Positions 1-64,000 of a DNA stretch of 64,000 bases are shown here, piece by piece. Each line of letters opens with the position of its first letter. Position 1 is the first letter of the stretch. The notes beneath the pieces were generated by a model, which worked only from the letters and a program-made list of their open reading frames with translations, searched no databases and had not been told where the DNA came from. The position numbers and the translations under genes are program-made. The stretch is taken from IMG/VR virus record IMGVR_UViG_3300024255_000011, positions 32,001 through 96,000 of that record, one strand, 5' to 3'. Origin of the DNA: a virus.

Positions 1-1
1 C

Positions 2-643
2 ATCACCACTCAACATCAGATCAAAATTCATTCTGTAGTATTCAGTGGTTCTTTGTGCCTCATCCACATCATCATAACCAGTGGTGAAGGTTTCACCTGA
101 GTACTCAAACTTCTCACACTGAATTTCAAACACATACCCTCTCCCTAACTGGAAGAATGGTTGATCAAACAACACATATTTAATTTCAAAAATGGTGTTA
201 TCAAAAGGAAGGAAGATTAGATCTCCCTCTTTAGGTCTGGAATCAATCTCACCCTTTAGTGGATCAAGTGCAGATCCTGGCGGTTCTTCATTGATATCAT
301 TGTAATAAGATTTAAGATAAGGAGAATAGTAAGTTGTGAATTCTGATCTTGACATCACAAATGTAACTTCATCAGAACTCCTCACACCAAATTTGGTTAG
401 AACTTCCATTCCATTATCAAATCCATCCACTGTTTTCAAATACATTGGAATGGGCATTGCAAATTCAAAAGCATTCTTACTGCTCTCATGTAGCAACTTA
501 TCTAAGTTCAGGTGCCTTCTTGGCATGTAAAGAATGTCAAGACCATACATCTTGATCTGTTCCCTTACCAAGTCATCAATTAATGATTGCTCACTGGTTT
601 GACCTGGATAAGTGCTGTTAAAATATGGATTTGTGTAGGGCAT
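2..643 (-). CDS. gp14: Neck protein gp14 (partial; 3' end runs off the window)
   Basis: Not in the ORF track; translated by hand from ATG at 643 (TAATG overlap with gp13 stop): MPYTNPYFNSTYPGQTSEQSLIDDLVREQIKMYGLDILYMPR...LTKFGVRSSDEVTFVMSR...RPKEGDLIFLPFDNTIFEIKYVLFDQPFFQLGRGYVFEIQCEKFEYSGE. These are typical gp14 motifs, and the gene follows gp13. Confidence 0.95.
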   Translation of the reverse strand, partial: MPYTNPYFNSTYPGQTSEQSLIDDLVREQIKMYGLDILYMPRRHLNLDKLLHESSKNAFEFAMPIPMYLKTVDGFDNGMEVLTKFGVRSSDEVTFVMSRSEFTTYYSPYLKSYYNDINEEPPGSALDPLKGEIDSRPKEGDLIFLPFDNTIFEIKYVLFDQPFFQLGRGYVFEIQCEKFEYSGETFTTGYDDVDEAQRTTEYYRMNFDLMLSGD

Positions 644-1863
644 TATCCTACCTCATCCAAACAGGGGTCAGCCCAATCCATAGCGAATCTTGTTCTAATG
701 GTTTCTAATTCTTGCTGGGCATCTTGGAGAATCCTATCACCATTAATAACAATACCACCAGGTAATTGAACCTGATTATATTTTGTTAAGTTTCTCCCCC
801 ATTGAGCTTTCACCAAAGCGTAACTAAACTCTTTGAGCCACATATCATTCCACAAATCAGGATACACATCAGGTGAAGGTTTCACCATAGTTTCTAAAAC
901 AATTGTATCTCCTACGCTTCCTAAGTTGCCATCAATGTGTAAGTGATGGGTTCTCTGATTAAAGTTATACATCCTTGGTGGATTGAACATAAAGTTAATC
1001 AATGAAAGATAACCCTGCATCACCCAGAAGTGAGACAATCCAAATCCAGAAGAGTCACAATTACCTCCACCCATTCCACCCATTAACATTGGGAACAATG
1101 AACCTGGTGGGATCATTCCTCCACCAATGCCTGAACTTCCAGTTAGAACTTTAGTGACTCCCACAACATCATCAGGGAGGACAAAAAAGTTTCTCTGTTG
1201 TCTGATTGGTTGGGATCCCCAAGTTGGAGCAGAGGTCTTAACTTTAGTAACCTGGAAGACTGCGTCATTATTACCACCATTGATTGTGATGTAATCTCCA
1301 ACCTGGTAACCCACCCCAGTATAATGAACACCCACATTTATGATGCCACAGGTAGTGGTCCTGTCTGGATACACCTTCAGAGTTAACCCTGTGCCCTGTC
1401 CAGAGGTGGTTGAACCCACTCCAATGGTGTTACCATCAGGAGTTGTCTCTAACTCTCCCCACGTGTAATCTACCTTATTGTTTTCTTCAGTGTGAATATC
1501 AGGTTGCTTAGATGTGGTTCTTGCACTAACAAGTTTATCTGATGTGGGATATCCAGTTCCAGGTTGTGCAAGGGTGAGTTCCTCAACCATACCTTGAGCA
1601 CAGGTTTGACCAGAGGCTTCTTGATCAACATAATCTACCTCATAACTTCTCCAGTTATTAAGGAATTCATTAGTAATAGTTGTTGATAGATATGCTCTCT
1701 CCACTCCATTGAAATGATTTCGCTCATTGAAGAACTGAAATGCATCCTCAATGGCTACATCCATCTGCTCATCAGCTACATTGATTTCAAGTACAGGCGC
1801 ACCTAACTTGGTAAGGATATGTTTTTTGAACTCTTGGCGGTTCTGAGGTCTTGCTACACTCAT
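643..1863 (-). CDS. gp13: Neck protein gp13 with an internal beta-rich insertion
   Basis: N-terminal 'RQEFKKHILTKLGAPVLEINVADEQM' and C-terminal 'WLKEFSYALVKAQWGRNLTKYNQVQLPGGIVINGDRI' are gp13 hallmarks; lies next to gp14. Confidence 0.95.
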   Translation of the reverse strand: MSVARPQNRQEFKKHILTKLGAPVLEINVADEQMDVAIEDAFQFFNERNHFNGVERAYLSTTITNEFLNNWRSYEVDYVDQEASGQTCAQGMVEELTLAQPGTGYPTSDKLVSARTTSKQPDIHTEENNKVDYTWGELETTPDGNTIGVGSTTSGQGTGLTLKVYPDRTTTCGIINVGVHYTGVGYQVGDYITINGGNNDAVFQVTKVKTSAPTWGSQPIRQQRNFFVLPDDVVGVTKVLTGSSGIGGGMIPPGSLFPMLMGGMGGGNCDSSGFGLSHFWVMQGYLSLINFMFNPPRMYNFNQRTHHLHIDGNLGSVGDTIVLETMVKPSPDVYPDLWNDMWLKEFSYALVKAQWGRNLTKYNQVQLPGGIVINGDRILQDAQQELETIRTRFAMDWADPCLDEVG

Positions 1864-1881
1864 CTTCCAGCTGCTTTCTTT

Positions 1882-1888
1882 TATTTAG
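1882..1888 (-). promoter_or_regulatory. T4-type late promoter (CTAAATA) for gp13/gp14
   Basis: TAAATA core about 20 nt upstream of the gp13 ATG; the same motif recurs before most genes. Confidence 0.7.
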
Positions 1889-1896
1889 AATGCATT

Positions 1897-1920
1897 AAAA
1901 AAGGAGACCCGAAGGTCTCC
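1897..1920 (-). terminator. Intrinsic terminator with C(UUCG)G tetraloop
   Basis: Minus strand GGAGACC-TTCG-GGTCTCC-TTTTTT, downstream of the 305-aa ORF. Confidence 0.9.
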
Positions 1921-1942
1921 AGTAAAGTTATTTACTTTATAA

Positions 1943-2860
1943 TCAACCGCCAGCAGAGTTGTTTGCGGTAAGAGAAGCACTGATAACTGCTTCAAGTCTA
2001 ACAGCCAATTCTTCTACAGTCTCACCTACAACCACATTAGCCAATTCAGCTGCGAGTTGAGTGAGAGTCAGTCTGTAATCATCATTGGTTGCACTTGCTT
2101 TACCCAGAGCACTGTTGGCTGTGGTCTGAGCTTGACCCACATCAGTTTGAAGTGTTGCAATGTCATCTTCGTTAGTTGCAACTCTTGTAGTAAGACCTAC
2201 TACGTCATTTGACAATCCAGTGATATCATCATTGATACCATTAACACCATTTACAGCTGTCTCAAGATCAGTGATTCTGTTTTCGTGACCATTAACCTGA
2301 GTACCAAGGGCCGCAAATTCTCCAGTAATGTGAGTGTTGAGTTGCTGTCCAACATTAGCAATTGCTGCAGTGTTCTGAGCGATTGATGCAGTGTTAGTAG
2401 TACCTACACCGATAACATTGGTTACTTGAGATTCAATCTTTTGAAGAACCTGAAGGTTATTTCTGTTGATGCCATCGTTGAGGAAGGATCCTACAGCGAA
2501 GTCACCCGTGAAATAATTTGAACGACCTTTGGGTACACCAGTAAGTGCAACCAAGTTCACGATGTCAGTTGCATTCTGAGCGATGCCTGCTTCGTGATCT
2601 GCTTCAGTTTCAGCAATTAGATCGTTTACTTCTTGCTTGGTGTAAAGATTAGTATTGGCACTGGTTACTTCAACACTCACTTCACCAGTGAATCTGACAC
2701 TACCATTAAAGGTCAAGTTGTCATCAGTGATTCCACTGACGAGCTCTGTGTAGCTAAGTCTGGACGTTGTCTGGTTCTCATCATTAACAATAAACTGATC
2801 AAGACCAGTAAGTCTGTCAGCAGTTAGAACCGGAAGATTTGAAATCTTAATGCTTGCCAT
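1943..2860 (-). CDS. Coiled-coil fibre protein (whisker/fibritin-like position) with N-terminal IKISxLP domain
   Basis: MASIKISNLP...DQFIVND...TSRLSY N-terminus and long heptad stretches; paralogous to 2909..4141 (shared YxKQEV and HExRITDLET motifs); immediately upstream of gp13, where T4 has wac. Confidence 0.7.
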   Translation of the reverse strand: MASIKISNLPVLTADRLTGLDQFIVNDENQTTSRLSYTELVSGITDDNLTFNGSVRFTGEVSVEVTSANTNLYTKQEVNDLIAETEADHEAGIAQNATDIVNLVALTGVPKGRSNYFTGDFAVGSFLNDGINRNNLQVLQKIESQVTNVIGVGTTNTASIAQNTAAIANVGQQLNTHITGEFAALGTQVNGHENRITDLETAVNGVNGINDDITGLSNDVVGLTTRVATNEDDIATLQTDVGQAQTTANSALGKASATNDDYRLTLTQLAAELANVVVGETVEELAVRLEAVISASLTANNSAGG

Positions 2861-2886
2861 TGTTTTGTTGGAAGTTTACTTTTACT

Positions 2887-2893
2887 TATTTAT
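2887..2893 (-). promoter_or_regulatory. Late promoter (ATAAATA)
   Basis: Intergenic, about 27 nt upstream of the ATG at 2860. Confidence 0.7.
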
Positions 2894-2908
2894 TGTTTAG
2901 TTGGTTTA

Positions 2909-4141
2909 TTATGCACTAAACATGTTAGTTCTGATCAGTCCATCAGAAAGTTGACCAGTTGGACTTTGAACATAAGTCCCACCAATGGATACACCATTAG
3001 CCGCGGCGTCAGTTTCAGTGATGTACGCTCTGGGATATCCCAAGAGTTGGAATATAAATGTTCTGTCATACAAAGCTGGGTTGTCATCATTGAAACTTAG
3101 GATTCGTTCATACCTACCAGCTGCAGATACATACCCTGCGTTTTGAGTGGCAGAGTAAGCGAACTCACCTAGATTGTAATCGAAATCCGTTAATCCAGGG
3201 AAATCAGTCTTATCATTATAATAAACTGGAACTCTGTTTGCTACAAGTGGGGGAGCTGTAATTTTAGTAGTGAATACTGGATTATCAATTGGTGCCTTAG
3301 TATCAACCTCAGTTACAATTTCTTGTAGCACCTTTTTAGTTGGTTGATTATCCTGAACAAATCCAGTGCCAGTAAAAGCACCCATGTCCTGTGACAATGT
3401 AGGCATTCCACTCTGAATAATCAGAGCGTTAACCTTATCACTATTAGTAGTAGAAAGAGTTTCTAAGTCAGTGATTCTGACTTCATGATTATCAACATCA
3501 GTTCTAAGGTTAAAGATTTGGAGTTCGTGTTGATTGATTCTGACCTCATGGTCCACAGTCAGCAGTTGTAACTCATTAACATCTTTAACAAGACCACTGG
3601 TTACATCACCAACTGTTACTTCTAGTTGCTCAACCCTGAAAGTCAAACTTGAAAGTTCCCCTTCCAAATCATTGATGCTATCTGAACTCCCTCCAATAAG
3701 AGTTCTGTTATCACTACAGTAAAGTTCTAAGTCAGTTAGTGCAGCTCTGGTGGTTGCTTCAGTTCTAATGATTCCCTTAGGAAAATCTCTGAAGTAAATT
3801 GACTTTTCAGTTTCTCCAGTCAATTCAATGAGAGGTACAATCCTTTCGTCTTGGAAAGTGTCGTAATCTTCCAACTGAGAAACGATATTATCTACTTCTT
3901 GTTTGTTGTAAGTTTCATCTTTGTTATAGAAATCACCTGTTACATTATCACCAAGATTCACAGAACCATTGAATTGAATGTCTCCACTGAATTCAATGTC
4001 TCTTTCACCAATCCCTAAAACAATTTGCCTAAAACTTACCTTGGAAGTAGTGATGTCACCGTCATTAACGATGTAATAATCATCATCTGTGATTCTATCT
4101 ACCTTGATTTCAGGCAGAGAACTAATCCTTATGGTAGCCAT
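2909..4141 (-). CDS. Coiled-coil fibre protein with N-terminal IRISxLP domain
   Basis: MATIRISSLPEI...DYYIVND...TSKVSF, heptad repeats, the fibre motif KAPIDNPVFT, and a C-terminal 'AAANGVSIGGTY' cap. Confidence 0.7.
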   Translation of the reverse strand: MATIRISSLPEIKVDRITDDDYYIVNDGDITTSKVSFRQIVLGIGERDIEFSGDIQFNGSVNLGDNVTGDFYNKDETYNKQEVDNIVSQLEDYDTFQDERIVPLIELTGETEKSIYFRDFPKGIIRTEATTRAALTDLELYCSDNRTLIGGSSDSINDLEGELSSLTFRVEQLEVTVGDVTSGLVKDVNELQLLTVDHEVRINQHELQIFNLRTDVDNHEVRITDLETLSTTNSDKVNALIIQSGMPTLSQDMGAFTGTGFVQDNQPTKKVLQEIVTEVDTKAPIDNPVFTTKITAPPLVANRVPVYYNDKTDFPGLTDFDYNLGEFAYSATQNAGYVSAAGRYERILSFNDDNPALYDRTFIFQLLGYPRAYITETDAAANGVSIGGTYVQSPTGQLSDGLIRTNMFSA

Positions 4142-4159
4142 CTGTTTATGCTTTGGAGT

Positions 4160-4167
4160 TATTTATA
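4160..4167 (-). promoter_or_regulatory. Late promoter, perfect T4 consensus TATAAATA
   Basis: Exact consensus 19 nt upstream of the ATG at 4141, fused to the U-tract of the upstream terminator. Confidence 0.85.
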
Positions 4168-4207
4168 AAAAAAGGAGGGATCCCTGGTTTTTGCCAGGGC
4201 CCTCCTT
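4167..4207 (-). terminator. Intrinsic terminator after the 914-aa fibre gene
   Basis: Minus strand AAGGAGGG-CCCTGG-CAAAAA-CCAGGG-AT-CCCTCCTT followed by a T run. Confidence 0.85.
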
Positions 4208-4238
4208 GCGACGACTGATTAGGGGGTAGCCATCTTAT

Positions 4239-6983
4239 TTAGAGGGCAGCCACTCTAGACTGGAAGTCTGCGAAGTCAGAAGAGGCGGCAACCACAGCCT
4301 GGAAGGCGGTGAGTGTAATCGTCTCAGATGCCAACTTAGCATCCAACTGAGTCTGGATGTTAGAAGTAACACCATCAACATAATTCAGTTCTTCAGGTGT
4401 TGCAGTAACAGCTGTGTTGCTGTCTGCAGCCAGGACAGGAAGACAACCAGACTGATTAGGCAGTTTGATTGTTCTGTCGGCGTCAGGATCAACAATGGTC
4501 AGTGTGGTCTCATTGCTGTCAGCAGTAGCACCTTCGAATACGATGGCGTTAGACGCCTGCATCGTCACAGTGTCAACTGTGGTGGTGGTTCCCTGAACAA
4601 CCAGATCAACACAAGTCAGTTGGTTGATACCAGAGATAGACTTACCAGCATCCAAGACCATAGCCTTAGAAGCTTCAGCTGTACCAACAGCTGCAACGTC
4701 TGTGTAGTTGAGCTCAGCAGTGGTGGCGGTTACTCCATCCAACAGGTTGAGTTCAGTTGCAGTTGAGGTAACACCATCAAGGATGTTAAGTTCTGCTGCA
4801 GTTGAGGTAACACCGTCAAGGATGTTGAGTTCAGCTGCAGTTGAAGTAACAGCAGTTGAACCAAGGGTAAGTGTTCCACCAACAACCAGGTTAGTAGAGA
4901 AGTGGCCATCACCACCAACGTCCAGGGTGTAGTCTGGATCAGTCATGTTGATGGCGAACCTCTGTCTCTCATCAAAGTGAGCGACAACTTGTCCGTTTGC
5001 CAGAACTGTCAGAACTTCTTTGCTGGAGCTGACGTAAGAAGGTGAGATCTTCCACACCACGTTCATATCAGAGTGGTCTGCTCTGCTCAGAATCAGAGAC
5101 ACTGCAGAACCATCACTCTTTCTAAGAGTAAGATCACCTGTCAGAACACCACCAAGTTTTGACAATCTCGACTCAGTGTCAGTCTCCAGTTCTTGGAGAA
5201 GAGCACGGACTGTGGTGTTGTCACTAAGTGTAGAACCAGTAAAGGTTCCCATCGCAGTAGCACTCTCAGCAGATGTACCGAGAGCGGTATAGATGTTGGT
5301 ACGAGCGGTATCGATTTCAGTTTCCACTGAATCAATACGAACACCCAGAGCAGCGTCAGCTGCATCAGCGTCCGTCTCATTCTGATCCACATCAGCCTGT
5401 ACGACAGCAACAGCTGCCAACATTGCTGTGTTCTCAGCGGCAATAGCGGCGTCAGCGTCCGTCTCATTCTGATCAACATCAGCCTGTACGACAGCAACAG
5501 CTGCCAACATTGCTGTGTTCTCTGCTGTTACCAGACCAGCTGCAGTAACTTCGTTGGCATCAACATCTGCTTGCACAGCTGCGATGGCAGCGTCTGCGTC
5601 AATCTCGTTCTGGTTTACATCAGACTGGACAGCAGCGATGCTGTTAGTGATGGTAGTGGAGAAGTTAGCGTCATCACCAATAGCGGCGGCCAACTCATTC
5701 AGAGTGTCAAGAGCACCTGGTGAGGAATCAATCAGGTTAGCAACTGCAGTATCCACATAAGCAGTGGTTGCAATCTGGGTAGTACCAGCACCCTGTGAAG
5801 CTGTGGGTGATGTAGGTGTTCCTGTAAGAGCAGGAGAAGCAAGAGGTGCTTTCAGTGCCAGTGAGGCAATAGAGGCTGCTTCGTTAGCATCCACATCAGA
5901 CTGAACTGCTGCAATGGCAGCGTCTGCATCTGATTCATTCTGATCCACATCTGCCTGAACAGCTGCCACAGCTGCAGTACGAGCAGTAGTTTCTGCTGCA
6001 ATAGCTACATCAGCGTCGGATTCATTCTGATCTACATCAGCCTGGATGGCGTTACGAGCAGCCAGTGCGGCGGCTTCGTTAGCATCTACGTCTGCTTGAA
6101 CTGCGGCAATCGCAGTGTCGGCATCGGCTTCGTTCTGATCTACATCTGCTTGCACAGCAGCAACTGCGGTGGCAGTTGTGGGGTCAGCTTCCAGTGTGTT
6201 CAGACGACCGTCGTAGGCGTTGATGTTGGTGAAGCTAGTCAGAATGACACCAGCACCATCAATAACGTCCGTTTGGTTGTCGAGCAGGAGGTCTCCCTCG
6301 ATTTCTACACGACCACCTGCAGCAGGGTGAATTGCGATGTTGTTTCCAACTTCGATACTCGTTCCACGAACAGCGTTCTTGACACTGGTGATGTTGGACT
6401 GAATGTCGACAACCGCTTTGCGGGCGACCTCGTTGGCGTCAACATCTGCCTGGACAGCTGCGATAGCAATGTCGGCATCTGATTCGTTCTGATCTACATC
6501 AGCCTGAACTGCTGCAATAGCTGCATCAGCATCTGATTCATTCTGATCTACATCAGCCTGAATTGCATTCTCAGCAGCAACTGCACGACCAGACTCAGCG
6601 TTGATGAGTGCTGTGTTAGCAGCTGTAGATGCGGCAGCGTCAGTGAAATAGTTGGGGTTGTCATTCAGTGCATCACTGATTTCCCCAAGTGTGTCGAGAA
6701 CTTCAGGAGCGTCACCCACAAGGGCTCCGATCTGAGCATCGATGTAAGCTCTGGTCGCTGCGTCAGCGAGGTCCAGAGAGGATGTGGACTCGTTATAAAC
6801 AAGGAGTCCCTGGTCACCTGTCAAACAGGCGTTGAGTTTCCCTGCAACAGGGGCCCAGGAAGAGTCTGCGAGTGCAGCGTCTGCCTCTGCCTTGGTTGCA
6901 AAGAATCGATTGATGTAATTATACTCGTCACCGGCACCTTTCAAAGCAAGGTTAGAGGTGGAGAGTTGCGTAAGTGTTGCCAT
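4239..6983 (-). CDS. Long Ala-rich fibre protein
   Basis: Tail-fibre motifs (APEVLDTLGEISDALNDNPN; KAPLASPALTGTPTSPT...QIATTAYV...PGALDTLNELAAAIGDDANF), many 18-aa AVQADVDQNESDADAAIA coiled-coil repeats and 13-aa VTSTAAELNILDG repeats. Confidence 0.85.
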   Translation of the reverse strand: MATLTQLSTSNLALKGAGDEYNYINRFFATKAEADAALADSSWAPVAGKLNACLTGDQGLLVYNESTSSLDLADAATRAYIDAQIGALVGDAPEVLDTLGEISDALNDNPNYFTDAAASTAANTALINAESGRAVAAENAIQADVDQNESDADAAIAAVQADVDQNESDADIAIAAVQADVDANEVARKAVVDIQSNITSVKNAVRGTSIEVGNNIAIHPAAGGRVEIEGDLLLDNQTDVIDGAGVILTSFTNINAYDGRLNTLEADPTTATAVAAVQADVDQNEADADTAIAAVQADVDANEAAALAARNAIQADVDQNESDADVAIAAETTARTAAVAAVQADVDQNESDADAAIAAVQSDVDANEAASIASLALKAPLASPALTGTPTSPTASQGAGTTQIATTAYVDTAVANLIDSSPGALDTLNELAAAIGDDANFSTTITNSIAAVQSDVNQNEIDADAAIAAVQADVDANEVTAAGLVTAENTAMLAAVAVVQADVDQNETDADAAIAAENTAMLAAVAVVQADVDQNETDADAADAALGVRIDSVETEIDTARTNIYTALGTSAESATAMGTFTGSTLSDNTTVRALLQELETDTESRLSKLGGVLTGDLTLRKSDGSAVSLILSRADHSDMNVVWKISPSYVSSSKEVLTVLANGQVVAHFDERQRFAINMTDPDYTLDVGGDGHFSTNLVVGGTLTLGSTAVTSTAAELNILDGVTSTAAELNILDGVTSTATELNLLDGVTATTAELNYTDVAAVGTAEASKAMVLDAGKSISGINQLTCVDLVVQGTTTTVDTVTMQASNAIVFEGATADSNETTLTIVDPDADRTIKLPNQSGCLPVLAADSNTAVTATPEELNYVDGVTSNIQTQLDAKLASETITLTAFQAVVAASSDFADFQSRVAAL
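4700..4860 (-). repeat. Four tandem 39-bp / 13-aa repeats (VTSTAAELNILDG)
   Basis: Visible in both protein and DNA. Confidence 0.9.
5365..5522. repeat. Near-perfect 71-bp direct repeat with an 87-bp (29-aa) period
   Basis: 5365-5435 and 5452-5522 differ at one position; encodes ENTAMLAAVAVVQADVDQNETDAD twice. Confidence 0.85.
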
Positions 6984-7769
6984 TTAGCCTCCGAAAAGTG
7001 TGTCGGCGTAGAGATAACCTTCGGCCAAACTGGCCTCCAGATTCCTTGCCTCAATGTGTGCAATGTAATCAGTCAATTGAGACTGAAGATTTGTGATGAT
7101 TTGTGGGTCATCTCCCAGTGCCTGTGCCAACTCATCAATAGAGTTAAGAGTTTCAGGTGCAATGTCAATGTCAAGGTTACCGATAGTCGTCTGCAAAGCA
7201 GAGATGTCAGTTGCATTCTGTGTGACATTATCAGACAACGACCCAAGGGAGGTTGTAAGACTCTGATTAACAGCGTCCACTGCTGCCTGGGTAGTTGGAT
7301 CGACTTCAAGAGCGGAAACTCTTGTGTTAATGTCTGTGATGAGATTGGGGTTATCACCCATCGCATCTGCTAACTCACTTAAGGAGTCGAGAGTGTCAGG
7401 TGCTCCACCAATGACCTCTGAAACCTTAGTGTCAACATAGGTTTTGGTGACTGGATCAATTTCCAGTACATCAATCCTGTCACTAAGTGCAGTGTCTCCT
7501 ATATTAAATGACGAAGTATTACCATCTATAGATGCCCGTAAGGCAACTCTAACGGTTTCAATAAGGGTTTCTGCATCTGTTCTGTTCTGAGAAACAATGC
7601 TTTCGAGACTTGACAGTGCACTTGCCGTGTCCGTAATAACATTAGACTTCAGGTTGTTATAACTAATCTTTCGAGATGTTCCTGTTTCCATGTCTGAGAC
7701 AAGGAACAGATCAACATCCGTAAGATCGGTTAGTGAGTTTAGCTCACTAATCTTTATGGATGCTGCCAT
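6984..7769 (-). CDS. Short fibre protein with N-terminal IKISEL domain
   Basis: MAASIKISELNSL...DLFLVSD...SRKISY; two 'APxTLxSxxELAxAxGDxP' fibre repeats; its stop codon abuts the next ATG in frame. Confidence 0.8.
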   Translation of the reverse strand: MAASIKISELNSLTDLTDVDLFLVSDMETGTSRKISYNNLKSNVITDTASALSSLESIVSQNRTDAETLIETVRVALRASIDGNTSSFNIGDTALSDRIDVLEIDPVTKTYVDTKVSEVIGGAPDTLDSLSELADAMGDNPNLITDINTRVSALEVDPTTQAAVDAVNQSLTTSLGSLSDNVTQNATDISALQTTIGNLDIDIAPETLNSIDELAQALGDDPQIITNLQSQLTDYIAHIEARNLEASLAEGYLYADTLFGG

Positions 7770-7827
7770 AGTTTTTTCTGAAGAACGTTCTTCACTCCAC
7801 TTTCAATGATGTATTATTATCTTTAGG

Positions 7828-7834
7828 TATTTAG
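7828..7834 (-). promoter_or_regulatory. Late promoter (CTAAATA)
   Basis: Intergenic, upstream of the ATG at 7769. Confidence 0.55.
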
Positions 7835-7848
7835 GTTTTATGGGGTGC

Positions 7849-7877
7849 TTTACACACTACCTTATTAATGTTATACT
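7849..7877 (+). promoter_or_regulatory. Sigma70-like early promoter
   Basis: TTTACA (7849-7854), 17-bp spacer, TATACT (7872-7877) preceded by an extended -10 TGn. Confidence 0.75.
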
Positions 7878-7917
7878 TGTAGTGTCAACAACAAATGGGA
7901 TAACTAGCTTAGCTACC

Positions 7918-7924
7918 ATAAATA
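7918..7924 (+). promoter_or_regulatory. Plus-strand late promoter (ATAAATA)
   Basis: 24 nt upstream of the ATG at 7949. Confidence 0.65.
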
Positions 7925-7948
7925 CATCACTGACACTCATCTCTCGTT

Positions 7949-8161
7949 ATGGCTATACCTAAAGGTACTAAGAGGTACCAACACTTACAAACAAAAGAGG
8001 TTAGATATTTTCGTAATCCCCCTAATCTAAATGCATGGGAAAAGATTGGAACACCAGGATCCAAGAATTGGAGATGGGTCAATAACAATTCACAAGAAAA
8101 ATATATCAGCTCGAATGACCCTATCCCTGAGGGATATTCATTGGGTCGTATGAAGGGCTAA
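7949..8161 (+). CDS. Small basic protein resembling the C-terminal DNA-binding modules of phage homing endonucleases; no nuclease domain
   Basis: 'WRWVNNNSQEKYI...IPEGYSLGR' plus a related N-terminal half-repeat. It fills the only large intergenic gap and has its own promoters. Confidence 0.7.
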   Translation: MAIPKGTKRYQHLQTKEVRYFRNPPNLNAWEKIGTPGSKNWRWVNNNSQEKYISSNDPIPEGYSLGRMKG

Positions 8162-8686
8162 TTAATCGTACTGTTCTACTTCAATGGGTACGTTACGATG
8201 TTCTAGAATAAACAACTCATTAGATTCTGAGTATATATTGGCTAGAGTATCAGAAGATTCAATGAAGTCTGTATTGTCTTCAGGTATGATTGACATACCA
8301 AATTCTTCAGTAGTAAGTTTAAAGGAAACCCCATCTTGTCTTAATTCAAAGAATAGATCTACTTCATCAACAACAAAACCAGTAGTGTAAGAAACACCCG
8401 TATCATATACGGTAGAGTCATGTTGATATGGATATACAGGCCTTATTGTGTTATCAACATACCTTGCTTCCCATAGCATATTCTCATAATCACTACACAA
8501 AAAAGTGGCGGTTGGACCAGGGTATCCATCAGTCCTTGTAAAGTTAACTGGATTGCAATCTACATCATTTGAGTTATAGTCACCACACCAGTCATCATAA
8601 GTGTTACCATAAGCGTCTGTTCTATTGACACTGATTGGTTGTGGTGAGACGGGATTGCCATCAACGTCGCGTTTTACGTAAGCCAT
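8162..8686 (-). CDS. Acidic virion structural/hypothetical protein
   Basis: N-terminal 'YVKRDVDGNPVSPQP' motif repeated internally (DVDCNPV); C-terminal acidic 'LTTEE/IESSD/IYSESNELFILE' motifs; TAATG overlap with the upstream gene. Confidence 0.7.
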   Translation of the reverse strand: MAYVKRDVDGNPVSPQPISVNRTDAYGNTYDDWCGDYNSNDVDCNPVNFTRTDGYPGPTATFLCSDYENMLWEARYVDNTIRPVYPYQHDSTVYDTGVSYTTGFVVDEVDLFFELRQDGVSFKLTTEEFGMSIIPEDNTDFIESSDTLANIYSESNELFILEHRNVPIEVEQYD

Positions 8687-9948
8687 TAGTCGTCAGTAAA
8701 AACTGTTGATTTAAATTCTTCAAATGTTGTTGATGTTTCCAGTGCGTTGAACAGTGATACTCCTATAAAAGATCCTTCTGCTGCTTCATTAGCAATTGAC
8801 TCTACTCTTGTAATGTCATTAGAAGTGGCAATTCGTGATCTTCCTTTAAATCCAGTTTCAGGATCCTCATATCCATTATATGCCTGCGCCCCATCCTTTA
8901 GAGTAACACTGTCTTTAAGTAAATCATTTGAAGATGAAGCTTGATAGATTACTGATTCCAGAAATTGAATTCTTTGGAGAAGTTGTGCGTTTAGATCTTT
9001 CTGAGAAGAAATAAGAGAAGATGTATATGTACCATTCTCATCAATAATATTGCCATAACTTACATCAAGATTTACCGAAGTTTCGGTTGGTTCTGGATTA
9101 TATGACCTGACATATGTTAGTTCTCCAGTATTAATGTTATATCCTAGACCACCACCATGATTTTGTGTGCCATCATTCTCCTGAATGACCACATCAATCT
9201 CTGGGACGACTTCTAATGCCCAAGACTTGACATCTGATTGAAGACTTTCTGCAGAAAACTTGACCGGTCCTCCACTTTCAACTTCCAGTACACTCTGTAC
9301 ATTGGATTCGATATGAACACCACCTCTGGTCTTATTCGCAAGGATGTGAACTCCCTCTCCTACTTTGAACTTATCTCCACCGAACTCAGTGTCTGAGTCA
9401 AAAGTTTTAGCCCCGACAAATGATCCTATAACTTGACTGGCTTCAACTTTAATATCGACAAAGTTACCAGTACTTTCACCACCCTCTAAAGGAGGTTCAA
9501 CATTCATCAAAGTTTCATGATATCCAAATGGGAAGTCAGTTAAAAGTCCAGAGGTAATTGAGTATCCGCCCTCACCTGAGTACAATGAAGATGCAGTAAC
9601 TCCACCCACTTCATTAATTGAGTCTACCTTTATTACTTGATCTCCACCATCAACTCTTACCAATTCACCCACCAAATATCCAAATCCGCTGGCCACAACA
9701 TACATTTCTAGGATGACGCCTGTCCTAACTTTGATGTTAACAGTCAATCCCTGACCTACACTATCTGTGTCTAGGGTACTATTGTCATCCTGAAGAACTG
9801 AGTTCTCAGGGGTGGTTCCGACAGAATAGGCCTCACCAGTGTCATTTACCAGATCAGAGAAGTTGATATTGTCTTTTAGTAAAGTAGATACAAACCCAGT
9901 TTCGGGTTTGTATACCACTAATAGATCTGAAGATTGCAGTATTGCCAT
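8686..9948 (-). CDS. Fibre-associated structural protein
   Basis: N-terminal MAILQSSDLLVVYKP; internal 'GxGYxVG' beta modules; C-terminal 'TSTTFEEFKSTV' cap resembling that of the 914-aa fibre. Confidence 0.7.
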   Translation of the reverse strand: MAILQSSDLLVVYKPETGFVSTLLKDNINFSDLVNDTGEAYSVGTTPENSVLQDDNSTLDTDSVGQGLTVNIKVRTGVILEMYVVASGFGYLVGELVRVDGGDQVIKVDSINEVGGVTASSLYSGEGGYSITSGLLTDFPFGYHETLMNVEPPLEGGESTGNFVDIKVEASQVIGSFVGAKTFDSDTEFGGDKFKVGEGVHILANKTRGGVHIESNVQSVLEVESGGPVKFSAESLQSDVKSWALEVVPEIDVVIQENDGTQNHGGGLGYNINTGELTYVRSYNPEPTETSVNLDVSYGNIIDENGTYTSSLISSQKDLNAQLLQRIQFLESVIYQASSSNDLLKDSVTLKDGAQAYNGYEDPETGFKGRSRIATSNDITRVESIANEAAEGSFIGVSLFNALETSTTFEEFKSTVFTDD

Positions 9949-9967
9949 GATACTTTATGGTTATTTA

Positions 9968-11593
9968 TCAGTAGTTGGGGAGAAGGTAGAAGTTGTTGGG
10001 TAGGAAGAAATCAACAGTTTGATGAGAGTTGGCCACCAAACTTGGCATCTTAGTAGATACCTCATCAACCCTGTTGTGTTTCTGACTTAGTGAGGTTGAC
10101 AACTCAGTGTTTGAGACGATTGATGTCAATCCAGATGCACCTATGTCAGCAGTCTTACCGCTGATTGAAATTCTCCCTTCAAGTTCCTCAACTTTGAGTG
10201 CACTGTATGTTCTGCCTGTTACAGTATTGAGTGTACTTGTAGTTACAATTTCAGGAATATCGTCATCAGTCAAGCTATCAAGTTTCTGTTTGTCTGATGC
10301 AGACATAAACCCACTATAACTTGAGTATATGTCTAGGTCACCAGTATCAGTCAGGATTACTTTTGCGTCCTTGATTGAGATGTTGTATACATTTTCATCA
10401 GTACTACTTCGTTGAGTAATTATTGAATAGTGAGGATTGCCATATCCCTCATTATTACCTGGAACATAAACAGGTACTTGAATACTTGTAATTTGTGAGT
10501 TGGAAACGCTGTCCTTGATAAGAACAAACTCATTGTATCTAAGAGTATCAATTATTTTTTCAGTCCAAATGATCTTATCATTTTTGGTTACTGTAATCGT
10601 ACCAGTTGCTGCAGTTTCGTCAATCTTTACACCGACTATTGCTTCTCCTACATTACCAATTGTTTCGTTTACAATAAAGAGTTTGTCACCATCTTTATAA
10701 GCAATATGACTTGAATTCGTTGAGATAGTTGCATTAACAACCTCACCTTGAACCATTGTCAAGTCCAGTCGCATTCCACTGCCTTGGATATTGTTGCGAC
10801 GAGGTATTGTTTCAACACCGTAACTGTAACTTTCAAGAGAAGAACTAGCAAAGTAATATCCACCAACTAATTCTCGATCATTTGATTCTCCGTCTTCATT
10901 CTGAACAAACTCAAAATCTGTTACTGCTCCAACGGAACTAACATCCGTGATCTTAACATAAACTCGATCACCTACTTCAGGTGTCTTCTGTCTAAACTCA
11001 ATAATATCATCTACTTCATAATTAAATCCACCCTGACTAATTACTGCGTCAGTAGTCCTAATGAATCCATCGATAACTGAAACCGTTAACAAAAACCCAT
11101 AAGATTTGGAGGCGTCTGTTAGATTTCTCTGTCCAGTTTCAACTCCCTCACCAAAGGTTGGGATTGTACCATTCAGTCCTCTGTAGTTATTTCCACCTTC
11201 AAACAATTCAACACTGGTAAATTCATCATCAGAAACACCTTTCCACTCAGATGTCTTCAGAGTGAGTTTGCCATCTGGATGTTCAGCTAGGTCTGGATTG
11301 ACAATATAAAAGTCACCAGTGTTGAGATTCTGTGTGTCTGCGGGTGGTTGTAGGTCTTCTGTTACCTCTCCAACAAAGTTTAGTGTGTTGGGGAAGTTAA
11401 CATCAAGGTATCCCGTTTTCTCGTCATAGACGAAGTTTTTAGATGGGAATACTTTACCTGCCACTCCACTGATCTGATCTCCCTGTTTGGCATTGGGTAC
11501 TGTCAGACCTTCAACTACTGTATTTCTCTTAGCTGTAAAATACGAGTCACCCCTTTTAACAATAAACTGATCGGTATCTTGAATAGTGGACAT
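9968..11593 (-). CDS. Fibre-associated structural protein
   Basis: N-terminal MSTIQDTDQFIVKRG; 'LNFVG...GDFYIV' domain; the fibre motif GFMSASDKQKLD; C-terminal NFYLLPNY. Confidence 0.75.
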   Translation of the reverse strand: MSTIQDTDQFIVKRGDSYFTAKRNTVVEGLTVPNAKQGDQISGVAGKVFPSKNFVYDEKTGYLDVNFPNTLNFVGEVTEDLQPPADTQNLNTGDFYIVNPDLAEHPDGKLTLKTSEWKGVSDDEFTSVELFEGGNNYRGLNGTIPTFGEGVETGQRNLTDASKSYGFLLTVSVIDGFIRTTDAVISQGGFNYEVDDIIEFRQKTPEVGDRVYVKITDVSSVGAVTDFEFVQNEDGESNDRELVGGYYFASSSLESYSYGVETIPRRNNIQGSGMRLDLTMVQGEVVNATISTNSSHIAYKDGDKLFIVNETIGNVGEAIVGVKIDETAATGTITVTKNDKIIWTEKIIDTLRYNEFVLIKDSVSNSQITSIQVPVYVPGNNEGYGNPHYSIITQRSSTDENVYNISIKDAKVILTDTGDLDIYSSYSGFMSASDKQKLDSLTDDDIPEIVTTSTLNTVTGRTYSALKVEELEGRISISGKTADIGASGLTSIVSNTELSTSLSQKHNRVDEVSTKMPSLVANSHQTVDFFLPNNFYLLPNY

Positions 11594-11946
11594 TAGAGGC
11601 TCTCCAATTCTGGAACGTTATCAAAGTTTAAAGTATGAGTGATCATTCGAACTTCTTCTTGTCCAATTATCTGTGGTCCTGGATCTTCAACATTAACACC
11701 AGTGGATGCTGCGAACTCAAGTTTAGGCCCACTTGTGCCTCCACCAGATCCACCAGAACCATCGCCACTAGGAGTACCAAAATCGAAGCTAAGTACCCAC
11801 CTTCCCACTAAGTGTCTTTCTGACACTGGGAGATCTTGTTTTTGGTCACTATCACTAGTGATGTAAGTCCAGACTTTGTATCCATCTCCTGTGGAAAGTG
11901 CCTGTCCCTCAGTGGCGGGTAATGCGACTGGGTATAAGATCGACAT
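11593..11946 (-). CDS. Small putative adaptor protein
   Basis: N-terminal (Y/F)P...WTY...RW domain, Gly linker, C-terminal LNFDNVPEL peptide; late promoter at 11965-11971. Confidence 0.7.
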   Translation of the reverse strand: MSILYPVALPATEGQALSTGDGYKVWTYITSDSDQKQDLPVSERHLVGRWVLSFDFGTPSGDGSGGSGGGTSGPKLEFAASTGVNVEDPGPQIIGQEEVRMITHTLNFDNVPELESL

Positions 11947-11974
11947 GGTATCAACTTTTATTATTATTTATCAC

Positions 11975-12024
11975 GACAAGATCCATTGTGAACATGTTAG
12001 ACAAGATCCATTGTGAACATGTTA
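11975..12024. repeat. Perfect 25-bp tandem duplication
   Basis: gacaagatccattgtgaacatgtta at 11975-11999 and 12000-12024, spanning the stop codon of 11997..13199. Confidence 0.95.
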
Positions 12025-13199
12025 CCTGGATTGCGATAGTACTCTACTGCTTCATTTATATGGTCGCCGGGTCTGAATATTCTAACAAATTTTCGATCCT
12101 CCTCTCCACCAGCGGAGTCAAAATTGCATTGACCTTTATATTCCATTTCTAATAATTTTACATCCCACATATCAAGCCACATAGAACTACCAACATAACC
12201 AGATTGCCTGGATGAGTGAACCGAAGTGGCAATGAACCCAACACATATCATCTTTTCATCCCAGACCTTATTGGCTGCGTTCTTGCTTATGGTAAGTGTA
12301 GCCACGCCTTGAACCCGCGGGTTCCATGTACTATTGCCTTTTGGGCCATGTTCTTCCCAAATCTTCCCACCTCTTGAGTGGGTGGTAAGATTATATTCTC
12401 TTATCTTGTTATTAGCGATCCAGTACGACCCCGATTTTGTTGGCCAATCTGGTGTACCACTTTGACTCCAATCTTTAGTGACAGTGATACACTCTGCCAA
12501 GTATATTTTGGCGTCACCACTTTTAACATATGCAAGACAGAAAGCTTCAATTGGATTCCCCCCATGTTGATTATTTAAAGAAGGAAGTAAGGATTTTTTA
12601 TCTTCATTGAAGTGACATTCATACCTAAAGGTTATCGCTGATGCTCTGATATGATGGGATATTTTATCAGAATCGATGGTTGTATATGAATCTTTTCCAA
12701 ACTTGGCACCTTCCATCACACCCCACATAAACCTGTTTGAAACATTATTGTCTTGTCTTTGATATGCTCTAAACTTTACGGAACCATATTGTATACCCCT
12801 ACCATTATTAAAAAGTGTTTTGGCATTAATACCTTGTGAACTTATTTTGTTATTTTTATTGGTATCATTAATTGACCAATTGCTCCTACTCCATTCCAGC
12901 GGTTTATCATTGCCACTGAAGGCTTCACTCTCACCCATCAAATACTTAAATTTCCATTTTTTAGTCTTATTGGTACAATCTTCATAATTATAGTCAGTAA
13001 ACCCATCAGAGGTCCCGCTAAACTTTGAATTGTCGTTGCCTTTAGGACTAAAGTATCCCCCTCCCACATCGAATTCGGGTTTGGCCATTTCGAGAGCAGA
13101 ATTCAGGGGGGGATTGATTGTACTGTGTCTAAAATTTGAGGATATTCTTACAGATCGAAATGTTGCAAGACCCGTTTGACTAACGTTTGAATCTGTCAT
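11997..13199 (-). CDS. Putative receptor-binding/adhesin protein
   Basis: Aromatic/Asn/Lys-rich globular sequence, coupled (TAATG) to the upstream fibre gene; similar to 25986..27089 and the C-terminus of the 3007-aa protein. Confidence 0.55.
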   Translation of the reverse strand: MTDSNVSQTGLATFRSVRISSNFRHSTINPPLNSALEMAKPEFDVGGGYFSPKGNDNSKFSGTSDGFTDYNYEDCTNKTKKWKFKYLMGESEAFSGNDKPLEWSRSNWSINDTNKNNKISSQGINAKTLFNNGRGIQYGSVKFRAYQRQDNNVSNRFMWGVMEGAKFGKDSYTTIDSDKISHHIRASAITFRYECHFNEDKKSLLPSLNNQHGGNPIEAFCLAYVKSGDAKIYLAECITVTKDWSQSGTPDWPTKSGSYWIANNKIREYNLTTHSRGGKIWEEHGPKGNSTWNPRVQGVATLTISKNAANKVWDEKMICVGFIATSVHSSRQSGYVGSSMWLDMWDVKLLEMEYKGQCNFDSAGGEEDRKFVRIFRPGDHINEAVEYYRNPGNMFTMDLV

Positions 13200-15931
13200 T
13201 AGCTGACCCTCAATTGTAATTGAGAACTACTACTACTGTAGTAAAATCCACCCACCTCGACGTTACTTTGTTGGCTTTCTCCCAGATAACAAACTTGATC
13301 ACCTGGGATAAATGGAGTGGCTTTTGTTGAAGTAGGTACCCATGCGCCCCCTTCACCCTTTTCAGGGTCCCAAATTAAACTGTGGCCATCTTGAAGGTCT
13401 TTTCCGTCACCATAATCAAAATCTTGTAATTCGTTCGCTGAAATCTTGTAAACATCAACAGAGACCTGACCATTCTCATCGGTCGACATCTTCAGATTGT
13501 TAGACCGCGATACTAAGTATGATGTCTTGTTGGCTAGCCCGCTTCCGCCACCGCCGGTTTGAGGGTATTCACACCATAAGAAATCCTTATTAACAGCATC
13601 GGTGCCAAAGATACATCGATCCACATTTTGGATTGTCTTACCTAAAACATTTAAAATTTTATCTCGGATTTCCAGTGTAGGGGTTTCTGAGAATGAGAAG
13701 GTAAAGTTTTGACTGTTAGTGTTAACAAAGGTTACACCATTCGCATTTGCCACCGCTGGATAGTAAGTTGAAGTCGCTTTCTCTCCGTCGAATTTAAAGA
13801 AGGTTCTATCTCCATTATCCTCATGTAATAAAAGGTCCCTATGTCCAATTGTAGTTTTACCAGTATTTTCAACTGAGAATAACTTATAACCTTCTGTGGT
13901 GTGTATTTTGAGTCCGTCCTCAGCAGTAGCACTTGGGATTCTGATGTGCAAACGACCTGTCATATTATCACCTGACTTGAATACAAACAAGTCATTGACA
14001 TCATCAAGGGTCAGACCAGAGGTTTTATCATAGAACTTAATTTTGTAATTAAATCCCTGTTGGATAACATCAGAGTTCTTAAAGAGTTCAACACCAGTGA
14101 TGATCATTACACCATTAGGCTTCACCTCCATTGCTACAGATCTATAAACTGCGTATGCAGTCGTTCTTGCATCTGAAGATGAGATTTCAAAATAATCACC
14201 AACCTTTAGGAGTGCACCAAAATCAAGTGTAACAGGATCATCAGAACCAATCACTGATGTCCTGGGATCAATAACAACAACGTCTACGTCTCTTTGTTCT
14301 GTATTACCACCATCAACCTGGTAATCTTGAACAAAAGTTTTCCAATCAAAGATCTTACTTTCTGAGTAAAGAGGATCATTTGAATCTGCAGGTTTAATAG
14401 TTGCCGCAATACATTGAGCCCAAAAAAGACCATTTTCGTATTCAGTTGGGTCATAACTACTAGCGTCGCCCACGTCATATCCTGGATAATGTTTGGACGT
14501 ATTTGTTGGATCCTCAATATCATATCCTATATTAAGACTATCATCACATTCTGATGACTCTCCATCTAAAAGCATCCTATACTGGAAGACATCAGTGGCG
14601 TTTGCCAGTGTATCGATTCTCTGACTGACGTCTGTAATCTTATTATCCAACAATGAATCCATCAGATCCACATAGGCTCTAGGAGGGATAATACCAGGGT
14701 TAGCAGAATACTCTGGACTAATCAGGTTAGGGGGGAATAGATATTCTGAGGCTTTCTCAAGTACTACTCTGTCAGTGATAGTGGTGAACGCTGGGGTTGT
14801 AATGGCTCCCAGGTCATCAAATACTTCTGGTTCATACTTAATTTTTGTTGCACCATTGTGGTTAATGTGCCATGGTCCATTGAAATTGAATTTAGTTATT
14901 TCATTGGTAACAATATTAACAATATTCTCTTTAGGATTTGTGATTTCCAAGACTGGAAAATTCTGATCTAACTGAGAGAATCCAGTGATTTTGAAGGTTG
15001 GTCCAATGACTGGGTTTGTCGTTTGGATACCAGTTGTAAGTGCAGCTTGAATTGGGTTATTTACATCAGTGATGGATACAAACAACCCTCCACTCATAGA
15101 GTCACCAATCTTATTGACATATACTTTATCTAACGTGCTCTGTAGATCGATGACTAGCTTTACAAGATATCTGTTATCGCCATCTTGTACAGAAGGTTTT
15201 CCTAACAGAGGTTGTGATGCAACATGCTCAACATCAAACTGATACAGATAAGAAGGATCAGACTGTGTGCTGTTGGCCTCAAGAACTTTTGGGCCAATGT
15301 TTATGATCTTATAAAAACCATAATTAAAATTATCAACAACATCATTACCATTACCATCCTTAGTAATGTTTATAATCTCAATTAGAGACCCGAGGGTAGC
15401 TAGATCTAGATCGATCTTTTCGCCAACTGCTGGGGTGTCACTGATGAACACAGACAGTACATCTTGCCATAGATAATTAGATGTAGCGAGATAGAATTTT
15501 TTTCTGGAATCCTCAATCGTACTACCTGCAATGCTGTCACTATAGACAGGCAAGATAGATCTCTTACAAGCATCAAATTCTTCACCGATTGTGCCTGCAC
15601 AATTATTGGCACTCAGAACCTCAAAGTTTCCTGCGGCAACTGCATCAATCGCGTATGTGTACTCGTGTTGGATAAGAGTATCATAAAGTTCATTAGAGAT
15701 CTTGACAATTCTGTCAGTCAACCCATCAATCTGGGCGTAAATTTCAGAATCTCCATCCTTTCTGTCTTGAATTTCTCCTTCAATCTTTTGATCTAGTTCA
15801 CTCAGATCTGTATTGAAATCGTCAAGTACGTATCCTGCGATATCAGAAAGGGTAGTAGTTCCTTTTTTATATCGTTTGGATCCGCCATCACCTCTTTGAA
15901 CGTAAAACTGATCGTTTGGTAAAAGTGCCAT
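13199..15931 (-). CDS. Tail fibre-like protein
   Basis: Coiled coil, two repeated domains ending 'V.K.GD.M.G.L', DAVNK motif, 'DGHSLIWD...WVP', and C-terminal 'GGFYYSSSSSQLQL'. Confidence 0.75.
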   Translation of the reverse strand: MALLPNDQFYVQRGDGGSKRYKKGTTTLSDIAGYVLDDFNTDLSELDQKIEGEIQDRKDGDSEIYAQIDGLTDRIVKISNELYDTLIQHEYTYAIDAVAAGNFEVLSANNCAGTIGEEFDACKRSILPVYSDSIAGSTIEDSRKKFYLATSNYLWQDVLSVFISDTPAVGEKIDLDLATLGSLIEIINITKDGNGNDVVDNFNYGFYKIINIGPKVLEANSTQSDPSYLYQFDVEHVASQPLLGKPSVQDGDNRYLVKLVIDLQSTLDKVYVNKIGDSMSGGLFVSITDVNNPIQAALTTGIQTTNPVIGPTFKITGFSQLDQNFPVLEITNPKENIVNIVTNEITKFNFNGPWHINHNGATKIKYEPEVFDDLGAITTPAFTTITDRVVLEKASEYLFPPNLISPEYSANPGIIPPRAYVDLMDSLLDNKITDVSQRIDTLANATDVFQYRMLLDGESSECDDSLNIGYDIEDPTNTSKHYPGYDVGDASSYDPTEYENGLFWAQCIAATIKPADSNDPLYSESKIFDWKTFVQDYQVDGGNTEQRDVDVVVIDPRTSVIGSDDPVTLDFGALLKVGDYFEISSSDARTTAYAVYRSVAMEVKPNGVMIITGVELFKNSDVIQQGFNYKIKFYDKTSGLTLDDVNDLFVFKSGDNMTGRLHIRIPSATAEDGLKIHTTEGYKLFSVENTGKTTIGHRDLLLHEDNGDRTFFKFDGEKATSTYYPAVANANGVTFVNTNSQNFTFSFSETPTLEIRDKILNVLGKTIQNVDRCIFGTDAVNKDFLWCEYPQTGGGGSGLANKTSYLVSRSNNLKMSTDENGQVSVDVYKISANELQDFDYGDGKDLQDGHSLIWDPEKGEGGAWVPTSTKATPFIPGDQVCYLGESQQSNVEVGGFYYSSSSSQLQLRVS

Positions 15932-15935
15932 TTTA

Positions 15936-16157
15936 TTAAATCTCGGTTAAATCCTGAACATCAAAGTCGGTAATAATATTACCTTTAGATGCAATGTGAG
16001 TAATTGGTAAGTTTGCCACGAACTCTACAGAATCGAATCCGACAAGTTCCCAACGGTTCTTGCCTTCACTATACTGCCAAGTTCTGTTGATTTGGGTACC
16101 ATTTACGATGTTGGTACCATTATCAACTGAGGGGTCTGTTGGAAACGGTAGTGCCAT
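15936..16157 (-). CDS. Small putative adaptor protein
   Basis: MALPFPTDP...WQY...NRW domain plus C-terminal DFDVQDLTEI peptide; late promoter at 16174-16180. Confidence 0.75.
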   Translation of the reverse strand: MALPFPTDPSVDNGTNIVNGTQINRTWQYSEGKNRWELVGFDSVEFVANLPITHIASKGNIITDFDVQDLTEI

Positions 16158-16183
16158 GTTTTTTAGTTTTAGTTATTTATTAG

Positions 16184-19100
16184 TTATTCATCGGGATGAG
16201 GTGGGTTGTCATATTGATGTATTGGTGCCAAATTAGAAATGACGAAAGTCCTACCAGTTTTAACATTATCCTCACCAACCCAGATACATGCCGAAATACC
16301 TTTAAAGTGAACTCCAGCTGGGATCTTTTGATCACCCATAAGTCTCATATGAATGAGGTTATTGTTTTTATTGAGTTGGTTCATCTGATGATTAGATGAA
16401 GTATTATCGAAGCTGTTTCTGAACTTGTAGTTTGTAGAGCTGTCTGGAGTAAGTTTAACTGCAACACTCTTAAGAATTGTGTCGGGTTCCAAAAGATCTG
16501 GAACATCAAAACTTAGATGCATCTGAACAATCTGCCAGTTTCCTGCGTTTTCTGTTTTGCTATTGTAATCATAGAATAACATGTCAAACTCGATACCAGG
16601 TATGAATTCTCCATTGGGTATCTTAAAACCAAATGGGTCTTTCTCGGTACCATTAAGTATCTCCCAACCATAGCAGTGGTTAGATGAATTAGATGAATAC
16701 ATCACATCTGTGGTTAACCCAGCTCCTCTGACACTAAAGATATTGTCAATATTATTAGCGGAACCAAAAGTGGTTGGATAAGAAGTGACATTGCGTCCAC
16801 TATCATAGTTGGAAGCTAACTTGTATTGGGCTCCTGCGTATGATTTCCAGAAACCTTGTTTACCCATTTGAGGTGAGTATGTCAAGCTAGGTTGGAACCA
16901 CTTCTTTCTGATATCAAATCCAGTCAATTGACGATTTTCATCAATCGAAGTGTCAATGGCATATGATCGATATGAAGTAGTACTAGTTTTGTAGGGGTCA
17001 TCAAGTTCTACGTTTCTGAACCCAGTATCACCGTCCCATGGAACATATTTACGTAATGCCTTTCTGACATTGCCACCATCCAACTGAGTGTAATTGAATC
17101 CATGAGTTGCAGTCAAGTTCATGACTTCGAACTCTTTTTTGAGCGTGTTATCACCAGTAGATTTGACACACTTTGCATTTGTCAAATGGAACAAGTATCC
17201 ATTGTGTCTGACTCTCATTATTCTAGCCCACGCTCTGACAGCATGGTCTGCAACAAAGTTGAAATATATTGGATCATTACTTAACCCAGTATAGAACTCT
17301 TCATCATTTGTAATGTACTCTGGGTTAAATGGATCACCATATGTACGTTTATTATCTTCAGTAATCTCAATCTTTTTCCTTCTGATTGGATACTTGTTTC
17401 CAGGTCCTTCATCTACCATCTCAAGTAGAGTTTCGAATGGTGCCATCGCGGCGAAGTATAGCAAGAACCCAAGTAGAGCCGCCAACAGTGCTGCAATTGC
17501 CATGAGGATTTCCTTCAGGAAGGGAATATCATCAAGGTGAAGATCTTTATGTACCCTCTTATATTTCCAAGGACTTAAGTGACCATCTGGACTCCAAGTT
17601 TTTGGGTTAATACCACTCGTTGGCGTGTTTTTATTACTCTTGTCGCAAACAACAAAGAATATATAATCATACCCTATTGGAGCTGTAAGAGTAAACTTTT
17701 TGTCTACTTTTGAATTTGGATCCAATACTCTACTATTATACTTGAAATCAGTCTTAGTCGGCCGCTTATCACCAAAGGGATTGTTGGGCCCGTCTCCAAC
17801 AGATTTACACCACACAACTTGATACCTAAGATCTTTTGATTTCGTGTTGTTGTTATAAGACGGAACACCACTTTCCATCCATGAAGCATACTTAAACTCA
17901 TAAGTACTACCACCAATAATCTTACCACCATTTTTAGGAGGTTGTGCGGCACTATATCTCCATCTTGTTTCTGAGAGATCGAACTCTTTGCCTGATACTA
18001 GATTTTTGTTTCCAGGGAAAGACGGACCTCTTTGCCACTCTTTCTTTTTGATACGAACAGGTACTTCCTCTCCGCGTGGACTCCAGTCTTCAAATGATCT
18101 ACCGGAATCAGCATCGAAGTTACCAACACCAAAGATAATATACTTCGGATGTACATCCTCGTGAGGCTCAATTGGAACGGTACTTCCCTTTGCTGAGCGT
18201 TTAGCGAATGTGCCTTGATAATGGAAATAGAATCTATCATTATTATCATTCGGACTCAAATGCTTTCTCTCCTCAACCACAAACACGGACAGAGCGAAAT
18301 CGATATTTTGTGTGAGTTCAACATAGAAGTCATCAAGGTGAGCATCACCATTGATACTCAATGTATTCAGTGGTTTGATCCACTTAGAATCCGTAAACTC
18401 TGGTAAATATTGTTTCCCCGGTGCTCCTGGTTGGTCCCAAGTATGACCAGTATCACCCCAATAGGCGGGCCCAGTTATTGAATCTACCTCTCTGAAGGTC
18501 AATGGTGAAGGTTCTCCCTTAGGACTCCAATCAGTAACTAGAGGAGTTTCGTGTATGGCCTTGATGTATGTTGCAGACAGGATGAGGCCATCCTTGGAAA
18601 CGTCGATATTGATTTCCTGTTGGGTGTCCTGAAAATTTGCAATCTTCTTAAATTGTAGATCAACCCTATTTGTTAATGGATTTAAGGGATCTGGATTTTG
18701 GGTTGGATCAAACTCATAAATTTGGATTTCTTGGAAGTGAGCGAGCGCAGTCGCTGATTTTGGTTTAACTTGGTATCTACGACCAGCTTTGACCTTAATG
18801 TATCTCAGAGGTGATTCGAAATGAGTGTTACCAAATTCAGGAGGATCTACAGCTTCTTGTTCACCACCCCAATACAGGGGCCCTTCAGTTTTCCACTTTT
18901 CTTGTTCTTTAAATTTAAAACGAACAGGTTCCCCATCTCTATTAAATTTTCCAATAGCTTGCTTGCCATACCAACCATAGAATATCCTTGTTACTCCCTT
19001 AGGAGTCTTAAAGGTCATGCCATCACTCTGAGTGTCGGTTGTAATTACTGGACCCTTTTCATAGAACATATCCCTTACTTTGTCGGGTATATGATAGCTA

Positions 19101-22100
19101 TTATCGACAATGAGCCAACGAAGTAGATCCTCTGGGTGTGTACCTTGTAGTGGGATGGGAGGCCAAGACTTCGTATTATCACTTTCATCCTCAGCCCATT
19201 GTTGCATTTGGGCCCAGTTATTTTTGTTATCGTCTTTGATGTACCATATCTGATACGTACCACCTGATGAATTGAAGTCTGTATTCTTTTCAATAGTGTA
19301 GTAGGTTTCTGCCTTGACAGAATGTGTATTGAGACCTTTATAAAAATGGGGATCTGCTACAGATGGGAAGGTGTCCTTGCCCGATGAGTAGTATGCTGGC
19401 CCACTATAGGGCATCTCAGTCAGTGCCTCAAACTTGTGGTTGGTGGGTTCACCACTCTTACTCCAACTGTCTGGTCCTCTTTCAGAAGCATCGAAGTCAA
19501 ATGCACCAAAGACAATGGTGTCATTTTCTGCAGTGAAATCAAAGTGAGACAATTGTCTGTTTACATATCTACCAGCAACCCAATCTCTAAAGTTTGATGC
19601 ATCAGGCTTCAACTGTTTGATTTTATTTGAACTCCACATACGCATCTCATGAGGAAGATGGAGTTTATAATCATCAGGTTTGTAGATGTTATTATTGTAT
19701 ACATCATTTTGAAGTTTAGTGATCCTATACCTTCTACCTTTCCTGATGTTTGGTTCATCGTTCTTTTCGCCTAGAACAAAAGTATCACCATAGTAGTAAT
19801 CATTTTGTCCACCAGCAGAATGTGTTGGGTCTTCACCCCTCTCAATGTTAGGATACGCGTAGTAGTCAGTTACGTGCGCTCCTGGTTGGAATCCAGGGTT
19901 TGGAAGGTGTCCCTCCTGATCATACCCAGCCCAGTAAGCGGGACCTTGGAGCTCCTCAAGAGGCTCCTCTTTCCAGTAGACTCTAAGGTTTTCTCCTCTT
20001 GGATTCCATCCAGTTAGACCTGTACCTCCTTCTGATACTCTCCTTGCTCCAGTATGCCATGCACCTGATACTACCACACTCCAATTGTAGTCAATAATTT
20101 CTGGGAAGGTGAAATAAATTGCATTATCCTCACCATTGAAACTTCTATTATTGCGTTGGTGCCAGGCCCATCTATCTTCAACAGGAACATCCTGGTTACC
20201 ACAAACACCCATCATCCTAAAGTCTTTATTACCTGGTACGTTTAGGTCTCTTGGTGCTTGACCAAGAAGGAAAACGTGCATGTAGTTGGGGTTTGGTTTT
20301 TCAAGAGTAGGGTCAGCGGATGTCCATATCTTATACCTCTTACCTGGTTGCCATTGTACAGCAGTGCCTTCGTCAGTTGGTACCGCACCATTCAGAGGGT
20401 TAACCCAATGATTATTCTTAAGTTGATCAGTTGTTACGAGTGAGTACTTATTTGGATATGTCGCATCATTTTCCCAGTCAATCCAGTACTGAGACATATC
20501 ATTCGCATCTTTTTTGACCTCTCTGTACAATTCCAAGTAAAGAGGTTCACCTTTTTTAGACCACTGTTCCTCAGATTTGCCAGCAGCATATACCTTATAT
20601 TGAATATATTCTGATTGACAGAAGATGGTAACTACCTGCTCATCGTTAAGCCCTGATCTCCATACAAACTCCTCCATCTGGAATTCTTGAGCATCATTCT
20701 GAGACAGACCCTCCCTCTTAATGAATCTAAAGACAATATCAACGTTTGGTGTTCTGGCAGTTTTCTTAAATGCATATAGAATGCGTTGATTGGCGGGAGG
20801 TGGATTCTTAACGTCTATGATATCATCAGAGTTAATGTCAAATACACGTTCATATTGTTTTTTGGTTTGATCACTTTCATATAATTGACCCTCTAATTCT
20901 GACTGTGTTTGTCCGTCTAACCTTAGGATCTCTTTCATCTCTTGTGTGAGATGTATCATTGGTTTGTCGTACCTTGACCAGTTAGGTTCTTTGGGGTTAT
21001 TGCTGCTGTAAACTTCTTCGGAAGCCCAGAATCCACAACCTGTAACATCAGGCACTTCAGTGATTTCTACATCAATCCCTTCACCAAATCTACTCCAATA
21101 TTCATTAATGGGTCTGTCTACTAGGGGATTGCCCTTGTCATCATCTGTTTGGTCATAACGGAATGCACCAAAGAATAGGTAGTCTCCTTGAGCTTCAACC
21201 TCAATTGTTTTTGAAGCCCCTGAGTGTTTTGGTCTCAGAAGCAAAGAGTTATCATCTTCGTAGTGGTAAAACTTTCTGTTGGGATCACTACCAATTTCTT
21301 TATTTCCGAAACTAGGATCTTCGTAGTAATTAGGTTGAATACATCTATCATCTGTCCCCCAAATTATTCTATGGGTGTAGATCATGTTATCCCCAGGTGT
21401 GATATGGTATTTTCTACCTTTCCTTACCCTAATTGAGTTGTATGTCTCATTGTAATCATTCAAAGGGAAGTTATAATATGCACTATTGAAGTCTGGATAT
21501 CCTCTAAATCCCTTTCTGACATCAGTAACTGATCCAAAATCTCCAAATGCCCAGTAAGCAGGACCTTTTCTCAAGTCTCTGTTGCCCCTCGCACCACCCA
21601 TGTGCTCAATTGATACCTCTGGGGCTTGATTTACATGGTCACTTGTACTGATAGACACTGGCTCACCATTATTTTTCCAGTCTGCCTTAACACGGTTCGT
21701 GTTTCTGGCATGAAAGATCATATGACTAGAAGGAGGTGTGACAACAAACCCATTGTAATCATTCTTAAGTATAGTTCCACCGTAAATGAAGTTTACATGA
21801 TCATCTGGGAGATCTTTTTCTGGGAAGTTGTCAACATCAAGTCCGTGATTTGTCTCAAGTACAAAGTAAATGTCATAATCATACTTGGTTCTAGTGTCTA
21901 GTTCACCAGTATTAACATCACCTGAGTACGCAGAAACTTTTAATCTTTCGCCTTCTTCTACACGCACATTATTTGGTCTCTGACCAAAGAGACCATCAAA
22001 ATCTTCGCCAGGCAGATATCTATTAAAATGATTCAGTGGTGTTTGCCACACATCATCATGGAAATTGGGTCTTTCTCTGTTGATATGGAGCTCACCCCAG

Positions 22101-25100
22101 TATCCTGGACCATGAATCCATTTTGCTCTGTCAATTTTTTCTGTAATCGTCCAAGGTTCACCTCGGTTACCCCAATCCTCTTGATCTATTCTATCAGGAG
22201 CTATAGCACCAAGCAGTATCTGAGCGTCTCTATTGGCCAACTGAAATGTTCTGTAGTTTTCGTATCCAGTTCCCTTAACAAAGGTTCTTTCTGTCCACTC
22301 ACGTCTCCAAGAATCATCACCATCATTGGAAATATCAGTACCCTCTGGGTACTCTGAGACCCATAACTTCTGTTTAATTGGTGCTGGTCTCGATCTCAAC
22401 TCCTCGTAAATATTATCTTCTGGTGGAATACCATAAATTCTGTAGTATCCAGGTTGACCAACATATTGCTGACCTTTACCTGCCGACTCATGTGAAATTG
22501 GCTTAATCCAATATTCATCATTCAAGTCTGGCAGTTGACCAATACTCCAACCATATGGTTTGGTGTCAAGTACCGCGGCAGTCTGAACGTCGGAATAATA
22601 TGTGGCACCTTTGATCTCCGTTCCATCATATCCATCATAAGGATCGCCCTTAATTTTTGGTGTTACAAGTACATCAATATACTTACCCTCATTAAGTTTA
22701 CCTTCATAGTCAATACCCATGTAATTATATCCAGGTGGGTAGTATTCCCTCTTTACTTTCGATCCTTTTTTGGTGTTGTTGACCCCAAACCACTGCCAGA
22801 ATGAAGCACGCATGTACCTTTTCTTGGGTTTATACGATTTGTATCCTGTAGCGTTCCTCTTGTCGCAGTTATATCCCTCAACGGTTGGGCCTTGACTATC
22901 TCCAGCAACCCAAGGACCATCTTTAGTGCTTGCAAACCACCAAGTAATACCAAAGTCAGACGGACCTTTATGTTCGCACTTTGGTACAATGAAATTGTAA
23001 TAGATACTCATTTCATCGTCACTAAATGGCCCATAAGTATGACAAATATTAGTAGGAAGTTTGTCGTACATTGACCAATCTGGCATGGCTGCAGTACTTC
23101 CAGATGGAACACAGTACAATCCACGCCATTCTTGTGCAGTAAAATCTGGTCTATTATCATAGTAGTTGGTCACCAGAATGTCTACACCAGGTTCAGCTTC
23201 AGTGGCTACTCTGTTTCTTGCGTCGAATGTGGCAGGCTCTGGTGCTGGCCCATCATACAGTGAGTACACATCAAAATTTACACTACCATCGTGTTCGTGT
23301 CTGTCCAACACAGTGATAATTTCTTGTCCATTACTATCATATGTGCGGTATTCGCACTCTGAATATTTGAAATAGTTAGAGATTTGTCCGCCTGCATCCA
23401 TGCAAGCATCGCACCATCCGAAATGTCCTTTATTATATTGATCTGATGTGTATACAAATCCTGTTTCCAGAACTACAGCCAAAGCTCCATTGACATATCT
23501 GAACTTTGATGCTCTCTTTTCTTTTGTAACATCACGAATGAAGTTAATAAGATTCAGTTGATCGTTGTCAGTATTTCTATCAAGTAAATACTCACCAATT
23601 TGCTCAAAGTCGAAGTCTTGATTGAGTACCCTTGTGGCCTCTCTATTTCTGATGATATATCCTGTCAGAAGGTTATTGATAACCTCCCTCCAGCTGAGAT
23701 CTTCACCATTCTTAATTTTTTGAGAAATGTTATCAACAGATACAATTACTTTATGATCGTATTCTTTTTCTACACCAAGTTGTTTATTGATATAGAAGTT
23801 GGTCATATCATACAGAACAGCAAGTGCAGTATGAGTTTGTGGGTCATCAGTAATTTTGCGTGCAGATAATTTCCTAAACGATCCACGTTTGATAATTTCT
23901 TTGAGGTTAAATCCAAACTCACTAAAGTTATTTGAAATGGATTTCTGAATCGCATTGCACTTATCGATGGCATTTTGAATGATTGCCTTGTCGTGATCGT
24001 TATACTCGCCTGTCCCGCCACCTGTTGGGTCCTCTAACTCATCAAGATTGAAAGACCCAACGCCTTCGGCTTCGGGAGTTTCTGAAGGTGGTCTCCAGTC
24101 AGGCCTGTCCCCAGTAATTTCACTAATGAGCTCAATTAGAGTCATGTCCTCAAGGGCTTCCATTGCTTCTTGAAGTTTTTTGACATTAGCTTCAAGAAGA
24201 CCAGAAGAGGTGTCAATCCTATTCATTGTATAGGCAAACTTTATACCTACGTTTGATTTCGTTTCCGCAGAGACGTTATAGTGTGATCTAAAAAATCCTG
24301 ACATGCCAACGACGCCATAGTCAAGACCTTCCGTTGGTTGATTTGGATATCCCATTTGATCCCTGCCCCTACTGTTTCCAAGGACAAACACCCATTTTCG
24401 ATCCGATTCATTATCTTCATAAACCATACCAGAACCTTTCGGTTGATCGGCGAACGCATTGTTTCCACCAGGCATGGAATGGAATCCAGCTCTTAGATAT
24501 AAATCGCAGTTACTTGGGCCATTGGTCAGCTTACCAGACTGCCATTTGTCCATGGACTTATGGATAGTAGTTCCAACTCTATCCATAGCATCGACTGCAT
24601 CTTCCTTTTTATCTAAGAAAGGGTGCACCCAAATAAACTTCTTTGGTTCTGCAGTAATAAACTTAACTACCTTTTCTGGTAAGTTCAAAATCCTGTGGGG
24701 ATTCATTGGTTCATTATCAATACCATCTGGCATACCCAGTTTTACGAGTCTAACCTTGAGTGAATTCTGAGTTTGGTATCCATTTTCTGGGGCTACAGTA
24801 TAATTCTTATAATCCCATCCAGACCTATACCAGATTTCTAATCCTGGACATTCTGGAAATTGATGTATACTATCAACATTGATATTTTCTGGGCTCCAAG
24901 GTTGACTTTCATCTAGTTTAATTTGACCACCGTGACAAAAGATAACATCCCTCAATATATCACCAGGCAACCATGCTGCTTCTTCTAGTAACTCATTGAG
25001 TGTTTCTTCGTCAATATCAATGTTATCGAATATCGGGTTACTGACAGTAGACACACCACTACCTATAGTGGATACTGTGACGTCGTCTACAATTTGATAA

Positions 25101-25207
25101 TTGAGGTCGTTTAACTGTTGGTTATTAGAATCGCTGGACGAGTCGTTGGTGTCCTGATCTTCGTACTGAGAGTCTCCACCACTCCCATAATTATATGAGT
25201 AAGTCAT
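16184..25207 (-). CDS. Giant 3007-aa repeat protein with a hydrophobic helix and an adhesin-like C-terminus
   Basis: Uninterrupted ORF; ten repeats running from GPAYW to W(S/N)xxGEP; hydrophobic ILMAIAALLAALLGFLLYFAAMAPF; ATGA overlap with the upstream collagen-like gene. Confidence 0.85.
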   Translation of the reverse strand: MTYSYNYGSGGDSQYEDQDTNDSSSDSNNQQLNDLNYQIVDDVTVSTIGSGVSTVSNPIFDNIDIDEETLNELLEEAAWLPGDILRDVIFCHGGQIKLDESQPWSPENINVDSIHQFPECPGLEIWYRSGWDYKNYTVAPENGYQTQNSLKVRLVKLGMPDGIDNEPMNPHRILNLPEKVVKFITAEPKKFIWVHPFLDKKEDAVDAMDRVGTTIHKSMDKWQSGKLTNGPSNCDLYLRAGFHSMPGGNNAFADQPKGSGMVYEDNESDRKWVFVLGNSRGRDQMGYPNQPTEGLDYGVVGMSGFFRSHYNVSAETKSNVGIKFAYTMNRIDTSSGLLEANVKKLQEAMEALEDMTLIELISEITGDRPDWRPPSETPEAEGVGSFNLDELEDPTGGGTGEYNDHDKAIIQNAIDKCNAIQKSISNNFSEFGFNLKEIIKRGSFRKLSARKITDDPQTHTALAVLYDMTNFYINKQLGVEKEYDHKVIVSVDNISQKIKNGEDLSWREVINNLLTGYIIRNREATRVLNQDFDFEQIGEYLLDRNTDNDQLNLINFIRDVTKEKRASKFRYVNGALAVVLETGFVYTSDQYNKGHFGWCDACMDAGGQISNYFKYSECEYRTYDSNGQEIITVLDRHEHDGSVNFDVYSLYDGPAPEPATFDARNRVATEAEPGVDILVTNYYDNRPDFTAQEWRGLYCVPSGSTAAMPDWSMYDKLPTNICHTYGPFSDDEMSIYYNFIVPKCEHKGPSDFGITWWFASTKDGPWVAGDSQGPTVEGYNCDKRNATGYKSYKPKKRYMRASFWQWFGVNNTKKGSKVKREYYPPGYNYMGIDYEGKLNEGKYIDVLVTPKIKGDPYDGYDGTEIKGATYYSDVQTAAVLDTKPYGWSIGQLPDLNDEYWIKPISHESAGKGQQYVGQPGYYRIYGIPPEDNIYEELRSRPAPIKQKLWVSEYPEGTDISNDGDDSWRREWTERTFVKGTGYENYRTFQLANRDAQILLGAIAPDRIDQEDWGNRGEPWTITEKIDRAKWIHGPGYWGELHINRERPNFHDDVWQTPLNHFNRYLPGEDFDGLFGQRPNNVRVEEGERLKVSAYSGDVNTGELDTRTKYDYDIYFVLETNHGLDVDNFPEKDLPDDHVNFIYGGTILKNDYNGFVVTPPSSHMIFHARNTNRVKADWKNNGEPVSISTSDHVNQAPEVSIEHMGGARGNRDLRKGPAYWAFGDFGSVTDVRKGFRGYPDFNSAYYNFPLNDYNETYNSIRVRKGRKYHITPGDNMIYTHRIIWGTDDRCIQPNYYEDPSFGNKEIGSDPNRKFYHYEDDNSLLLRPKHSGASKTIEVEAQGDYLFFGAFRYDQTDDDKGNPLVDRPINEYWSRFGEGIDVEITEVPDVTGCGFWASEEVYSSNNPKEPNWSRYDKPMIHLTQEMKEILRLDGQTQSELEGQLYESDQTKKQYERVFDINSDDIIDVKNPPPANQRILYAFKKTARTPNVDIVFRFIKREGLSQNDAQEFQMEEFVWRSGLNDEQVVTIFCQSEYIQYKVYAAGKSEEQWSKKGEPLYLELYREVKKDANDMSQYWIDWENDATYPNKYSLVTTDQLKNNHWVNPLNGAVPTDEGTAVQWQPGKRYKIWTSADPTLEKPNPNYMHVFLLGQAPRDLNVPGNKDFRMMGVCGNQDVPVEDRWAWHQRNNRSFNGEDNAIYFTFPEIIDYNWSVVVSGAWHTGARRVSEGGTGLTGWNPRGENLRVYWKEEPLEELQGPAYWAGYDQEGHLPNPGFQPGAHVTDYYAYPNIERGEDPTHSAGGQNDYYYGDTFVLGEKNDEPNIRKGRRYRITKLQNDVYNNNIYKPDDYKLHLPHEMRMWSSNKIKQLKPDASNFRDWVAGRYVNRQLSHFDFTAENDTIVFGAFDFDASERGPDSWSKSGEPTNHKFEALTEMPYSGPAYYSSGKDTFPSVADPHFYKGLNTHSVKAETYYTIEKNTDFNSSGGTYQIWYIKDDNKNNWAQMQQWAEDESDNTKSWPPIPLQGTHPEDLLRWLIVDNSYHIPDKVRDMFYEKGPVITTDTQSDGMTFKTPKGVTRIFYGWYGKQAIGKFNRDGEPVRFKFKEQEKWKTEGPLYWGGEQEAVDPPEFGNTHFESPLRYIKVKAGRRYQVKPKSATALAHFQEIQIYEFDPTQNPDPLNPLTNRVDLQFKKIANFQDTQQEINIDVSKDGLILSATYIKAIHETPLVTDWSPKGEPSPLTFREVDSITGPAYWGDTGHTWDQPGAPGKQYLPEFTDSKWIKPLNTLSINGDAHLDDFYVELTQNIDFALSVFVVEERKHLSPNDNNDRFYFHYQGTFAKRSAKGSTVPIEPHEDVHPKYIIFGVGNFDADSGRSFEDWSPRGEEVPVRIKKKEWQRGPSFPGNKNLVSGKEFDLSETRWRYSAAQPPKNGGKIIGGSTYEFKYASWMESGVPSYNNNTKSKDLRYQVVWCKSVGDGPNNPFGDKRPTKTDFKYNSRVLDPNSKVDKKFTLTAPIGYDYIFFVVCDKSNKNTPTSGINPKTWSPDGHLSPWKYKRVHKDLHLDDIPFLKEILMAIAALLAALLGFLLYFAAMAPFETLLEMVDEGPGNKYPIRRKKIEITEDNKRTYGDPFNPEYITNDEEFYTGLSNDPIYFNFVADHAVRAWARIMRVRHNGYLFHLTNAKCVKSTGDNTLKKEFEVMNLTATHGFNYTQLDGGNVRKALRKYVPWDGDTGFRNVELDDPYKTSTTSYRSYAIDTSIDENRQLTGFDIRKKWFQPSLTYSPQMGKQGFWKSYAGAQYKLASNYDSGRNVTSYPTTFGSANNIDNIFSVRGAGLTTDVMYSSNSSNHCYGWEILNGTEKDPFGFKIPNGEFIPGIEFDMLFYDYNSKTENAGNWQIVQMHLSFDVPDLLEPDTILKSVAVKLTPDSSTNYKFRNSFDNTSSNHQMNQLNKNNNLIHMRLMGDQKIPAGVHFKGISACIWVGEDNVKTGRTFVISNLAPIHQYDNPPHPDE

Positions 25208-25956
25208 ATTGTCTCCCTAATTGTAACATATAGTGTTCCGTCAGATTCTGTTAAATACAGTCTACCTGGTGGTCCTGAACTTGGTACATAAGGAATGACC
25301 TGTGCGTTAGCTCCCCCATGAGCACCATTGAGTCCATTAACACCATTCTGTCCACCTGGCCCTGTGGGTCCAGGTCCACCTTGTGGTCCGTTTCCACCTG
25401 CAGGTCCTTGAGTTGCACCAAAGGTACCAGCGTATTTCCATTCGAATGAAATGTCCCAGAAGAATACTGAAGATGTGTCATATCCGCTTGCGCCAGGAAG
25501 ACCCCCTTCAACAAAATTGTCATCGGGCCCCGAACAAAGTGCACAATCACCAATAGTTGGACTATAATCGTTTAGATAATATGGGTACAAATTGCTGGTT
25601 ATATCTGGTGTACCTCCTTTCCCGTCAGTGATACCGTTCTTTGTAACTTCTTCAAACAATTGTTTAGAATTATTGACAACAATCCTAAGGTCTAAACCTT
25701 GGCCTGCAGGTCCAACTGGACCTTGGTCACCCTTATCACCTTGCTTACCAGGAGTTCCATCCACGCCTCTGCTTCCTGCAGGTCCCGCGGGCCCAACAGT
25801 TCCTGGAGTACCTGGCGATCCGACTGCACCAGGAACTGGCACATACTGAAGATTACCCCAAAGGTTCCATGTGGATCCATCCCAGACCCACAATCTATTT
25901 CCGTCGACAAAGTGTTGATTTTGTCCGGGTGATGATGGAAATACTGTTTCTGACAT
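25204..25956 (-). CDS. Collagen-like fibre protein
   Basis: Two Gly-X-Y runs (about 15 and 11 triplets); N-terminal FPSSP...WVWDGSTW domain; C-terminal GRLYLTESDGTLYV. Confidence 0.85.
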   Translation of the reverse strand: MSETVFPSSPGQNQHFVDGNRLWVWDGSTWNLWGNLQYVPVPGAVGSPGTPGTVGPAGPAGSRGVDGTPGKQGDKGDQGPVGPAGQGLDLRIVVNNSKQLFEEVTKNGITDGKGGTPDITSNLYPYYLNDYSPTIGDCALCSGPDDNFVEGGLPGASGYDTSSVFFWDISFEWKYAGTFGATQGPAGGNGPQGGPGPTGPGGQNGVNGLNGAHGGANAQVIPYVPSSGPPGRLYLTESDGTLYVTIRETI

Positions 25957-25985
25957 TGTATTAATACTTTATTGTTATTTAGATG

Positions 25986-27089
25986 TTACGAATCAGTGTC
26001 GACTGTGCTTGTCTGATGTAGGGTGATAAGTGGGTCCTTTTTACTGATTGAGTTATATATACTATACAACTCTGGCCTGATAATATTATATGGAGAGGCT
26101 TTAGCATTAAACCCATGGTATGAAGGATCATCATAGAAAACTTTTGCACTAGCTGGATCAATAACTTGTACGTCGCTAACATTAAACATTCTGTTTTTAC
26201 TGCTGCTGCTGTTTCCATATGAGTGTTGCCAGTGGAAACCCAGAAAAATTGAGTTAGCTGGTGGAGACTCGTGCTGATTAATCATAGCGCGGATTCTAAA
26301 GGGTCTGTCGAGTAAATCAAGATCTTGATTCGCGCCATTCTCCGGCTCCATGATCTCGTCCCCTGCACCCTTCGTGAAGGAACCGGTGTTTCTAAAAATG
26401 TATTTGCCATTCGCTGGATCGCAGTTGGCTTTGCCATTCCAATTATCTCCATTGGGTGTCAATTTATTACAGATGTACCGGCCATATTCAAATGAGTACC
26501 ATATCCCCCAAATTTGATTGATTTGTTGCCTTGTGTAAAATTCTTGCTTGGAGGAAGATGAGAGCTTATGGTTTGTTCCTGCCCCAGAAATAGCTCCCAT
26601 AGATTTACTTACATAATAAGTAAAGCTAATACCCCTCACTGGATAAGGGTATCCTTTCTCCCCTCTACATGTGAAACCACCTCCAAAAGAATTCGCCGAA
26701 TTCTTTGCATCGGAGAAACATACAATTGACGTGGGGTACATTTCCTCCGCGTCATCAAAGTTAGCTGACATATTATTAATATGGGTTCTTACTTTAGATC
26801 CCACTTTATAAAAGATGCTGTAATCAGAATGCCTGTGTTTACTATTTTTGTGTCCTGTATATCCATTTCCATAAATCACAGTCTGATTTCCACCAAATCC
26901 ACCGCTTCCACCAGTGTTATTGTTAATGCCAGTTCCATCCATTAGTGTGTAGTCATTACCAATATTTTCATAGTAGATTTCCCCACCCCATGGAGTAAAG
27001 AGATCATCGTTAAAACTTTTTGGAGCTACTTTGTTGTTACTTTCGGCTTTGATTGGAGTAAAGCCGTGAATTGTTCCTACATATCCCAT
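25986..27089 (-). CDS. Putative receptor-binding/adhesin protein (start revised to ATG at 27089)
   Basis: MGYVGTIHG start overlaps the upstream stop (TAATG), the same arrangement as at 13199; similar to 11997..13199. Confidence 0.6.
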   Translation of the reverse strand: MGYVGTIHGFTPIKAESNNKVAPKSFNDDLFTPWGGEIYYENIGNDYTLMDGTGINNNTGGSGGFGGNQTVIYGNGYTGHKNSKHRHSDYSIFYKVGSKVRTHINNMSANFDDAEEMYPTSIVCFSDAKNSANSFGGGFTCRGEKGYPYPVRGISFTYYVSKSMGAISGAGTNHKLSSSSKQEFYTRQQINQIWGIWYSFEYGRYICNKLTPNGDNWNGKANCDPANGKYIFRNTGSFTKGAGDEIMEPENGANQDLDLLDRPFRIRAMINQHESPPANSIFLGFHWQHSYGNSSSSKNRMFNVSDVQVIDPASAKVFYDDPSYHGFNAKASPYNIIRPELYSIYNSISKKDPLITLHQTSTVDTDS

Positions 27090-28612
27090 TATCTTTGATT
27101 CCAGTAAAGAGTGCCGCCATCTGACCACAATGCTCCAGGCAAATTAGGATCTTCTTCAGGAACTACAAGTGGTCTTGAATCCACGTAGGCCTTGTTCGCT
27201 GCGTGCTGAGGAGCAGTAGGATCTTGTTCCAACAAATATAATTGTCCCGTCATAGAATTCGACTGACCACCGGCCTTCGGTAGATAAGTTGATAAATCAG
27301 CTTTGATCTGATCTTCGATGGCCTTTTTGGGCATCAAGGACTTGTCATTATTATAAGATCCCTCAAAATGAATCTCGTCACCAGAACTTTTATGATAAAC
27401 ATACAGAAGATCCTGTGTGTTAATGTCGGTTCCCTTCTTCCTTCCTTGAACTATAAAAGTACCTGCGTTGTTATTCGCCTCACCTGATCTATTGATAGTT
27501 AGGGCGGTAGTTCCATTTAAAGTGCCGCCTTTTATTTGTAAATATGGTCCCTTAGTATTATCACTGACACTTATACTACCAAGACGCCTGTTAAGATGAC
27601 CCTTTGTCACCACTGCAGTGTCTGTCTTATCATTATCATAATCTAGATCATGATCATGCTCACTGTTTAAATTGACATCATTGTCTGAAGTGTTAACAAT
27701 AAAAAGGTGTTCAGTTTCATTGATACCCTTAACGGATAGTACTTCAGGGTCGGTATTGGTGAGTCTTAGATATCCACTGATGTCACCACCTTCGGCACTA
27801 AAGGACTTTTTGTAATTTGTAAATCTATAATAGGTATTAGTGGATGTGAACAGCATCTCCTTCTCAGGAGACGAAGAAGAATGGTACTCTACTCTGATAC
27901 CTAGGTACTCTGTATCACCAGAAGAATTTTCGTCTCTGTCCTTATACTCCGTAACCTGTTTGACTTTGTAAATGCTGTAGTCAAAATTACCATCAGATCC
28001 TTCAAATGACACTTCAAGAGTGTCACCGATACCCATGTTGTTAAAGATATCAGAGAAAACTCCTTCTCTATCGTTCTGGTGAATGAAAAATTCTACAATA
28101 TCTCTGTACTGAGTACTAAAGACGTTGACACCTGGATCAGAAATTCCCTGATCTAGACTATCGTCAACAATTCTTTTGTTGATACCTGCGATTGTAAAGG
28201 CAGTGGCACCAGGTACGCTTGCTTCATATGTTACATGTTCCCAGTCGTCAAGTTGGGTGGCCAGAGCAACATCATAGTCAATAAGATCTTCAAGAACACT
28301 GCCTCGTATTCCAGACTCCAGATTGCTATTTGCCGCCGCGTTACCGGAAACGTAATTATAATTAGAATCAATTGTAATATCACTGGTTGCACTGACAAGA
28401 TCATAACCCCTCTCTAGGGCTGTCTTGTCGTCATCAAGCTGGGCGAGTACCCAGTCTGTACTTGCGACGTTATCTGGTCCAACAATGTTCCAGCTATTTG
28501 TTAGCGGATCATATTGGTATACGATCCCACCTGTCTTTTCGAGTTCAGCGATATCACCTGGCTTAGGATAAATTGCACCCGGACTAGGATTTCTTGGAAA
28601 GTAAATTGACAT
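27089..28612 (-). CDS. Tail fibre-like protein
   Basis: N-terminal FPRNP domain; 'YL.K.GG..M.G.L' and 'PTAPQHAANKAYVD' fibre motifs; shares a domain with 13199..15931. Confidence 0.8.
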   Translation of the reverse strand: MSIYFPRNPSPGAIYPKPGDIAELEKTGGIVYQYDPLTNSWNIVGPDNVASTDWVLAQLDDDKTALERGYDLVSATSDITIDSNYNYVSGNAAANSNLESGIRGSVLEDLIDYDVALATQLDDWEHVTYEASVPGATAFTIAGINKRIVDDSLDQGISDPGVNVFSTQYRDIVEFFIHQNDREGVFSDIFNNMGIGDTLEVSFEGSDGNFDYSIYKVKQVTEYKDRDENSSGDTEYLGIRVEYHSSSSPEKEMLFTSTNTYYRFTNYKKSFSAEGGDISGYLRLTNTDPEVLSVKGINETEHLFIVNTSDNDVNLNSEHDHDLDYDNDKTDTAVVTKGHLNRRLGSISVSDNTKGPYLQIKGGTLNGTTALTINRSGEANNNAGTFIVQGRKKGTDINTQDLLYVYHKSSGDEIHFEGSYNNDKSLMPKKAIEDQIKADLSTYLPKAGGQSNSMTGQLYLLEQDPTAPQHAANKAYVDSRPLVVPEEDPNLPGALWSDGGTLYWNQR

Positions 28613-28616
28613 AGTA

Positions 28617-29153
28617 TCAAGGATTAATAATTGACTCTAGTTGAGCAACTTGCTCTGTAAGTTGATTAACCTGAGACTGAAGATCGTTAACCAGTGAGGC
28701 AGTAGACTCTGTAAGGTAATGAGCTGTTGTGACACTAACCCAGTTACCTGTGTATGGATCTACAGTATTGCCATCATCATCAACAACAGGTGAAGCGTTT
28801 GGGGTTACATAATAAATCTTCAGGAGACTATTTTTAGTATCATACCAACAGGTTCCAGGAAGTGGATCAATTGGGATGTCAATATTATATTGGTCTAGGT
28901 TTGGATAAACATCGGCCAACGTTGGAGGAGTATCACCACTGTAAATAATTGATCCGGTGTTTTGACCAGAGGTGACTCCAATCCAACCAGGAGTACCTTG
29001 TGAATCAATATCAGATGAAAATACGTACATCTGCAGAGAGGATGAACTGACCCAAAGTTCTCCATCTCGTCTGAGAGGAGAATTAACATCAGGTTCTACC
29101 GGCCTAAGAAGTACCGTGTTTCTAAGTTCTGTTACTCCGGGAGTGCTAGTCAT
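28617..29153 (-). CDS. Structural protein with two GxLW repeats and a C-terminal coiled coil
   Basis: DGELWVS...MYVF and PGTCWYD...LKIYY; late promoter at 29171-29177. Confidence 0.75.
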   Translation of the reverse strand: MTSTPGVTELRNTVLLRPVEPDVNSPLRRDGELWVSSSSLQMYVFSSDIDSQGTPGWIGVTSGQNTGSIIYSGDTPPTLADVYPNLDQYNIDIPIDPLPGTCWYDTKNSLLKIYYVTPNASPVVDDDGNTVDPYTGNWVSVTTAHYLTESTASLVNDLQSQVNQLTEQVAQLESIINP

Positions 29154-29176
29154 TGTATTACCCTTTTTGTTATTTA

Positions 29177-29851
29177 TTACTCAACCAAACCAACCTGACT
29201 TCTCAGAGTATCTACTCTGGCTTGTAGAGAGTTTGTTGAGGTGTGTAAGTTTCTAAGTGATGATGCAGGAAGTTGATTATTAAAGTTTTCCTTTGGATTC
29301 TCAATTGCCTCAATAGATCTTTGAGTAATTGAAGCCCACTGCCAACCAATCATATCCCCGTCATCGTCACGAAGTTCAACTCTCACCTTAAGATCCACAT
29401 CTTCTCTGTTAAAGTACATATGACTTTGTTTGAAGATATCAATTCTATTTTCAGGTGTAGGGATAGTGATGTCATCACCATCTGAAGCTGTTGGAAGAAT
29501 CAGATAGTCATAAGCTCGTTTGTTAGTTGTCAACGCATACCATCTATTAGGTTGTGCGTCTTCAAACGTCATTTCGTTCTCATTGTACACATACATCAAG
29601 TACATGTTGTTGGGGTCAATCCACAAGTTGCCACCATCTGGATCCAGTGGTGGGTTTGGAATATCGGTACCTGGAATGTAGAAGAGCCAAGAATTTCTTT
29701 CGAAATCGTAATAGTAAGGCCCAGATGTGTACTCGTTATTTGTGATTTGATAGTTTACTGGAGCATTTACAAAATACTTTGGTGCCGGTTTGTTAGTGCT
29801 TTGAGCAGCCGCAGAGTATTCAGTTGCTTCTGTGTTATAGGAATTTGTCAT
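29177..29851 (-). CDS. Structural protein with GxLW repeat(s) and a C-terminal coiled coil
   Basis: GGNLWIDP...MYVY...W; LQARVDTLRSQV. Confidence 0.7.
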   Translation of the reverse strand: MTNSYNTEATEYSAAAQSTNKPAPKYFVNAPVNYQITNNEYTSGPYYYDFERNSWLFYIPGTDIPNPPLDPDGGNLWIDPNNMYLMYVYNENEMTFEDAQPNRWYALTTNKRAYDYLILPTASDGDDITIPTPENRIDIFKQSHMYFNREDVDLKVRVELRDDDGDMIGWQWASITQRSIEAIENPKENFNNQLPASSLRNLHTSTNSLQARVDTLRSQVGLVE

Positions 29852-29853
29852 GG

Positions 29854-30996
29854 TTATGTGAGGATGAGCTCACCTTGTAAGGTTGAATCTAGATCATTCC
29901 AAACGTAAATAGTTTGTTGGTTATTAATATTCAAATTACCAATTGAAAGGAGGTAGCCAAAAGCATCACCTGTTTGACCCTCAGTTGGAATATCCACAAT
30001 TGGACCATACTCAATTCTCTCTGTGCTGATTATGTCATTCTGTGTTGCTTGGCCAAATGGCTTAGTTGCAAACTTGAATGCAAAGGCGGTGTCATCTTGA
30101 AGAGAATTAATTGGGATGACAAAGAACTGAGGACTCAGTAATGTTGAATCCACTGAGAAGTTACCATCACCTGTAATGACTTGAGTCGATCCGTCGTTAA
30201 ACGCAAGGAATTCTTCGCTGACACCATCTTGATTCACAAGGCCAATTCTCATTCCAATGTATTGTAAAGGATCAACCTCAAGAGGTACTGGTCTCAATCT
30301 AATAGCAGGAGAGCTCTTAGACTCAGAAACAAACTGATCTGAGTATTCTTCCTTAGCTGAAAGTTTACAAGAAACGTTAAATGTTACTTGAAAGTCTCCA
30401 TCAAAAATTGCAGTTCCTGGTTGAGCGGTTACGTTAGTGATAGCAGAATTAGGATTACTGAATGTAATGTAATGCTTTGTTAGTACTCCATCGACATTCC
30501 TTTCGACATACTCAGGTGCCGATCTCCACTCGTAATTGATATATGACTCTGGTGCACCACCTTGTGGTCTGGTGATTTGGAACATAGTCTCTTCACCTTC
30601 GAAGGGAGTAGACTTACCAGAAATCTCAATTTTACCAATAACAAGATTACGATTTGGATCTTCGGGTGACATCTCTGGGTTGGTAGAGGATACCCACCTA
30701 CCCTGTACAGGATCAGAAGAATCGAGAGTTGGAGGTTTATGATACACTCTCAACTCGCATAGTCTTTGATCCCACCACAAGTCACCATCAAGAAGTTGAA
30801 CACCCTCGAGCGCAGGATCAATGGTGTCACTATACATCTTAGCGCCAGGGCTATTCAAAGTCTTCCAGGAATTCTTTCCTGGATCCCAAAAATACACAAC
30901 CTTAGTTTGTGGATGAACCCAAGTGGAGTAACTTTCTACTCCTAGACCGCCTGGTCCACTTGGGAAATCATCAGAATCTAACCAACTATCTGTCAT
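29854..30996 (-). CDS. Structural protein: FPxxP domain, GDLW repeat and PKD/Ig-like domain
   Basis: FPSGP...YFWDPGKNSW; DGDLWWD...LRVY; Ig/PKD-like 'IEISG...YEW...ITFSNPNSAITNVT...VSC'; late promoter at 31014-31020. Confidence 0.7.
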   Translation of the reverse strand: MTDSWLDSDDFPSGPGGLGVESYSTWVHPQTKVVYFWDPGKNSWKTLNSPGAKMYSDTIDPALEGVQLLDGDLWWDQRLCELRVYHKPPTLDSSDPVQGRWVSSTNPEMSPEDPNRNLVIGKIEISGKSTPFEGEETMFQITRPQGGAPESYINYEWRSAPEYVERNVDGVLTKHYITFSNPNSAITNVTAQPGTAIFDGDFQVTFNVSCKLSAKEEYSDQFVSESKSSPAIRLRPVPLEVDPLQYIGMRIGLVNQDGVSEEFLAFNDGSTQVITGDGNFSVDSTLLSPQFFVIPINSLQDDTAFAFKFATKPFGQATQNDIISTERIEYGPIVDIPTEGQTGDAFGYLLSIGNLNINNQQTIYVWNDLDSTLQGELILT

Positions 30997-31016
30997 AATC
31001 CTAGTGTTTTAGTTAT

Positions 31017-34000
31017 TTATTGGTTTTCTTGGGACTCTAGGATAGAGAGTCTAGCACTCATTCTAGAAATCTCATTTTTCAGTTCCTCAACCTCTGCATT
31101 TACTTCAAATGCCGTTGTTGCGGGAATTGATTTATATCCAGTACCCTGAACAGGAACCCATACAAAGTCAGTGGATCCAGATGGGATGTAAGCGACTCTC
31201 ATTTCAGCGGAGTCAGTATCAAACCAAAGATCACCAGACTTCGTAGTGCCCTTTAGAGGTTGAATTGAGTCGACATGTACCTCAAATCTGTTATCAAGGA
31301 CAGCCTTAAGGTCACCTGTCACAGAAATCCAAGACTTAGCTGAGAAGTTGTATGTGTATATTATGTAAGTCTCTGCGTCAATCCAGAGATCACCATTCTT
31401 AGCTATTGAAATAGGAGGCTCAGAGTCCTGTAACCAGATGTTACTGAAAGACTGAGTTACATTATCTTCTCCACCACCAGATGCTGCACCCAATTCAATC
31501 CAGAAGACATTTTCATCTGGCTTGTTGATTAGGTCATCATCAGAAGGATTAACGGTTCTGAATTCACAAACATAGATGGAGTAGTCAGTTGGATCGATCC
31601 AAAGATCACCCCTCTGAGGTACATAGTGACCCTTGACATCATTGATATCTGGGATAATATGTACTGTTGGTTTCAGTGTGTGAAGTTCATTCAGAATGTC
31701 AAGGTTCAGGATATTGGCCTGTTCCTGAGTTTCATATCTGATCAGTTCACCATCAGGTCCAACAATATCACTGGTACCTTGAGGACCATCACCTAGGGCC
31801 CCTCTCGAATCACCAAAGAACCTTTTGCTAGTCTCGACCGCACGAGGAGTGTTAACGAGAACAACATCTCTAGTAGTTACTCTGCCCAGTGGGTTGTCGA
31901 TACAAACAGATCCCGACGCGGCTCTCATAAAGGTCCCTTCAGGACCCTGAGGACCTGATCTACCATAAACCTTAGTCAGGCTGTTAGTGCCATTCAGGTT
32001 CTGATAGAAGATGTTCCAGATGCCAGTTTGTCCAGGATCTCCATCATCGAGATCAATACTATCAACACTAAAGACTGTGATGATGCCCTTGGCGATGATG
32101 TTAGAACCATCCGAATTCTTGAGAGGTTCGTTGGGGTAATTATCACTGATTCCCTCAGCAATTGTGCCCCAGTGAATCGTGCCACCATTGTCAGTTTCCT
32201 TACATCCAGCAATCAAACCGAAATATGGTTCGTGTGTTTCACCAAAGTTGATACAAACTGATCCATTAATCGGATCAACATAGTAACTATTAACCAATCC
32301 ACCAGATGGACTTTGTCTGTAAAGACTTATCGACTTAACATCAGAAGATCCTGGTGGTCTGTAGAAACAGGTATAGGTGCCGAATCCATTGGGATAGACA
32401 TCAGATGCTACAACAAGCTCAATCTTTTTGACAAGAATGGGGTTGCCATTTTCCAACACCAACTCGCCACCAGATCCAGTGGCGTAGTTGTTATCACTAC
32501 CCCAATACAGGTAACCCTCAACATCTACCTCTTCACAACCAATCTTAGGATGCTCATTGGGACCTGGATCAACTGGTTGATCTGGGCCAGGGCCTTCGGG
32601 GACAATTGGAAGACAGATGCCATCGATACAACCATAACCTTCTGGACAATCAGAGTTTAGATTACAACCAACTCTACATCTTCCATCAATACAAATAGTA
32701 CCATTAGGACAATCTGCGTCTTCATCACACTGGGCTGGGAAACATGCTCCTGGAGGTGTCAGACATGTCTCATTGTCATTAGGACAATCACCATCTACCA
32801 CACATTGTGGGCGACAAATGCCAACAATACAAATGTAACCAGGAGGACACTCTCCATCTGGTCCACATTCACCTTCAGGCTTTCCACCTGGGACACAATG
32901 TCCATCCCAACAAATAAAGCCAGGAGGACAATCGTTATCTCCGTTACAGGGTTTCAGACAAATATTGCCAACACACTCCATCTCTCCAGGACAATCTGTG
33001 TCAGAGGTACAGGAGGGTCTACACTTACCATTGAAACACTCAAATCCTGTAGGACAATCAACATCATCTTCACATCCAATCAGTGGGAGACAGATACCAC
33101 CGCCAACACATTCGTGTCCAGGAGGACATTCGTTGTCTGACCCACCAGGACAGGTTGGGAAACACACTCCATTATAACATTCATATCCATCAGGACATCC
33201 ATTAACGGAACAATCTGGACGACAAATACCATCAAAACAAACAAAGTTTGAGGGACACTCACCATCGTTGCCACAATCGATATTGGGGATACACAGTCCA
33301 CCAATACACATAAACCCTTCAGGGCATGTACCATCATCACAAGGTCTGTAGCAACCACCGTTGGGCCCACATTCAAATCCATCAGGACAATCTGAATCAA
33401 TAGTACAAGATGGACGACATAAACCATCAATACACTCTAGTCCAGTCGGACAATCGTCATTTGCGTTACATCCAATAACTGGAATACATGCTCCTAGGAG
33501 ACACTCATATCCAGGAGGACACTCAGTGCCATCACAGGGAGGATAACACCCACCATCTACACATACAAGGTCTCCAGGACATCCAGTGCCGTCAGGTTGA
33601 CAGGTAGGGCGACAATGTCCATTAATACAATCCCAAATCTCGCCAGTGGGAGGTGTTGGACAATCAGTACCATCATCACATCCTCCAGGAAATTCAGGTC
33701 CAGGTCCAATTGGAAGACATACACCACCAATACAGACATGACCTGTTGGGCAACCTTCTGGGGGACACTCAGGGAGACATACACCATCGAAACAAAGGAA
33801 CCCTTCACCACACTGGTCGTCATTTACATCACAATACTCTCTACATGCTCCTAGGATACATTCATATCCAGCTGGACAAGGTACGGTACATGGTCCATAG
33901 ATTGGGTGACAATGGCCATCAATACATTGGAATCCATCAGGACACTCATCACCATTAGGACAAGGCTTCAGACAAAGTCCACCAACACACTCATATCCAC

Positions 34001-37000
34001 TAGGACACTCATTGCTGCTATTGAGGGGACACTCAATAATGACACACTCTCCATCCAGACAATGATAACCTTCTGGACACTCGCCATTACATCCCTTACC
34101 TGGGACACAATAGGATTCGCCATCAATTGTTTGACAATGGAATCCTGGAGGACATAACATACCCTCCTCATCACCACAAGGTTTCAGGCAGATACCCTGA
34201 ACACAAAGGAATCCAGCGGGACAATCTCTGTCACCTCCAGGACATTCGATCTGTGCACAGATGCCACCAATACACACGAATCCTTCTGGACAATCCTTAT
34301 CTTCCTCACATCTACCACCAATTGGTTCTTCTGGTGAATACTCACAATAGGAATCTACATTATCAACCTCAATGTAATATCCACCAAGTGGTGACTTACC
34401 AAACTGTTGTCCTGCGACAACGAGTTTCTCGTTCTCATCCAGATAAATTGCTGACCACTCCTGATCGGATGTGATATCAAAGTCAGGATTATCACAAGTA
34501 TCAACTGTAAAGGTAGCAAGAACTCGTCTAGCTAGGAGTTGTGTGCTCCCATCAGTGATTCCAGTGGTATTATCACTACCATCATTCCAATACAGTTCAC
34601 CAGCTGAGTAATTTGGATCTACTCTGTTACAATCAGGGAGGAAACCAAAGTGAACATCACCTTCACACTCGTCTGGATCACAATTGGTACCATCAAGGTA
34701 GTAACCTTCTGATGGTGACTGACCATAAGTGATTGTTGTGCCTGATGTACCATCAGCTCTCTTGAATACACAAATCCAATCACCAAACTTAAGGTTATCG
34801 GAGTTAAAGGATACAACACCAACAATAAATGTGGCGTCTGTTACATCATTTCCATCTACATCCTTAATCAGGTCACCAGTAGTTCCATCACCCCAGTGGA
34901 GTGTGGTTCCAGTGGTGAGGAGAGTCTTGCGACAACCTGTGATTTCACCTCTTACTGGTATTCCATTACCAATGATATCACCAGGGTCATTCTTACATTT
35001 GACATCAGTAGTGTCAAGGAAGAACGCCGTGCTGTCCTCAATGGGATCAGCTGGGTAAATGCCTTCTCTTGTTGCTTGTCTTACTTCTTCAACGCCACCA
35101 ACCAGTTTGACATACAGACAATCCCACTTACCATAGTTGTTATCGCACTTATCATCAGTGGACACTCTCAGAATCTTGACTACATCAGTGTCAATAACTT
35201 CAGATGTAGCGAATACATCAATGTCACTGACTGGACCCCACAGAAGGTTGGTACCTTCTTCTGTTTCTCTACAACCCTCTGGTTGTGCGTATTCGGTCTC
35301 ATCCAGAGGACAGTTATCCTCCTCAATATCTACCAAACAATCTCCTAAGAGATAGAAACCAAATGGTGGAGAAGATGTCTCACTACCATCTTGGCGATGT
35401 ACCACCAATTTTGTCTGATTGAGATCAGTGATAACCAGACTGAAATACACCTTGTTATCCAAGGTCATTGGACGATAAACCCTCTTGACCTTATCTGCCA
35501 AGGTACCGTTGCTGTAATTTACATCCTCTCCAGTGAGAGCAATGTATTGACTCTTTCTACCCCAGTAAAGTTGCGATGCCGTCAATCTCTCACGACATCC
35601 AGTAAAGATACCAAACTGCAGTTCTGGAAGATCTGATACATCATCGAGACAATGACCATTATCCTGAATGAAGAATCCTTCTGTTGTACCATCATCTGTT
35701 ACAGTTGGGGAATAACCAATTGCAAATCCACCACCAATCTTCTCATAAACTGCAGCCCAAATACCTTCTTTATCTGTCTCATTGACATTTGGATCTGTAC
35801 TGAAAACATAGAGAATTCTCTTACAATCAATTACCTTATCACCATTAGAGCCTGGTGAACTGTAAGAACTGGCTCCAGTTGTACCATCTCCCCAAAGGAG
35901 TGCCCCAGTAGATGCGACATCATCAAGTGCTTCACACCCAGTGATGTTACCAGGCCAGGGTAGTGTGGTACCTTCTTCGGGTGCTTCCACACTTGGATTC
36001 AGACACTCATTGTCACTAACAATAAAGAATCCGATCTCACATGTGGCTGGATCGATATTACCTTCATAGATTACTGTATCGATATTACCATCAAACTTGG
36101 TGTATGTAAGAAGCCAGTCGCCAGTGATAGTACCATCGTCCTCTATAACATAACGAGTACCAGGAGCACTGACTACAAAGTTGAGTTTCTGTACTCCATC
36201 AACATATAATCCATTATCATCAACTGGGAGGGATTCTGCTTCGATCCCATTACCCCAATACAATCTACCATCATTATTAGGATTGCCGTCTCCGTCAACA
36301 TCAGAGACTTCTTTACATCCCTCACTAGCAAGGCAACCAGGTACGGTTGGAGGTAGTGGTTCCTCTGGAATATTGACATCACACTCAGCATCAGCAATGA
36401 ATGCACTTCTGGTGTCTACGTCAAAAGAGTTATCAAAGATAGAAGCGACCTTAATGTCTGTGGCATCTACACTGGTATAGTATACATTATACTTACCTTT
36501 CATTGAGTCTCTGTCACAACCCTCAAAGGTTATGGCTTTGATCTCAGTGACCCCTTCAATTTCTGACCCATCATCTAAAATGGGTGTGCCCAAGGGCTCG
36601 GCAGCTTCGGGGTCATAATTATCATAATCATCTTGTGAACCCCAGACCAGTTTGTTGGTATAATCACCAGCTGGTTCTAATACTGCACAACCAATAGGTT
36701 TAATAGGTAGTGGTTGACAACCATCTTGGTCATCACCACAAGAATCTGGGTCATCGTAAACCAGGAAGTATCCCTCAGGACCTGTAGGGGAACTAATGCC
36801 TTCTGTGCTGATTTCATCAGAATCGAGCACTTTATCATCGCAGTTTGTAGCGCCAACTGCATTCCAACTCTGGGAGTAGAATGTCTCAGGAACTGTGCCC
36901 TGAGGCTCATAACCCATCGCGATGGTGCCAGTGATGGATTTGATATCAGTTCTTACAAGTTTGGCCCCAGTAAGGTCACCAAAAAGATTACCACCATCAT

Positions 37001-37817
37001 ACCAGGTCTCATATACAGATTGAGGACCCCAATACAAGTCTGCACAATCTCTAACTTTCTTGCAACCAAATACTGTACCGGCTGTTGGTGGCTGAATGGT
37101 GCCGCCTCCGCCACTGCCGCCGCCGCCATCACAAGGGTACCAACCACCTGTGCCGCTGTTAAGGTCTGGGTCCCAACACACAGTTTGTCCAGGTTTGATG
37201 CCGTCCATATCGACGTCATCCATTTTCTGGAGTCTAACTTCACCAGAACCAGGTGACTGTCCATCACCACCCTGACCGATACCAGCAACAATCGTTTGAC
37301 CTTGCTCATCAAGGGTTTGACGAATGATTCCAAGTTGGTTAGTAAGATATTCAACCTTCTCTTCAAGCTGACCACTCTCAGAATCAGAGGTGATTACCTG
37401 TTGATTATTTTTCTTGACGTATCCAGATAAAGAATCTGCCAGTGACTGAATGTGATCAAAGGGAGATTCACTAATCTCTTCCTCTTCCTCAATTGATTCA
37501 GGTTGTACATAATCTGGGATGTATTCTTGTGCTGTTCTCTCTGCATCTTCCTGCTCCTCATCTAGAGCATACTTATTCCTCAAGTATTCAGTCAATCTTG
37601 TATCGACGTCACCACCTTCAGTAATATTAGCTTTAATTTCTCTTACAACATCATCAGTAAGTTCAATTTCGTTATTATTGAGCTTCTCTATGAGTTCTTT
37701 TTCGTAATCTTCTTGAGTCGGTTGGATCTCACCACCTGCTAACATGCTGGCTTGATCTACGTTTACTTCCTCAAACAGGTCGTCTAACTGACTAAAAAGA
37801 TCCTTATCGTTTGTCAT
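31017..37817 (-). CDS. Giant cysteine-rich repeat protein (2266 aa), probably virion-associated
   Basis: Acidic coiled-coil N-terminus ending GSGEVRLQKMDDVD; ten 'GC...LxWG...C' domains; 25 four-Cys modules; three C-terminal GDLW repeats and a coiled coil. Confidence 0.85.
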   Translation of the reverse strand: MTNDKDLFSQLDDLFEEVNVDQASMLAGGEIQPTQEDYEKELIEKLNNNEIELTDDVVREIKANITEGGDVDTRLTEYLRNKYALDEEQEDAERTAQEYIPDYVQPESIEEEEEISESPFDHIQSLADSLSGYVKKNNQQVITSDSESGQLEEKVEYLTNQLGIIRQTLDEQGQTIVAGIGQGGDGQSPGSGEVRLQKMDDVDMDGIKPGQTVCWDPDLNSGTGGWYPCDGGGGSGGGGTIQPPTAGTVFGCKKVRDCADLYWGPQSVYETWYDGGNLFGDLTGAKLVRTDIKSITGTIAMGYEPQGTVPETFYSQSWNAVGATNCDDKVLDSDEISTEGISSPTGPEGYFLVYDDPDSCGDDQDGCQPLPIKPIGCAVLEPAGDYTNKLVWGSQDDYDNYDPEAAEPLGTPILDDGSEIEGVTEIKAITFEGCDRDSMKGKYNVYYTSVDATDIKVASIFDNSFDVDTRSAFIADAECDVNIPEEPLPPTVPGCLASEGCKEVSDVDGDGNPNNDGRLYWGNGIEAESLPVDDNGLYVDGVQKLNFVVSAPGTRYVIEDDGTITGDWLLTYTKFDGNIDTVIYEGNIDPATCEIGFFIVSDNECLNPSVEAPEEGTTLPWPGNITGCEALDDVASTGALLWGDGTTGASSYSSPGSNGDKVIDCKRILYVFSTDPNVNETDKEGIWAAVYEKIGGGFAIGYSPTVTDDGTTEGFFIQDNGHCLDDVSDLPELQFGIFTGCRERLTASQLYWGRKSQYIALTGEDVNYSNGTLADKVKRVYRPMTLDNKVYFSLVITDLNQTKLVVHRQDGSETSSPPFGFYLLGDCLVDIEEDNCPLDETEYAQPEGCRETEEGTNLLWGPVSDIDVFATSEVIDTDVVKILRVSTDDKCDNNYGKWDCLYVKLVGGVEEVRQATREGIYPADPIEDSTAFFLDTTDVKCKNDPGDIIGNGIPVRGEITGCRKTLLTTGTTLHWGDGTTGDLIKDVDGNDVTDATFIVGVVSFNSDNLKFGDWICVFKRADGTSGTTITYGQSPSEGYYLDGTNCDPDECEGDVHFGFLPDCNRVDPNYSAGELYWNDGSDNTTGITDGSTQLLARRVLATFTVDTCDNPDFDITSDQEWSAIYLDENEKLVVAGQQFGKSPLGGYYIEVDNVDSYCEYSPEEPIGGRCEEDKDCPEGFVCIGGICAQIECPGGDRDCPAGFLCVQGICLKPCGDEEGMLCPPGFHCQTIDGESYCVPGKGCNGECPEGYHCLDGECVIIECPLNSSNECPSGYECVGGLCLKPCPNGDECPDGFQCIDGHCHPIYGPCTVPCPAGYECILGACREYCDVNDDQCGEGFLCFDGVCLPECPPEGCPTGHVCIGGVCLPIGPGPEFPGGCDDGTDCPTPPTGEIWDCINGHCRPTCQPDGTGCPGDLVCVDGGCYPPCDGTECPPGYECLLGACIPVIGCNANDDCPTGLECIDGLCRPSCTIDSDCPDGFECGPNGGCYRPCDDGTCPEGFMCIGGLCIPNIDCGNDGECPSNFVCFDGICRPDCSVNGCPDGYECYNGVCFPTCPGGSDNECPPGHECVGGGICLPLIGCEDDVDCPTGFECFNGKCRPSCTSDTDCPGEMECVGNICLKPCNGDNDCPPGFICWDGHCVPGGKPEGECGPDGECPPGYICIVGICRPQCVVDGDCPNDNETCLTPPGACFPAQCDEDADCPNGTICIDGRCRVGCNLNSDCPEGYGCIDGICLPIVPEGPGPDQPVDPGPNEHPKIGCEEVDVEGYLYWGSDNNYATGSGGELVLENGNPILVKKIELVVASDVYPNGFGTYTCFYRPPGSSDVKSISLYRQSPSGGLVNSYYVDPINGSVCINFGETHEPYFGLIAGCKETDNGGTIHWGTIAEGISDNYPNEPLKNSDGSNIIAKGIITVFSVDSIDLDDGDPGQTGIWNIFYQNLNGTNSLTKVYGRSGPQGPEGTFMRAASGSVCIDNPLGRVTTRDVVLVNTPRAVETSKRFFGDSRGALGDGPQGTSDIVGPDGELIRYETQEQANILNLDILNELHTLKPTVHIIPDINDVKGHYVPQRGDLWIDPTDYSIYVCEFRTVNPSDDDLINKPDENVFWIELGAASGGGEDNVTQSFSNIWLQDSEPPISIAKNGDLWIDAETYIIYTYNFSAKSWISVTGDLKAVLDNRFEVHVDSIQPLKGTTKSGDLWFDTDSAEMRVAYIPSGSTDFVWVPVQGTGYKSIPATTAFEVNAEVEELKNEISRMSARLSILESQENQ
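32600..34312 (-). repeat. Array of 25 'C-x(3-8)-CPxGxxC-xxG-x-C' modules
   Basis: Counted directly from the translation. Confidence 0.9.
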
Positions 37818-37834
37818 TGAACTTACAGTTTTGA

Positions 37835-38041
37835 TTATTTAGAAGGGGTGGTTGAGGTTAGAGTCCATCGTTCATCGATGAAAATGGATTCTACTCTTAG
37901 TGATTGGTTATACCATCTATCTCCCTGTTGAAGATCTCCTCCATTATCTCTAAACTCTGGTTCTGAGTCAGATAAGATAAAAACATTGATGGGACTTGGA
38001 GTAACACCAATGCTTGCAACAGTTAGGTAAGGTCTCGCCAT
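37835..38041 (-). CDS. Small protein with a single GDRW module
   Basis: 'SDSEP...LQQGDRWYN...W'; late promoter at 38051-38057. Confidence 0.7.
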   Translation of the reverse strand: MARPYLTVASIGVTPSPINVFILSDSEPEFRDNGGDLQQGDRWYNQSLRVESIFIDERWTLTSTTPSK

Positions 38042-38049
38042 TTTTATTA

Positions 38050-40338
38050 TTATTTATTCCTTCTAAGTTTGAGGGTCTGAATGGGAAGAGTTCGAAGCTC
38101 ATCGAAGGCGTATGCTCTTGCCCAAAGCCCATAGTTGTGTCTCAAAGTGACATTTTCAACAGGATGAATAATATCTGGGCCAGCTAAACCATCTGGATCA
38201 GCTGGATCTAAAGGAGCTCCAGGTTCAATTGTGTTGTGGGTAATCCTCTTTGTTTGTGTAATGGTTTGTTCTGTTGCTAAACTCACATAACCATTCACAT
38301 CCATTGTAGATCCGAGCATCCACTCATTATCTACAGTGTAAATCATGTGTTGGTTGAGTAGCACCTCAATGCGAACACAGGAAATTCCATTCACACACTG
38401 AGATCCTGGTGGACATCCACCTGCGGGATCACACGGCGCAATAGATATGCCACTTAATGAAGGTGGGTTAGTAAGGTTCTCTGTGAATCCCCAACTTGGA
38501 TTGGACACTACACTTGGTGAGTTTCCATCTCCACTATTGTTTAGATAAAAATCACCCACCACTGGATTATTGGGTGGCGGATCTCCTGCGTTCCAATCTC
38601 CTTTGAATCTTAAAGATCCAGGAATGTTAAGGTTCACCAGTTGTGATCCATCACCAATAAACCCACCATTCTCAATTAAAACATTACCATTTTTAATTGT
38701 CAGGTTATTCTCAATGTCTACATTTTGATCGAAATCTGCATCACAAACAACGTTCAGTGTTCCGTTGAGTTGGAAATGATCGAAACAATTTTTGCCAACA
38801 GTTAAGTTGTGATCAATAGTTACATCACCATCAAAGTAGGCGTCACACTTAGTGTTAAGTTGTCCAAGAATGTTAATGTTATCATTTAAACAATCTTTAC
38901 CAAGATTGATATCCCCTCCACCAACATTGATGTCTCCAAGAAGATTAAGGTCTCCTTCAACATCAAGGTCACAAGAAACAGTTACATTACCATTCAACTC
39001 AATGTCTGGTGCTGTGTCACACTCCTCTCCAGGGGGTCCAATAATGTGAGGACCATCACCAGTAACATTAATGTTATTAAGTGTTGTGTCACCCTTTACA
39101 TCAAGGTCACAGTTGATTTCTACATTACCATTCAATTCAATGGGACTGTCATCACAATCTTCATTCTTATCTCCAACTGTCAGTCCGCCATCAACCTGTA
39201 AATCTCCTTTTAGGTGACTATCTCCACCAACTTCAAGATCACACTGAATGTCAACACTTCCATTCAACAAAATTTCTGGTGGGTCATCATCACAATCAAC
39301 ATCACTAGGTCCAATGCTGTGAGGACCATCACCATTGACTTGTAAATTACCTTCAACTGTTAAATCACAATTGATTGTTGTTGGTGCATCAATTGTAACT
39401 GAACCTTCCAGACATCCATTGCTCCCTAAGAGGACATCACCCAATACAGTTAAATCGTTTTCAACATTTAAATTACCTTCAACTGTAAGGTCATTAGCAA
39501 TCTTGATATCACACAGGACATAAACATTCCCGTTTAGATTAATTTGATTGGTGTTTGATCGACACTGGGTATCAGGGTTTCCAATGTTTATGGTGCCACC
39601 AATAACATCAAAATTAACATCGCCACCAACTGTTAGTTCTTTATCTACTGTAAGATCACACTTGACTGTTGTGTTGCCATTGAGAATGATTTCATTATTA
39701 CATCCACTACCAATTGTGGCATCACCTTTGATTGTAAGATCACCATCACCAAGAATATCCCCACCAATGACTGCATCACCGCCTAAATCAAACCCACACT
39801 CTGCAACCAATTCACCTTTGATTAGGATTTTATTATCACAATCAGTTCCTAGGGTTGAATCTCCATCAATAATAAGGTCTCCACCACCTGAAATATCTCC
39901 ACCAACATCCAAATCTCCGCCAAGATTCAATCCACCATCCATATTAACGAGGCAGTTAAATCTTGTGGTGTTATTGATAGTGAGTGTGTAAAAACACGCC
40001 TTATCAAAATTACCAATCACCACATTGCCATTGACAATCTCAGTGGTTCCTGCCTGGTTGGTTCTTATTCTGTCTCTTCCGTGGGTAACAATGATAAAGG
40101 TGCCATAATCACTCCCATAAATGCCTGACGTAGCATCTCCAATTGCAACAGAAGGATAATCACGTTCACCTAGTGGGAAAGTGATTCCATTTGAAATAGT
40201 ACCAATTGAATTCTTAAGATCTCTCCAATCTACTCTGTATGTGAGATCATTTGTAGCGTCATTGATGATAATAGAATCATTATCTTCAATGTTTTGAATC
40301 TCAGGTAACTGAGTGATTCTAATATCATCGTAAGCCAT
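38050..40338 (-). CDS. Beta-helix-type fibre protein with paired-cysteine repeats
   Basis: IRITQLP N-terminal domain; 'FPLG...PSVAI...SGIY' fibre motif; ten 'C...I.LNG.V...CDL.V.GDL' repeats; C-terminal FDELRTLP. Confidence 0.8.
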   Translation of the reverse strand: MAYDDIRITQLPEIQNIEDNDSIIINDATNDLTYRVDWRDLKNSIGTISNGITFPLGERDYPSVAIGDATSGIYGSDYGTFIIVTHGRDRIRTNQAGTTEIVNGNVVIGNFDKACFYTLTINNTTRFNCLVNMDGGLNLGGDLDVGGDISGGGDLIIDGDSTLGTDCDNKILIKGELVAECGFDLGGDAVIGGDILGDGDLTIKGDATIGSGCNNEIILNGNTTVKCDLTVDKELTVGGDVNFDVIGGTINIGNPDTQCRSNTNQINLNGNVYVLCDIKIANDLTVEGNLNVENDLTVLGDVLLGSNGCLEGSVTIDAPTTINCDLTVEGNLQVNGDGPHSIGPSDVDCDDDPPEILLNGSVDIQCDLEVGGDSHLKGDLQVDGGLTVGDKNEDCDDSPIELNGNVEINCDLDVKGDTTLNNINVTGDGPHIIGPPGEECDTAPDIELNGNVTVSCDLDVEGDLNLLGDINVGGGDINLGKDCLNDNINILGQLNTKCDAYFDGDVTIDHNLTVGKNCFDHFQLNGTLNVVCDADFDQNVDIENNLTIKNGNVLIENGGFIGDGSQLVNLNIPGSLRFKGDWNAGDPPPNNPVVGDFYLNNSGDGNSPSVVSNPSWGFTENLTNPPSLSGISIAPCDPAGGCPPGSQCVNGISCVRIEVLLNQHMIYTVDNEWMLGSTMDVNGYVSLATEQTITQTKRITHNTIEPGAPLDPADPDGLAGPDIIHPVENVTLRHNYGLWARAYAFDELRTLPIQTLKLRRNK

Positions 40339-40354
40339 AACGCTTTTTAGTTAT

Positions 40355-41446
40355 TTAGATTTTGCGGTTAGGAAGAGTCTTAATTCTATGAAAATCGACG
40401 TTTCCATTAGGATAAACAATAAGGTTGCCACCATTAGATAATCTAAAGACCCCGCTTAGCGTTTTGTCACCGTCGATGTTTTGGGTGCCATCAATTCTGA
40501 CAACAGTATGATCCACCTCAATGTACCAACCTGTGTCCTCAAAGGCATTTGCATTGGGACGCTCCAGACAAGGATGATCTGTTGGAAGTCCTGTGTTTGG
40601 ATCAACATCAGCTGTGTTAGTTCCACCCATCAAGGTTTCTACGTTGATGCCTGATGACATCATAGTGCCACCAACATTAGTCTCACCATCAGACAGGACA
40701 TCCAAGTCCCCCTTACCAATCATATTATCGTCAATATCTTCAAGGATCTTATTAAGATCCATTATCTCCTCTGCGTTTCTCCACTGAACTGTCGTGTCTG
40801 GGCCATTTGATGTCAGAATCTGATTCTGTTTACCGAAATCAATCAGCACACCCCATCTCAATCCCCAAGCACCATAACGATTAATCCTCAACCATTCAGT
40901 TCTATCAACATGAAAGGTTAAAGGATGAGCACCAACAGATTGTACTGATGGATCTCCACCTGTTGTCCTTGTAGATGAACCTAAGAACAGCTCGTTATCA
41001 TTGTTACCCAATCTAATGAGGACATTTCCCTCATTAACATGAACCATTTCCTCTGGGAAGTCAGTTCCAATACCAACATATTGCTCACTTATAACAACTG
41101 CTCTTGTTCCGCCAGTTGTTACACCAATGGTGTTGTCTCTTGGTCTATAGAATCCAGTGTTATCGTCCTTAATAAAGGTGATTGATGGTCTTAACTCAGT
41201 ACCATCAATGAATTTTACAATTCCTCTAAGAATAATTTCATTATCAATGTCATCACCACCACCGCCGCCACCACCTGGACCACTGCCAGGAGGATAAACA
41301 CCACTTAGGTGTCCCCAACTGATGGCATGAGTCTCAAATACTTCAAGACCTGACTTTTTGACGTCAATTACCAGGAGGTCATCATACGAAAACTCATCTA
41401 TTCTTGGTAATTCGCTAATTAGAATGTCTTGTAAGCAGTCAGACAT
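40355..41446 (-). CDS. Fibre protein
   Basis: ILISELP N-terminal domain; 'FIDGTELRPSITF..DDNTGFY', 'VGIGTDFP' and 'QILTSNG' fibre motifs; C-terminal FHRIKTLP. Confidence 0.8.
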   Translation of the reverse strand: MSDCLQDILISELPRIDEFSYDDLLVIDVKKSGLEVFETHAISWGHLSGVYPPGSGPGGGGGGGDDIDNEIILRGIVKFIDGTELRPSITFIKDDNTGFYRPRDNTIGVTTGGTRAVVISEQYVGIGTDFPEEMVHVNEGNVLIRLGNNDNELFLGSSTRTTGGDPSVQSVGAHPLTFHVDRTEWLRINRYGAWGLRWGVLIDFGKQNQILTSNGPDTTVQWRNAEEIMDLNKILEDIDDNMIGKGDLDVLSDGETNVGGTMMSSGINVETLMGGTNTADVDPNTGLPTDHPCLERPNANAFEDTGWYIEVDHTVVRIDGTQNIDGDKTLSGVFRLSNGGNLIVYPNGNVDFHRIKTLPNRKI

Positions 41447-41472
41447 GAGATGTACCCTTTTTGTTATTTATT

Positions 41473-41844
41473 TTAGTTGTATCCGCCATGATCAATGAAC
41501 AATAATCCATTTAGGACCTGTTGCACTGACCCATTCACGTCTGTCATGTTAACACTATACACATATTTACCTTGCTGAAACCCTAAAGTGGACTCTTTTG
41601 GTAAGCTTAGAGCATAAACACCACCATTACCATCCACAACTCTCGTATCCAATGGATAAGCTAGGTAAACTGGTTTCTCTGATGTGCTACAAACAGCGTT
41701 GATGGCTCCTGGATACTTAGTAAAGGAAGCAGAAAACTTACATCCTGTGATGTTCATGGGTGATTTATCTGGATTGGCAAGATAAAACTCCTGACCAAAG
41801 TCAGTTCCACCGGTCACGCTTAAATTTACTTGATAATTAGACAT
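41473..41844 (-). CDS. Small virion structural protein (baseplate-associated beta-sandwich type)
   Basis: 'VNLSV..GTDF.QEF.L...P.NITG...G.YVY.V.MTD..G....VLNG' pattern seen in T4-like cyanophage structural regions. Confidence 0.7.
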   Translation of the reverse strand: MSNYQVNLSVTGGTDFGQEFYLANPDKSPMNITGCKFSASFTKYPGAINAVCSTSEKPVYLAYPLDTRVVDGNGGVYALSLPKESTLGFQQGKYVYSVNMTDVNGSVQQVLNGLLFIDHGGYN

Positions 41845-41846
41845 GA

Positions 41847-42116
41847 CTATCCTTTACCTTTGGGTGCATTCCTTAAGTTTTCTAACCAATAAAACTCATA
41901 TCCTCTCGTTCTAATAGTGTCATCTGGATCTCTTGGAGTCAGTCTTTGACTAAAGTCATCTCTGACCCAGTGATTCTGAGCATCATCTTTATCAACATAC
42001 ACATCCCACTTATAACCATCAAACACATATTCGATGCCATTTGCAGGATCAATCCAACTATCACCAGCCCCTGGTTCATTTGGAAAATTTAATTCTAGGT
42101 GGGCACAGTTGGTCAT
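41847..42116 (-). CDS. Small putative adaptor protein
   Basis: LNFPNEP...YVFDGYKW domain and C-terminal YEFYWLENL; late promoter at 42135-42141. Confidence 0.7.
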   Translation of the reverse strand: MTNCAHLELNFPNEPGAGDSWIDPANGIEYVFDGYKWDVYVDKDDAQNHWVRDDFSQRLTPRDPDDTIRTRGYEFYWLENLRNAPKGKG

Positions 42117-42140
42117 TGTTAAACCTCTTTTTGATATTTA

Positions 42141-43487
42141 TTAGTACTTAATACAGTAACTGACTGTAATGTTTTTGGGTCTGGTCTCACTGGTGTATGT
42201 GTTAGTTTGATTAACTGATGTTCCAATCAGTTGTGGTGCACTTTCTTCAGTTTCAACAGTTGTTCCTGTATTAGCACTGAATGGTGTTCCACCTCTCACT
42301 GAGTCAGATTGATATTCTCCAAATTGTCTACTTGGATCTGCGTCTTGATTGGCACCAGCGTCAAATCCACGAATAAAGTTACCTCTTGCGTCTGGCAACT
42401 TAACATTGGAGTTAGTGCTGTAAGATGTACCTAACACAGAATGTAGTTTAGTAGTATCAATCATCATTCCTTGAACTGATGTCATTCCACTCTGAATTAC
42501 ATCTCCATTACATAACAGATATCCAGCTGGGGGAAGTTCTGATGCAAACATAATAATGGTACCAACAGGATTAGAGAATCCTGCACTATCTGCATCTCTA
42601 TCAAGAACTGCAGCAGTAACTACTCCATCACTATCATCCAGGTCAGTTGCCAACCTAACAACACCCTTGATTGTTTCTGTGGCATCTGGAATCATATCTC
42701 CACCACTACTCTTAAGGAATGCTGGGGTAAGAGCAACATTATTAGATCCTTCATCTCCAGATTTAGCAAACCTAACTGCACCCTTTTGAGTTGTAGTGGC
42801 ATCTTTAATTGAAATGTTTGTGGTGCCACTTGGACTTGTAACTGTAATTGGTGTTGTGCCAGTGATGGATCCACCACCTGAACTGCCACCTCCACCAGAT
42901 CCACCGCCTGATCCTCCTGTTACTTCATTCCAGGATCCTGGATCCTCTGCATCATAAACCCACAACGCACCTGTTCCACTGTTATACCATATCTGTCCAT
43001 CTTTGGGACTTTGTGGTTGTATGTCTGAAACAATAGCTAATGCTTCTGCTCCACCATCAGATGCTGCTGTGTTGGTGATAACCCACTGACAAGAGCCAAC
43101 TGCTCCCTCAACATCATGATCTGGTTCATCACAATAATAAACATATAAGTTTCCTTCAATACTATGCCACCACAACCAACCTTCTCTTGCATTCTCAGGA
43201 GGATAAGGTGCACAAACAACAGGCACACCAAGAAATCCAGATCCCCCACCTGTCATAATGGGAATCCAATCCCCACCTTTATAAACATAAAGCATCCTGT
43301 CAGGATGATTCCACCACAAGAAACCCTCTAACTTAATAGAAGGTTCCTCATCTGTACTTGTAATTACAGGGGGTTGAATGGCAGTTTCCCAACCACCAAC
43401 AGATCCATTGAAGATGTATTTGAGACCTGAAGCAGGATCAATATGAATCTGCTTATCAGTGGGGTTATTTGGAAAATTTAGTGCCAT
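42141..43487 (-). CDS. Tail fibre protein with tail-collar domain (gp12-like)
   Basis: PVGTIIMFA...PAGYLLCNG...LPDARGNFIRG...ETRPKNITVSYCIKY collar domain; ATxxxKGxVRxA gp34/gp12-type repeats; N-terminal FPNNP domain and three GxLWW repeats. Confidence 0.85.
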   Translation of the reverse strand: MALNFPNNPTDKQIHIDPASGLKYIFNGSVGGWETAIQPPVITSTDEEPSIKLEGFLWWNHPDRMLYVYKGGDWIPIMTGGGSGFLGVPVVCAPYPPENAREGWLWWHSIEGNLYVYYCDEPDHDVEGAVGSCQWVITNTAASDGGAEALAIVSDIQPQSPKDGQIWYNSGTGALWVYDAEDPGSWNEVTGGSGGGSGGGGSSGGGSITGTTPITVTSPSGTTNISIKDATTTQKGAVRFAKSGDEGSNNVALTPAFLKSSGGDMIPDATETIKGVVRLATDLDDSDGVVTAAVLDRDADSAGFSNPVGTIIMFASELPPAGYLLCNGDVIQSGMTSVQGMMIDTTKLHSVLGTSYSTNSNVKLPDARGNFIRGFDAGANQDADPSRQFGEYQSDSVRGGTPFSANTGTTVETEESAPQLIGTSVNQTNTYTSETRPKNITVSYCIKY

Positions 43488-43693
43488 TATTTGTTAATCA
43501 ATTGTTGTAATAAAGATTTGATTTCGTCAATCTCATTTCTCAGATCCGTGATGTCATCTTGTGATCTTAAGTTTTGTTTAGATTGTTCTCTGGCGATTCT
43601 ATATCTAGATCGCTCAGAGTTATCGTGGTTTATAATGACACCAGAATCGATGTCTTTATAAATGTTGACGTGTCCTTCTACTTTAGCTTTCAT
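43487..43693 (-). CDS. Conserved small hypothetical protein following the VrlC-like gene
   Basis: KVEGHxNIYKDxxSGVIIN...EIDEIKSLLQQL, a pattern familiar from T4-like cyanophages. Confidence 0.8.
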   Translation of the reverse strand: MKAKVEGHVNIYKDIDSGVIINHDNSERSRYRIAREQSKQNLRSQDDITDLRNEIDEIKSLLQQLINK

Positions 43694-43701
43694 GATATTA
43701 T

Positions 43702-46700
43702 TTATTCTGACACAACAAGTTGCATGTCATCAATCAATGGTGCCAAGGCTGGATTGTTCGATGTCATAACTATCTTGATTGAAATGGCATCAAACTTAGC
43801 CAAATCCTGTGCAGACCAGGTAAGTGATTGCCACTCATTTGCCTGAATCATTGCTGGGTCAACACTATCTGTGGATCTTGGTTTGATAAGATTCACATTG
43901 TTAGGTAAACCTGGAGTCCTGTAAAGAGGTAATGTCTGAGAGTAATCAGGATCAGTTGGCCAGATGATTTCATTATCTTCTGTAACTCTTCTCTGCTCAT
44001 CAGGTAGAACCTGATTAGGATTGAAGGGAATCCATGGAATCGAAGTAATGTCAGCATCAAACCCAATGTTACGAGGTCTGTAGTAAACCTTGATGGAATC
44101 AGCGGAATAGTAAACTGAAGACAACTTCAATTCAATTCCATCACACATATTTTCAAAGACGAACAACTTAGATGTCCACTTTGCAAACACACTACCAACA
44201 ACTTCTGTTTCTGGTGAGAAGACCTGAGATTGTCTGTTAACAACCTGTTTGATGCCAATGTCATTCAATTCACTCTTACTGAACACTGAAGATCTTCTGA
44301 TCTTATCTCCTGGTTCGGTGTAAACCATGATTGACTTCTTGTTGCCTTCAACTGCAGCAACTTTTGTGGAAATGTTATCAATGTCAAGTTGTTCTCCAAC
44401 CTTAAGATCCACTCTCTCATTGAATGTGATAACCTTAGTGGTAGCACCAAGTGATGATGTGAGAGGTTTTGGATAATCAATCAAGTTACGAACCAAAGTC
44501 ATGTTAGTGCGTTGGATGTCAAACACTGGTGACACCTTATTATCCACACTACTCATTCTGATGGTAGTTTCAATTGACTTCTCTCCTCTCATGTGAATTC
44601 CATCATTATACTTAAGTTCATTCAAGTAGTTTGCCACTTGCATGGGTTCGTTATAATAATAACTCTCCATCAATTGAATTGGAACAATGTCATCCAAAAT
44701 GTAATTGTTATTTTGGTTATACTTGATTTCTTTACCCTCACTGTCCAACATAACAGGACTTAGACCAACAGTTTGTGTTGCTCTGTTAGTTGCACCTACC
44801 AGAGATGAACTATAAACCACAAGTCCAGTGTATGCATTAATCACCTCATAGGGTCTTCCATAAGAACATCTGATGTTAGAACCACCACCCTTGAGAGTAA
44901 GGGTTGATGGTGTACTTACCATAATGCTGAAGTGGTGAAGATCAACATCTAATACTTCATGTAAATTATTAATTTCTTCAATTGGAATTCCACCCACTGA
45001 ATCTCCATCAGTTCCAGTACCAGTTACACCACTGATAGCACAATAGTCACCAACAGAAAGACCGTGGTTATACTGATAGACCTTTAGGACTCTGGGGTTC
45101 ATACCAAAGATCCTTGAACTACGTGATACATCCAGAGAACTCGTTTCAATAGAATCCAGTTCTAGTACCTTATCAAACAAAGGTGCGTTTTGAAGGATGA
45201 TGTTAGCAGAAACATTAGGTTCGAAGTCTGCTCTTCTGAGAGTAAACTTCATATCTTGTGTCTGATCCTCTGTCCACAACGCTCCATTTTGTGACTTGAA
45301 TAGTGAACCCAATACAGCGTTTCTTGTTACTCTGGTATTGGTTCCTACAATGTCCTCACCAAGTTTAGAAACATAAGATCTGTACTCAAGTGAGTTAGGA
45401 GAAGTAAGAACAACAGCGTACTCAGTGTTGCCCATCAAGTAAACAGGTGAACTAAACTTAAATGTAGTGGGTACACTTCCATCATCTGAGGTGGCAACAC
45501 CCATGATGACTCCAGGAGTGGAGTCTTTGACCCTACAACCTGCTTCTGCGTTACCTCCCTCACCAATGATGGTTACTTGAGGAACTCTTGTGTAACCAGA
45601 TCCTGGGTCTGTTAGAATGATTTCATAAACCTGTCCATCATGACCAGGAACGTACATGGATGGATCCATCACATTATCATTGATTGGTGCAACCTTTACA
45701 ACACCTGTTGCAGTTCTGCCACCAGGAAGTTCTGGAATGGAGAACTCAACAACAGTCGTGTCATCATATTTTGTTCCCATGTTAGTCAGATCAACTCTTG
45801 TGATCTCAACTTCATCATTACAAATTGTGAAGGTGGGTTCTGCTTTGATTCCAACTAAGTTAGGACAAGTAACAATTTCACCTGGAATAAAGTCGCCATC
45901 ATAGTTACTCAGAATGACATTGTAAACCTTATTCTGAACATTGGCACCTGGGTTGGCAGTTGGAGATTCAAACGTTACGTTGGATTTTATAACACCAGTG
46001 GCACCACTTTCAGTTCCATTGAGTTCGAATCCATTCTGTAGAACTGACAAATCAACATCAGTAGGTAACTCACATCTGACTCTTAGGATAGTGTCAGGAC
46101 TCTTTGTGACATGAGAATGAGGCAAGATAGTGGTTGTTGGAATTGCACCATCTGTAGTAACAATGAATGCGTGAACTCCATGTACATTATCCTTGGATGA
46201 GAAGAATGCATCAAGTTCTGTTAAGAAAATTCCATCTGGGTTAGTATCGTCAACCAGGAATGTTTGAGCAATAGGATCTTGGTGTACAGGTTCAGGGTCC
46301 CTGATAATGATTCTCTCAATCACATCTGGTCCTCTAACATCCACATCAACATCAGATATGCCAGTTGATGTTAGAGTTCTTGATTGTTGATCAGTCTGTG
46401 TTGTTCTAGACTGAATGTCAGGTAGTCTGGTTGCAACAATGGTTTCCTGTTTATCCAGCATAATTCCACTGGAGGTAAACATCTTCTCTGCGTAACCTTC
46501 GAGATCCTGTTCATTCTTAGTATTAGTTGGAGAAGTAGTGAATCTCAGTAACCTGCTTCCTGTTGCAAATGATCTGGTTGGACCAGAAGTTTGATACTGG
46601 ATAGAACTCATTCTTCCGTTGAACTGAGTTCCTGGAACAGGTGGTCTACCATTAGGAATGATAAACTCACCCTGAAGAACACCATCACCATCAGAAATTA

Positions 46701-49700
46701 GTGGTACACCAAATCCTTTTCTGTGTCTGTTTGGTGGAGCAACATATCTCTTTTTGCCATCAGGGAAGTCAGATAACATCTCATCAATTGAACACCAAGC
46801 AGTTACATCGATGTCATCAAAGAAAGCATAATATCTGGTGTTGGGTTTCAGTCTCGTGGCGGTGAAATCGATACCACCAGATCTCATTGTCTCTTGTAAC
46901 TGAACATCTGTTACCCTGTCACCATAAGAAGTTCTCTTGATTGATGAAGTGTTAACATTAAATGTTGTTTGTGTTTGACTTCTAACCTGTTGTGTGGACT
47001 CAGTGGTTTCTGTAATGTTTACAGTTGCTCTACCATTTTGAGATTGTCTGGTGGATGAAGTAGAGGAAATTCCTGTGGTTTCCCAATCACCCCAAACAGT
47101 TCCCAATCCAGATGTACGCATTTCATCAGTCAGATTAACCATTGCATCAAACAATGTGTTATCTTCAATGACCAAGTTTGGAAGTCTGGTAACATCTCTA
47201 AACGTATCAATTTCAGGATCCAGTACTAGATTACCTTTGTAGGTAAACACAGAATAAGGTTGGAGATTTACTGTTCCAGTCGCAAATGGGTTCGTTGTGA
47301 ACACACTTTGCTTATAAGGTACAGTAATGATACCATTATTATTAATGTAATTACTTCCTTGACGTTGAAGATCTGTTTGATTCTTCTCTTCCAACTCCAC
47401 TTGATCTGTGAAGTGTGGTGCTCTCAGGTGTGAGAACTTGGGATCAATACTATTTCTGTAAGGAATTGTGCCAACATCACCCTTAGAGTGATTAGCAAAT
47501 GTATCAACAACAATACCATTCTTAAATCTATCAAGACCTGTTACTGCATCCCTTACACTCATATTGAGTGCACCCTGCTCTAACAGTGACAAGGTAACCA
47601 CCTGGTGGATGTTATCAACCTTTCTGTCAATGGCAGCAATGTCTGCCATTGTATAACGTCTATAATTAAACTTCTTGACGTGAATGTCTTCTACTGAGAA
47701 TGTATAAGCAGGAAGGTAAAGGTCATACAACCTGATTGCAGTTGTGATGTCTGAAGGACGACGGGGACTGATTGCTGCATTACCCTCCAAGAGGATCATC
47801 TTACCATTCTTATCCAAGAAGAGTGAATCAATTCTTGGTAAGTAGTACTCAAGATCAGATTGGAATGGAGTGAATGGAATGGGTAGTCTTGGAACAAATC
47901 CATTACCACCATTAGAAGTGTCTCTATAGTTTATAGCATTGAAAGAGGACACACCATCAACAATGGTTGGAATCTTACTTTCTTTAGAGTTCGCACCCTC
48001 AGCAAGAGTGTTAACAATTGGTCTGAAGTCCACACAATCCCTGAGTTCAACAACTGTGCCTTCTTTATCAGAGAGTTGAAGAGGAAGGTTTCTGCCTCTT
48101 ACAAAGGTTGGGATGTCCTTATAAGGAACTCCTAAGTCATGTGTATATGAGTCAACACTGAAGAAGTCACCATCACCAGAATGTTCAAAGTACTGAAGAT
48201 CAACATAAAGAGTATCCACTGCTGGTGGCATACCAGGTTTTAGATAGATTCTTGAAATGTCATAGAAATTATCTCTCTGACCATCATCTAACAGATAGTT
48301 TACAGTAACATCAACTGCTCCAGGTTCACCTGGTGCTGCTCCCATTGTAATTTGATTGATCTTATGTACATCAGCAATTCCCAGTGATAACAAGGAGTTT
48401 GAAGGAATCTTAGAGATCTCAGTTAAGAGGTCTGATGTTTGTGGTTCAATTTCAATAAGTGTATTCTTATCTAACTTTTGTTTTGCAATTGCATCAATAA
48501 CTTGTGTTGGGGCAAGAACCTTGATGGTACAGTTTGATGGTACAGGTTCTGAAAGTTCAAACTGTGCTTGTCTGTTATCATCCTGGTTGAGAATGACATT
48601 GGTAACAACAATGCTTCTACCAACAGGTGTTACAGATGATCCACCAGTGTTCCTAATGATGGCAATGTTAACTCCAGAGGGGTCAGTAACAAACCTTTCA
48701 TTATCTCTGTCAGTGGACAATGTGATGCTGGTAGCACCTTGAACAGCACTCTCAACAAACTGTCTATAAACTCTATAATTGATTCTTGTGGTGATTGGAT
48801 CACTTTGGAGACTTGCTACAGTCTTAACTGGGAGACTAAAGACCAAATCCTGATCTTCATTCCCTTTACTCTTCACTCTAATTCTTTGGACAGTCTTACC
48901 TGTGACTTTATCAGGAAGTGCAGTGGTAAAGTAAATGGTGGATTGTGATCTCTGCTCACCATAACCAACAGGTTTGGTTGCAAACAACACCAGTTTAGAA
49001 ACTGATTTACCTGTGTCATCTACAAATGTTACAACATCATTGGCAATCAATTCTTCTGATGCATCACCTGAGAAGTTATCACATGTGATAAAGTTCTGTC
49101 CTGCAACACCAGAGAAGAGTGACCTGTCTGCAACATCATAAACTTCCGCATCAACATTGTTCTGAACTGAAATGTCAGCAGAGAACTTATCAAGGTTACT
49201 TGCAGTTAGGTTTGAGTAGATCGACTTGGTTTTGGTAATCGTGTTACTGATTTTACCTGGTGCAGTAATAGCATAACCCTTTGCTTTTGAGTTGTTTGTC
49301 TCAAGAACATAGTTTACTCTCTCATTCAGGATACTACCTTCTGGGTAGGGGAAGTTATAAAGTTTCTTACGTCCTTCTGATGTTGGGACAAACTTGTTTA
49401 GGAATGCATTGTAAGTGAAGTGTGTTCCAATCTCAAGAGTTGTTTTTGCTCCAATGGCAGACACTTTAATTTCAGTATCAGTTCCCAAGTCACCATTAGT
49501 GGTTCCTGCTGTGTAGAACTGGAAGTCCACAACCTCATTAGATTTTATAAGTCTCGAAATCTTTCTATTTGATGTTCCTTCAACAATTTGTACGAGGTTC
49601 TCACCATTCTGGAATCCACCAATTACATTGGATACCAACAAAAAGTCCTTAGACGATCCTGGTTCTACTGTTGCAAAGGATTGGGATTGCTGACCAAACA

Positions 49701-51456
49701 CAAGTGATCCTTCACTCCAGTCATACTGGTTGCCATCTGAAGTTTCATCATCAATCAGAGCAAGTTCTGTGTAATAAACAGAGGAGATGAAACCCATCTT
49801 ATGAGTTGAGTTATATCCATAATATCCATCCTGTTGATCAACATACTGCTTAGGAATGAAGTAACGTGGGTGCATAACACCTGATGGTCTGGGTTTGACC
49901 ACGTTAGCAATCATAATGGTTGCATTACCAATAGGTTGACCTCTCACAAAGTCTTCTTCCTCAACACCTGTCAATACACAACTGTTGAAATCATTATGGA
50001 TGATGTTGTAATTATTCATCCCAAGGAAACCATCCAGATCACCAATCTCAACATCAGCGACGATGTGAATGGTCATCTGAGGTTCTTTACCATAATAAAG
50101 TGGTCTGGATCCTGCATCAGTGGGATCTACTTTAGACTGACCAACATAACCATCAGTAAAGTTTCTGTAAAGAGTTAATGTGTCAAAAGCAGCTGTTGAC
50201 GCATTTTGAGAGATGTTCTGTAAACTTGGAAGACCATGTACATTCGTCAGAGTGAGGTTATAACCCTCTGTAATCTGAGTGAAAATGTTTGGCATGAAAT
50301 TCAGATTTCTTGCCTTATTACCATAAACATAAACTGGGTTATTGTAACCACACTCATAACCCTGAACATATGCCAAACCTGGATCTACTCTGATGGCATA
50401 AAGCCCATCTGCAGCAGTAAAGGTCAGAGGTCTCTCACTTCCACTTCTAGGGATTGGAGGATATTCACCAGTATCAGGGTCTGCGTCAAACACCCCATCA
50501 ACTATTTCAGTATTGCAATACTCAAGTGGTTTGATTGCAAAGTCATTTACAATGTAATCTCCTGATTCAGAGAATGTTCTCTTTGCAAGAATATCATACA
50601 ACCAGTCCCACTTTACTGAGGTTCCAGTCTTACCGAGAATCTCACCATTCTGAATAGTTGCAAGATGAATGAAGTCGGGAGCAACTGATTCAAAATCCAG
50701 TTTGCCCAACTTAAGTGTAATTTCTAATCTATCTGCACCAGGTGCAGCGAAGTTTGAATTCCCTTGTGAATTGTCAAGTAATGAAGTGTCTTCACTTGAT
50801 GTAATAAAATCTTCTAATACAAAGAATCCAACCTGATAATATGGGCGAGTTCCGTACTTGTCAAGAGTAATGGTTTGTTTCTCATTACGAACCATGAAAC
50901 CATTAACATAGTAAATGCCTTCATTAACAGTAAACAGTGTACCCTTACCAACTGGAGCAGAGTCGATGGGCTTACTGACGCCACTAACTCCAACCTTAGC
51001 TGTGTAAGCCTGTGGGGTATCTGTTTCTAATGTCTCTTGCTCTAAAAACTGAGTATATTCGTTAGTATTACCTGAATCCTCATATGTCACATAGAAGGTA
51101 AGGTCGTCATCATCCGTGGATTCAATTGCATATGTAACCCTTCCCTTCACTCCAGAAGTAACACCAATGAAGTTATATCCCACATACTCCTGAGGGTCTG
51201 AACCATTAGTGATGGTCGATACTCTCACGTAGGAATGTGGGTTCTCAAGAGAAAACTCACCAGGGACAACATTGTCCCCATCTTTCATAAAGTGACTGGA
51301 CAGTGACTGAATCTGATCCTGTAGGATTGATTGAGTTTGATTTAACTCCCTTGTCTGGATTGGAAACCCAGACTTGTACATAACACGATAAAAGTTCTTT
51401 TTGGGATTCCAATCATCATTATATGGGGGAATATTTAAGTTATGATTAGCAGGCAT
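43702..51456 (-). CDS. Large virion structural protein, VrlC-like/DUF4815 family
   Basis: NLNIPPYNDD...RVMYKSGFPIQTRELNQTQSILQ; AAPGADR; GLDRFKNGIVVDTF; DPIAQTF; GSLFKSQNG..WT.DQ..DMKF; directly downstream of gp8. Confidence 0.9.
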   Translation of the reverse strand: MPANHNLNIPPYNDDWNPKKNFYRVMYKSGFPIQTRELNQTQSILQDQIQSLSSHFMKDGDNVVPGEFSLENPHSYVRVSTITNGSDPQEYVGYNFIGVTSGVKGRVTYAIESTDDDDLTFYVTYEDSGNTNEYTQFLEQETLETDTPQAYTAKVGVSGVSKPIDSAPVGKGTLFTVNEGIYYVNGFMVRNEKQTITLDKYGTRPYYQVGFFVLEDFITSSEDTSLLDNSQGNSNFAAPGADRLEITLKLGKLDFESVAPDFIHLATIQNGEILGKTGTSVKWDWLYDILAKRTFSESGDYIVNDFAIKPLEYCNTEIVDGVFDADPDTGEYPPIPRSGSERPLTFTAADGLYAIRVDPGLAYVQGYECGYNNPVYVYGNKARNLNFMPNIFTQITEGYNLTLTNVHGLPSLQNISQNASTAAFDTLTLYRNFTDGYVGQSKVDPTDAGSRPLYYGKEPQMTIHIVADVEIGDLDGFLGMNNYNIIHNDFNSCVLTGVEEEDFVRGQPIGNATIMIANVVKPRPSGVMHPRYFIPKQYVDQQDGYYGYNSTHKMGFISSVYYTELALIDDETSDGNQYDWSEGSLVFGQQSQSFATVEPGSSKDFLLVSNVIGGFQNGENLVQIVEGTSNRKISRLIKSNEVVDFQFYTAGTTNGDLGTDTEIKVSAIGAKTTLEIGTHFTYNAFLNKFVPTSEGRKKLYNFPYPEGSILNERVNYVLETNNSKAKGYAITAPGKISNTITKTKSIYSNLTASNLDKFSADISVQNNVDAEVYDVADRSLFSGVAGQNFITCDNFSGDASEELIANDVVTFVDDTGKSVSKLVLFATKPVGYGEQRSQSTIYFTTALPDKVTGKTVQRIRVKSKGNEDQDLVFSLPVKTVASLQSDPITTRINYRVYRQFVESAVQGATSITLSTDRDNERFVTDPSGVNIAIIRNTGGSSVTPVGRSIVVTNVILNQDDNRQAQFELSEPVPSNCTIKVLAPTQVIDAIAKQKLDKNTLIEIEPQTSDLLTEISKIPSNSLLSLGIADVHKINQITMGAAPGEPGAVDVTVNYLLDDGQRDNFYDISRIYLKPGMPPAVDTLYVDLQYFEHSGDGDFFSVDSYTHDLGVPYKDIPTFVRGRNLPLQLSDKEGTVVELRDCVDFRPIVNTLAEGANSKESKIPTIVDGVSSFNAINYRDTSNGGNGFVPRLPIPFTPFQSDLEYYLPRIDSLFLDKNGKMILLEGNAAISPRRPSDITTAIRLYDLYLPAYTFSVEDIHVKKFNYRRYTMADIAAIDRKVDNIHQVVTLSLLEQGALNMSVRDAVTGLDRFKNGIVVDTFANHSKGDVGTIPYRNSIDPKFSHLRAPHFTDQVELEEKNQTDLQRQGSNYINNNGIITVPYKQSVFTTNPFATGTVNLQPYSVFTYKGNLVLDPEIDTFRDVTRLPNLVIEDNTLFDAMVNLTDEMRTSGLGTVWGDWETTGISSTSSTRQSQNGRATVNITETTESTQQVRSQTQTTFNVNTSSIKRTSYGDRVTDVQLQETMRSGGIDFTATRLKPNTRYYAFFDDIDVTAWCSIDEMLSDFPDGKKRYVAPPNRHRKGFGVPLISDGDGVLQGEFIIPNGRPPVPGTQFNGRMSSIQYQTSGPTRSFATGSRLLRFTTSPTNTKNEQDLEGYAEKMFTSSGIMLDKQETIVATRLPDIQSRTTQTDQQSRTLTSTGISDVDVDVRGPDVIERIIIRDPEPVHQDPIAQTFLVDDTNPDGIFLTELDAFFSSKDNVHGVHAFIVTTDGAIPTTTILPHSHVTKSPDTILRVRCELPTDVDLSVLQNGFELNGTESGATGVIKSNVTFESPTANPGANVQNKVYNVILSNYDGDFIPGEIVTCPNLVGIKAEPTFTICNDEVEITRVDLTNMGTKYDDTTVVEFSIPELPGGRTATGVVKVAPINDNVMDPSMYVPGHDGQVYEIILTDPGSGYTRVPQVTIIGEGGNAEAGCRVKDSTPGVIMGVATSDDGSVPTTFKFSSPVYLMGNTEYAVVLTSPNSLEYRSYVSKLGEDIVGTNTRVTRNAVLGSLFKSQNGALWTEDQTQDMKFTLRRADFEPNVSANIILQNAPLFDKVLELDSIETSSLDVSRSSRIFGMNPRVLKVYQYNHGLSVGDYCAISGVTGTGTDGDSVGGIPIEEINNLHEVLDVDLHHFSIMVSTPSTLTLKGGGSNIRCSYGRPYEVINAYTGLVVYSSSLVGATNRATQTVGLSPVMLDSEGKEIKYNQNNNYILDDIVPIQLMESYYYNEPMQVANYLNELKYNDGIHMRGEKSIETTIRMSSVDNKVSPVFDIQRTNMTLVRNLIDYPKPLTSSLGATTKVITFNERVDLKVGEQLDIDNISTKVAAVEGNKKSIMVYTEPGDKIRRSSVFSKSELNDIGIKQVVNRQSQVFSPETEVVGSVFAKWTSKLFVFENMCDGIELKLSSVYYSADSIKVYYRPRNIGFDADITSIPWIPFNPNQVLPDEQRRVTEDNEIIWPTDPDYSQTLPLYRTPGLPNNVNLIKPRSTDSVDPAMIQANEWQSLTWSAQDLAKFDAISIKIVMTSNNPALAPLIDDMQLVVSE

Positions 51457-51478
51457 CTAACTGTTACTTTTCAGTTAT

Positions 51479-52999
51479 TTAGAAGGTGATGGTGAGGCTT
51501 ACTCTCTCGCTCTGAGTTGGCGTTCTGGTGATTGGTGACAGGTTTGTTAGGTAAGTCATATAACCAGAATACTTTGCGATTTCTGGTCCAGCGTAACCTT
51601 TGAAAAATGACAATCCCATAAAGTCATCAATAAAGAAAATATCTGGACTTACAATCTTCCCACTCTCAGACCCAATAATCTGATTCTCTCTCTTCAACTT
51701 ATACGTCTGTCCTTTGTGGTCTACTGTTGAATCATTGTAAACCACTCTTAGGATACTGTTTTCTGAGTCCCAACCAACAACCAATCCAGTAGCAGTTTCT
51801 GCTTGATAAAAATACTCTGCTTCTTGTGTAACCAACTCACCAATAATGAAGTCTCCTGGACCATTAACATTCTCAACTTTGATTGCATGGACTGCATTCA
51901 ATGTGTCATTGTTCTTAAAATCATCATCTGAGAATTCCACTTCCTTCAGAATTCCAATCTGTCTAAACTGGGTGTCAGTAAAGAAGTCTGTTAGGTTATC
52001 TTTGAGATTTGCAAACACACAAACAGTCCTTGATGACAACTGTCTTGATAATTGCTCCTTTGCTCTCTTCTCAAAATCAATAATCTCTTCCCTGATTCTC
52101 ATTGAGGCACCCCAACCACCAGGAGGAGAAATGATAACTGTGGACCTGAATCTGCCATCACCTTGTGGGTTTAGTCCATTTCTCTTATCATCAAGTTGTG
52201 CTAACCCCTTATAAACTCTCCCTGATGCCCAATCCAACTTAGCGTGAGTGTAACCACTTCCTGGTCTTATAATCTCAACCTCAGTTACAACACCTCTCCT
52301 TATTCTAACTTTAGCAACTGCACCAAATCCATCACCAACAATGTTACAGTAGTAATCTGGAACATCTGCAATTGGACCTTCTGGGTTGTTGGTAAACCTA
52401 CTTCCACCATCATCAACCAATACAGTAAACACTGCCCCTGGTTCAGTATCTGTTACATCATCTGATGTAATTGGAATTAGATTATTAGTAGCATAGTTCT
52501 TTTGATTGAATGTATCAACCTTAAACAACTTCAACCACTGATAACCATCAGAAGTAACAAAGGGTACATCTGCAATGTTCTGTGGTTCAACTAAGGATGG
52601 TTTGTCATAGTTGTTAAAAAGACAAACATAAACATAGTTATTACTACTCAACACATAATACACAGCATCAAAGAGGTTAGACGCCCCAGAAAATGATGGT
52701 GTCTCTTTGTTATAATCGTGTCTGTACATATCAAACACAGTTCCTGAGTGCCAGGAAATCCTGGGAATCATCATGTGTACATCTAAGTCATTGATTCTTT
52801 TCAATGACAACATATCATTGTGAACCTGATAGTATTCCTTAAAGTTGTTGGTAGGAATAGGTGGCTCTGCATCATTTGGCCATGGTTGTGACTTACCAAT
52901 AAACAGGTAAGCACTTGCATCACCATCTGCTTCATTGTATGATTCGATTAAGTTTTGTGCATTCCTAGTTCTAGAATCGTTAGAATTTAGCGTCGCCAT
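51479..52999 (-). CDS. gp8: Baseplate wedge subunit gp8
   Basis: YLFIGKSQPW...IPRISW.SGT.FDMY...YYV.....VYVCL.N...TSDGYQWL; FRQIGIL; SGYMTYL.N..PITR...QSE. Confidence 0.92.
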   Translation of the reverse strand: MATLNSNDSRTRNAQNLIESYNEADGDASAYLFIGKSQPWPNDAEPPIPTNNFKEYYQVHNDMLSLKRINDLDVHMMIPRISWHSGTVFDMYRHDYNKETPSFSGASNLFDAVYYVLSSNNYVYVCLFNNYDKPSLVEPQNIADVPFVTSDGYQWLKLFKVDTFNQKNYATNNLIPITSDDVTDTEPGAVFTVLVDDGGSRFTNNPEGPIADVPDYYCNIVGDGFGAVAKVRIRRGVVTEVEIIRPGSGYTHAKLDWASGRVYKGLAQLDDKRNGLNPQGDGRFRSTVIISPPGGWGASMRIREEIIDFEKRAKEQLSRQLSSRTVCVFANLKDNLTDFFTDTQFRQIGILKEVEFSDDDFKNNDTLNAVHAIKVENVNGPGDFIIGELVTQEAEYFYQAETATGLVVGWDSENSILRVVYNDSTVDHKGQTYKLKRENQIIGSESGKIVSPDIFFIDDFMGLSFFKGYAGPEIAKYSGYMTYLTNLSPITRTPTQSERVSLTITF

Positions 53000-53024
53000 T
53001 CTATCTCTACTTTTTGTTATTTAT

Positions 53025-56000
53025 TTACAAGAATTGTACTTCATCCACCTTGAAGGTTTGGGTCTTCATGTCATTAACCCTTAGGTCAGCAAACATAATA
53101 AACCCACTTGGATGAATTACTTTCTTGACTGTTGAATCATAAATTGATTTCTCTAAAGGAGAAGAGATAACATAAGAGAACCACTGATAATAATAAGAGT
53201 CTTGGATGACAGCATAAGATTCACTTATCTTAGAAGTATCATCTAAGAAGTCTCCCCTTGGTGAAGAAACTCCATCAACAACAATTCTTGCATCAGATTG
53301 ACCTTCAAGAATAACCATTCCATTGCCACCACGCTCAGTAAACAACATCTCTCCAGATTTCAACTTGCCACTTACATTAGCAAGTGTGATGATTTGATTA
53401 TGTGGCTCATAATCAACAACTGTAGCTGTCACCATATCATAGAAGTCTGTGCCTTGATACGCGGTATCACCAATTTTAAACTCATCAGTTGGATTCAAAA
53501 GAACGACTCTTGTGTGAATCATCAACTCTGGTTTTAGTGATCTGTCAGGAGAAATCTTTCTCCCTGGATCCACAACCTCTAATGACTTAAGTTTACCAAT
53601 GTCTTCTGTTAGTGGCAAATACTTACCTTTACTCTCAACCAAAATCAACTCAGGTTCCACATAATCAGTTCCTGGTTTTACAATTTTGATCTCAACAATG
53701 GCACCATTCTCAACAATTACATCAGCCTCAGCACCATAACCACTCTGTATCAAATCAACAAATATGGCTCTGGGTTTAGAATACCTGTTTCCACCATATT
53801 CAATTTGAACTTCCTTGATGGATGTTCCATCCATAATGATCTTGGTGGTTGCTCTATCAACATACTTTTTATAAAGTCCCTCAATCTTAGGTAATGTTTC
53901 ATACTGATAACCAGGTGAAGTAACTTTTACAAGTGCTGCTTCATTCTGTGGATACTTGGAAGATGTGTAATAAGAAAGATGATCATCTTCTCCCAATGTG
54001 CTTGGTGTGTAGATATTGAACTGATTCTTATCTAAGAACTTAGGCCAGATAATCTTACATGTGTCCTGTCTGTAATGAATGCCACCATATTCAACATTGA
54101 TTTGCTTAATGTAACCACCCTCAGATAATGGAGCAACAATACAATAAGCGTATCCACCAACACCACCATTACCATAGAACCAGATGTAGAAGTTATCTGG
54201 ATAATACTTACCTCTGAAGGTCAGTTCAACATCAATAACTTTACCATCCTCAACAATACCATAACCCTCTGCTGGCTCAACAAAACCAGATTCAACAACT
54301 TCAAAGGTTTTGCCTCTGAGTTCATCATGGACAGTTTCATTGATAATTACCTGGTCACCTGCTCTCTGCATGTGTGGAACTTTAGTCCTGATGGTGTACA
54401 GAGACCTTGTCATGTTAAAGGTAGGAGTACCATCCAACAACTCCTTAATGTATGGGTCACCCCTTCTTACCACTGCTGCAGCAGGTGTTCCACCCTCAGC
54501 AATACTAACAATATAAGCTTCTTCAATGCCACTGGTTCCAGGTGCACCATTGATAAATCTAATCTTGTCATCAGGATAGAAGTGTTTTAGTTGCTCAAAC
54601 CAAATGTAATTCAATCCAAGATACTTCAGAAGTAAGTCATCATCCAAGTCACCAGGTGGGAAGATTGGACCTGGTCTTAGTGGAGGTTTATTTCCATCAC
54701 CACTAGGATCATGTGCAGACACATCAGTTGCATACTTGTTAGGCATGATACCTAATGGGTTGGTAATAATCCACTGAGATTGTCCTCTGGATCTAAACCT
54801 GATGTACATCTTACCTGTTATAGGTGACCACCACATCACACCATCTCTCAATGCTGTACCATCTGGCATCGCTCTTGGTTGAGTCAGTTTTACAATGACA
54901 AAAAGTGATGTTTCATATTGATGTTTCCATGGGTGTTCTCTTTCTGGGGTGTACCAGTTTGGTACATCTGATGCACCTTCACCTGAAGGTGGATGTTCAC
55001 CAGGAATCCAACCATTGGGGTCTGTACATATCCACTGTTCTCCATACCACATGTACAGGAGTGCAGTTTGTGGAGACCACCACATGTCACCATATTGGAG
55101 TGGACCACCACTCTTACGCTCACTTGGTGCCCAGTTAGAAATAGTTGTTAGGAGGGCTTCCTGCTCCTTCTGGATACCTGAGGATCCATTGGGATCATCA
55201 AACCCATGTGACTTATCTAAAGCACCAACAGTTGGGAGAGTGCCAGTTGGTTGAGTACAAACCCATTGCTTGGATCCATCTTCATCAACATACCAGATAA
55301 ACAACCTTCCTGTCTGATTAGAATACCAGAGGTCCCCAGCAACTAATTCCTCAAGTTCTACATTTGGTTCAATAACACCAAAATAAGTTGTGGATCCCAA
55401 TGAAGTCAAAACTCCACTTTCAGTTTTATCTAACTTTTCATCTGCATACAATCTTAATAGGTGTTGGTCATCCTCAGACAGAATCTCCAACATTTCTTCT
55501 GTATTAACATTATAATTCTTAAGAATAATGTTGCCCTGATTATCAATAATGTTTGGAATAAGAATCAGTTGCTTCCTGTTATCTCTGATTGTGTCTCCAT
55601 ATTGTATGAGGTTTTTGGATGTAATAATGATAGTAACATCACTGGTTTCCACATCATAATCCCACACAACGCCTTTTGCATAAGATGAGGAAATGATTCC
55701 AGTACCTCTAACAAACACATGTGACCTGTCACCAATAAACTCACTTCCATCTGGATTCAGGAACTGACAGGCATTCAAATTAACAATCTGAATGTGTGAG
55801 ATAACAACAGTTCTAATATCTTCACCCACAGAGTCCTTAACTGGTTCTCCCTTAATGAAAGACACTCTACCTTCTGCACCTGCACCACCAGTGTCATAAT
55901 TATCAACATAAGTGATATCACCAACTTTAGTGGTGTTTGGTAATCCACTCTGTACAACAATCTCAGAAACTGAACCAGATAATGTATCTGAGATCTCAAC

Positions 56001-59000
56001 TTCTAATTCATCCTTAGTGGATGTCAGATATATGTTCCTGTATCTTTCAACATCATCATAATTGAATATCAGTTTTGTCTCATCATAAGAACTTGCTGCA
56101 TCATAAACAACAGTGTTGATAGGAACAAGTGATTCATTGATTTCTACACTGACCTGTTGTGATAATGGTCTGTTACAGAAGGTAGGACCAATGATATATG
56201 GATATTCAGGTTCACCTTGATATGTTGTTGTAACAAAGTACGCTCTTATTCCATCAGGGTACAATTCCTGTGGGAAGTCAGGTGTGTTACAGATTACTGA
56301 GTTACATTCATCCAGAAGTCCTGGATATTGTCCATCAATCTTATCTGGTAATCTTGCATAAGCAAGATACTCCTTTCCAGATGGATTTGTCTTGATTCTC
56401 TCTGGAATCTCTGTATCAATATACTTTCTTTGTAAAAGTTTTTGTATTGCTGCATCTGGGTCATATGTGTAATCCTCAATGAAAGTACCCATATAATAGG
56501 TTGACTCATCAGGAGGAAGTGTTCCAACTGTATCAAAGTTGCCACCACCAGCAATAAGTTCAGATCTGTCTTCTGCTAACACATAAGAACTTCTGTAATG
56601 GACATATCCATCAGAACTGTCATGTTTGTTCGCATAACCATAAGATCCATAAATTGGGTTACCATCATACGCCCAACCTAAGATTGGGGAGTGATTATTG
56701 GGCACTTCCTCTAAGAAGTCAGCAAGTTTGTCAGGTTTGATAATATATCCATAATCTGACCTTACATCTTCTTTATTCTCAAAAACAAACCCATTGTTGA
56801 TATCATAGTTCCAATTTCTTGTTTCCACAATTTGGTAGTGTCTATCAAAGTGATAAAACTGAATAAATCCCTCAACTTCTGCATTTTCGCCTTTTGAGGT
56901 AATTACACAATAAGTGGAATCTGGATCATAGTCAATTCCAGGATAAACTACAGAAACACTGGTAATTTCACCATCTGCAATTTCACATGAGAAAACTGCA
57001 CCTTTTCCTCTACCAGATGCATCAACTGCACTGATAGTAGGTACATCATTGTAAAACCGACCTCCACCTGCTAAATTCGCTTTTGTAATCCTTCCAAACT
57101 TGTCATAATTGAATAATATGTCTGCACCCTCTCCTCCACTGATTCTGACTTCAGGATTAGAGGTGTAATTTGTTTTTGTCTCATTTGTGATTCCAACAAC
57201 TGTTCCCTCATCCAAAATAATGGTTTCATCCACTTTTTGGCCATCAATCACCAAAGTGGGATTCACATAACCAGTTCCACCCGCTAAAATCTTATAATGA
57301 GTGATTGAACCTTGATAAACCTTGTGTGGGTCATTACAACTGTAAGCAGGAACACCATCAACAAACAAACCAATGGCATCTGTGCCTTTAGTCAGAATTT
57401 GCTCATTTGGAAGGATTCTTTCTCTTCTGGGAATGACATGGAGTTGGTTTTTGCCAGTTAACTCAGGACCAACTGATAAATCAGATTTTTTGCCTTCAAT
57501 CACCAAACTAAAGGTATCTGAGTCACTCATAAGATCCTCAAACTTCTCTGTACCTAAAAGTTCAATGTCCCTGTTACTAAATGGTCCAATAGTGAACATT
57601 GGGAGGTTAGAGGATGATGCAAACACATATTTGTCATCAAAATAAATGCCACTTATTCCATAAGTGTAATTACTAACAAAATTGACAAATCTTATCCTGT
57701 CTGTTTGTGTTGCAAGAAAATCATCATAGTTCTCAATAAGAGAACCCATAATTGGTTCCCTGTAGTCAATTCTACCTGGTCCATTAGGAGTTACAATATC
57801 AGAGGTTGTATGTAACAACCCTGGATCATGAACCTTAACAGATTTTGCTAATCCAAGTGGGAATGACCTTGAGCAGTGAGTTTGTCCATCAGAATCAGTA
57901 ATATACCCTTCATAATAGTAAGGACCCATAACAGTGGTCCCCTCATGATGAGGAGCATCAGATCCAATGTACCCACGCTTACAATCAAAGAACTGATTGA
58001 AGGACTTTGACCCATAATAGATACCTTCACCCCCAACCACAACAACACCACTGTCAGGGAACCCCAGAGTGGTCTCTACAGTGATTGTGTAAACATCCAC
58101 CCCATCATCATCTGTTCCATACATGAACAGTGGTCTTGTTAACTTGGTTTTGGGGTTAGCAACAGTTTCCCCATTGATATTGTCCTTCTCAACATAAATT
58201 TCATATTGCACTTCATCTTCATAAGAATAATGTGACGCATAATCAACAATAATGGATCCATAGATCTTATTATCATTATATGACTTCAGTTGTAACTGAG
58301 ATCCAATCAATTTGTCTGGATTGGTGGCAGGAAACTCCTGATTAGACAATGGGAAGGATACTGGTACTAATCTCAGTAACATTCCTTCATACCAAGTGGA
58401 ATCAGAAGGAATAATCATCCTGTCTCCAGGATATGACACTTCTATGTCATTCTCAGCATAAAGAATCTTGAATAACGCTTTGATACCAAGTTTAGTGCCC
58501 TTGGACTGAAAGAAATCTCTAATATTTTCTAATACAGTAGATCTGTCAATTAGTTTAGAAACCTTCTTAGCATCAAACCCCTCCGCAAAGGTTTTATGGA
58601 TGATATCCAAGAAAGCAGACATGAAAAGTCCACTTAAGTTGTAAACTTTGGCACCAGGGAAGTGACTTGCTGCTTCAGTGGTTTTATACACTGATTCAGT
58701 AATAAGATTTCCCAATAATGTTGTTCCAGACGCCCCTCTTTGGAGATCATAAAAAATATTACCTGTTCTGTAACGATATAAGATGATTTCATCATCAATC
58801 ATCAAAATTCCATCTTTTTCTGGAAATCCTTCTCCAGAAAAGAGTACCAGTTTCTCATCTTCATAACTGGCAAGTATTTGTCTGGACTTATCTAACTGGA
58901 TTCTACTTTTATTGGTGTCAATTGAGTTATCCAACTCAGTATTGATGAGTGGAGTGTAAAGTTGTTCTGTGGATTCAGTTGTATCATTGAATTTCTGGGA

Positions 59001-59213
59001 AAGATAAGAAAACTCAGTGATTGGTTTGGCATAGGTATCTAAATCCCTATACTTCTGTAAGTTTTGTAATAAATCTTGAGAAAACCCAATGCGCTCTTCA
59101 CTTTGTTCTGCATATTCCATGAACTCCACAAATCTTGTGTAGTTCTCGACAATCCACAGAGGTAGAGTGGTGTCAACTTGTGATGATGGAGTTACCTTCT
59201 TATCAAAATTCAT
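53025..59213 (-). CDS. gp7: Baseplate wedge initiator gp7 (cyanophage-type, with a YHYH-like domain)
   Basis: IRDFFQSKGT...LFKILY; HSPILGWAYDGNPIYG; C-terminal IQDSYYYQWFSYVI.S...VKKVIHPSGF; lies between gp6 and gp8. Confidence 0.88.
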   Translation of the reverse strand: MNFDKKVTPSSQVDTTLPLWIVENYTRFVEFMEYAEQSEERIGFSQDLLQNLQKYRDLDTYAKPITEFSYLSQKFNDTTESTEQLYTPLINTELDNSIDTNKSRIQLDKSRQILASYEDEKLVLFSGEGFPEKDGILMIDDEIILYRYRTGNIFYDLQRGASGTTLLGNLITESVYKTTEAASHFPGAKVYNLSGLFMSAFLDIIHKTFAEGFDAKKVSKLIDRSTVLENIRDFFQSKGTKLGIKALFKILYAENDIEVSYPGDRMIIPSDSTWYEGMLLRLVPVSFPLSNQEFPATNPDKLIGSQLQLKSYNDNKIYGSIIVDYASHYSYEDEVQYEIYVEKDNINGETVANPKTKLTRPLFMYGTDDDGVDVYTITVETTLGFPDSGVVVVGGEGIYYGSKSFNQFFDCKRGYIGSDAPHHEGTTVMGPYYYEGYITDSDGQTHCSRSFPLGLAKSVKVHDPGLLHTTSDIVTPNGPGRIDYREPIMGSLIENYDDFLATQTDRIRFVNFVSNYTYGISGIYFDDKYVFASSSNLPMFTIGPFSNRDIELLGTEKFEDLMSDSDTFSLVIEGKKSDLSVGPELTGKNQLHVIPRRERILPNEQILTKGTDAIGLFVDGVPAYSCNDPHKVYQGSITHYKILAGGTGYVNPTLVIDGQKVDETIILDEGTVVGITNETKTNYTSNPEVRISGGEGADILFNYDKFGRITKANLAGGGRFYNDVPTISAVDASGRGKGAVFSCEIADGEITSVSVVYPGIDYDPDSTYCVITSKGENAEVEGFIQFYHFDRHYQIVETRNWNYDINNGFVFENKEDVRSDYGYIIKPDKLADFLEEVPNNHSPILGWAYDGNPIYGSYGYANKHDSSDGYVHYRSSYVLAEDRSELIAGGGNFDTVGTLPPDESTYYMGTFIEDYTYDPDAAIQKLLQRKYIDTEIPERIKTNPSGKEYLAYARLPDKIDGQYPGLLDECNSVICNTPDFPQELYPDGIRAYFVTTTYQGEPEYPYIIGPTFCNRPLSQQVSVEINESLVPINTVVYDAASSYDETKLIFNYDDVERYRNIYLTSTKDELEVEISDTLSGSVSEIVVQSGLPNTTKVGDITYVDNYDTGGAGAEGRVSFIKGEPVKDSVGEDIRTVVISHIQIVNLNACQFLNPDGSEFIGDRSHVFVRGTGIISSSYAKGVVWDYDVETSDVTIIITSKNLIQYGDTIRDNRKQLILIPNIIDNQGNIILKNYNVNTEEMLEILSEDDQHLLRLYADEKLDKTESGVLTSLGSTTYFGVIEPNVELEELVAGDLWYSNQTGRLFIWYVDEDGSKQWVCTQPTGTLPTVGALDKSHGFDDPNGSSGIQKEQEALLTTISNWAPSERKSGGPLQYGDMWWSPQTALLYMWYGEQWICTDPNGWIPGEHPPSGEGASDVPNWYTPEREHPWKHQYETSLFVIVKLTQPRAMPDGTALRDGVMWWSPITGKMYIRFRSRGQSQWIITNPLGIMPNKYATDVSAHDPSGDGNKPPLRPGPIFPPGDLDDDLLLKYLGLNYIWFEQLKHFYPDDKIRFINGAPGTSGIEEAYIVSIAEGGTPAAAVVRRGDPYIKELLDGTPTFNMTRSLYTIRTKVPHMQRAGDQVIINETVHDELRGKTFEVVESGFVEPAEGYGIVEDGKVIDVELTFRGKYYPDNFYIWFYGNGGVGGYAYCIVAPLSEGGYIKQINVEYGGIHYRQDTCKIIWPKFLDKNQFNIYTPSTLGEDDHLSYYTSSKYPQNEAALVKVTSPGYQYETLPKIEGLYKKYVDRATTKIIMDGTSIKEVQIEYGGNRYSKPRAIFVDLIQSGYGAEADVIVENGAIVEIKIVKPGTDYVEPELILVESKGKYLPLTEDIGKLKSLEVVDPGRKISPDRSLKPELMIHTRVVLLNPTDEFKIGDTAYQGTDFYDMVTATVVDYEPHNQIITLANVSGKLKSGEMLFTERGGNGMVILEGQSDARIVVDGVSSPRGDFLDDTSKISESYAVIQDSYYYQWFSYVISSPLEKSIYDSTVKKVIHPSGFIMFADLRVNDMKTQTFKVDEVQFL

Positions 59214-61072
59214 TGTTTGGCAATCTTATTGTCAATAGAAGCACCGATTGAGGATTGTGCAATATCCATATTCAAGAATACTGATTCTTTAGCAATAATG
59301 TCCTGATTTCTCGGAATTGCTCGAATCTCAATCAACTCATTATCAGTGGTAACGTTGATGATCTTGATCGGTACCTTATACCCTAGGTAAATGTCACCAC
59401 TCTCGTAATCAACTGTCCCAAAGTAGTTATCTTTGATAATCTTATCATTTGTTTCAGTGTAGAAGAAGGTTCTGATGTTACCTTTAGTATCATCCTCCAT
59501 GTAATAAACCCTCTCATCAAAGATATCATTGATCTCCATCCTAAATCCTGTAGAACTAACAACAGGGTGGTTACAATCCAACTCAAAGGGGTTAGAGAAA
59601 CAGATAGAGTAAGTGGCGTTTGTGTTGATGACTGGTTCGATGTCCTTTCTCAACCTAAAGGAGGTGTTGTTCCTTGTAATTGAGTTATCTGAGTCATCAA
59701 TCATACCAACAACGAGTGAGTACCTTGCTGCACCCCCAAATTTGGAGACAACAGAACTCTCTTTGTATGAGGTTAGGGTATCCTTGACACTTGAGACAAT
59801 GGCAGAGGAGTCTTTATTGGTTCTTGACTCATCATAGAAGACAGTAGACACTATTTCTACATTGACAACGTCTGGATCCACAAAATTAAGGTCCAGTGAA
59901 GCGATTCTGTAAGGTTCTAGTGAACTTTTGATATAATTTTTAGTGATTGTTGAGATTTTATCACCAGTTGTGGGTTTGACTGCAATATAAATCCTTCCAT
60001 ATTGTGGAATGTCCAGTGTTTCTCCACCAAAGACATAAATGTCATCAACAGCAGGGAAAATTTGACGAATTATTGATTCATAATCCTCTGTTGTAACACA
60101 TCTTGTCTGTGCTGCGTAATGTTTTGGTGCTCTGTGCTTGATTGAATGTAAATCTTCAATTTCTGAACCAGAATTCATTACATAAAGATCAGTCAGGATA
60201 GAATCTTCATTAACACGACCCCCATAGGAATCAAATACCTTACCAATGAAGGTATAATTATTCACATCCTGTACACCATTAGCAAGATTGCCATTAGTAA
60301 CCAGATAAGTCACAGTAATTACTGCACCTGCCTCTAAAGACTTACCAAAGTAACCATCACCAAAAGTTAATTCATAATATGAATCCTTTGTTTCCTCAAC
60401 CCAGAATACTCTACTGTCCTGAGTCAATTTAACAAGGTTTGTTGCTTGTTTGTAATACCTTACACTCTCCTCAGTGGAGTCTTCCTGGACTTCAACTCTG
60501 ATAGTGGTTGTATCTACATTATTATTCTCTAACAGAAACTTCTGACTGAAGTCTGTCTTATCTACAGTGAAGGTGTGACTGAGTCTGATGCCTTCGTATG
60601 CTTTTACATTGTGAAATTTACATACACCAGAGGAGGAAACAATTGCTGCCACCTGTGCATCAAGAATGTTGAATGTAAAACTTGCTGTACCAGTTCCTGC
60701 TTGAAGAACTGATCCAGAACTAATTTCAAGAAACTCTGGGTATCCTTGAGGATAATTATCAAGGTTTAATCTTAGTTCAAGATCAAAGTTTGTAATGGCA
60801 CATCGTGCAGATGTTGGGAGGTAACCCAACATGTTAGCATTCTCTACAACATTTCCTCGGATTGATGCACTTGCCAAGAATGATTCATTGGCGACCATGT
60901 TGGTCGTGTATGCATTCAATTGTGCCTGATAAGCAATCAGATTTAATATGACTTGTAGGTTAGATCCTGCAAAATCATAGTCAGTAAACCGATTTGTCGA
61001 CTTCAGGTAATCAGTAAGATTCTGTTTAATATTCTCAAAGTCTACTTCAGTAAGTTTTATAGGTGCTGTCAT
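59210..61072 (-). CDS. gp6: Baseplate wedge subunit gp6
   Basis: DFENIKQNL..YL....FTDYDFAGSNL...NMVANESFL.SA..R...LGY.P; AQTRCVTTEDY; late promoter at 61094-61100. Confidence 0.95.
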   Translation of the reverse strand: MTAPIKLTEVDFENIKQNLTDYLKSTNRFTDYDFAGSNLQVILNLIAYQAQLNAYTTNMVANESFLASASIRGNVVENANMLGYLPTSARCAITNFDLELRLNLDNYPQGYPEFLEISSGSVLQAGTGTASFTFNILDAQVAAIVSSSGVCKFHNVKAYEGIRLSHTFTVDKTDFSQKFLLENNNVDTTTIRVEVQEDSTEESVRYYKQATNLVKLTQDSRVFWVEETKDSYYELTFGDGYFGKSLEAGAVITVTYLVTNGNLANGVQDVNNYTFIGKVFDSYGGRVNEDSILTDLYVMNSGSEIEDLHSIKHRAPKHYAAQTRCVTTEDYESIIRQIFPAVDDIYVFGGETLDIPQYGRIYIAVKPTTGDKISTITKNYIKSSLEPYRIASLDLNFVDPDVVNVEIVSTVFYDESRTNKDSSAIVSSVKDTLTSYKESSVVSKFGGAARYSLVVGMIDDSDNSITRNNTSFRLRKDIEPVINTNATYSICFSNPFELDCNHPVVSSTGFRMEINDIFDERVYYMEDDTKGNIRTFFYTETNDKIIKDNYFGTVDYESGDIYLGYKVPIKIINVTTDNELIEIRAIPRNQDIIAKESVFLNMDIAQSSIGASIDNKIAKQ

Positions 61073-61104
61073 GAGCTACCAACTCTTTAGATTTATTTAT
61101 GGGG

Positions 61105-61533
61105 TCACCTGGTGGGTGCCAGAATGTAGTCTACAAAGAATACCTGGTCATTACCAATGATTTCATACCATAAAGAAACCATAAATTCATTTCTGTCGTA
61201 TCTTGGCTCAACTTTTAACGTTTTTATCTTTGCTCTTGGTTCACCAAATGTGATAGATCTCTTAATTTCTGTTCTTAACATCTCTGCAGTTGATTCATCA
61301 ATCAAATCAAAGAGATAATGTCTGGTGTGAGAACCAATATCACGATTGAATGGCACTTCAGAGGGTGCAATCATGATTAAATTCTTGATTGCTGCGTTTA
61401 TTGCTCTTTCATTCAGTAAAACTGTGATATCATTCGTGATTGGATTGGGTTCAAATGATAAACTGATGTCTACAAATGTTTTTTGAGCCCTCGTAAGCTT
61501 AATTTTATCGACTGGTACGTTTATCGATTGCAT
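61105..61533 (-). CDS. gp25: Baseplate wedge subunit gp25 (start revised to ATG at 61533)
   Basis: FVDISLSFEPNPITNDI..L.NERAI..AIKNL....EVPF...IGS....LF...EPR. The ORF-track TTG start lies inside a hairpin. Confidence 0.92.
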   Translation of the reverse strand: MQSINVPVDKIKLTRAQKTFVDISLSFEPNPITNDITVLLNERAINAAIKNLIMIAPSEVPFNRDIGSHTRHYLFDLIDESTAEMLRTEIKRSITFGEPRAKIKTLKVEPRYDRNEFMVSLWYEIIGNDQVFFVDYILAPTR

Positions 61534-61539
61534 TGCATT

Positions 61540-61563
61540 AAAAAAGGAGGGCAATTCCCTCCT
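61540..61563 (-). terminator. Intrinsic terminator-like hairpin upstream of gp25
   Basis: Minus strand AGGAGGG-AATTG-CCCTCCT followed by a T run. Confidence 0.75.
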
Positions 61564-61569
61564 ATTTAT
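61563..61569 (-). promoter_or_regulatory. Late promoter (ATAAATA) for gp25
   Basis: Abuts the 5' arm of the hairpin and overlaps the upstream stop codon. Confidence 0.7.
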
Positions 61570-61739
61570 TAGTCAAATAGTGACTCTTCGTCCCACTGAG
61601 GGTATTTCTCCTTCAGTTTCTTGATTCTCGCCTGTTCCAAGTACTTATCAGATTCTGGATTAGTGATTAGTACCTTAGTTCCATGTTCCTGGAACATGGT
61701 TTCTTGCAAAAACTCTGGGTAAGCCTGTTCTTGTGTCAT
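61569..61739 (-). CDS. Small hypothetical protein (56 aa; below the ORF-track cutoff)
   Basis: Hand translation: MTQEQAYPEFLQETMFQEHGTKVLITNPESDKYLEQARIKKLKEKYPQWDEESLFD; late promoter at 61758-61764. Confidence 0.75.
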   Translation of the reverse strand: MTQEQAYPEFLQETMFQEHGTKVLITNPESDKYLEQARIKKLKEKYPQWDEESLFD

Positions 61740-61760
61740 AACTGTACTCGTTTTAAGTAT

Positions 61761-61907
61761 TTATTTGGTTCCTTGTCCACGATAACGCTTACGATTGCTG
61801 GAATTACTCTTTTTGGAGTACTTCGTGTTTTTGGAACGACCTTGATAAGTGCGCTTTTGGGTGGGAAGGATTACTTCGTCACCATTTTTTGTAAAGATTC
61901 TTGACAT
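61761..61907 (-). CDS. Small, highly basic protein (48 aa; below the ORF-track cutoff)
   Basis: Hand translation: MSRIFTKNGDEVILPTQKRTYQGRSKNTKYSKKSNSSNRKRYRGQGTK. The RK.YRGQG ending is familiar from T4-like marine phages; TAATG overlap with the upstream gene. Confidence 0.8.
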   Translation of the reverse strand: MSRIFTKNGDEVILPTQKRTYQGRSKNTKYSKKSNSSNRKRYRGQGTK

Positions 61908-62050
61908 TACAGTGATTTCTCCAAGTTAGTTAGTCTTTCATTCAATTTGTCCAGTCTTTCAAACACTTCATCTAAGATTTTAGGTAGATTTTGATGTGTT
62001 TTACGTCCTGGAGCTCGATACATGAGTTCTACTGACTCATTTTGTTCCAT
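61907..62050 (-). CDS. Small coiled-coil hypothetical protein (start revised to ATG at 62050)
   Basis: MEQNESVELMYRAPGRKTHQNL...LD....RL..LE; the revised start minimises overlap with the upstream gene. Confidence 0.65.
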   Translation of the reverse strand: MEQNESVELMYRAPGRKTHQNLPKILDEVFERLDKLNERLTNLEKSL

Positions 62051-62270
62051 AATATTCACTTGGGAGGGGTACTTCGCCTTGCCAAACGTAAGGAATGGTA
62101 GCAGTTCGAGCTGCTTGTGGTCCAAACCTTTGCCACATAGAGTAAAACTGATCTCTAAGTGACATAGAACAAGGAAACTTCTTCATATTTTCAAGTGTAA
62201 GAAGTAAAACTTCCTCCTCAACCTGCTGAGGAGTGATGTTGTAGTAATTAACCAATGTGGTTTCAGTCAT
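62037..62270 (-). CDS. Hypothetical protein
   Basis: ATG-initiated ORF tiling the region, preceded by a promoter-like sequence. Confidence 0.65.
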   Translation of the reverse strand: MTETTLVNYYNITPQQVEEEVLLLTLENMKKFPCSMSLRDQFYSMWQRFGPQAARTATIPYVWQGEVPLPSEYYGTK

Positions 62271-62291
62271 TATCGAGTGTGTAACTCATTT

Positions 62292-62300
62292 ATTATAACA
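62292..62300 (-). promoter_or_regulatory. Extended -10 sigma70-like promoter (TGtTATAAT)
   Basis: Perfect TATAAT with TGn, about 22 nt upstream of the ATG at 62270; the -35 match is weak. Confidence 0.55.
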
Positions 62301-62304
62301 CAAA

Positions 62305-62835
62305 TCACTGTACAATGTAATCTGGAGATGTACCCTCTGGATATGTGGAGTCAAAAATTTCATCCATTGTTGTCGCATTAAGAATTGAATCCAAAATACT
62401 CAAATATGCATTTGACTCAGATGTAATTCTGTTGATTGCAGTTTGGGCCAAAGAATGTCGTTGATTTTCTGGCAGTATAAACTGCAACATTAGAAGTTGA
62501 TCTGGAATAAAATTCTCATTGAAATTCTTTCTCTGAGGATTCAACAAGCTGTCTTTGACCAATCTCATAGCAATTTTCTTTGCTGTTTCCACATGGAAAA
62601 CGGGAACTCCATTTTCGATGTACATGGCATGTCTGAACCTAACGCTAAAGTTGATGTTATCCCTAGTGCCATGATCACCTGGGGCAAAAATCACATAATC
62701 TGTAATTGAATTTCTCTCAATGAATTTCTCTGCGTCATCAGTGTGATCAGGTTCGAAATATATTAAATCATACCCTTTAGAGCTGCCAACCGGCATGCCG
62801 TTGTTTAATACTTTATATAAGAGTGCTTGGGTCAT
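62305..62835 (-). CDS. Hypothetical protein, possibly a fibre assembly chaperone
   Basis: Follows fibre-tip-like genes; helical C-terminus ending 'ILNATTMDEI'; late promoter at 62857-62863. The function is inferred only. Confidence 0.55.
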   Translation of the reverse strand: MTQALLYKVLNNGMPVGSSKGYDLIYFEPDHTDDAEKFIERNSITDYVIFAPGDHGTRDNINFSVRFRHAMYIENGVPVFHVETAKKIAMRLVKDSLLNPQRKNFNENFIPDQLLMLQFILPENQRHSLAQTAINRITSESNAYLSILDSILNATTMDEIFDSTYPEGTSPDYIVQ

Positions 62836-62862
62836 AACATCATTATGGTTTATTATTATTTA

Positions 62863-63654
62863 TCATCTAGGTTGTGGATGTTTCCAAGCAAGCACAGAAA
62901 GAGAATAGTCAAGTGCGTCTATGTTTCCATCATCTTCTCTGTGAACCTTTAATTCTACTTTTGCTCCATTTCCACCCCTCGCATCAAGAAAAACTGAAGA
63001 TGCTATCTGCATACCCTTCATGCTATTTCCTTGATTAGAAAACACAACAGCCTGATAAGTGTTTTGCTTTGGTGCACCATTTGGGGAAATGTCAAGATCC
63101 AAAAATGCTCTACCTGATTTACCTGTTCCTCTACTAGCAGTGCTTCCCCACCAATCAGGTTCAGCTCCACCTAGACCAATCCACTCACCTAAATCTGTTA
63201 CTGGAACTTGAATAGTGACACAATTTCCATCAGCGTCACACTGTTCTTCATCTTTAAATCCCCACTGACTTCCACCAAACTCACCTGGACTTGAACCAGA
63301 TGGGGGATATGGAGGGGACCATGTAGGATCCCATGGTAACGGGATCGATGTTTGATTTTCTTGACAATTAAATGCACTATGACCAAATGCCATAAAGTGG
63401 TCAAACCCTGCAGGAATATTTATAGTGAGAATAGTTACGTGTCCATTTGTTAATTTAACAGAATTGTTCTTGAATATAGAATCAAAGTGCAAAGTGGAGT
63501 CTTGCAGTTCCTCATGAAAAGGAATGTTTTCCCATCTTGGGGTTGTGTTTCCTCCATTATTAACTAACATGTACCCAGATTTTCCTGGGTCACCATCCAG
63601 TAATATTTCACCTTGAGTGGTAAATACTACTTTTTCATTAACATCTGTTGACAT
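62863..63654 (-). CDS. Short fibre/tip protein
   Basis: 'DGDPGKSGYMLVNNG....PRW' fibre motif followed by a beta-rich domain with a Pro/Gly/Trp-rich loop. Confidence 0.6.
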   Translation of the reverse strand: MSTDVNEKVVFTTQGEILLDGDPGKSGYMLVNNGGNTTPRWENIPFHEELQDSTLHFDSIFKNNSVKLTNGHVTILTINIPAGFDHFMAFGHSAFNCQENQTSIPLPWDPTWSPPYPPSGSSPGEFGGSQWGFKDEEQCDADGNCVTIQVPVTDLGEWIGLGGAEPDWWGSTASRGTGKSGRAFLDLDISPNGAPKQNTYQAVVFSNQGNSMKGMQIASSVFLDARGGNGAKVELKVHREDDGNIDALDYSLSVLAWKHPQPR

Positions 63655-63693
63655 AACTATTAAGGAGTTTAAAGGACATTGTTACTAACATGA

Positions 63694-63999
63694 TTAGTCA
63701 GGGTCATGCCAAGAAAGAACACTAAGAGAACCATCAACCGCTATAACTGACGGCCCTCCATCCATAACTTTTCCCATTACTTTAACATTAAGTGGCGCAG
63801 TGTTTCCAGGAGTAATGACTGTGGTGTACACAGTTACTGACATTTGAGAACCCTTCATTTCTGCAAAGGTGGAATAACACATAGCTTGATAAGCTGCACT
63901 GTTATCATCAGGACCTTTTCTGCTCCTGATTGCATCCATAAAGATTCTGGGTCTAACCTGCTGAAACGTTTCAGACGTAACAGAAAAGACACAGGAAGC
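63694..63999 (-). CDS. Partial CDS (5' end outside the window), paralogue of 62863..63654
   Basis: The frame stays open from 63999 through the ORF-track ATG; C-terminal YQAMCYS...MKGSQM...SLSVLSW matches YQAVVFS...MKGMQI...SLSVLAW. Confidence 0.75.
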   Translation of the reverse strand, partial: ASCVFSVTSETFQQVRPRIFMDAIRSRKGPDDNSAAYQAMCYSTFAEMKGSQMSVTVYTTVITPGNTAPLNVKVMGKVMDGGPSVIAVDGSLSVLSWHDPD

Positions 64000-64000
64000 A

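Follow-up and report, generated by a model that had tools for sequence, protein, structure and literature searches.

The window analysed here is a 64,000-nucleotide stretch from an uncultured T4-like phage whose host, inferred from relatives only, is probably a cyanobacterium; the contig to which it belongs is 108.8 kb long and only 62% complete. Searches with Pfam, PHROG, and T4 proteins (phmmer) establish the order gp25-gp6-gp7-gp8-DUF4815, then 26 genes, then gp13-gp14. These 26 genes, all on the minus strand, occupy 1943-43693 (41.8 kb) and are flanked by the gene for a VrlC-like DUF4815 protein and by gp13 (Table 1). They comprise 23 ORFs of at least 89 aa and 3 small ORFs (15936-16157, 37835-38041, and 43487-43693), and they are named here by the letter g and their lower coordinate in the window (e.g. 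g42141 for 42141..43487). An earlier note on this DNA had described a 42-kb block of about 25 genes between the VrlC-like gene and gp13, which agrees with these figures, but the end that it gave to the block (55400) lies inside the gp7 gene (53025-59213).

At least 14 units make up the block, and a late-promoter-like MTAAATAA box precedes each of them. This motif has 19 matches against 6.1 expected, every one in coding-strand orientation shortly before a gene start, and none of 100 shuffles reached 19. The block contains at least 12 predicted trimeric fibre or adhesin proteins (viz. coiled-coil, collagen-like, beta-helical, and Cys-rich proteins, including giants of 2266 and 3007 aa), together with small proteins of 68-123 aa. 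Matches to tail-fibre PHROGs are found for g4239, g6984, g25204, and g42141; the collagen-like character of g25204 is indicated by a Pfam Collagen match (5e-6) and a G-X-Y run at residues 43-84. For 6-8 of the block genes, searches of the Atlas, Pfam, and PHROG revealed no recognised module or fibre signature. One gene without a recognised module, g25986, probably starts 14 residues into its listed ORF, at residue 14. The gp7-like protein, which flanks the block and lies outside it, carries a YHYH insert at 751-998 (Pfam YHYH 6.5e-16).

Table 1. Genes of the block and of its borders, with their positions in the window and some of their characteristics
Gene or protein	Position	Strand	Length	Characteristics
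gp7-like baseplate wedge/arm protein	53025..59213	-	2062 aa	PHROG baseplate wedge subunit 3e-123
gp8-like baseplate wedge protein	51479..52999	-	506 aa	Pfam Phage-Gp8 1.7e-6; phrog_438 8e-101; phmmer with T4 gp8 2.6e-7
VrlC-like DUF4815 protein, upstream border	43702..51456	-	2584 aa	Pfam DUF4815 1.1e-47
First block gene, conserved	43487..43693	-	68 aa	Helix at end; G001 85% identical; 78-aa counterpart in S-H34
g42141, gp12-like collar-domain short fibre	42141..43487	-	448 aa	N-terminal FPxxP unit and three GDLW-type units
g41847, small two-ended protein	41847..42116	-	89 aa	N-terminal FPxxP unit (leave-one-out E 3e-8), plug-like C-terminus
g41473, conserved, no role assigned	41473..41844	-	123 aa	phrog_1084 7e-19, phrog_3304 6e-9; identity G001 73%, S-H34 40%
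g40355, fibre	40355..41446	-	363 aa	IxISxLP N-terminal domain, Gly-rich linker
g38050, fibre	38050..40338	-	762 aa	IxISxLP N-terminal domain, bactofilin-like beta-helix (Pfam Bactofilin 3.2e-7), 24 Cys
g37835, small protein	37835..38041	-	68 aa	Degenerate IxISxLP-like N-terminus, GD.W hairpin; G001 68% identical
g31017, giant	31017..37817	-	2266 aa	137 Cys in tandem modules, DUF7107 (Pfam 8e-11), two to three GDLW units, C-terminal coiled coil
g29854	29854..30996	-	380 aa	FPxxP N-terminus, one GDLW unit
g29177	29177..29851	-	224 aa	One GDLW-type unit, C-terminal coiled coil
g28617	28617..29153	-	178 aa	Two GDLW-type units, C-terminal coiled coil
g27089	27089..28612	-	507 aa	FPxxP N-terminus, C-terminal G.LW/G.LY cap
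g25986, without recognised module	25986..27128	-	~367 aa	G001 29% identical
g25204, collagen-like fibre	25204..25956	-	250 aa	FPxxP N-terminus, C-terminal G.LY cap; tail-fibre PHROGs
g16184, giant	16184..25207	-	3007 aa	C-terminal ISNL.P motif kept in G001; 36% identical overall to 2910-aa G001 orthologue
Small two-ended protein directly upstream of g13199	15936..16157	-	73 aa	N-terminal FPxxP unit, DFD.QDL C-terminus
g13199, fibre	13199..15931	-	910 aa	Truncated (second-half) IxISxLP-type N-terminus, coiled coil, C-terminal hairpin cap
g11997, no role assigned	11997..13199	-	400 aa	Start overlaps g13199 stop
g11593, small two-ended protein	11593..11946	-	117 aa	Plug-like C-terminus; stop overlaps g9968 start
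g9968	9968..11593	-	541 aa	Truncated N-terminal module, conserved C-terminal LPNNFY.LP motif
g8686	8686..9948	-	420 aa	Truncated N-terminal module, C-terminal F..F[KQ]-type tail
g8162, conserved, no role assigned	8162..8686	-	174 aa	G001 71% identical
g6984, coiled-coil fibre	6984..7769	-	261 aa	IxISxLP N-terminus, C-terminal ..LFGG cap; G001 version 371 aa
g4239, coiled-coil tail-fibre-like protein	4239..6983	-	914 aa	phrog_454 tail fiber 1.9e-33
g2909, fibre	2909..4141	-	410 aa	IxISxLP N-terminus
g1943, coiled-coil fibre, last gene before gp13	1943..2860	-	305 aa	IxISxLP N-terminus; AF2 model pLDDT 81.6
gp13 neck protein, downstream border	643..1863	-	406 aa	phrog_211 4e-31; phmmer with T4 gp13 2.6e-20

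Terminal modules, shafts, and the split domain

Several short modules recur at the ends of the block proteins. An N-terminal domain with the motif IxISxLP is present in five of them (viz. g1943, g2909, g6984, g38050, and g40355), and leave-one-out hmmsearch recovered it at E 1e-8 to 1e-11 in four of the five (3e-8 in g38050) and at E 0.028 in g40355. Of 317 clusters (at 50% identity) with this domain, almost all of the best 150 have it from residue 1 onwards, and the clusters that it heads range from 52 to 1666 aa, with unrelated bodies and at least six types of C-terminal end. The N-terminal FPxxP unit is found in six genes (viz. g42141, g41847, g29854, g27089, g25204, and the 73-aa ORF at 15936-16157), with leave-one-out E-values of 3e-8 to 2e-3 for the five besides the 73-aa ORF. 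A profile derived from the collar-fibre family only detected GDLW units in g31017, g29854, g29177, and g28617 and three more in the gp7-like protein (residues 1292-1318, 1375-1395, and 1457-1482; E 3.6e-9, 1e-4, and 1e-4); the GDLW hairpin units and the FPxxP unit are members of one family. C-terminal coiled coils are present in g1943, g28617, g29177, and g31017, and the C-terminal G.LY/W caps are also kept in the orthologues from the related phage G001. The shafts between these ends are of different kinds, including coiled coils, collagen (g25204), a bactofilin-like beta-helix (g38050), and Cys-rich DUF7107 repeats (g31017).

The presence of these five module types (IxISxLP, FPxxP, GDLW, C-terminal coiled coils, and caps) upholds the earlier view that a few terminal modules are reused on different shafts and on very different bodies. 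As for their reading as connectors, the C-terminal coiled coils, hairpin caps, and tandem GDLW units can equally be read as trimerisation or shaft elements. Neither the IxISxLP nor the FPxxP module has a relative among solved structures; the FPxxP unit showed no significant similarity to the T4 foldon, and the class A and class B profiles gave no significant match to wac. When g1943 is modelled as a monomer with AF2, its IKISNLP segment has no partner strand (pLDDT ~61) and lies beside a confident hairpin and helix, a model that would fit strand pairing in trans or within a trimer.

A truncated form of the IxISxLP domain is located at the N-terminus of g13199, g8686, and g9968. A matrix with training data from outside the window ranks these as the top three non-training ORFs, g13199 having the top socket score (13.4). 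Only one plug, the C-terminus of g11593, stands out with such a matrix (score 8.3, the top non-training value), and the socket and plug arrangement suggested previously is borne out only in part. The g11593-g9968 junction matches the intact-domain profile at E 4e-4. The truncated N-termini gave E 0.2-0.6 with a profile of the second half of the intact domain, which is not significant, and most plugs were likewise not significant with intact-domain profiles. For the plugs other than that of g11593, the assignment depends on similar motifs and on their conservation in a single relative (G001).

Conservation of the block and its relation to the T4 gene 9-12 region

In G001, a related phage with an 84% identical VrlC, all 26 genes are present in the same order with 29-85% identity. 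Conservation between the two phages is higher over the N-terminal 40 residues than over the bodies (66 vs 53% identity, p=0.003), and shaft lengths and C-terminal ends differ while the N-termini are the same. One example is g4239, which is 1481 aa long in G001 and has a different C-terminal end; another is g38050, whose C-terminal 25 aa are only 16% identical to those of the 1015-aa G001 orthologue, the end changing from plug-like to hairpin-like with the same gene next to it. Plug motifs are conserved in G001 orthologues that are otherwise only 29-43% identical. A smaller version of the region occurs in the Synechococcus phage S-H34 and in S-N03 and S-B68 (Makaravirus, Kyanoviridae), which share the small helical protein, the collar fibre, a 94-aa two-ended protein, a 136-aa protein, and IxISxLP and FPxxP fibres between VrlC and gp13; their region is ~9.8 kb with 11 genes, so that the block described here is ~4x larger. 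The S-H34 orthologue of g41847, the 94-aa protein, ends in an IxISxLP-like motif. With full synteny in G001 and a core subset in S-H34, the block is not accessory, contrary to what had been proposed.

The block was also thought to replace gp12, along with gp9, gp10, gp11, and wac. For gp12 this does not hold, since g42141 is a true gp12-type collar fibre and a gp12 homologue. It has a Pfam Collar domain (PF07484, E 1.4e-9) at residues 309-372, near its C-terminus, and matches PDB 1ocy (E 1e-4); phmmer with T4 gp12 gave E 3e-10 over three collinear stretches, with similarity extending beyond the collar domain. The AF2 model of g42141 consists of four tandem three-stranded meanders, and T4 gp12 chains occupied ranks 1-4 when it was searched with Foldseek (best 6.7e-6, probability 1.00); the TM-scores were low, as expected when an extended monomer is compared. 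The remaining proteins were, as had been stated, not recognisable by Pfam or by phmmer with T4 proteins; they include gp10 and gp11, through which the trimeric gp12 fibre of T4 is bound to its baseplate. Pfam T4_gp9_10_N and GP11 had no match at E<=1 in the whole 108.8-kb contig, a search that is weak by itself as the GP11 control was silent too; phmmer with T4 gp9, gp10, and gp11 detected no homologue (best E 0.05-0.26); Fibritin_C (PF07921) was absent by Pfam, and phmmer with T4 wac gave E 0.077 through the coiled coil only.

The undetectability of gp9, gp10, gp11, and wac is already known for cyanomyoviruses, which were reported to lack homologues of g10, g11, g12, and wac, and whose unknown structural proteins were already expected to fill these roles (Virol J 2010, PMC2984593); the detection of gp12 here is contrary to that summary. 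As in T4, the region lies between gp8 and gp13, contains a gp12 homologue, and has coiled-coil fibres adjoining gp13 where wac lies, but it is ~7x larger than the T4 gene 9-12 and wac region, and gp9, gp10, gp11, and fibritin are undetectable in it.

Precedents among solved and branched fibre complexes

In the G7C- and CBA120-type phages to which the earlier note refers, receptor-binding proteins are attached to each other, several in a complex, via dedicated N-terminal domains; these complexes employ gp10-like XD domains and comprise two to four proteins. The present block differs in having more than a dozen proteins and no detectable gp10-like attachment domain: PF07880 is absent, and no block protein has a Pfam match of that kind.

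A closer parallel is provided by Staphylococcus phage 812 and its relative, Listeria phage A511, which share with this phage a gp7-like arm scaffold, a gp8-like arm segment, and a DUF4815 protein, followed by receptor-binding proteins and a small coupler. The DUF4815 protein described here matches a chain of the phage 812 baseplate (PDB 9euf) and 14 further phage 812 entries (E 1e-22), and from the contents of the entries we infer that the phage 812 chain is its tripod protein. In phage 812 (gene order gp117-gp123), a baseplate-arm scaffold holds four trimers, tripod and receptor-binding, side by side, its docking loops entering crevices of the fibre trimers, and strands of one arm protein complete the sheets of another (EMBO J 2026, PMC13433997). 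The differences are that phage 812 has ~5 downstream genes compared to 26 here, that the gp7, gp8, and DUF4815 proteins are ~2x as large in our phage, that the host of phage 812 is Gram-positive rather than Gram-negative or a cyanobacterium, and that the fibres here use IxISxLP and FPxxP N-terminal modules without solved relatives. The gp7-like protein itself has no PDB sequence relative. Arms bearing several fibre trimers thus have a solved precedent in phage 812, with which the gp7-like/gp8-like/DUF4815 order is in common; by analogy, the block looks like a much enlarged version of these multi-fibre arms, with connections that are predicted.

A further precedent concerns the mechanism proposed for the truncated modules, viz. 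that C-terminal strands of one baseplate protein complete the domain of the next: in the Tuc2009 baseplate tripod, a BppA sheet is completed by a hairpin from the C-terminus of BppU (mBio 2016, PMC4742702). The Tuc2009 proteins are of an unrelated fold and come from a siphophage, and the candidate joint in our phage is deduced only from motifs, from the adjacency of the genes, and from what is conserved in a single relative.

Arrangement of the fibre apparatus

The fibres could be arranged in several ways. Each IxISxLP or FPxxP protein may dock separately on the gp7/gp8/DUF4815 arms or on the neck, with no fibre-on-fibre joints, and the modules would then reflect the common descent of anchors. 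A conserved N-terminal anchor with a variable distal part, as seen in the two-phage comparison, is the usual design of receptor-binding proteins, and the side-by-side trimers of the phage 812 arm provide a model for it; moreover, g1943, g2909, g4239, and g6984 are coiled-coil proteins in a wac-like position near gp13, and gp7, which is twice the size of T4 gp7, has inserted domains that could give extra docking sites. Such separate docking is possible but somewhat doubtful: it leaves unexplained why some N-termini are truncated, why their upstream neighbours have conserved C-terminal motifs, and why there are tiny two-ended proteins, and more than 12 different trimers per wedge would require many distinct docking sites. 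These same features are accounted for by a branched, combinatorial fibre tree, the reading of the earlier note, in which plug-and-socket end modules define the wiring and genes are exchangeable without redesigned attachment. Three small proteins (89, 73, and 117 aa) each pair an FPxxP unit with a plug-like C-terminus, and two of them sit immediately upstream of genes with truncated N-termini, with stop and start overlapping or nearly so; g9968 combines a truncated N-terminus with a plug-like C-terminus that is conserved, and the gene after it again has a truncated N-terminus; the plug motifs persist in divergent orthologues; metagenomic proteins join the same N-terminal domain to plug-like or second-half C-terminal ends; and strand completion between baseplate proteins is solved in Tuc2009 and in the phage 812 arm. 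We nevertheless consider such a tree unlikely, as an independent matrix finds a single significant plug, the half-domain profiles do not reach significance, and the complete domain on five fibres needs no donor strand. The switch at the C-terminus of g38050 beside an unchanged neighbour is likewise at odds with strict wiring from each neighbour to the next.

The recurrent ends could also be folding or trimerisation devices (foldon-like hairpins, coiled coils, and registry caps), and part of the block may not encode tail fibres at all; candidates for other roles (decoration of the capsid or neck, chaperones, or functions outside the virion) are the giant Cys-rich protein, the 3007-aa protein, and the genes without modules. 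Trimeric fibres typically nucleate through elements such as terminal coiled coils and G.LY....G.LY caps, the T4 foldon being an example; the GDLW/FPxxP units occur in tandem within proteins (four in g42141 and three in gp7) and are modelled as strung, shaft-like beta-meanders; and no fibre signature is seen in six to eight genes. This reading is rather unlikely in view of the non-significant resemblance between the FPxxP unit and the foldon, the absence of Pfam Fibritin_C, the late-promoter-like box common to all genes, their position between baseplate and neck genes, and the strictly N-terminal placement of the IxISxLP domain in hundreds of clusters (the best 150 of 317 examined), as expected of an anchor.

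These observations are probably best explained by a conserved set of late genes that encode the outer baseplate and the fibres of a Kyanoviridae-like T4-type myovirus, with terminal modules as putative anchors. The IxISxLP domain, its truncated form, and the FPxxP unit would be anchor domains fixing fibres to the gp7/gp8/DUF4815 arms or to other fibres, the former in the manner of phage 812, whose scaffold holds tripod and receptor-binding trimers, and variation of the bodies and C-terminal ends would change reach and receptor specificity. In a few consecutive pairs, the C-terminus of the upstream protein may supply the first strand of an IxISxLP domain, giving candidate end-to-end joints from g11593 to g9968 to g8686 and from the 73-aa protein to g13199. 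For the tandem GDLW units, the C-terminal coiled coils, and the hairpin caps, a role in the shaft or in trimerisation is more likely than one as connectors. The modularity of the fibre network envisaged in the earlier note is largely retained, with modules reused, N-termini conserved above bodies, and shaft lengths and C-terminal ends that differ between relatives, but its branched wiring stays conjectural. It is quite unlikely, in our estimate, that more than 12 different trimeric proteins form a branched tree on 812-like arms through strand-completion joints and hairpin units, with tiny two-ended adaptors translating between joint types; if such a tree were true, the lineage could re-wire or swap its fibres gene by gene.

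Genomic frame and conservation of the block

The genes of interest in the ORF listing of the window are all on the minus strand, and their frame was fixed by Pfam, PHROG and direct phmmer comparisons against T4 proteins (see table; other genes are named by their window start, viz. g42141). The window spans bases 32001-96000 of an IMG/VR viral contig that is 108,850 bp in length and is estimated to be 62% complete. The closest cultured phages are the Synechococcus phages S-B68, S-H34, S-N03, and S-CRM01 (Kyanoviridae). As gp8 shows only 39–43% identity to these phages, and megablast of both window halves detected no DNA-level match to cultured phages, the host can be suggested only from these relatives. 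A tblastn search with g2909 also gave no match.

Features of the window and their coordinates
Feature	Coordinates	Strand	Remark
gp14	2-643	-	Pfam/PHROG/phmmer frame
gp13	643-1863	-	Pfam/PHROG/phmmer frame; 406 aa
70-aa ORF	7949-8161	+	in 392-nt gap between g8162 and g6984
small ORF	15936-16157	-	73 aa, directly upstream of g13199
g25986	25986-27128	-	listed GTG start
small ORF	37835-38041	-	
small ORF	43487-43693	-	
VrlC-like DUF4815 protein	43702-51456	-	2584 aa
gp8	51479-52999	-	Pfam/PHROG/phmmer frame
gp7	53025-59213	-	2062 aa
gp6	59210-61072	-	Pfam/PHROG/phmmer frame
gp25	61105-61554	-	Pfam/PHROG/phmmer frame

The interval from the DUF4815 gene to gp13 contains 26 genes in 41.8 kb: 23 ORFs of at least 89 aa and 3 small ORFs. 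The earlier note's block of 42 kb and about 25 genes is therefore sound in size, but its end at 55400 is wrong, as that position falls within gp7. Queries of IMG/VR with g9968, g13199, and g38050 found no relatives, and one useful relative (UViG_3300024581_003413, hereafter G001) was obtained with a narrower query alignment. In G001 the VrlC protein is 84% identical and all 26 block genes, including the three small ORFs, are present in identical order with identities of 29–85%; conservation is highest for the genes adjoining VrlC, and divergence is strong among the distal fibres. The S-H34 version comprises 11 genes in 9.8 kb and has in common a core consisting of a small helical protein, the collar fibre, a 94-aa two-ended protein, a 136-aa protein, and IxISxLP and FPxxP fibres with the same N-terminal modules. 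A 192-kb JGI contig also carries close homologues. Because every gene is found in order in G001 and the same core recurs in S-H34, the block is, on comparative grounds, an expanded but stable feature of the lineage, and the description of it as accessory, or as a loose insert, does not hold.

The motif MTAAATAA has 19 matches between 1881 and 62863, all of them on the coding (minus) strand (6.1 expected on both strands), located about 20–28 nt before start codons and often overlapping the preceding stop codon; the strict T4 form TATAAATA is found at only two sites. The MTAAATAA motif probably serves as the late promoter in this group of phages. Its boxes delimit at least 14 units within the block; in several of these, the gene for a small protein precedes that for a large protein, and the stop codon of the first overlaps the start codon of the second.

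Several local features were also observed. The listed start of g25986 overlaps g27089 by 40 nt; an alternative ATG at residue 14, which is the start in the ESM Atlas record, would give a stop/start overlap with g27089, and ESM Atlas look-ups for g11997 and g25986 gave nothing informative. The 70-aa ORF is the sole opposite-strand gene in the block and is kept in G001, where it is joined by a 201-aa same-strand ORF that is absent from the window (L003:2782-3003 (-) and L003:2175-2780 (-)). Gp13 is 280 aa long in S-H34, and the extra length here is an insertion of about 130 residues (residues ~70–200) between conserved N- and C-terminal parts. In the 750 nt upstream of gp25 (61555-62304), neither strand has an ORF reaching 80 aa.

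Terminal modules and shafts

The terminal modules described in the earlier note are mostly real. The IxISxLP domain, of about 45 residues, is N-terminal on g1943, g2909, g6984, g38050, and g40355, and in leave-one-out searches each left-out protein was still the top match (E 1e-8 to 1e-11; g40355, E 0.028). The FPxxP unit forms the N-terminus of g42141, g41847, g29854, g27089, and g25204 (leave-one-out E 3e-8 to 2e-3) and also heads the 73-aa ORF. A GDLW profile built solely from internal units of the collar-fibre family matches g31017, g29854, g29177, g28617, and three units of gp7 (1292-1318, E 3.6e-9; 1375-1395, E 1e-4; 1457-1482, E 1e-4), and the GDLW repeats are the same kind of unit as FPxxP. 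In the AlphaFold model of g42141, four FPxxP/GDLW units form small three-stranded meanders that are strung together. The gp7 protein is twice the length of T4 gp7, with a YHYH domain at residues 751-998; its three hairpin units belong with the fibre N-termini in one family, and it shares a similar stretch of 117 residues (30% identity) with gp8.

All four of the proposed shaft types are present in the block, viz. coiled coils, a collagen-type G-X-Y run (g25204), a bactofilin-like beta-helix (g38050), and a cysteine array (g31017, 137 cysteines with DUF7107 repeats). The long array of short four-cysteine modules in g31017 (window 32600-34300) coincides with DNA repeat families D2, D3, D5, and D6 and matches Pfam DUF7107, EB, and Dickkopf-type Cys-rich families, a composition unusual for a phage structural protein. 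The proposed C-terminal ends are likewise found: coiled coils on g1943, g28617, g29177, and g31017, and G.LY/W caps, retained in G001, on g25204, g27089, g13199, and g6984. A further recurrent end is the F..F[KQ] tail of g4239 and g8686.

No DNA repeats are shared between genes among the N-terminal modules, such repeats being intragenic only; these are therefore old protein modules that were not recently copied, and a role for the conserved N-termini as DNA-level recombination linkers is ruled out. The identification of FPxxP with the foldon and of the IxISxLP motif with the wac N-terminus was dropped, as comparison with T4 proteins was not significant. Sequence searches of the PDB with the IxISxLP and FPxxP profiles returned chance or kelch-motif matches only, PDB searches with gp7 and g41473 found no relative, and Foldseek with the g1943 model returned generic coiled coils only.

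Among 1.84 billion proteins the IxISxLP profile retrieved 317 clusters (50% identity). In the best 150 of these 317, the domain starts at residue 1 in nearly all, and the proteins, 52 to 1666 aa in length, have C-terminal ends of at least six kinds. Between the window phage and G001, the first 40 residues are 66% identical versus 53% for the bodies (Wilcoxon p = 0.003), and the last 25 residues (49%) are not more conserved than the bodies. Shaft lengths also differ (g6984, 261 vs. 371 aa; g4239, 914 vs. 1481 aa; g38050, 762 vs. 1015 aa), and in g4239 and g38050 the C-terminal end has been exchanged for another recurrent end type. A fixed anchor with a variable distal part, as these alignments suggest, is the classic pattern of receptor-binding proteins.

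The gp12 protein and the candidate joints

Pfam over the whole contig and phmmer with T4 proteins detected no gp9, gp10, gp11, or fibritin, in agreement with the earlier note; their absence is the known state of cyanomyoviruses (PMC2984593). Replacement of gp12, which had also been claimed, is contradicted by g42141. This protein has a Collar domain in Pfam, aligns with T4 gp12 in three collinear stretches (phmmer E 3e-10), matches the solved gp12 tip, and yields a model whose four best Foldseek matches are all T4 gp12; its more than 150 relatives include fibre proteins of S-B68, S-H34, and S-CRM01. Hence, gp12 is present in the block. The S-H34 gene annotated "baseplate wedge tail fiber connector" (gp9; MT162467.2 35710-37215, L002:25711-27216) starts with an IxISxLP domain, and this annotation looks doubtful, as the gene resembles the block fibres and not T4 gp9.

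The split socket and plug are borne out in part. The N-termini of g13199, g9968, and g8686 look like an IxISxLP domain that lacks its first half. With matrices whose training examples all came from outside the window, these three were the top-scoring non-training ORFs of 102; the only C-terminus to stand out as a plug was that of g11593. The g11593 C-terminus joined in silico to the g9968 N-terminus matches the intact-domain profile (E 4e-4). The half-domain profiles were otherwise not significant, half-domain HMMs carrying too little information. Other donors (the 73-aa protein, g9968, g16184, g38050, g40355, and g29854) are proposed from motif resemblance, and the orthologues, with only 29–43% identity elsewhere, retain these C-terminal motifs. 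The AlphaFold model of the g1943 monomer shows the IKISNLP segment as unpaired and of low confidence beside a confident hairpin and helix, which would fit strand pairing in trans or within a trimer. A complex prediction of three copies each of g13199 residues 1-110 and the 73-aa protein, run with custom alignments and without controls, scored 0.01, a result that counts neither for nor against binding. Far from the baseplate cluster, the source contig has further fibre-like genes (G000:C1:10623-16492, 96886-98478) in which the N-terminus is of the IxISxLP type, truncated or complete, and the C-terminus is plug-like; one protein of 530 aa carries the module at each end.

Readings of the block and their significance

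The DUF4815 protein matches a 1152-aa chain in 15 PDB entries of the Staphylococcus phage 812 baseplate (E 1e-22); from the contents of these entries, the chain would be the tripod protein. The arms of phage 812 are built from gp8-like segments and a scaffold resembling gp7, and on each arm sit RBP1, RBP2, and two tripod trimers, together with a small coupler; loops of the scaffold dock into crevices of the trimers, and its linkers complete the segments' sheets (PMC13433997). Strand completion between baseplate proteins has also been solved in Tuc2009 (PMC4742702). The phage 812 gene order gp117-gp123 parallels the gp7-gp8-DUF4815-fibres order of the window. We consider the block likely to specify an enlarged outer baseplate of the phage 812 type that bears multiple fibres and has modular N-terminal anchors.

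How the fibres are arranged is a separate matter. A branched tree wired by plug-and-socket joints, to which the truncated N-termini and the g11593–g9968 junction point, seems rather less likely than not; the end of g38050 changes between the two phages from plug-like to hairpin-like while the next gene is unchanged, which speaks against a strict neighbour-to-neighbour wiring rule. The fibres could possibly stand side by side on arms and neck, an arrangement we put forward tentatively, and part of the recurrent ends may simply be folding or shaft elements.

The tail-fibre and host-recognition proteins of T4-like cyanophages have been in question since the first genomes, as g10, g11, g12, wac, and g34-37 were reported "missing." The block yields a concrete parts list for this fibre apparatus, a sequence link to the solved phage 812 baseplate, and a small set of anchor modules to follow through metagenomes. 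Should the joints be real, they would account for the way in which these abundant marine and freshwater phages diversify their host range, with bodies and tips being replaced while the anchors stay fixed, and would help to predict which fibres go together.

What the first reader, a model, noticed from the sequence alone, without database searches (positions are those of the whole stretch)
8686..16157. A docking domain apparently split across gene boundaries: head-to-tail strand-complementation chain of fibre proteins
Seen in sequence: five proteins start with an intact domain [IxIS/TxLP]-[DxFIV...TxK(V/I)S(Y/F/W)xxL] (1943, 2909, 6984, 38050, 40355). Three others start with only the second half: MALLPNDQFYVQRG (13199), MSTIQDTDQFIVKRG (9968) and MAILQSSDLLVVYKP (8686). 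In all three cases the gene immediately upstream ends in a peptide resembling the missing first half: ...DFDVQDLTEI* precedes 13199, ...LNFDNVPELESL* precedes 9968, and ...NNFYLLPNY* precedes 8686. The same C-terminal peptide also ends 41847 (YEFYWLENL), 40355 (VDFHRIKTLP) and 38050 (YAFDELRTLP). The 9968 protein has both an acceptor N-terminus and a donor C-terminus, so it could extend a chain. Inference: a C-terminal 'plug' strand completes the N-terminal 'socket' of the next fibre, conceptually like pilus donor-strand complementation, letting the phage concatenate fibre segments. I know of no description of this assembly code in cyanophages.
Basis: partly seen in the sequence, partly recalled or inferred. 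Interest (0 to 1): 0.88.

Follow-up and report, generated by a model that had tools for sequence, protein, structure and literature searches.

The report
Split docking domain linking cyanophage fibres
In this T4-like cyanophage and its relatives, a small fibre-start domain is often cut in two, with its first motif ending one virion protein and the rest starting another, which suggests but does not prove that fibre proteins join by rebuilding this domain.

Summary
The pattern is real, but binding is untested.

**Intact domain.** All genes lie on the minus strand. Five proteins start with an intact ~45-aa domain: motif A (IxISxLP) followed by motif B (DxFIV…TxKIS). It has 495 database clusters and sits almost always at residue 1.

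**Acceptors.** Three proteins (910, 541 and 420 aa) start only at motif B. hhalign places their start at column 17 of the intact domain (E 1.2e-5).

**Donors.** Upstream proteins end in motif A. A matrix built from C-terminal "plugs" of other phages recognises all 34 N-terminal A motifs, and only in register. In this genome it picks the 73-, 117-, 120-, 321- and 3007-aa C-termini. Four of these directly precede B-only genes (p = 1e-4).

**Conservation.** All three junctions persist in a relative whose five fibre-cluster proteins are 37-62% identical, and S-CRM01 has the same split. A four-gene chain lies outside the window.

**Caveats.**
- The 541→420 pair fails every plug test.
- The 41847, 40355 and 38050 tails are marginal or unsupported.
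- Plugs also precede intact domains.
- In S-N03 and S-B68 the gene upstream of the socket has no plug.
- An AF2 monomer does not pair A with B.

I found no publication or curated family. This scan has noted analogous split joints with other domains in other cyanophages.

The parts
15936..16157 (-). 73-aa donor (adaptor). It has an N-terminal FPxxP...W module and ends in the plug FDVQDLTEI* (nt 15939-15965).
   Evidence: ORF. 62% identical homologue with the same tail in relative G001. Plug matrix p 0.004. ATAAATA motif at 16174-16180 just upstream.
13199..15931 (-). 910-aa fibre, acceptor. It starts with motif B only (MALLPNDQFYVQRG; socket roughly nt 15824-15931), followed by a coiled-coil-like stretch.
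   Evidence: B-only HMM 45 bits from residue 1. hhalign to the second half of the intact domain. First 20 aa 60% identical to the G001 homologue versus 42% overall. Stop TAA TAA A ATG, different frame.
11593..11946 (-). 117-aa donor (adaptor) ending in the plug LNFDNVPELESL* (nt 11596-11631).
   Evidence: TAATG stop/start overlap. Plug matrix p 0.0016. G001 homologue ends LDFGVLPKLENL*. ATAAATA at 11965-11971.
9968..11593 (-). 541-aa protein. It is an acceptor (MSTIQDTDQFIVKRG) with a conserved but atypical C-terminal tail FLPNNFYLLPNY*.
   Evidence: B-only HMM 47.5 bits. Last 15 aa 67% identical to the G001 homologue versus 39% overall. The tail fails the plug matrices (p 0.18).
8686..9948 (-). 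420-aa protein, a variant acceptor (MAILQSSDLLVVYKP), with its own ATAAATA motif at 9962-9968.
   Evidence: B-only HMM 33.6 bits. G001 homologue starts MSLLSAQDLFVVYKPEKG.
16184..25207 (-). 3007-aa giant structural protein whose C-terminus carries the best motif A in the window (FVISNLAPI, nt 16220-16246), 11 residues before the stop.
   Evidence: p 0.0005. G001 homologue ends ..DMIISNLKPTIHY*.
1943..2860 (-). 305-aa coiled-coil protein with an intact A+B domain at residues 1-45, immediately upstream of gp13 (the position of fibritin in T4).
   Evidence: AF2 of residues 1-70: pLDDT 79.8, hairpin 22-27/31-36 plus helix 37-46.
2909..4141 (-). 410-aa protein with an intact A+B domain at the N-terminus.
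   Evidence: AB profile 71.7 bits.
6984..7769 (-). 261-aa fibre protein with an intact A+B domain at the N-terminus.
   Evidence: PHROG tail-fibre repeats in the body.
38050..40338 (-). 762-aa protein with an intact A+B domain and a marginal plug-like tail (YAFDELRTLPIQTLKLRRNK*).
   Evidence: Plug matrix p 0.021.
40355..41446 (-). 363-aa protein with an intact A+B domain and a marginal plug-like tail (VDFHRIKTLPNRKI*). The next gene has an intact domain.
   Evidence: p 0.021. G001 homologue ends FDFHRIKWLPRR*.
41847..42116 (-). 89-aa FPxxP protein directly after the gp12-like gene. It is the positional counterpart of clear plug-bearing adaptors in S-N03, S-B68, S-CREM2 and S-CRM01. Its own tail (YEFYWLENL...) is not significant.
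   Evidence: p 0.12.

Best explanation
The ~45-aa fibre-start domain has two parts. Motif A is an extended segment (PhixPhi[ST]xLPxPhi). Motif B is a beta-hairpin plus a short helix (DxPhiPhiV..G/D..T/Y.K/RPhi....L). In this phage lineage the domain also exists in a split form.

One virion protein ends with motif A, the 'plug', with the stop falling right after ..LPxL(P). Another begins, after Met plus 5-6 residues, with motif B, the 'socket'.

The most likely reading is that plug and socket associate non-covalently and rebuild an A+B-like unit, probably within trimers. That would tether the B-only fibre to the protein carrying the plug.

Plug carriers are of two kinds:
- Small adaptors (73, 117, 88 aa; two of them have an FPxxP attachment module at the other end).
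- The distal ends of fibres (321, 120, 3007 aa).

So both adaptor-to-fibre joints and head-to-tail chains are possible.

Shown: the sequence anatomy, its conservation, the statistical link between plug and socket genes, co-transcription signals, and virion presence of the S-CREM2 counterparts. Inferred: the physical contact, its geometry, its stoichiometry, and which plug goes with which socket.
For: 1. B-only N-termini are homologous to columns 17-50 of the intact domain (hhalign E 1.2e-5). All start M-x-[LI]-x-x-x-D, at the same cut position.

2. A matrix built from 15 C-terminal plugs of other phages scores all 34 N-terminal A motifs above the 99th percentile of random 9-mers. The mean is 8.1 against -10.8 +/- 5.2. 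It works only in register: shifts of 1-2 residues give -13 and -12.

3. That matrix, with no training data from this genome, picks the C-termini of the 73-, 117-, 120-, 321- and 3007-aa proteins. Four of the six hits directly precede B-only genes (p 1.1e-4). The reverse test gives Mann-Whitney p 2e-4.

4. Plug tail + Met + 5-6 residues restores a 6-13-aa distance between the A core and the B aspartate. In the intact domains this distance is 7-10 aa (sequences).

5. All three window junctions are conserved in relative G001, whose five fibre-cluster proteins are 37-62% identical. Termini are more conserved than bodies. S-CRM01 has 82 aa ..FNIASLAVLP* followed by MPLLDTDQLVV. L021 has 207 aa ..FDIKLLNPIS* followed by MALQPTDLFVV. 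ENA, JGI and Logan relatives keep both ends.

6. A chain 88 -> 321 -> 120 -> 601 aa lies in the same genome.

7. Natural proteins carry A+B in tandem or between coiled coils (P0146, P0079, P0137, P0135). So A+B is an in-line fibre unit that a gene split could divide.

8. Five genomes with sockets all have ..L..LP*-type plugs. Three cyanomyovirus genomes without A+B or B domains have none.

9. S-CREM2 ORF115 (B-only), ORF127 and ORF128 (plug carriers) are in the virion proteome (PMC10665884 Table 3).

10. Donor and acceptor are separated by -1 to 4 nt, with a late-promoter-like ATAAATA only upstream of the donor.
Against: - No binding or complex model was obtained.
- In the AF2 monomer of an intact domain (pLDDT 79.8), motif A is not a beta-strand laddered onto the B hairpin. 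So 'strand completes the sheet' is not backed even in cis.
- The profile test on concatenated junctions is weak: gains of 0-2.4 bits, combined p about 0.003.
- Plugs also sit upstream of proteins that already have their own motif A (40355 -> 38050, S-B68, S-CREM2, L017).
- In S-N03, S-B68, S-CREM2 and G002 the gene upstream of the socket has no plug.
- The 541 -> 420 pair has no recognisable plug.
- The co-occurrence across genomes is confounded by shared ancestry, since all positives belong to one cyanophage cluster.
- The plug motif is short, so individual calls are uncertain.
Confidence: 0.55

Rival explanations
1. Motifs A and B are two independent attachment modules rather than halves of one fold. 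Motif A, at an N- or a C-terminus, would dock to a common site on the virion or on another fibre, and B would dock to something else. Adjacency of plug and socket genes would reflect shared operons and history, not a direct A-B contact.
For: - AF2 does not pair A with B in the intact domain.
- Plugs occur before intact domains and far from sockets.
- B occurs alone, doubled (601 and 361 aa) and at a C-terminus (530 aa).
- At least 10 of the 150 best A+B proteins also end in a plug.
Against: - The cut is always at the same place in the domain, and the A-to-B spacing is restored across the junction.
- There is significant plug-to-socket adjacency.
- A and B are contiguous in about 495 protein clusters and in tandem units.
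Confidence: 0.22
2. The split is a neutral scar of gene fission, or of recombination inside the conserved domain-coding DNA of fibre cassettes. The two proteins would not need each other's termini.
For: - Fibre genes are mosaic. The 910- and 541-aa bodies have no relatives in the phage or IMG/VR collections beyond one lineage.
- The A+B coding region is the only shared sequence between many fibres.
Against: - Plug and socket termini are more conserved than the protein bodies and persist in distant genomes.
- Plugs end at a fixed position (..LP*) in many unrelated proteins.
- The tails are translated parts of virion proteins.
Confidence: 0.12
3. Donor and acceptor are made as one polypeptide by programmed frameshifting or readthrough, or the acceptor start is mis-called, so the domain is not really split.
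For: - Very short gaps between the ORFs (-1, 4 and 19 nt).
- In G001 the 103-aa and 543-aa ORFs are in the same frame, separated by a stop and one codon.
Against: - The three junctions use different frames and spacings, and one has a double stop (TAA TAA A ATG).
- Spacing differs again in S-CRM01 (27 nt) and G001.
- No shared slippery motif was seen when reading the junctions.
- Every acceptor starts with ATG at the same domain position.
Confidence: 0.04

Closest known systems
T4 long tail fibre (gp34-gp35-gp36-gp37)
   Same: Separate gene products, encoded side by side, join end to end non-covalently. Trimeric gp36 binds the N-terminal region of gp37, and half-fibres join spontaneously (PMC3004832).
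   Different: - No sequence relation was found (Pfam, PHROGs, NCBIfam).
- The T4 review I read (PMC3004832) does not describe its joints as one small domain divided between the partners.
- Here a recognisable intact version of the domain exists in the same genome.
Branched receptor-binding-protein systems (G7C gp66/gp63.1, CBA120 TSP1-4, Klebsiella KP32-type anchor plus conserved N-terminal peptide).
   Same: Short conserved terminal modules decide which fibre or spike hangs on which. Small adaptor-like proteins occur.
   Different: - Those systems use a T4gp10-like branching domain as the receiver, and the N-terminal peptide of the second protein is the inserted part.
- Here the inserted part is a C-terminal tail and the receiver is an N-terminal hairpin-helix.
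- No T4gp10-like domain was detected.
Chaperone-usher pilus donor-strand complementation (from my own knowledge)
   Same: Conceptually, a fold left incomplete in one subunit is completed by a terminal segment of the next, giving a head-to-tail polymer.
   Different: - There is no Ig-like pilin fold, no chaperone or usher, and no N-terminal extension as donor.
- The AF2 monomer gives no evidence that motif A is a sheet strand.
- This is an analogy only.
T4 fibritin (wac) N-terminal domain binding gp13
   Same: The 305- and 410-aa coiled-coil proteins with intact A+B lie immediately upstream of gp13, where wac lies in T4. In T4 the fibritin N-terminal domain binds gp13 domain III (PMC12929629). 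So the intact A+B may be a virion-attachment domain.
   Different: - The A+B profile gave no PDB chain with E below 0.4 and did not list fibritin.
- There was no fold match.
- Homology is therefore untested beyond gene position.
Split-domain fibre joints noted by this scan in other cyanophages (e1-5730723, e1-5877596 and others; unchecked AI notes)
   Same: The same idea: a small domain divided between the end of one fibre protein and the start of the next.
   Different: - Different domains are involved (a four-stranded GDIWYDT-type domain and an Ig-like repeat).
- Those notes are likewise sequence-based only.
- For the Tuc2009 BppU-BppA precedent named there, my term search of the paper returned nothing on this point.

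Membership tests
   Five window proteins score 63-83 bits. There are 495 clusters at E<=1e-3, and nearly all of the 150 best hits listed match from residue 1. No Pfam, PHROG or NCBIfam model covers it.
Intact A+B fibre-start domain (uncurated) | The 910-, 541- and 420-aa proteins contain the B half but lack the A half | tested here: met
   hhalign places A6 columns 4-35 on A2 columns 17-50, E 1.2e-5. The A+B profile aligns them only from about position 15.
Intact A+B fibre-start domain (uncurated) | The upstream C-terminal tail is equivalent to motif A | tested here: inconclusive
   - Met for the 73-, 117- and 3007-aa tails (p 0.0005-0.004).
- Marginal for 40355 and 38050 (p 0.02).
- Not met for the 541- and 89-aa tails.
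- Class-level equivalence of plugs and motif A is strong.
Chaperone-usher donor-strand complementation | Incomplete Ig-like pilin fold with a groove filled by a donated beta-strand | tested here: not met
   The AF2 model of the domain is a hairpin plus helix, not an Ig-like fold. Motif A is not modelled as a strand.
Chaperone-usher donor-strand complementation | Periplasmic chaperone and usher genes | not tested
   No search for these genes was run. The locus is a phage structural gene cluster with fibre, baseplate and neck genes.
T4-type multi-protein tail fibre (gp34-37) | Sequence homology to gp34, gp35, gp36 or gp37 | tested here: inconclusive
   No family hit for donors or acceptors. There are only generic tail-fibre repeat hits in 6984.
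T4-type multi-protein tail fibre (gp34-37) | Separate adjacent gene products that join end to end in the virion | not testable with these tools
   Gene adjacency, co-transcription signals and virion presence of the S-CREM2 counterparts are consistent. Physical joining was not tested.
Branched RBP systems with a T4gp10-like branching domain | T4gp10-like domain in the anchor protein | tested here: inconclusive
   No Pfam hit of that kind in the 10 proteins scanned. Giant proteins were not scanned domain by domain.
T4 fibritin N-terminal domain | Sequence or fold similarity to the solved fibritin N-terminal domain | tested here: inconclusive
   The profile versus PDB sequences gave nothing with E below 0.4. 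Foldseek and VIA-align gave no match with Z above 2.2. The domain is small, so absence is weak evidence.

The most novel reading that the evidence does not exclude
Plug and socket variants form a wiring code. Each C-terminal A variant would pair with a particular N-terminal B variant. For example, the atypical FLPNNFYxLP tail would pair with the atypical ..VVYKP.. socket, and both are conserved together in G001.

A genome's set of plugs and sockets would then specify a defined chained or branched multi-fibre apparatus. Here that set is roughly 10 A-only tails and 10 B-only units, by a loose count that includes weak calls. Cassettes could then be exchanged between phages simply by keeping the termini.
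Probability: 0.2. Interest if true: 0.8.

Novelty: new variant of a known kind. Interest (0 to 1): 0.62.

Why it matters
T4-like cyanophages carry many large, unannotated fibre genes. How these are mounted on the virion is unknown. A short, recognisable pair of terminal motifs that predicts which protein hangs on which would help in three ways:
- Fibre architecture could be read from genome sequence.
- It would explain how receptor-binding modules are swapped between phages.
- It would give a simple handle (terminal tags) for experiments on host range in cultured models such as S-CRM01 or S-CREM2.

The intact domain itself (about 495 protein clusters) has no curated family. The claim is still sequence-level only.

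Tried and rejected
**Structure prediction**
- AF2 of the tandem-repeat protein P0135 without an alignment failed (pLDDT 32) and is uninformative.
- Foldseek against PDB and VIA-align wide on the intact-domain model gave no meaningful match.
- The PDB sequence profile search gave nothing.

**Finding more relatives and their gene context**
Gene context of the ENA, JGI and Logan relatives found could not be checked.
- The phage collection and IMG/VR have no relatives of the 910- and 541-aa proteins by single-protein search.
- The alignment of all B-only N-termini was too diverse for the search for related loci. The sub-alignment found only G001.
- A degenerate DNA pattern for MxxxDTD.. gave only S-CRM01 plus chance hits.

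**Statistical tests that underperformed**
- The A matrix trained only on N-terminal motifs is too strict to find most true plugs genome-wide.
- A matrix trained on 10 metagenomic plugs alone separates positive from negative genomes poorly. A terminal regex does better.

**Literature**
- I found no paper on strand complementation in tail fibres.

**Readings rejected**
- Frameshift or readthrough fusion: different frames and a double stop.
- Sequencing error: the split is conserved in several independent assemblies.
Full report
**1. What is there**

The window is part of a 108,850-bp T4-like cyanomyovirus record (window = genome 32001-96000). Its gp13 neck protein (643-1863, minus strand) is 45% identical to that of Synechococcus phage S-CRM01.

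All genes in the finding lie on the minus strand.

Upstream of gp13 lies a long block of fibre-like genes with no curated family for the termini discussed here (Pfam, PHROGs, NCBIfam).

**2. The intact domain**

Five window proteins (ORFs 1943, 2909, 6984, 38050, 40355) begin with one ~45-aa domain. It has two parts:
- Motif A: PhixPhi[ST]xLPxPhi.
- Motif B, after 7-10 residues: DxPhiPhiV/I-turn-T/S.K/RPhi.[WYF]..L.

A profile of nine such N-termini was searched against 1.84 billion representative proteins.
- It finds 495 clusters at E<=1e-3 and 39 at E<=1e-10.
- Nearly all of the 150 best hits listed match from residue 1.
- The exceptions are instructive: A+B in tandem (P0146, P0079), A+B-coiled coil-A+B (P0137), and four to eight tandem units (P0135, P0105). 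So A+B is a self-contained in-line unit of fibres.

AF2 with a 38-sequence alignment models residues 1-70 of the 305-aa protein at pLDDT 79.8. It gives a beta-hairpin (22-27, 31-36) and a helix (37-46). Motif A (residues 4-10) is extended and not laddered to the hairpin.

No solved structure matches by sequence or fold.

**3. The split form**

The 910-aa (13199-15931), 541-aa (9968-11593) and 420-aa (8686-9948) proteins begin with Met, five or six residues, and then motif B.

Profile-profile comparison of 13 such N-termini with the intact domain aligns them to columns 17-50 of 56 (prob 81%, E 1.2e-5). They therefore lack about the first 13-16 residues, which is motif A.

The ORFs immediately upstream are as follows.

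| Upstream ORF | Tail | Junction DNA |
|---|---|---|
| 73 aa (15936-16157) | ..DFDVQDLTEI* | TAA TAA A ATG |
| 117 aa (11593-11946) | ..LNFDNVPELESL* | TAATG overlap |
| 541 aa (9968-11593) | ..FLPNNFYLLPNY* | TGA + 19 nt + ATG |

The junctions use different frames. One shared frameshift or readthrough site is therefore unlikely.

**4. Is the tail really motif A?**

Three tests bear on this.

(a) A matrix trained on N-terminal A motifs scores C-termini upstream of B-only genes higher than 564 other C-termini (11 pairs from several records, Mann-Whitney p 2e-4).

(b) The reverse test is stronger. A matrix was built from 15 C-terminal plugs of other phages and metagenomic proteins (consensus Phi-[DN]-Phi-[SD]-x-L-x-x-L-P*).
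- It scores all 34 non-redundant N-terminal A motifs above the 99th percentile of random 9-mers (mean 8.1 against -10.8 +/- 5.2).
- It does so only in the predicted register. Offsets of -1 and -2 give -13.4 and -11.6.

(c) The same matrix has no training data from this genome.
- It picks six C-termini here: the 73-, 117-, 120-, 321- and 3007-aa proteins, plus one small early-region ORF that is probably chance.
- Four of the six directly precede one of the seven B-only genes (hypergeometric p 1.1e-4).

Per-tail p values:

| Protein | p |
|---|---|
| 321 aa | 0.0003 |
| 3007 aa | 0.0005 |
| 117 aa | 0.0016 |
| 120 aa | 0.0023 |
| 73 aa | 0.004 |
| 363 aa | 0.021 |
| 762 aa | 0.021 |
| 88 aa | 0.051 |
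| 89 aa | 0.12 |
| 541 aa | 0.18 |

It is only weakly positive: per-pair p runs from 0.03 to 1, and combined p is 0.002-0.004. The motif is short, and B-only sockets form a divergent subfamily (R-x-G turn instead of N-D).

**5. Conservation and spread**

A 63-kb IMG/VR contig (G001) conserves all three junctions. Its gp12-like protein is 82% identical, and its five fibre-cluster proteins are 37-62% identical.
- 73 aa ..DFDIQDLNKV* followed by MSLLPHDQLYLQRS.
- 103 aa ..LDFGVLPKLENL* followed by MAKLTDTDQFIVNR.
- 543 aa ..FLPNNFYALPSF* followed by MSLLSAQDLFVVYKP.

Termini are more conserved than bodies. The acceptors' first 20 aa are 50-60% identical against 37-42% overall. The 541-aa tail is 67% identical against 39% overall.

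Other records show the same arrangement.
- S-CRM01 has 82 aa ..LSFNIASLAVLP* followed by MPLLDTDQLVVARSG. It also has a second plug (205 aa) and a second socket (325 aa).
- IMG/VR locus L021 has 207 aa ..FDIKLLNPIS* followed by MALQPTDLFVVQQG.
- Relatives in ENA, JGI and Logan keep both ends.

Outside the window, the same genome has a four-gene chain on the minus strand:
- 88 aa, ending ..LSTLNHLP...*.
- 321 aa, starting MTLQNNDLLLVGRG and ending ..MDLTTLSALPV*.
- 120 aa, starting MAIQNSDKLLVGRG and ending ..RNINTLPLLST*.
- 601 aa, starting with two tandem B units.

**6. Things that do not fit the simple 'next gene completes me' picture**

- Plug-type tails also precede proteins with their own motif A. 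Examples are 40355 -> 38050 here, the S-B68 giant fibre -> 601 aa, S-CREM2 112 aa -> 609 aa, and L017 1052 aa -> 1063 aa.
- At least 10 of the 150 best A+B proteins themselves end in a plug.
- In S-N03, S-B68 and G002 the single B-only fibre follows a gene without a plug. The same holds for S-CREM2 ORF115, whose neighbour ORF114 has no plug.
- The plug genes I found in S-N03 and S-B68 lie far away in those genomes, next to the gp12-like gene.
- Whole-genome counts:

| Genome | Plugs | B-only proteins |
|---|---|---|
| S-CRM01 | 2 | 2 |
| S-N03 | 1 | 1 |
| S-B68 | 2 | 1 |
| S-CREM2 | 2 | 1 |

- P-SSM2, S-SRM01, S-8S55, S-SM2 and RB11-B have neither A+B nor B-only domains. Of these, S-8S55, S-SM2 and RB11-B were scanned whole and have no ..L..LP* tail.
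- This fits a trans-acting pair that need not be adjacent. It is confounded by shared ancestry.

**7. Expression and virion presence**

A late-promoter-like ATAAATA motif lies 10-25 nt upstream of 17 gene starts on the coding strand. It occurs before the 73-aa donor (16174-16180), the 117-aa donor (11965-11971) and the 420-aa acceptor (9962-9968). It does not occur between donor and acceptor of pairs 1 and 2. Those pairs therefore look like bicistronic late units with coupled translation.

In S-CREM2 the published virion proteome contains ORF115 (B-only, 56 peptides), ORF127 (small plug adaptor, 1 peptide) and ORF128 (A+B...plug, 93 peptides) (PMC10665884 Table 3).

B-only proteins carry tip-type domains:
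- Tail collar PF07484 in S-CRM01 P0156.
- DUF285/BspA-type PF03382 in the 361-aa protein of this genome.

**8. Best reading**

The best reading is a split A+B docking unit. A C-terminal A tail of one virion protein associates with the N-terminal B hairpin-helix of another, tethering the second to the first.

Small proteins with an FPxxP N-terminal module plus a plug would be adaptors. Fibres with B at the start and A at the end (321, 120 and possibly 541 aa) would be extenders.

I put this at about 0.55. The rivals are:
- A and B as independent modules, with the plug docking elsewhere (0.22).
- A neutral fission or recombination scar (0.12).
- A translational fusion (0.04).

The pilus-like 'donor strand' geometry is an analogy only. 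The one confident model does not show A as a sheet strand.

**9. Comparison and novelty**

Head-to-tail non-covalent fibres are classical (T4 gp34-37, PMC3004832), and adaptor or branching systems are known.

What is different here is that the joint corresponds to a recognisable small domain. That domain exists intact in paralogues of the same genome, and it is cut at one fixed point.

I found no paper or curated family describing it. This scan has noted analogous split joints with other domains in other cyanophages (unchecked notes), so the general idea recurs.

I rate it a new variant of a known kind, interest 0.62.

**10. Limits**

There is therefore no complex model, and no gene context for several further relatives.

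Noticed in passing
outside the window: genome G000:C1 10623-14032 (locus L045 1624-5033), minus strand: Four-gene chain between the uvsY-like and uvsW-like genes: 88 aa (plug) -> 321 aa (socket...plug) -> 120 aa (socket...plug) -> 601 aa (two tandem B units). This is the clearest head-to-tail series in the genome.
   Followed up: partly
window 16220-16246 (C-terminus of ORF 16184-25207): The 3007-aa giant protein carries the best motif A of the window (FVISNLAPI) 11 residues before its stop. It is conserved in G001 (..IISNLKPTIHY*). The next gene is the 73-aa adaptor, not a socket.
   Followed up: partly
window, 17 sites on the minus strand, e.g. 2887, 4160, 9962, 11965, 16174, 31014, 38051, 41465, 42135, 43699, 53018: ATAAATA lies 10-25 nt upstream of gene starts, 17 of 18 occurrences on the coding strand. 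These look like T4-type late promoters and define the transcription units of the fibre block.
   Followed up: partly
window N-termini of ORFs 42141-43487, 41847-42116, 27089-28612, 25204-25956, 29854-30996, 15936-16157, 11593-11946: A second shared N-terminal module (xFPxxP..G..Y.....W.W) heads the gp12-like short fibre, several other fibres and the small plug adaptors. It may be the baseplate- or fibre-attachment end. There is only a weak Pfam DUF7360 hit (E 0.05).
   Followed up: no
outside the window: genome 96886-98478 (locus L046 886-2478), minus strand: A 530-aa protein with an A+B-like N-terminus also ends with a motif B (..ENDLFIINRRNGKRYRFNLEEV*). So B can sit at a C-terminus too.
   Followed up: no
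outside the window: genome 15407-16492 (locus L045), minus strand: A 361-aa protein with two tandem B units at the N-terminus and a DUF285/BspA-type repeat domain (PF03382). It has no adjacent plug gene.
   Followed up: no
window 643-1863 (gp13): The gp13 neck protein is 406 aa. Many cyanophage homologues align over only 64-70% of it in two pieces, suggesting an inserted middle domain. In T4 an extra gp13 domain binds fibritin, and two A+B coiled-coil proteins lie right upstream here.
   Followed up: no
window 9968-9997 and 9841-9948: The atypical tail FLPNNFYLLPNY* and the atypical socket ..DLLVVYKP.. are both conserved as a pair in G001. They might be a co-varying plug/socket variant, or unrelated to the A/B system.
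   Followed up: partly
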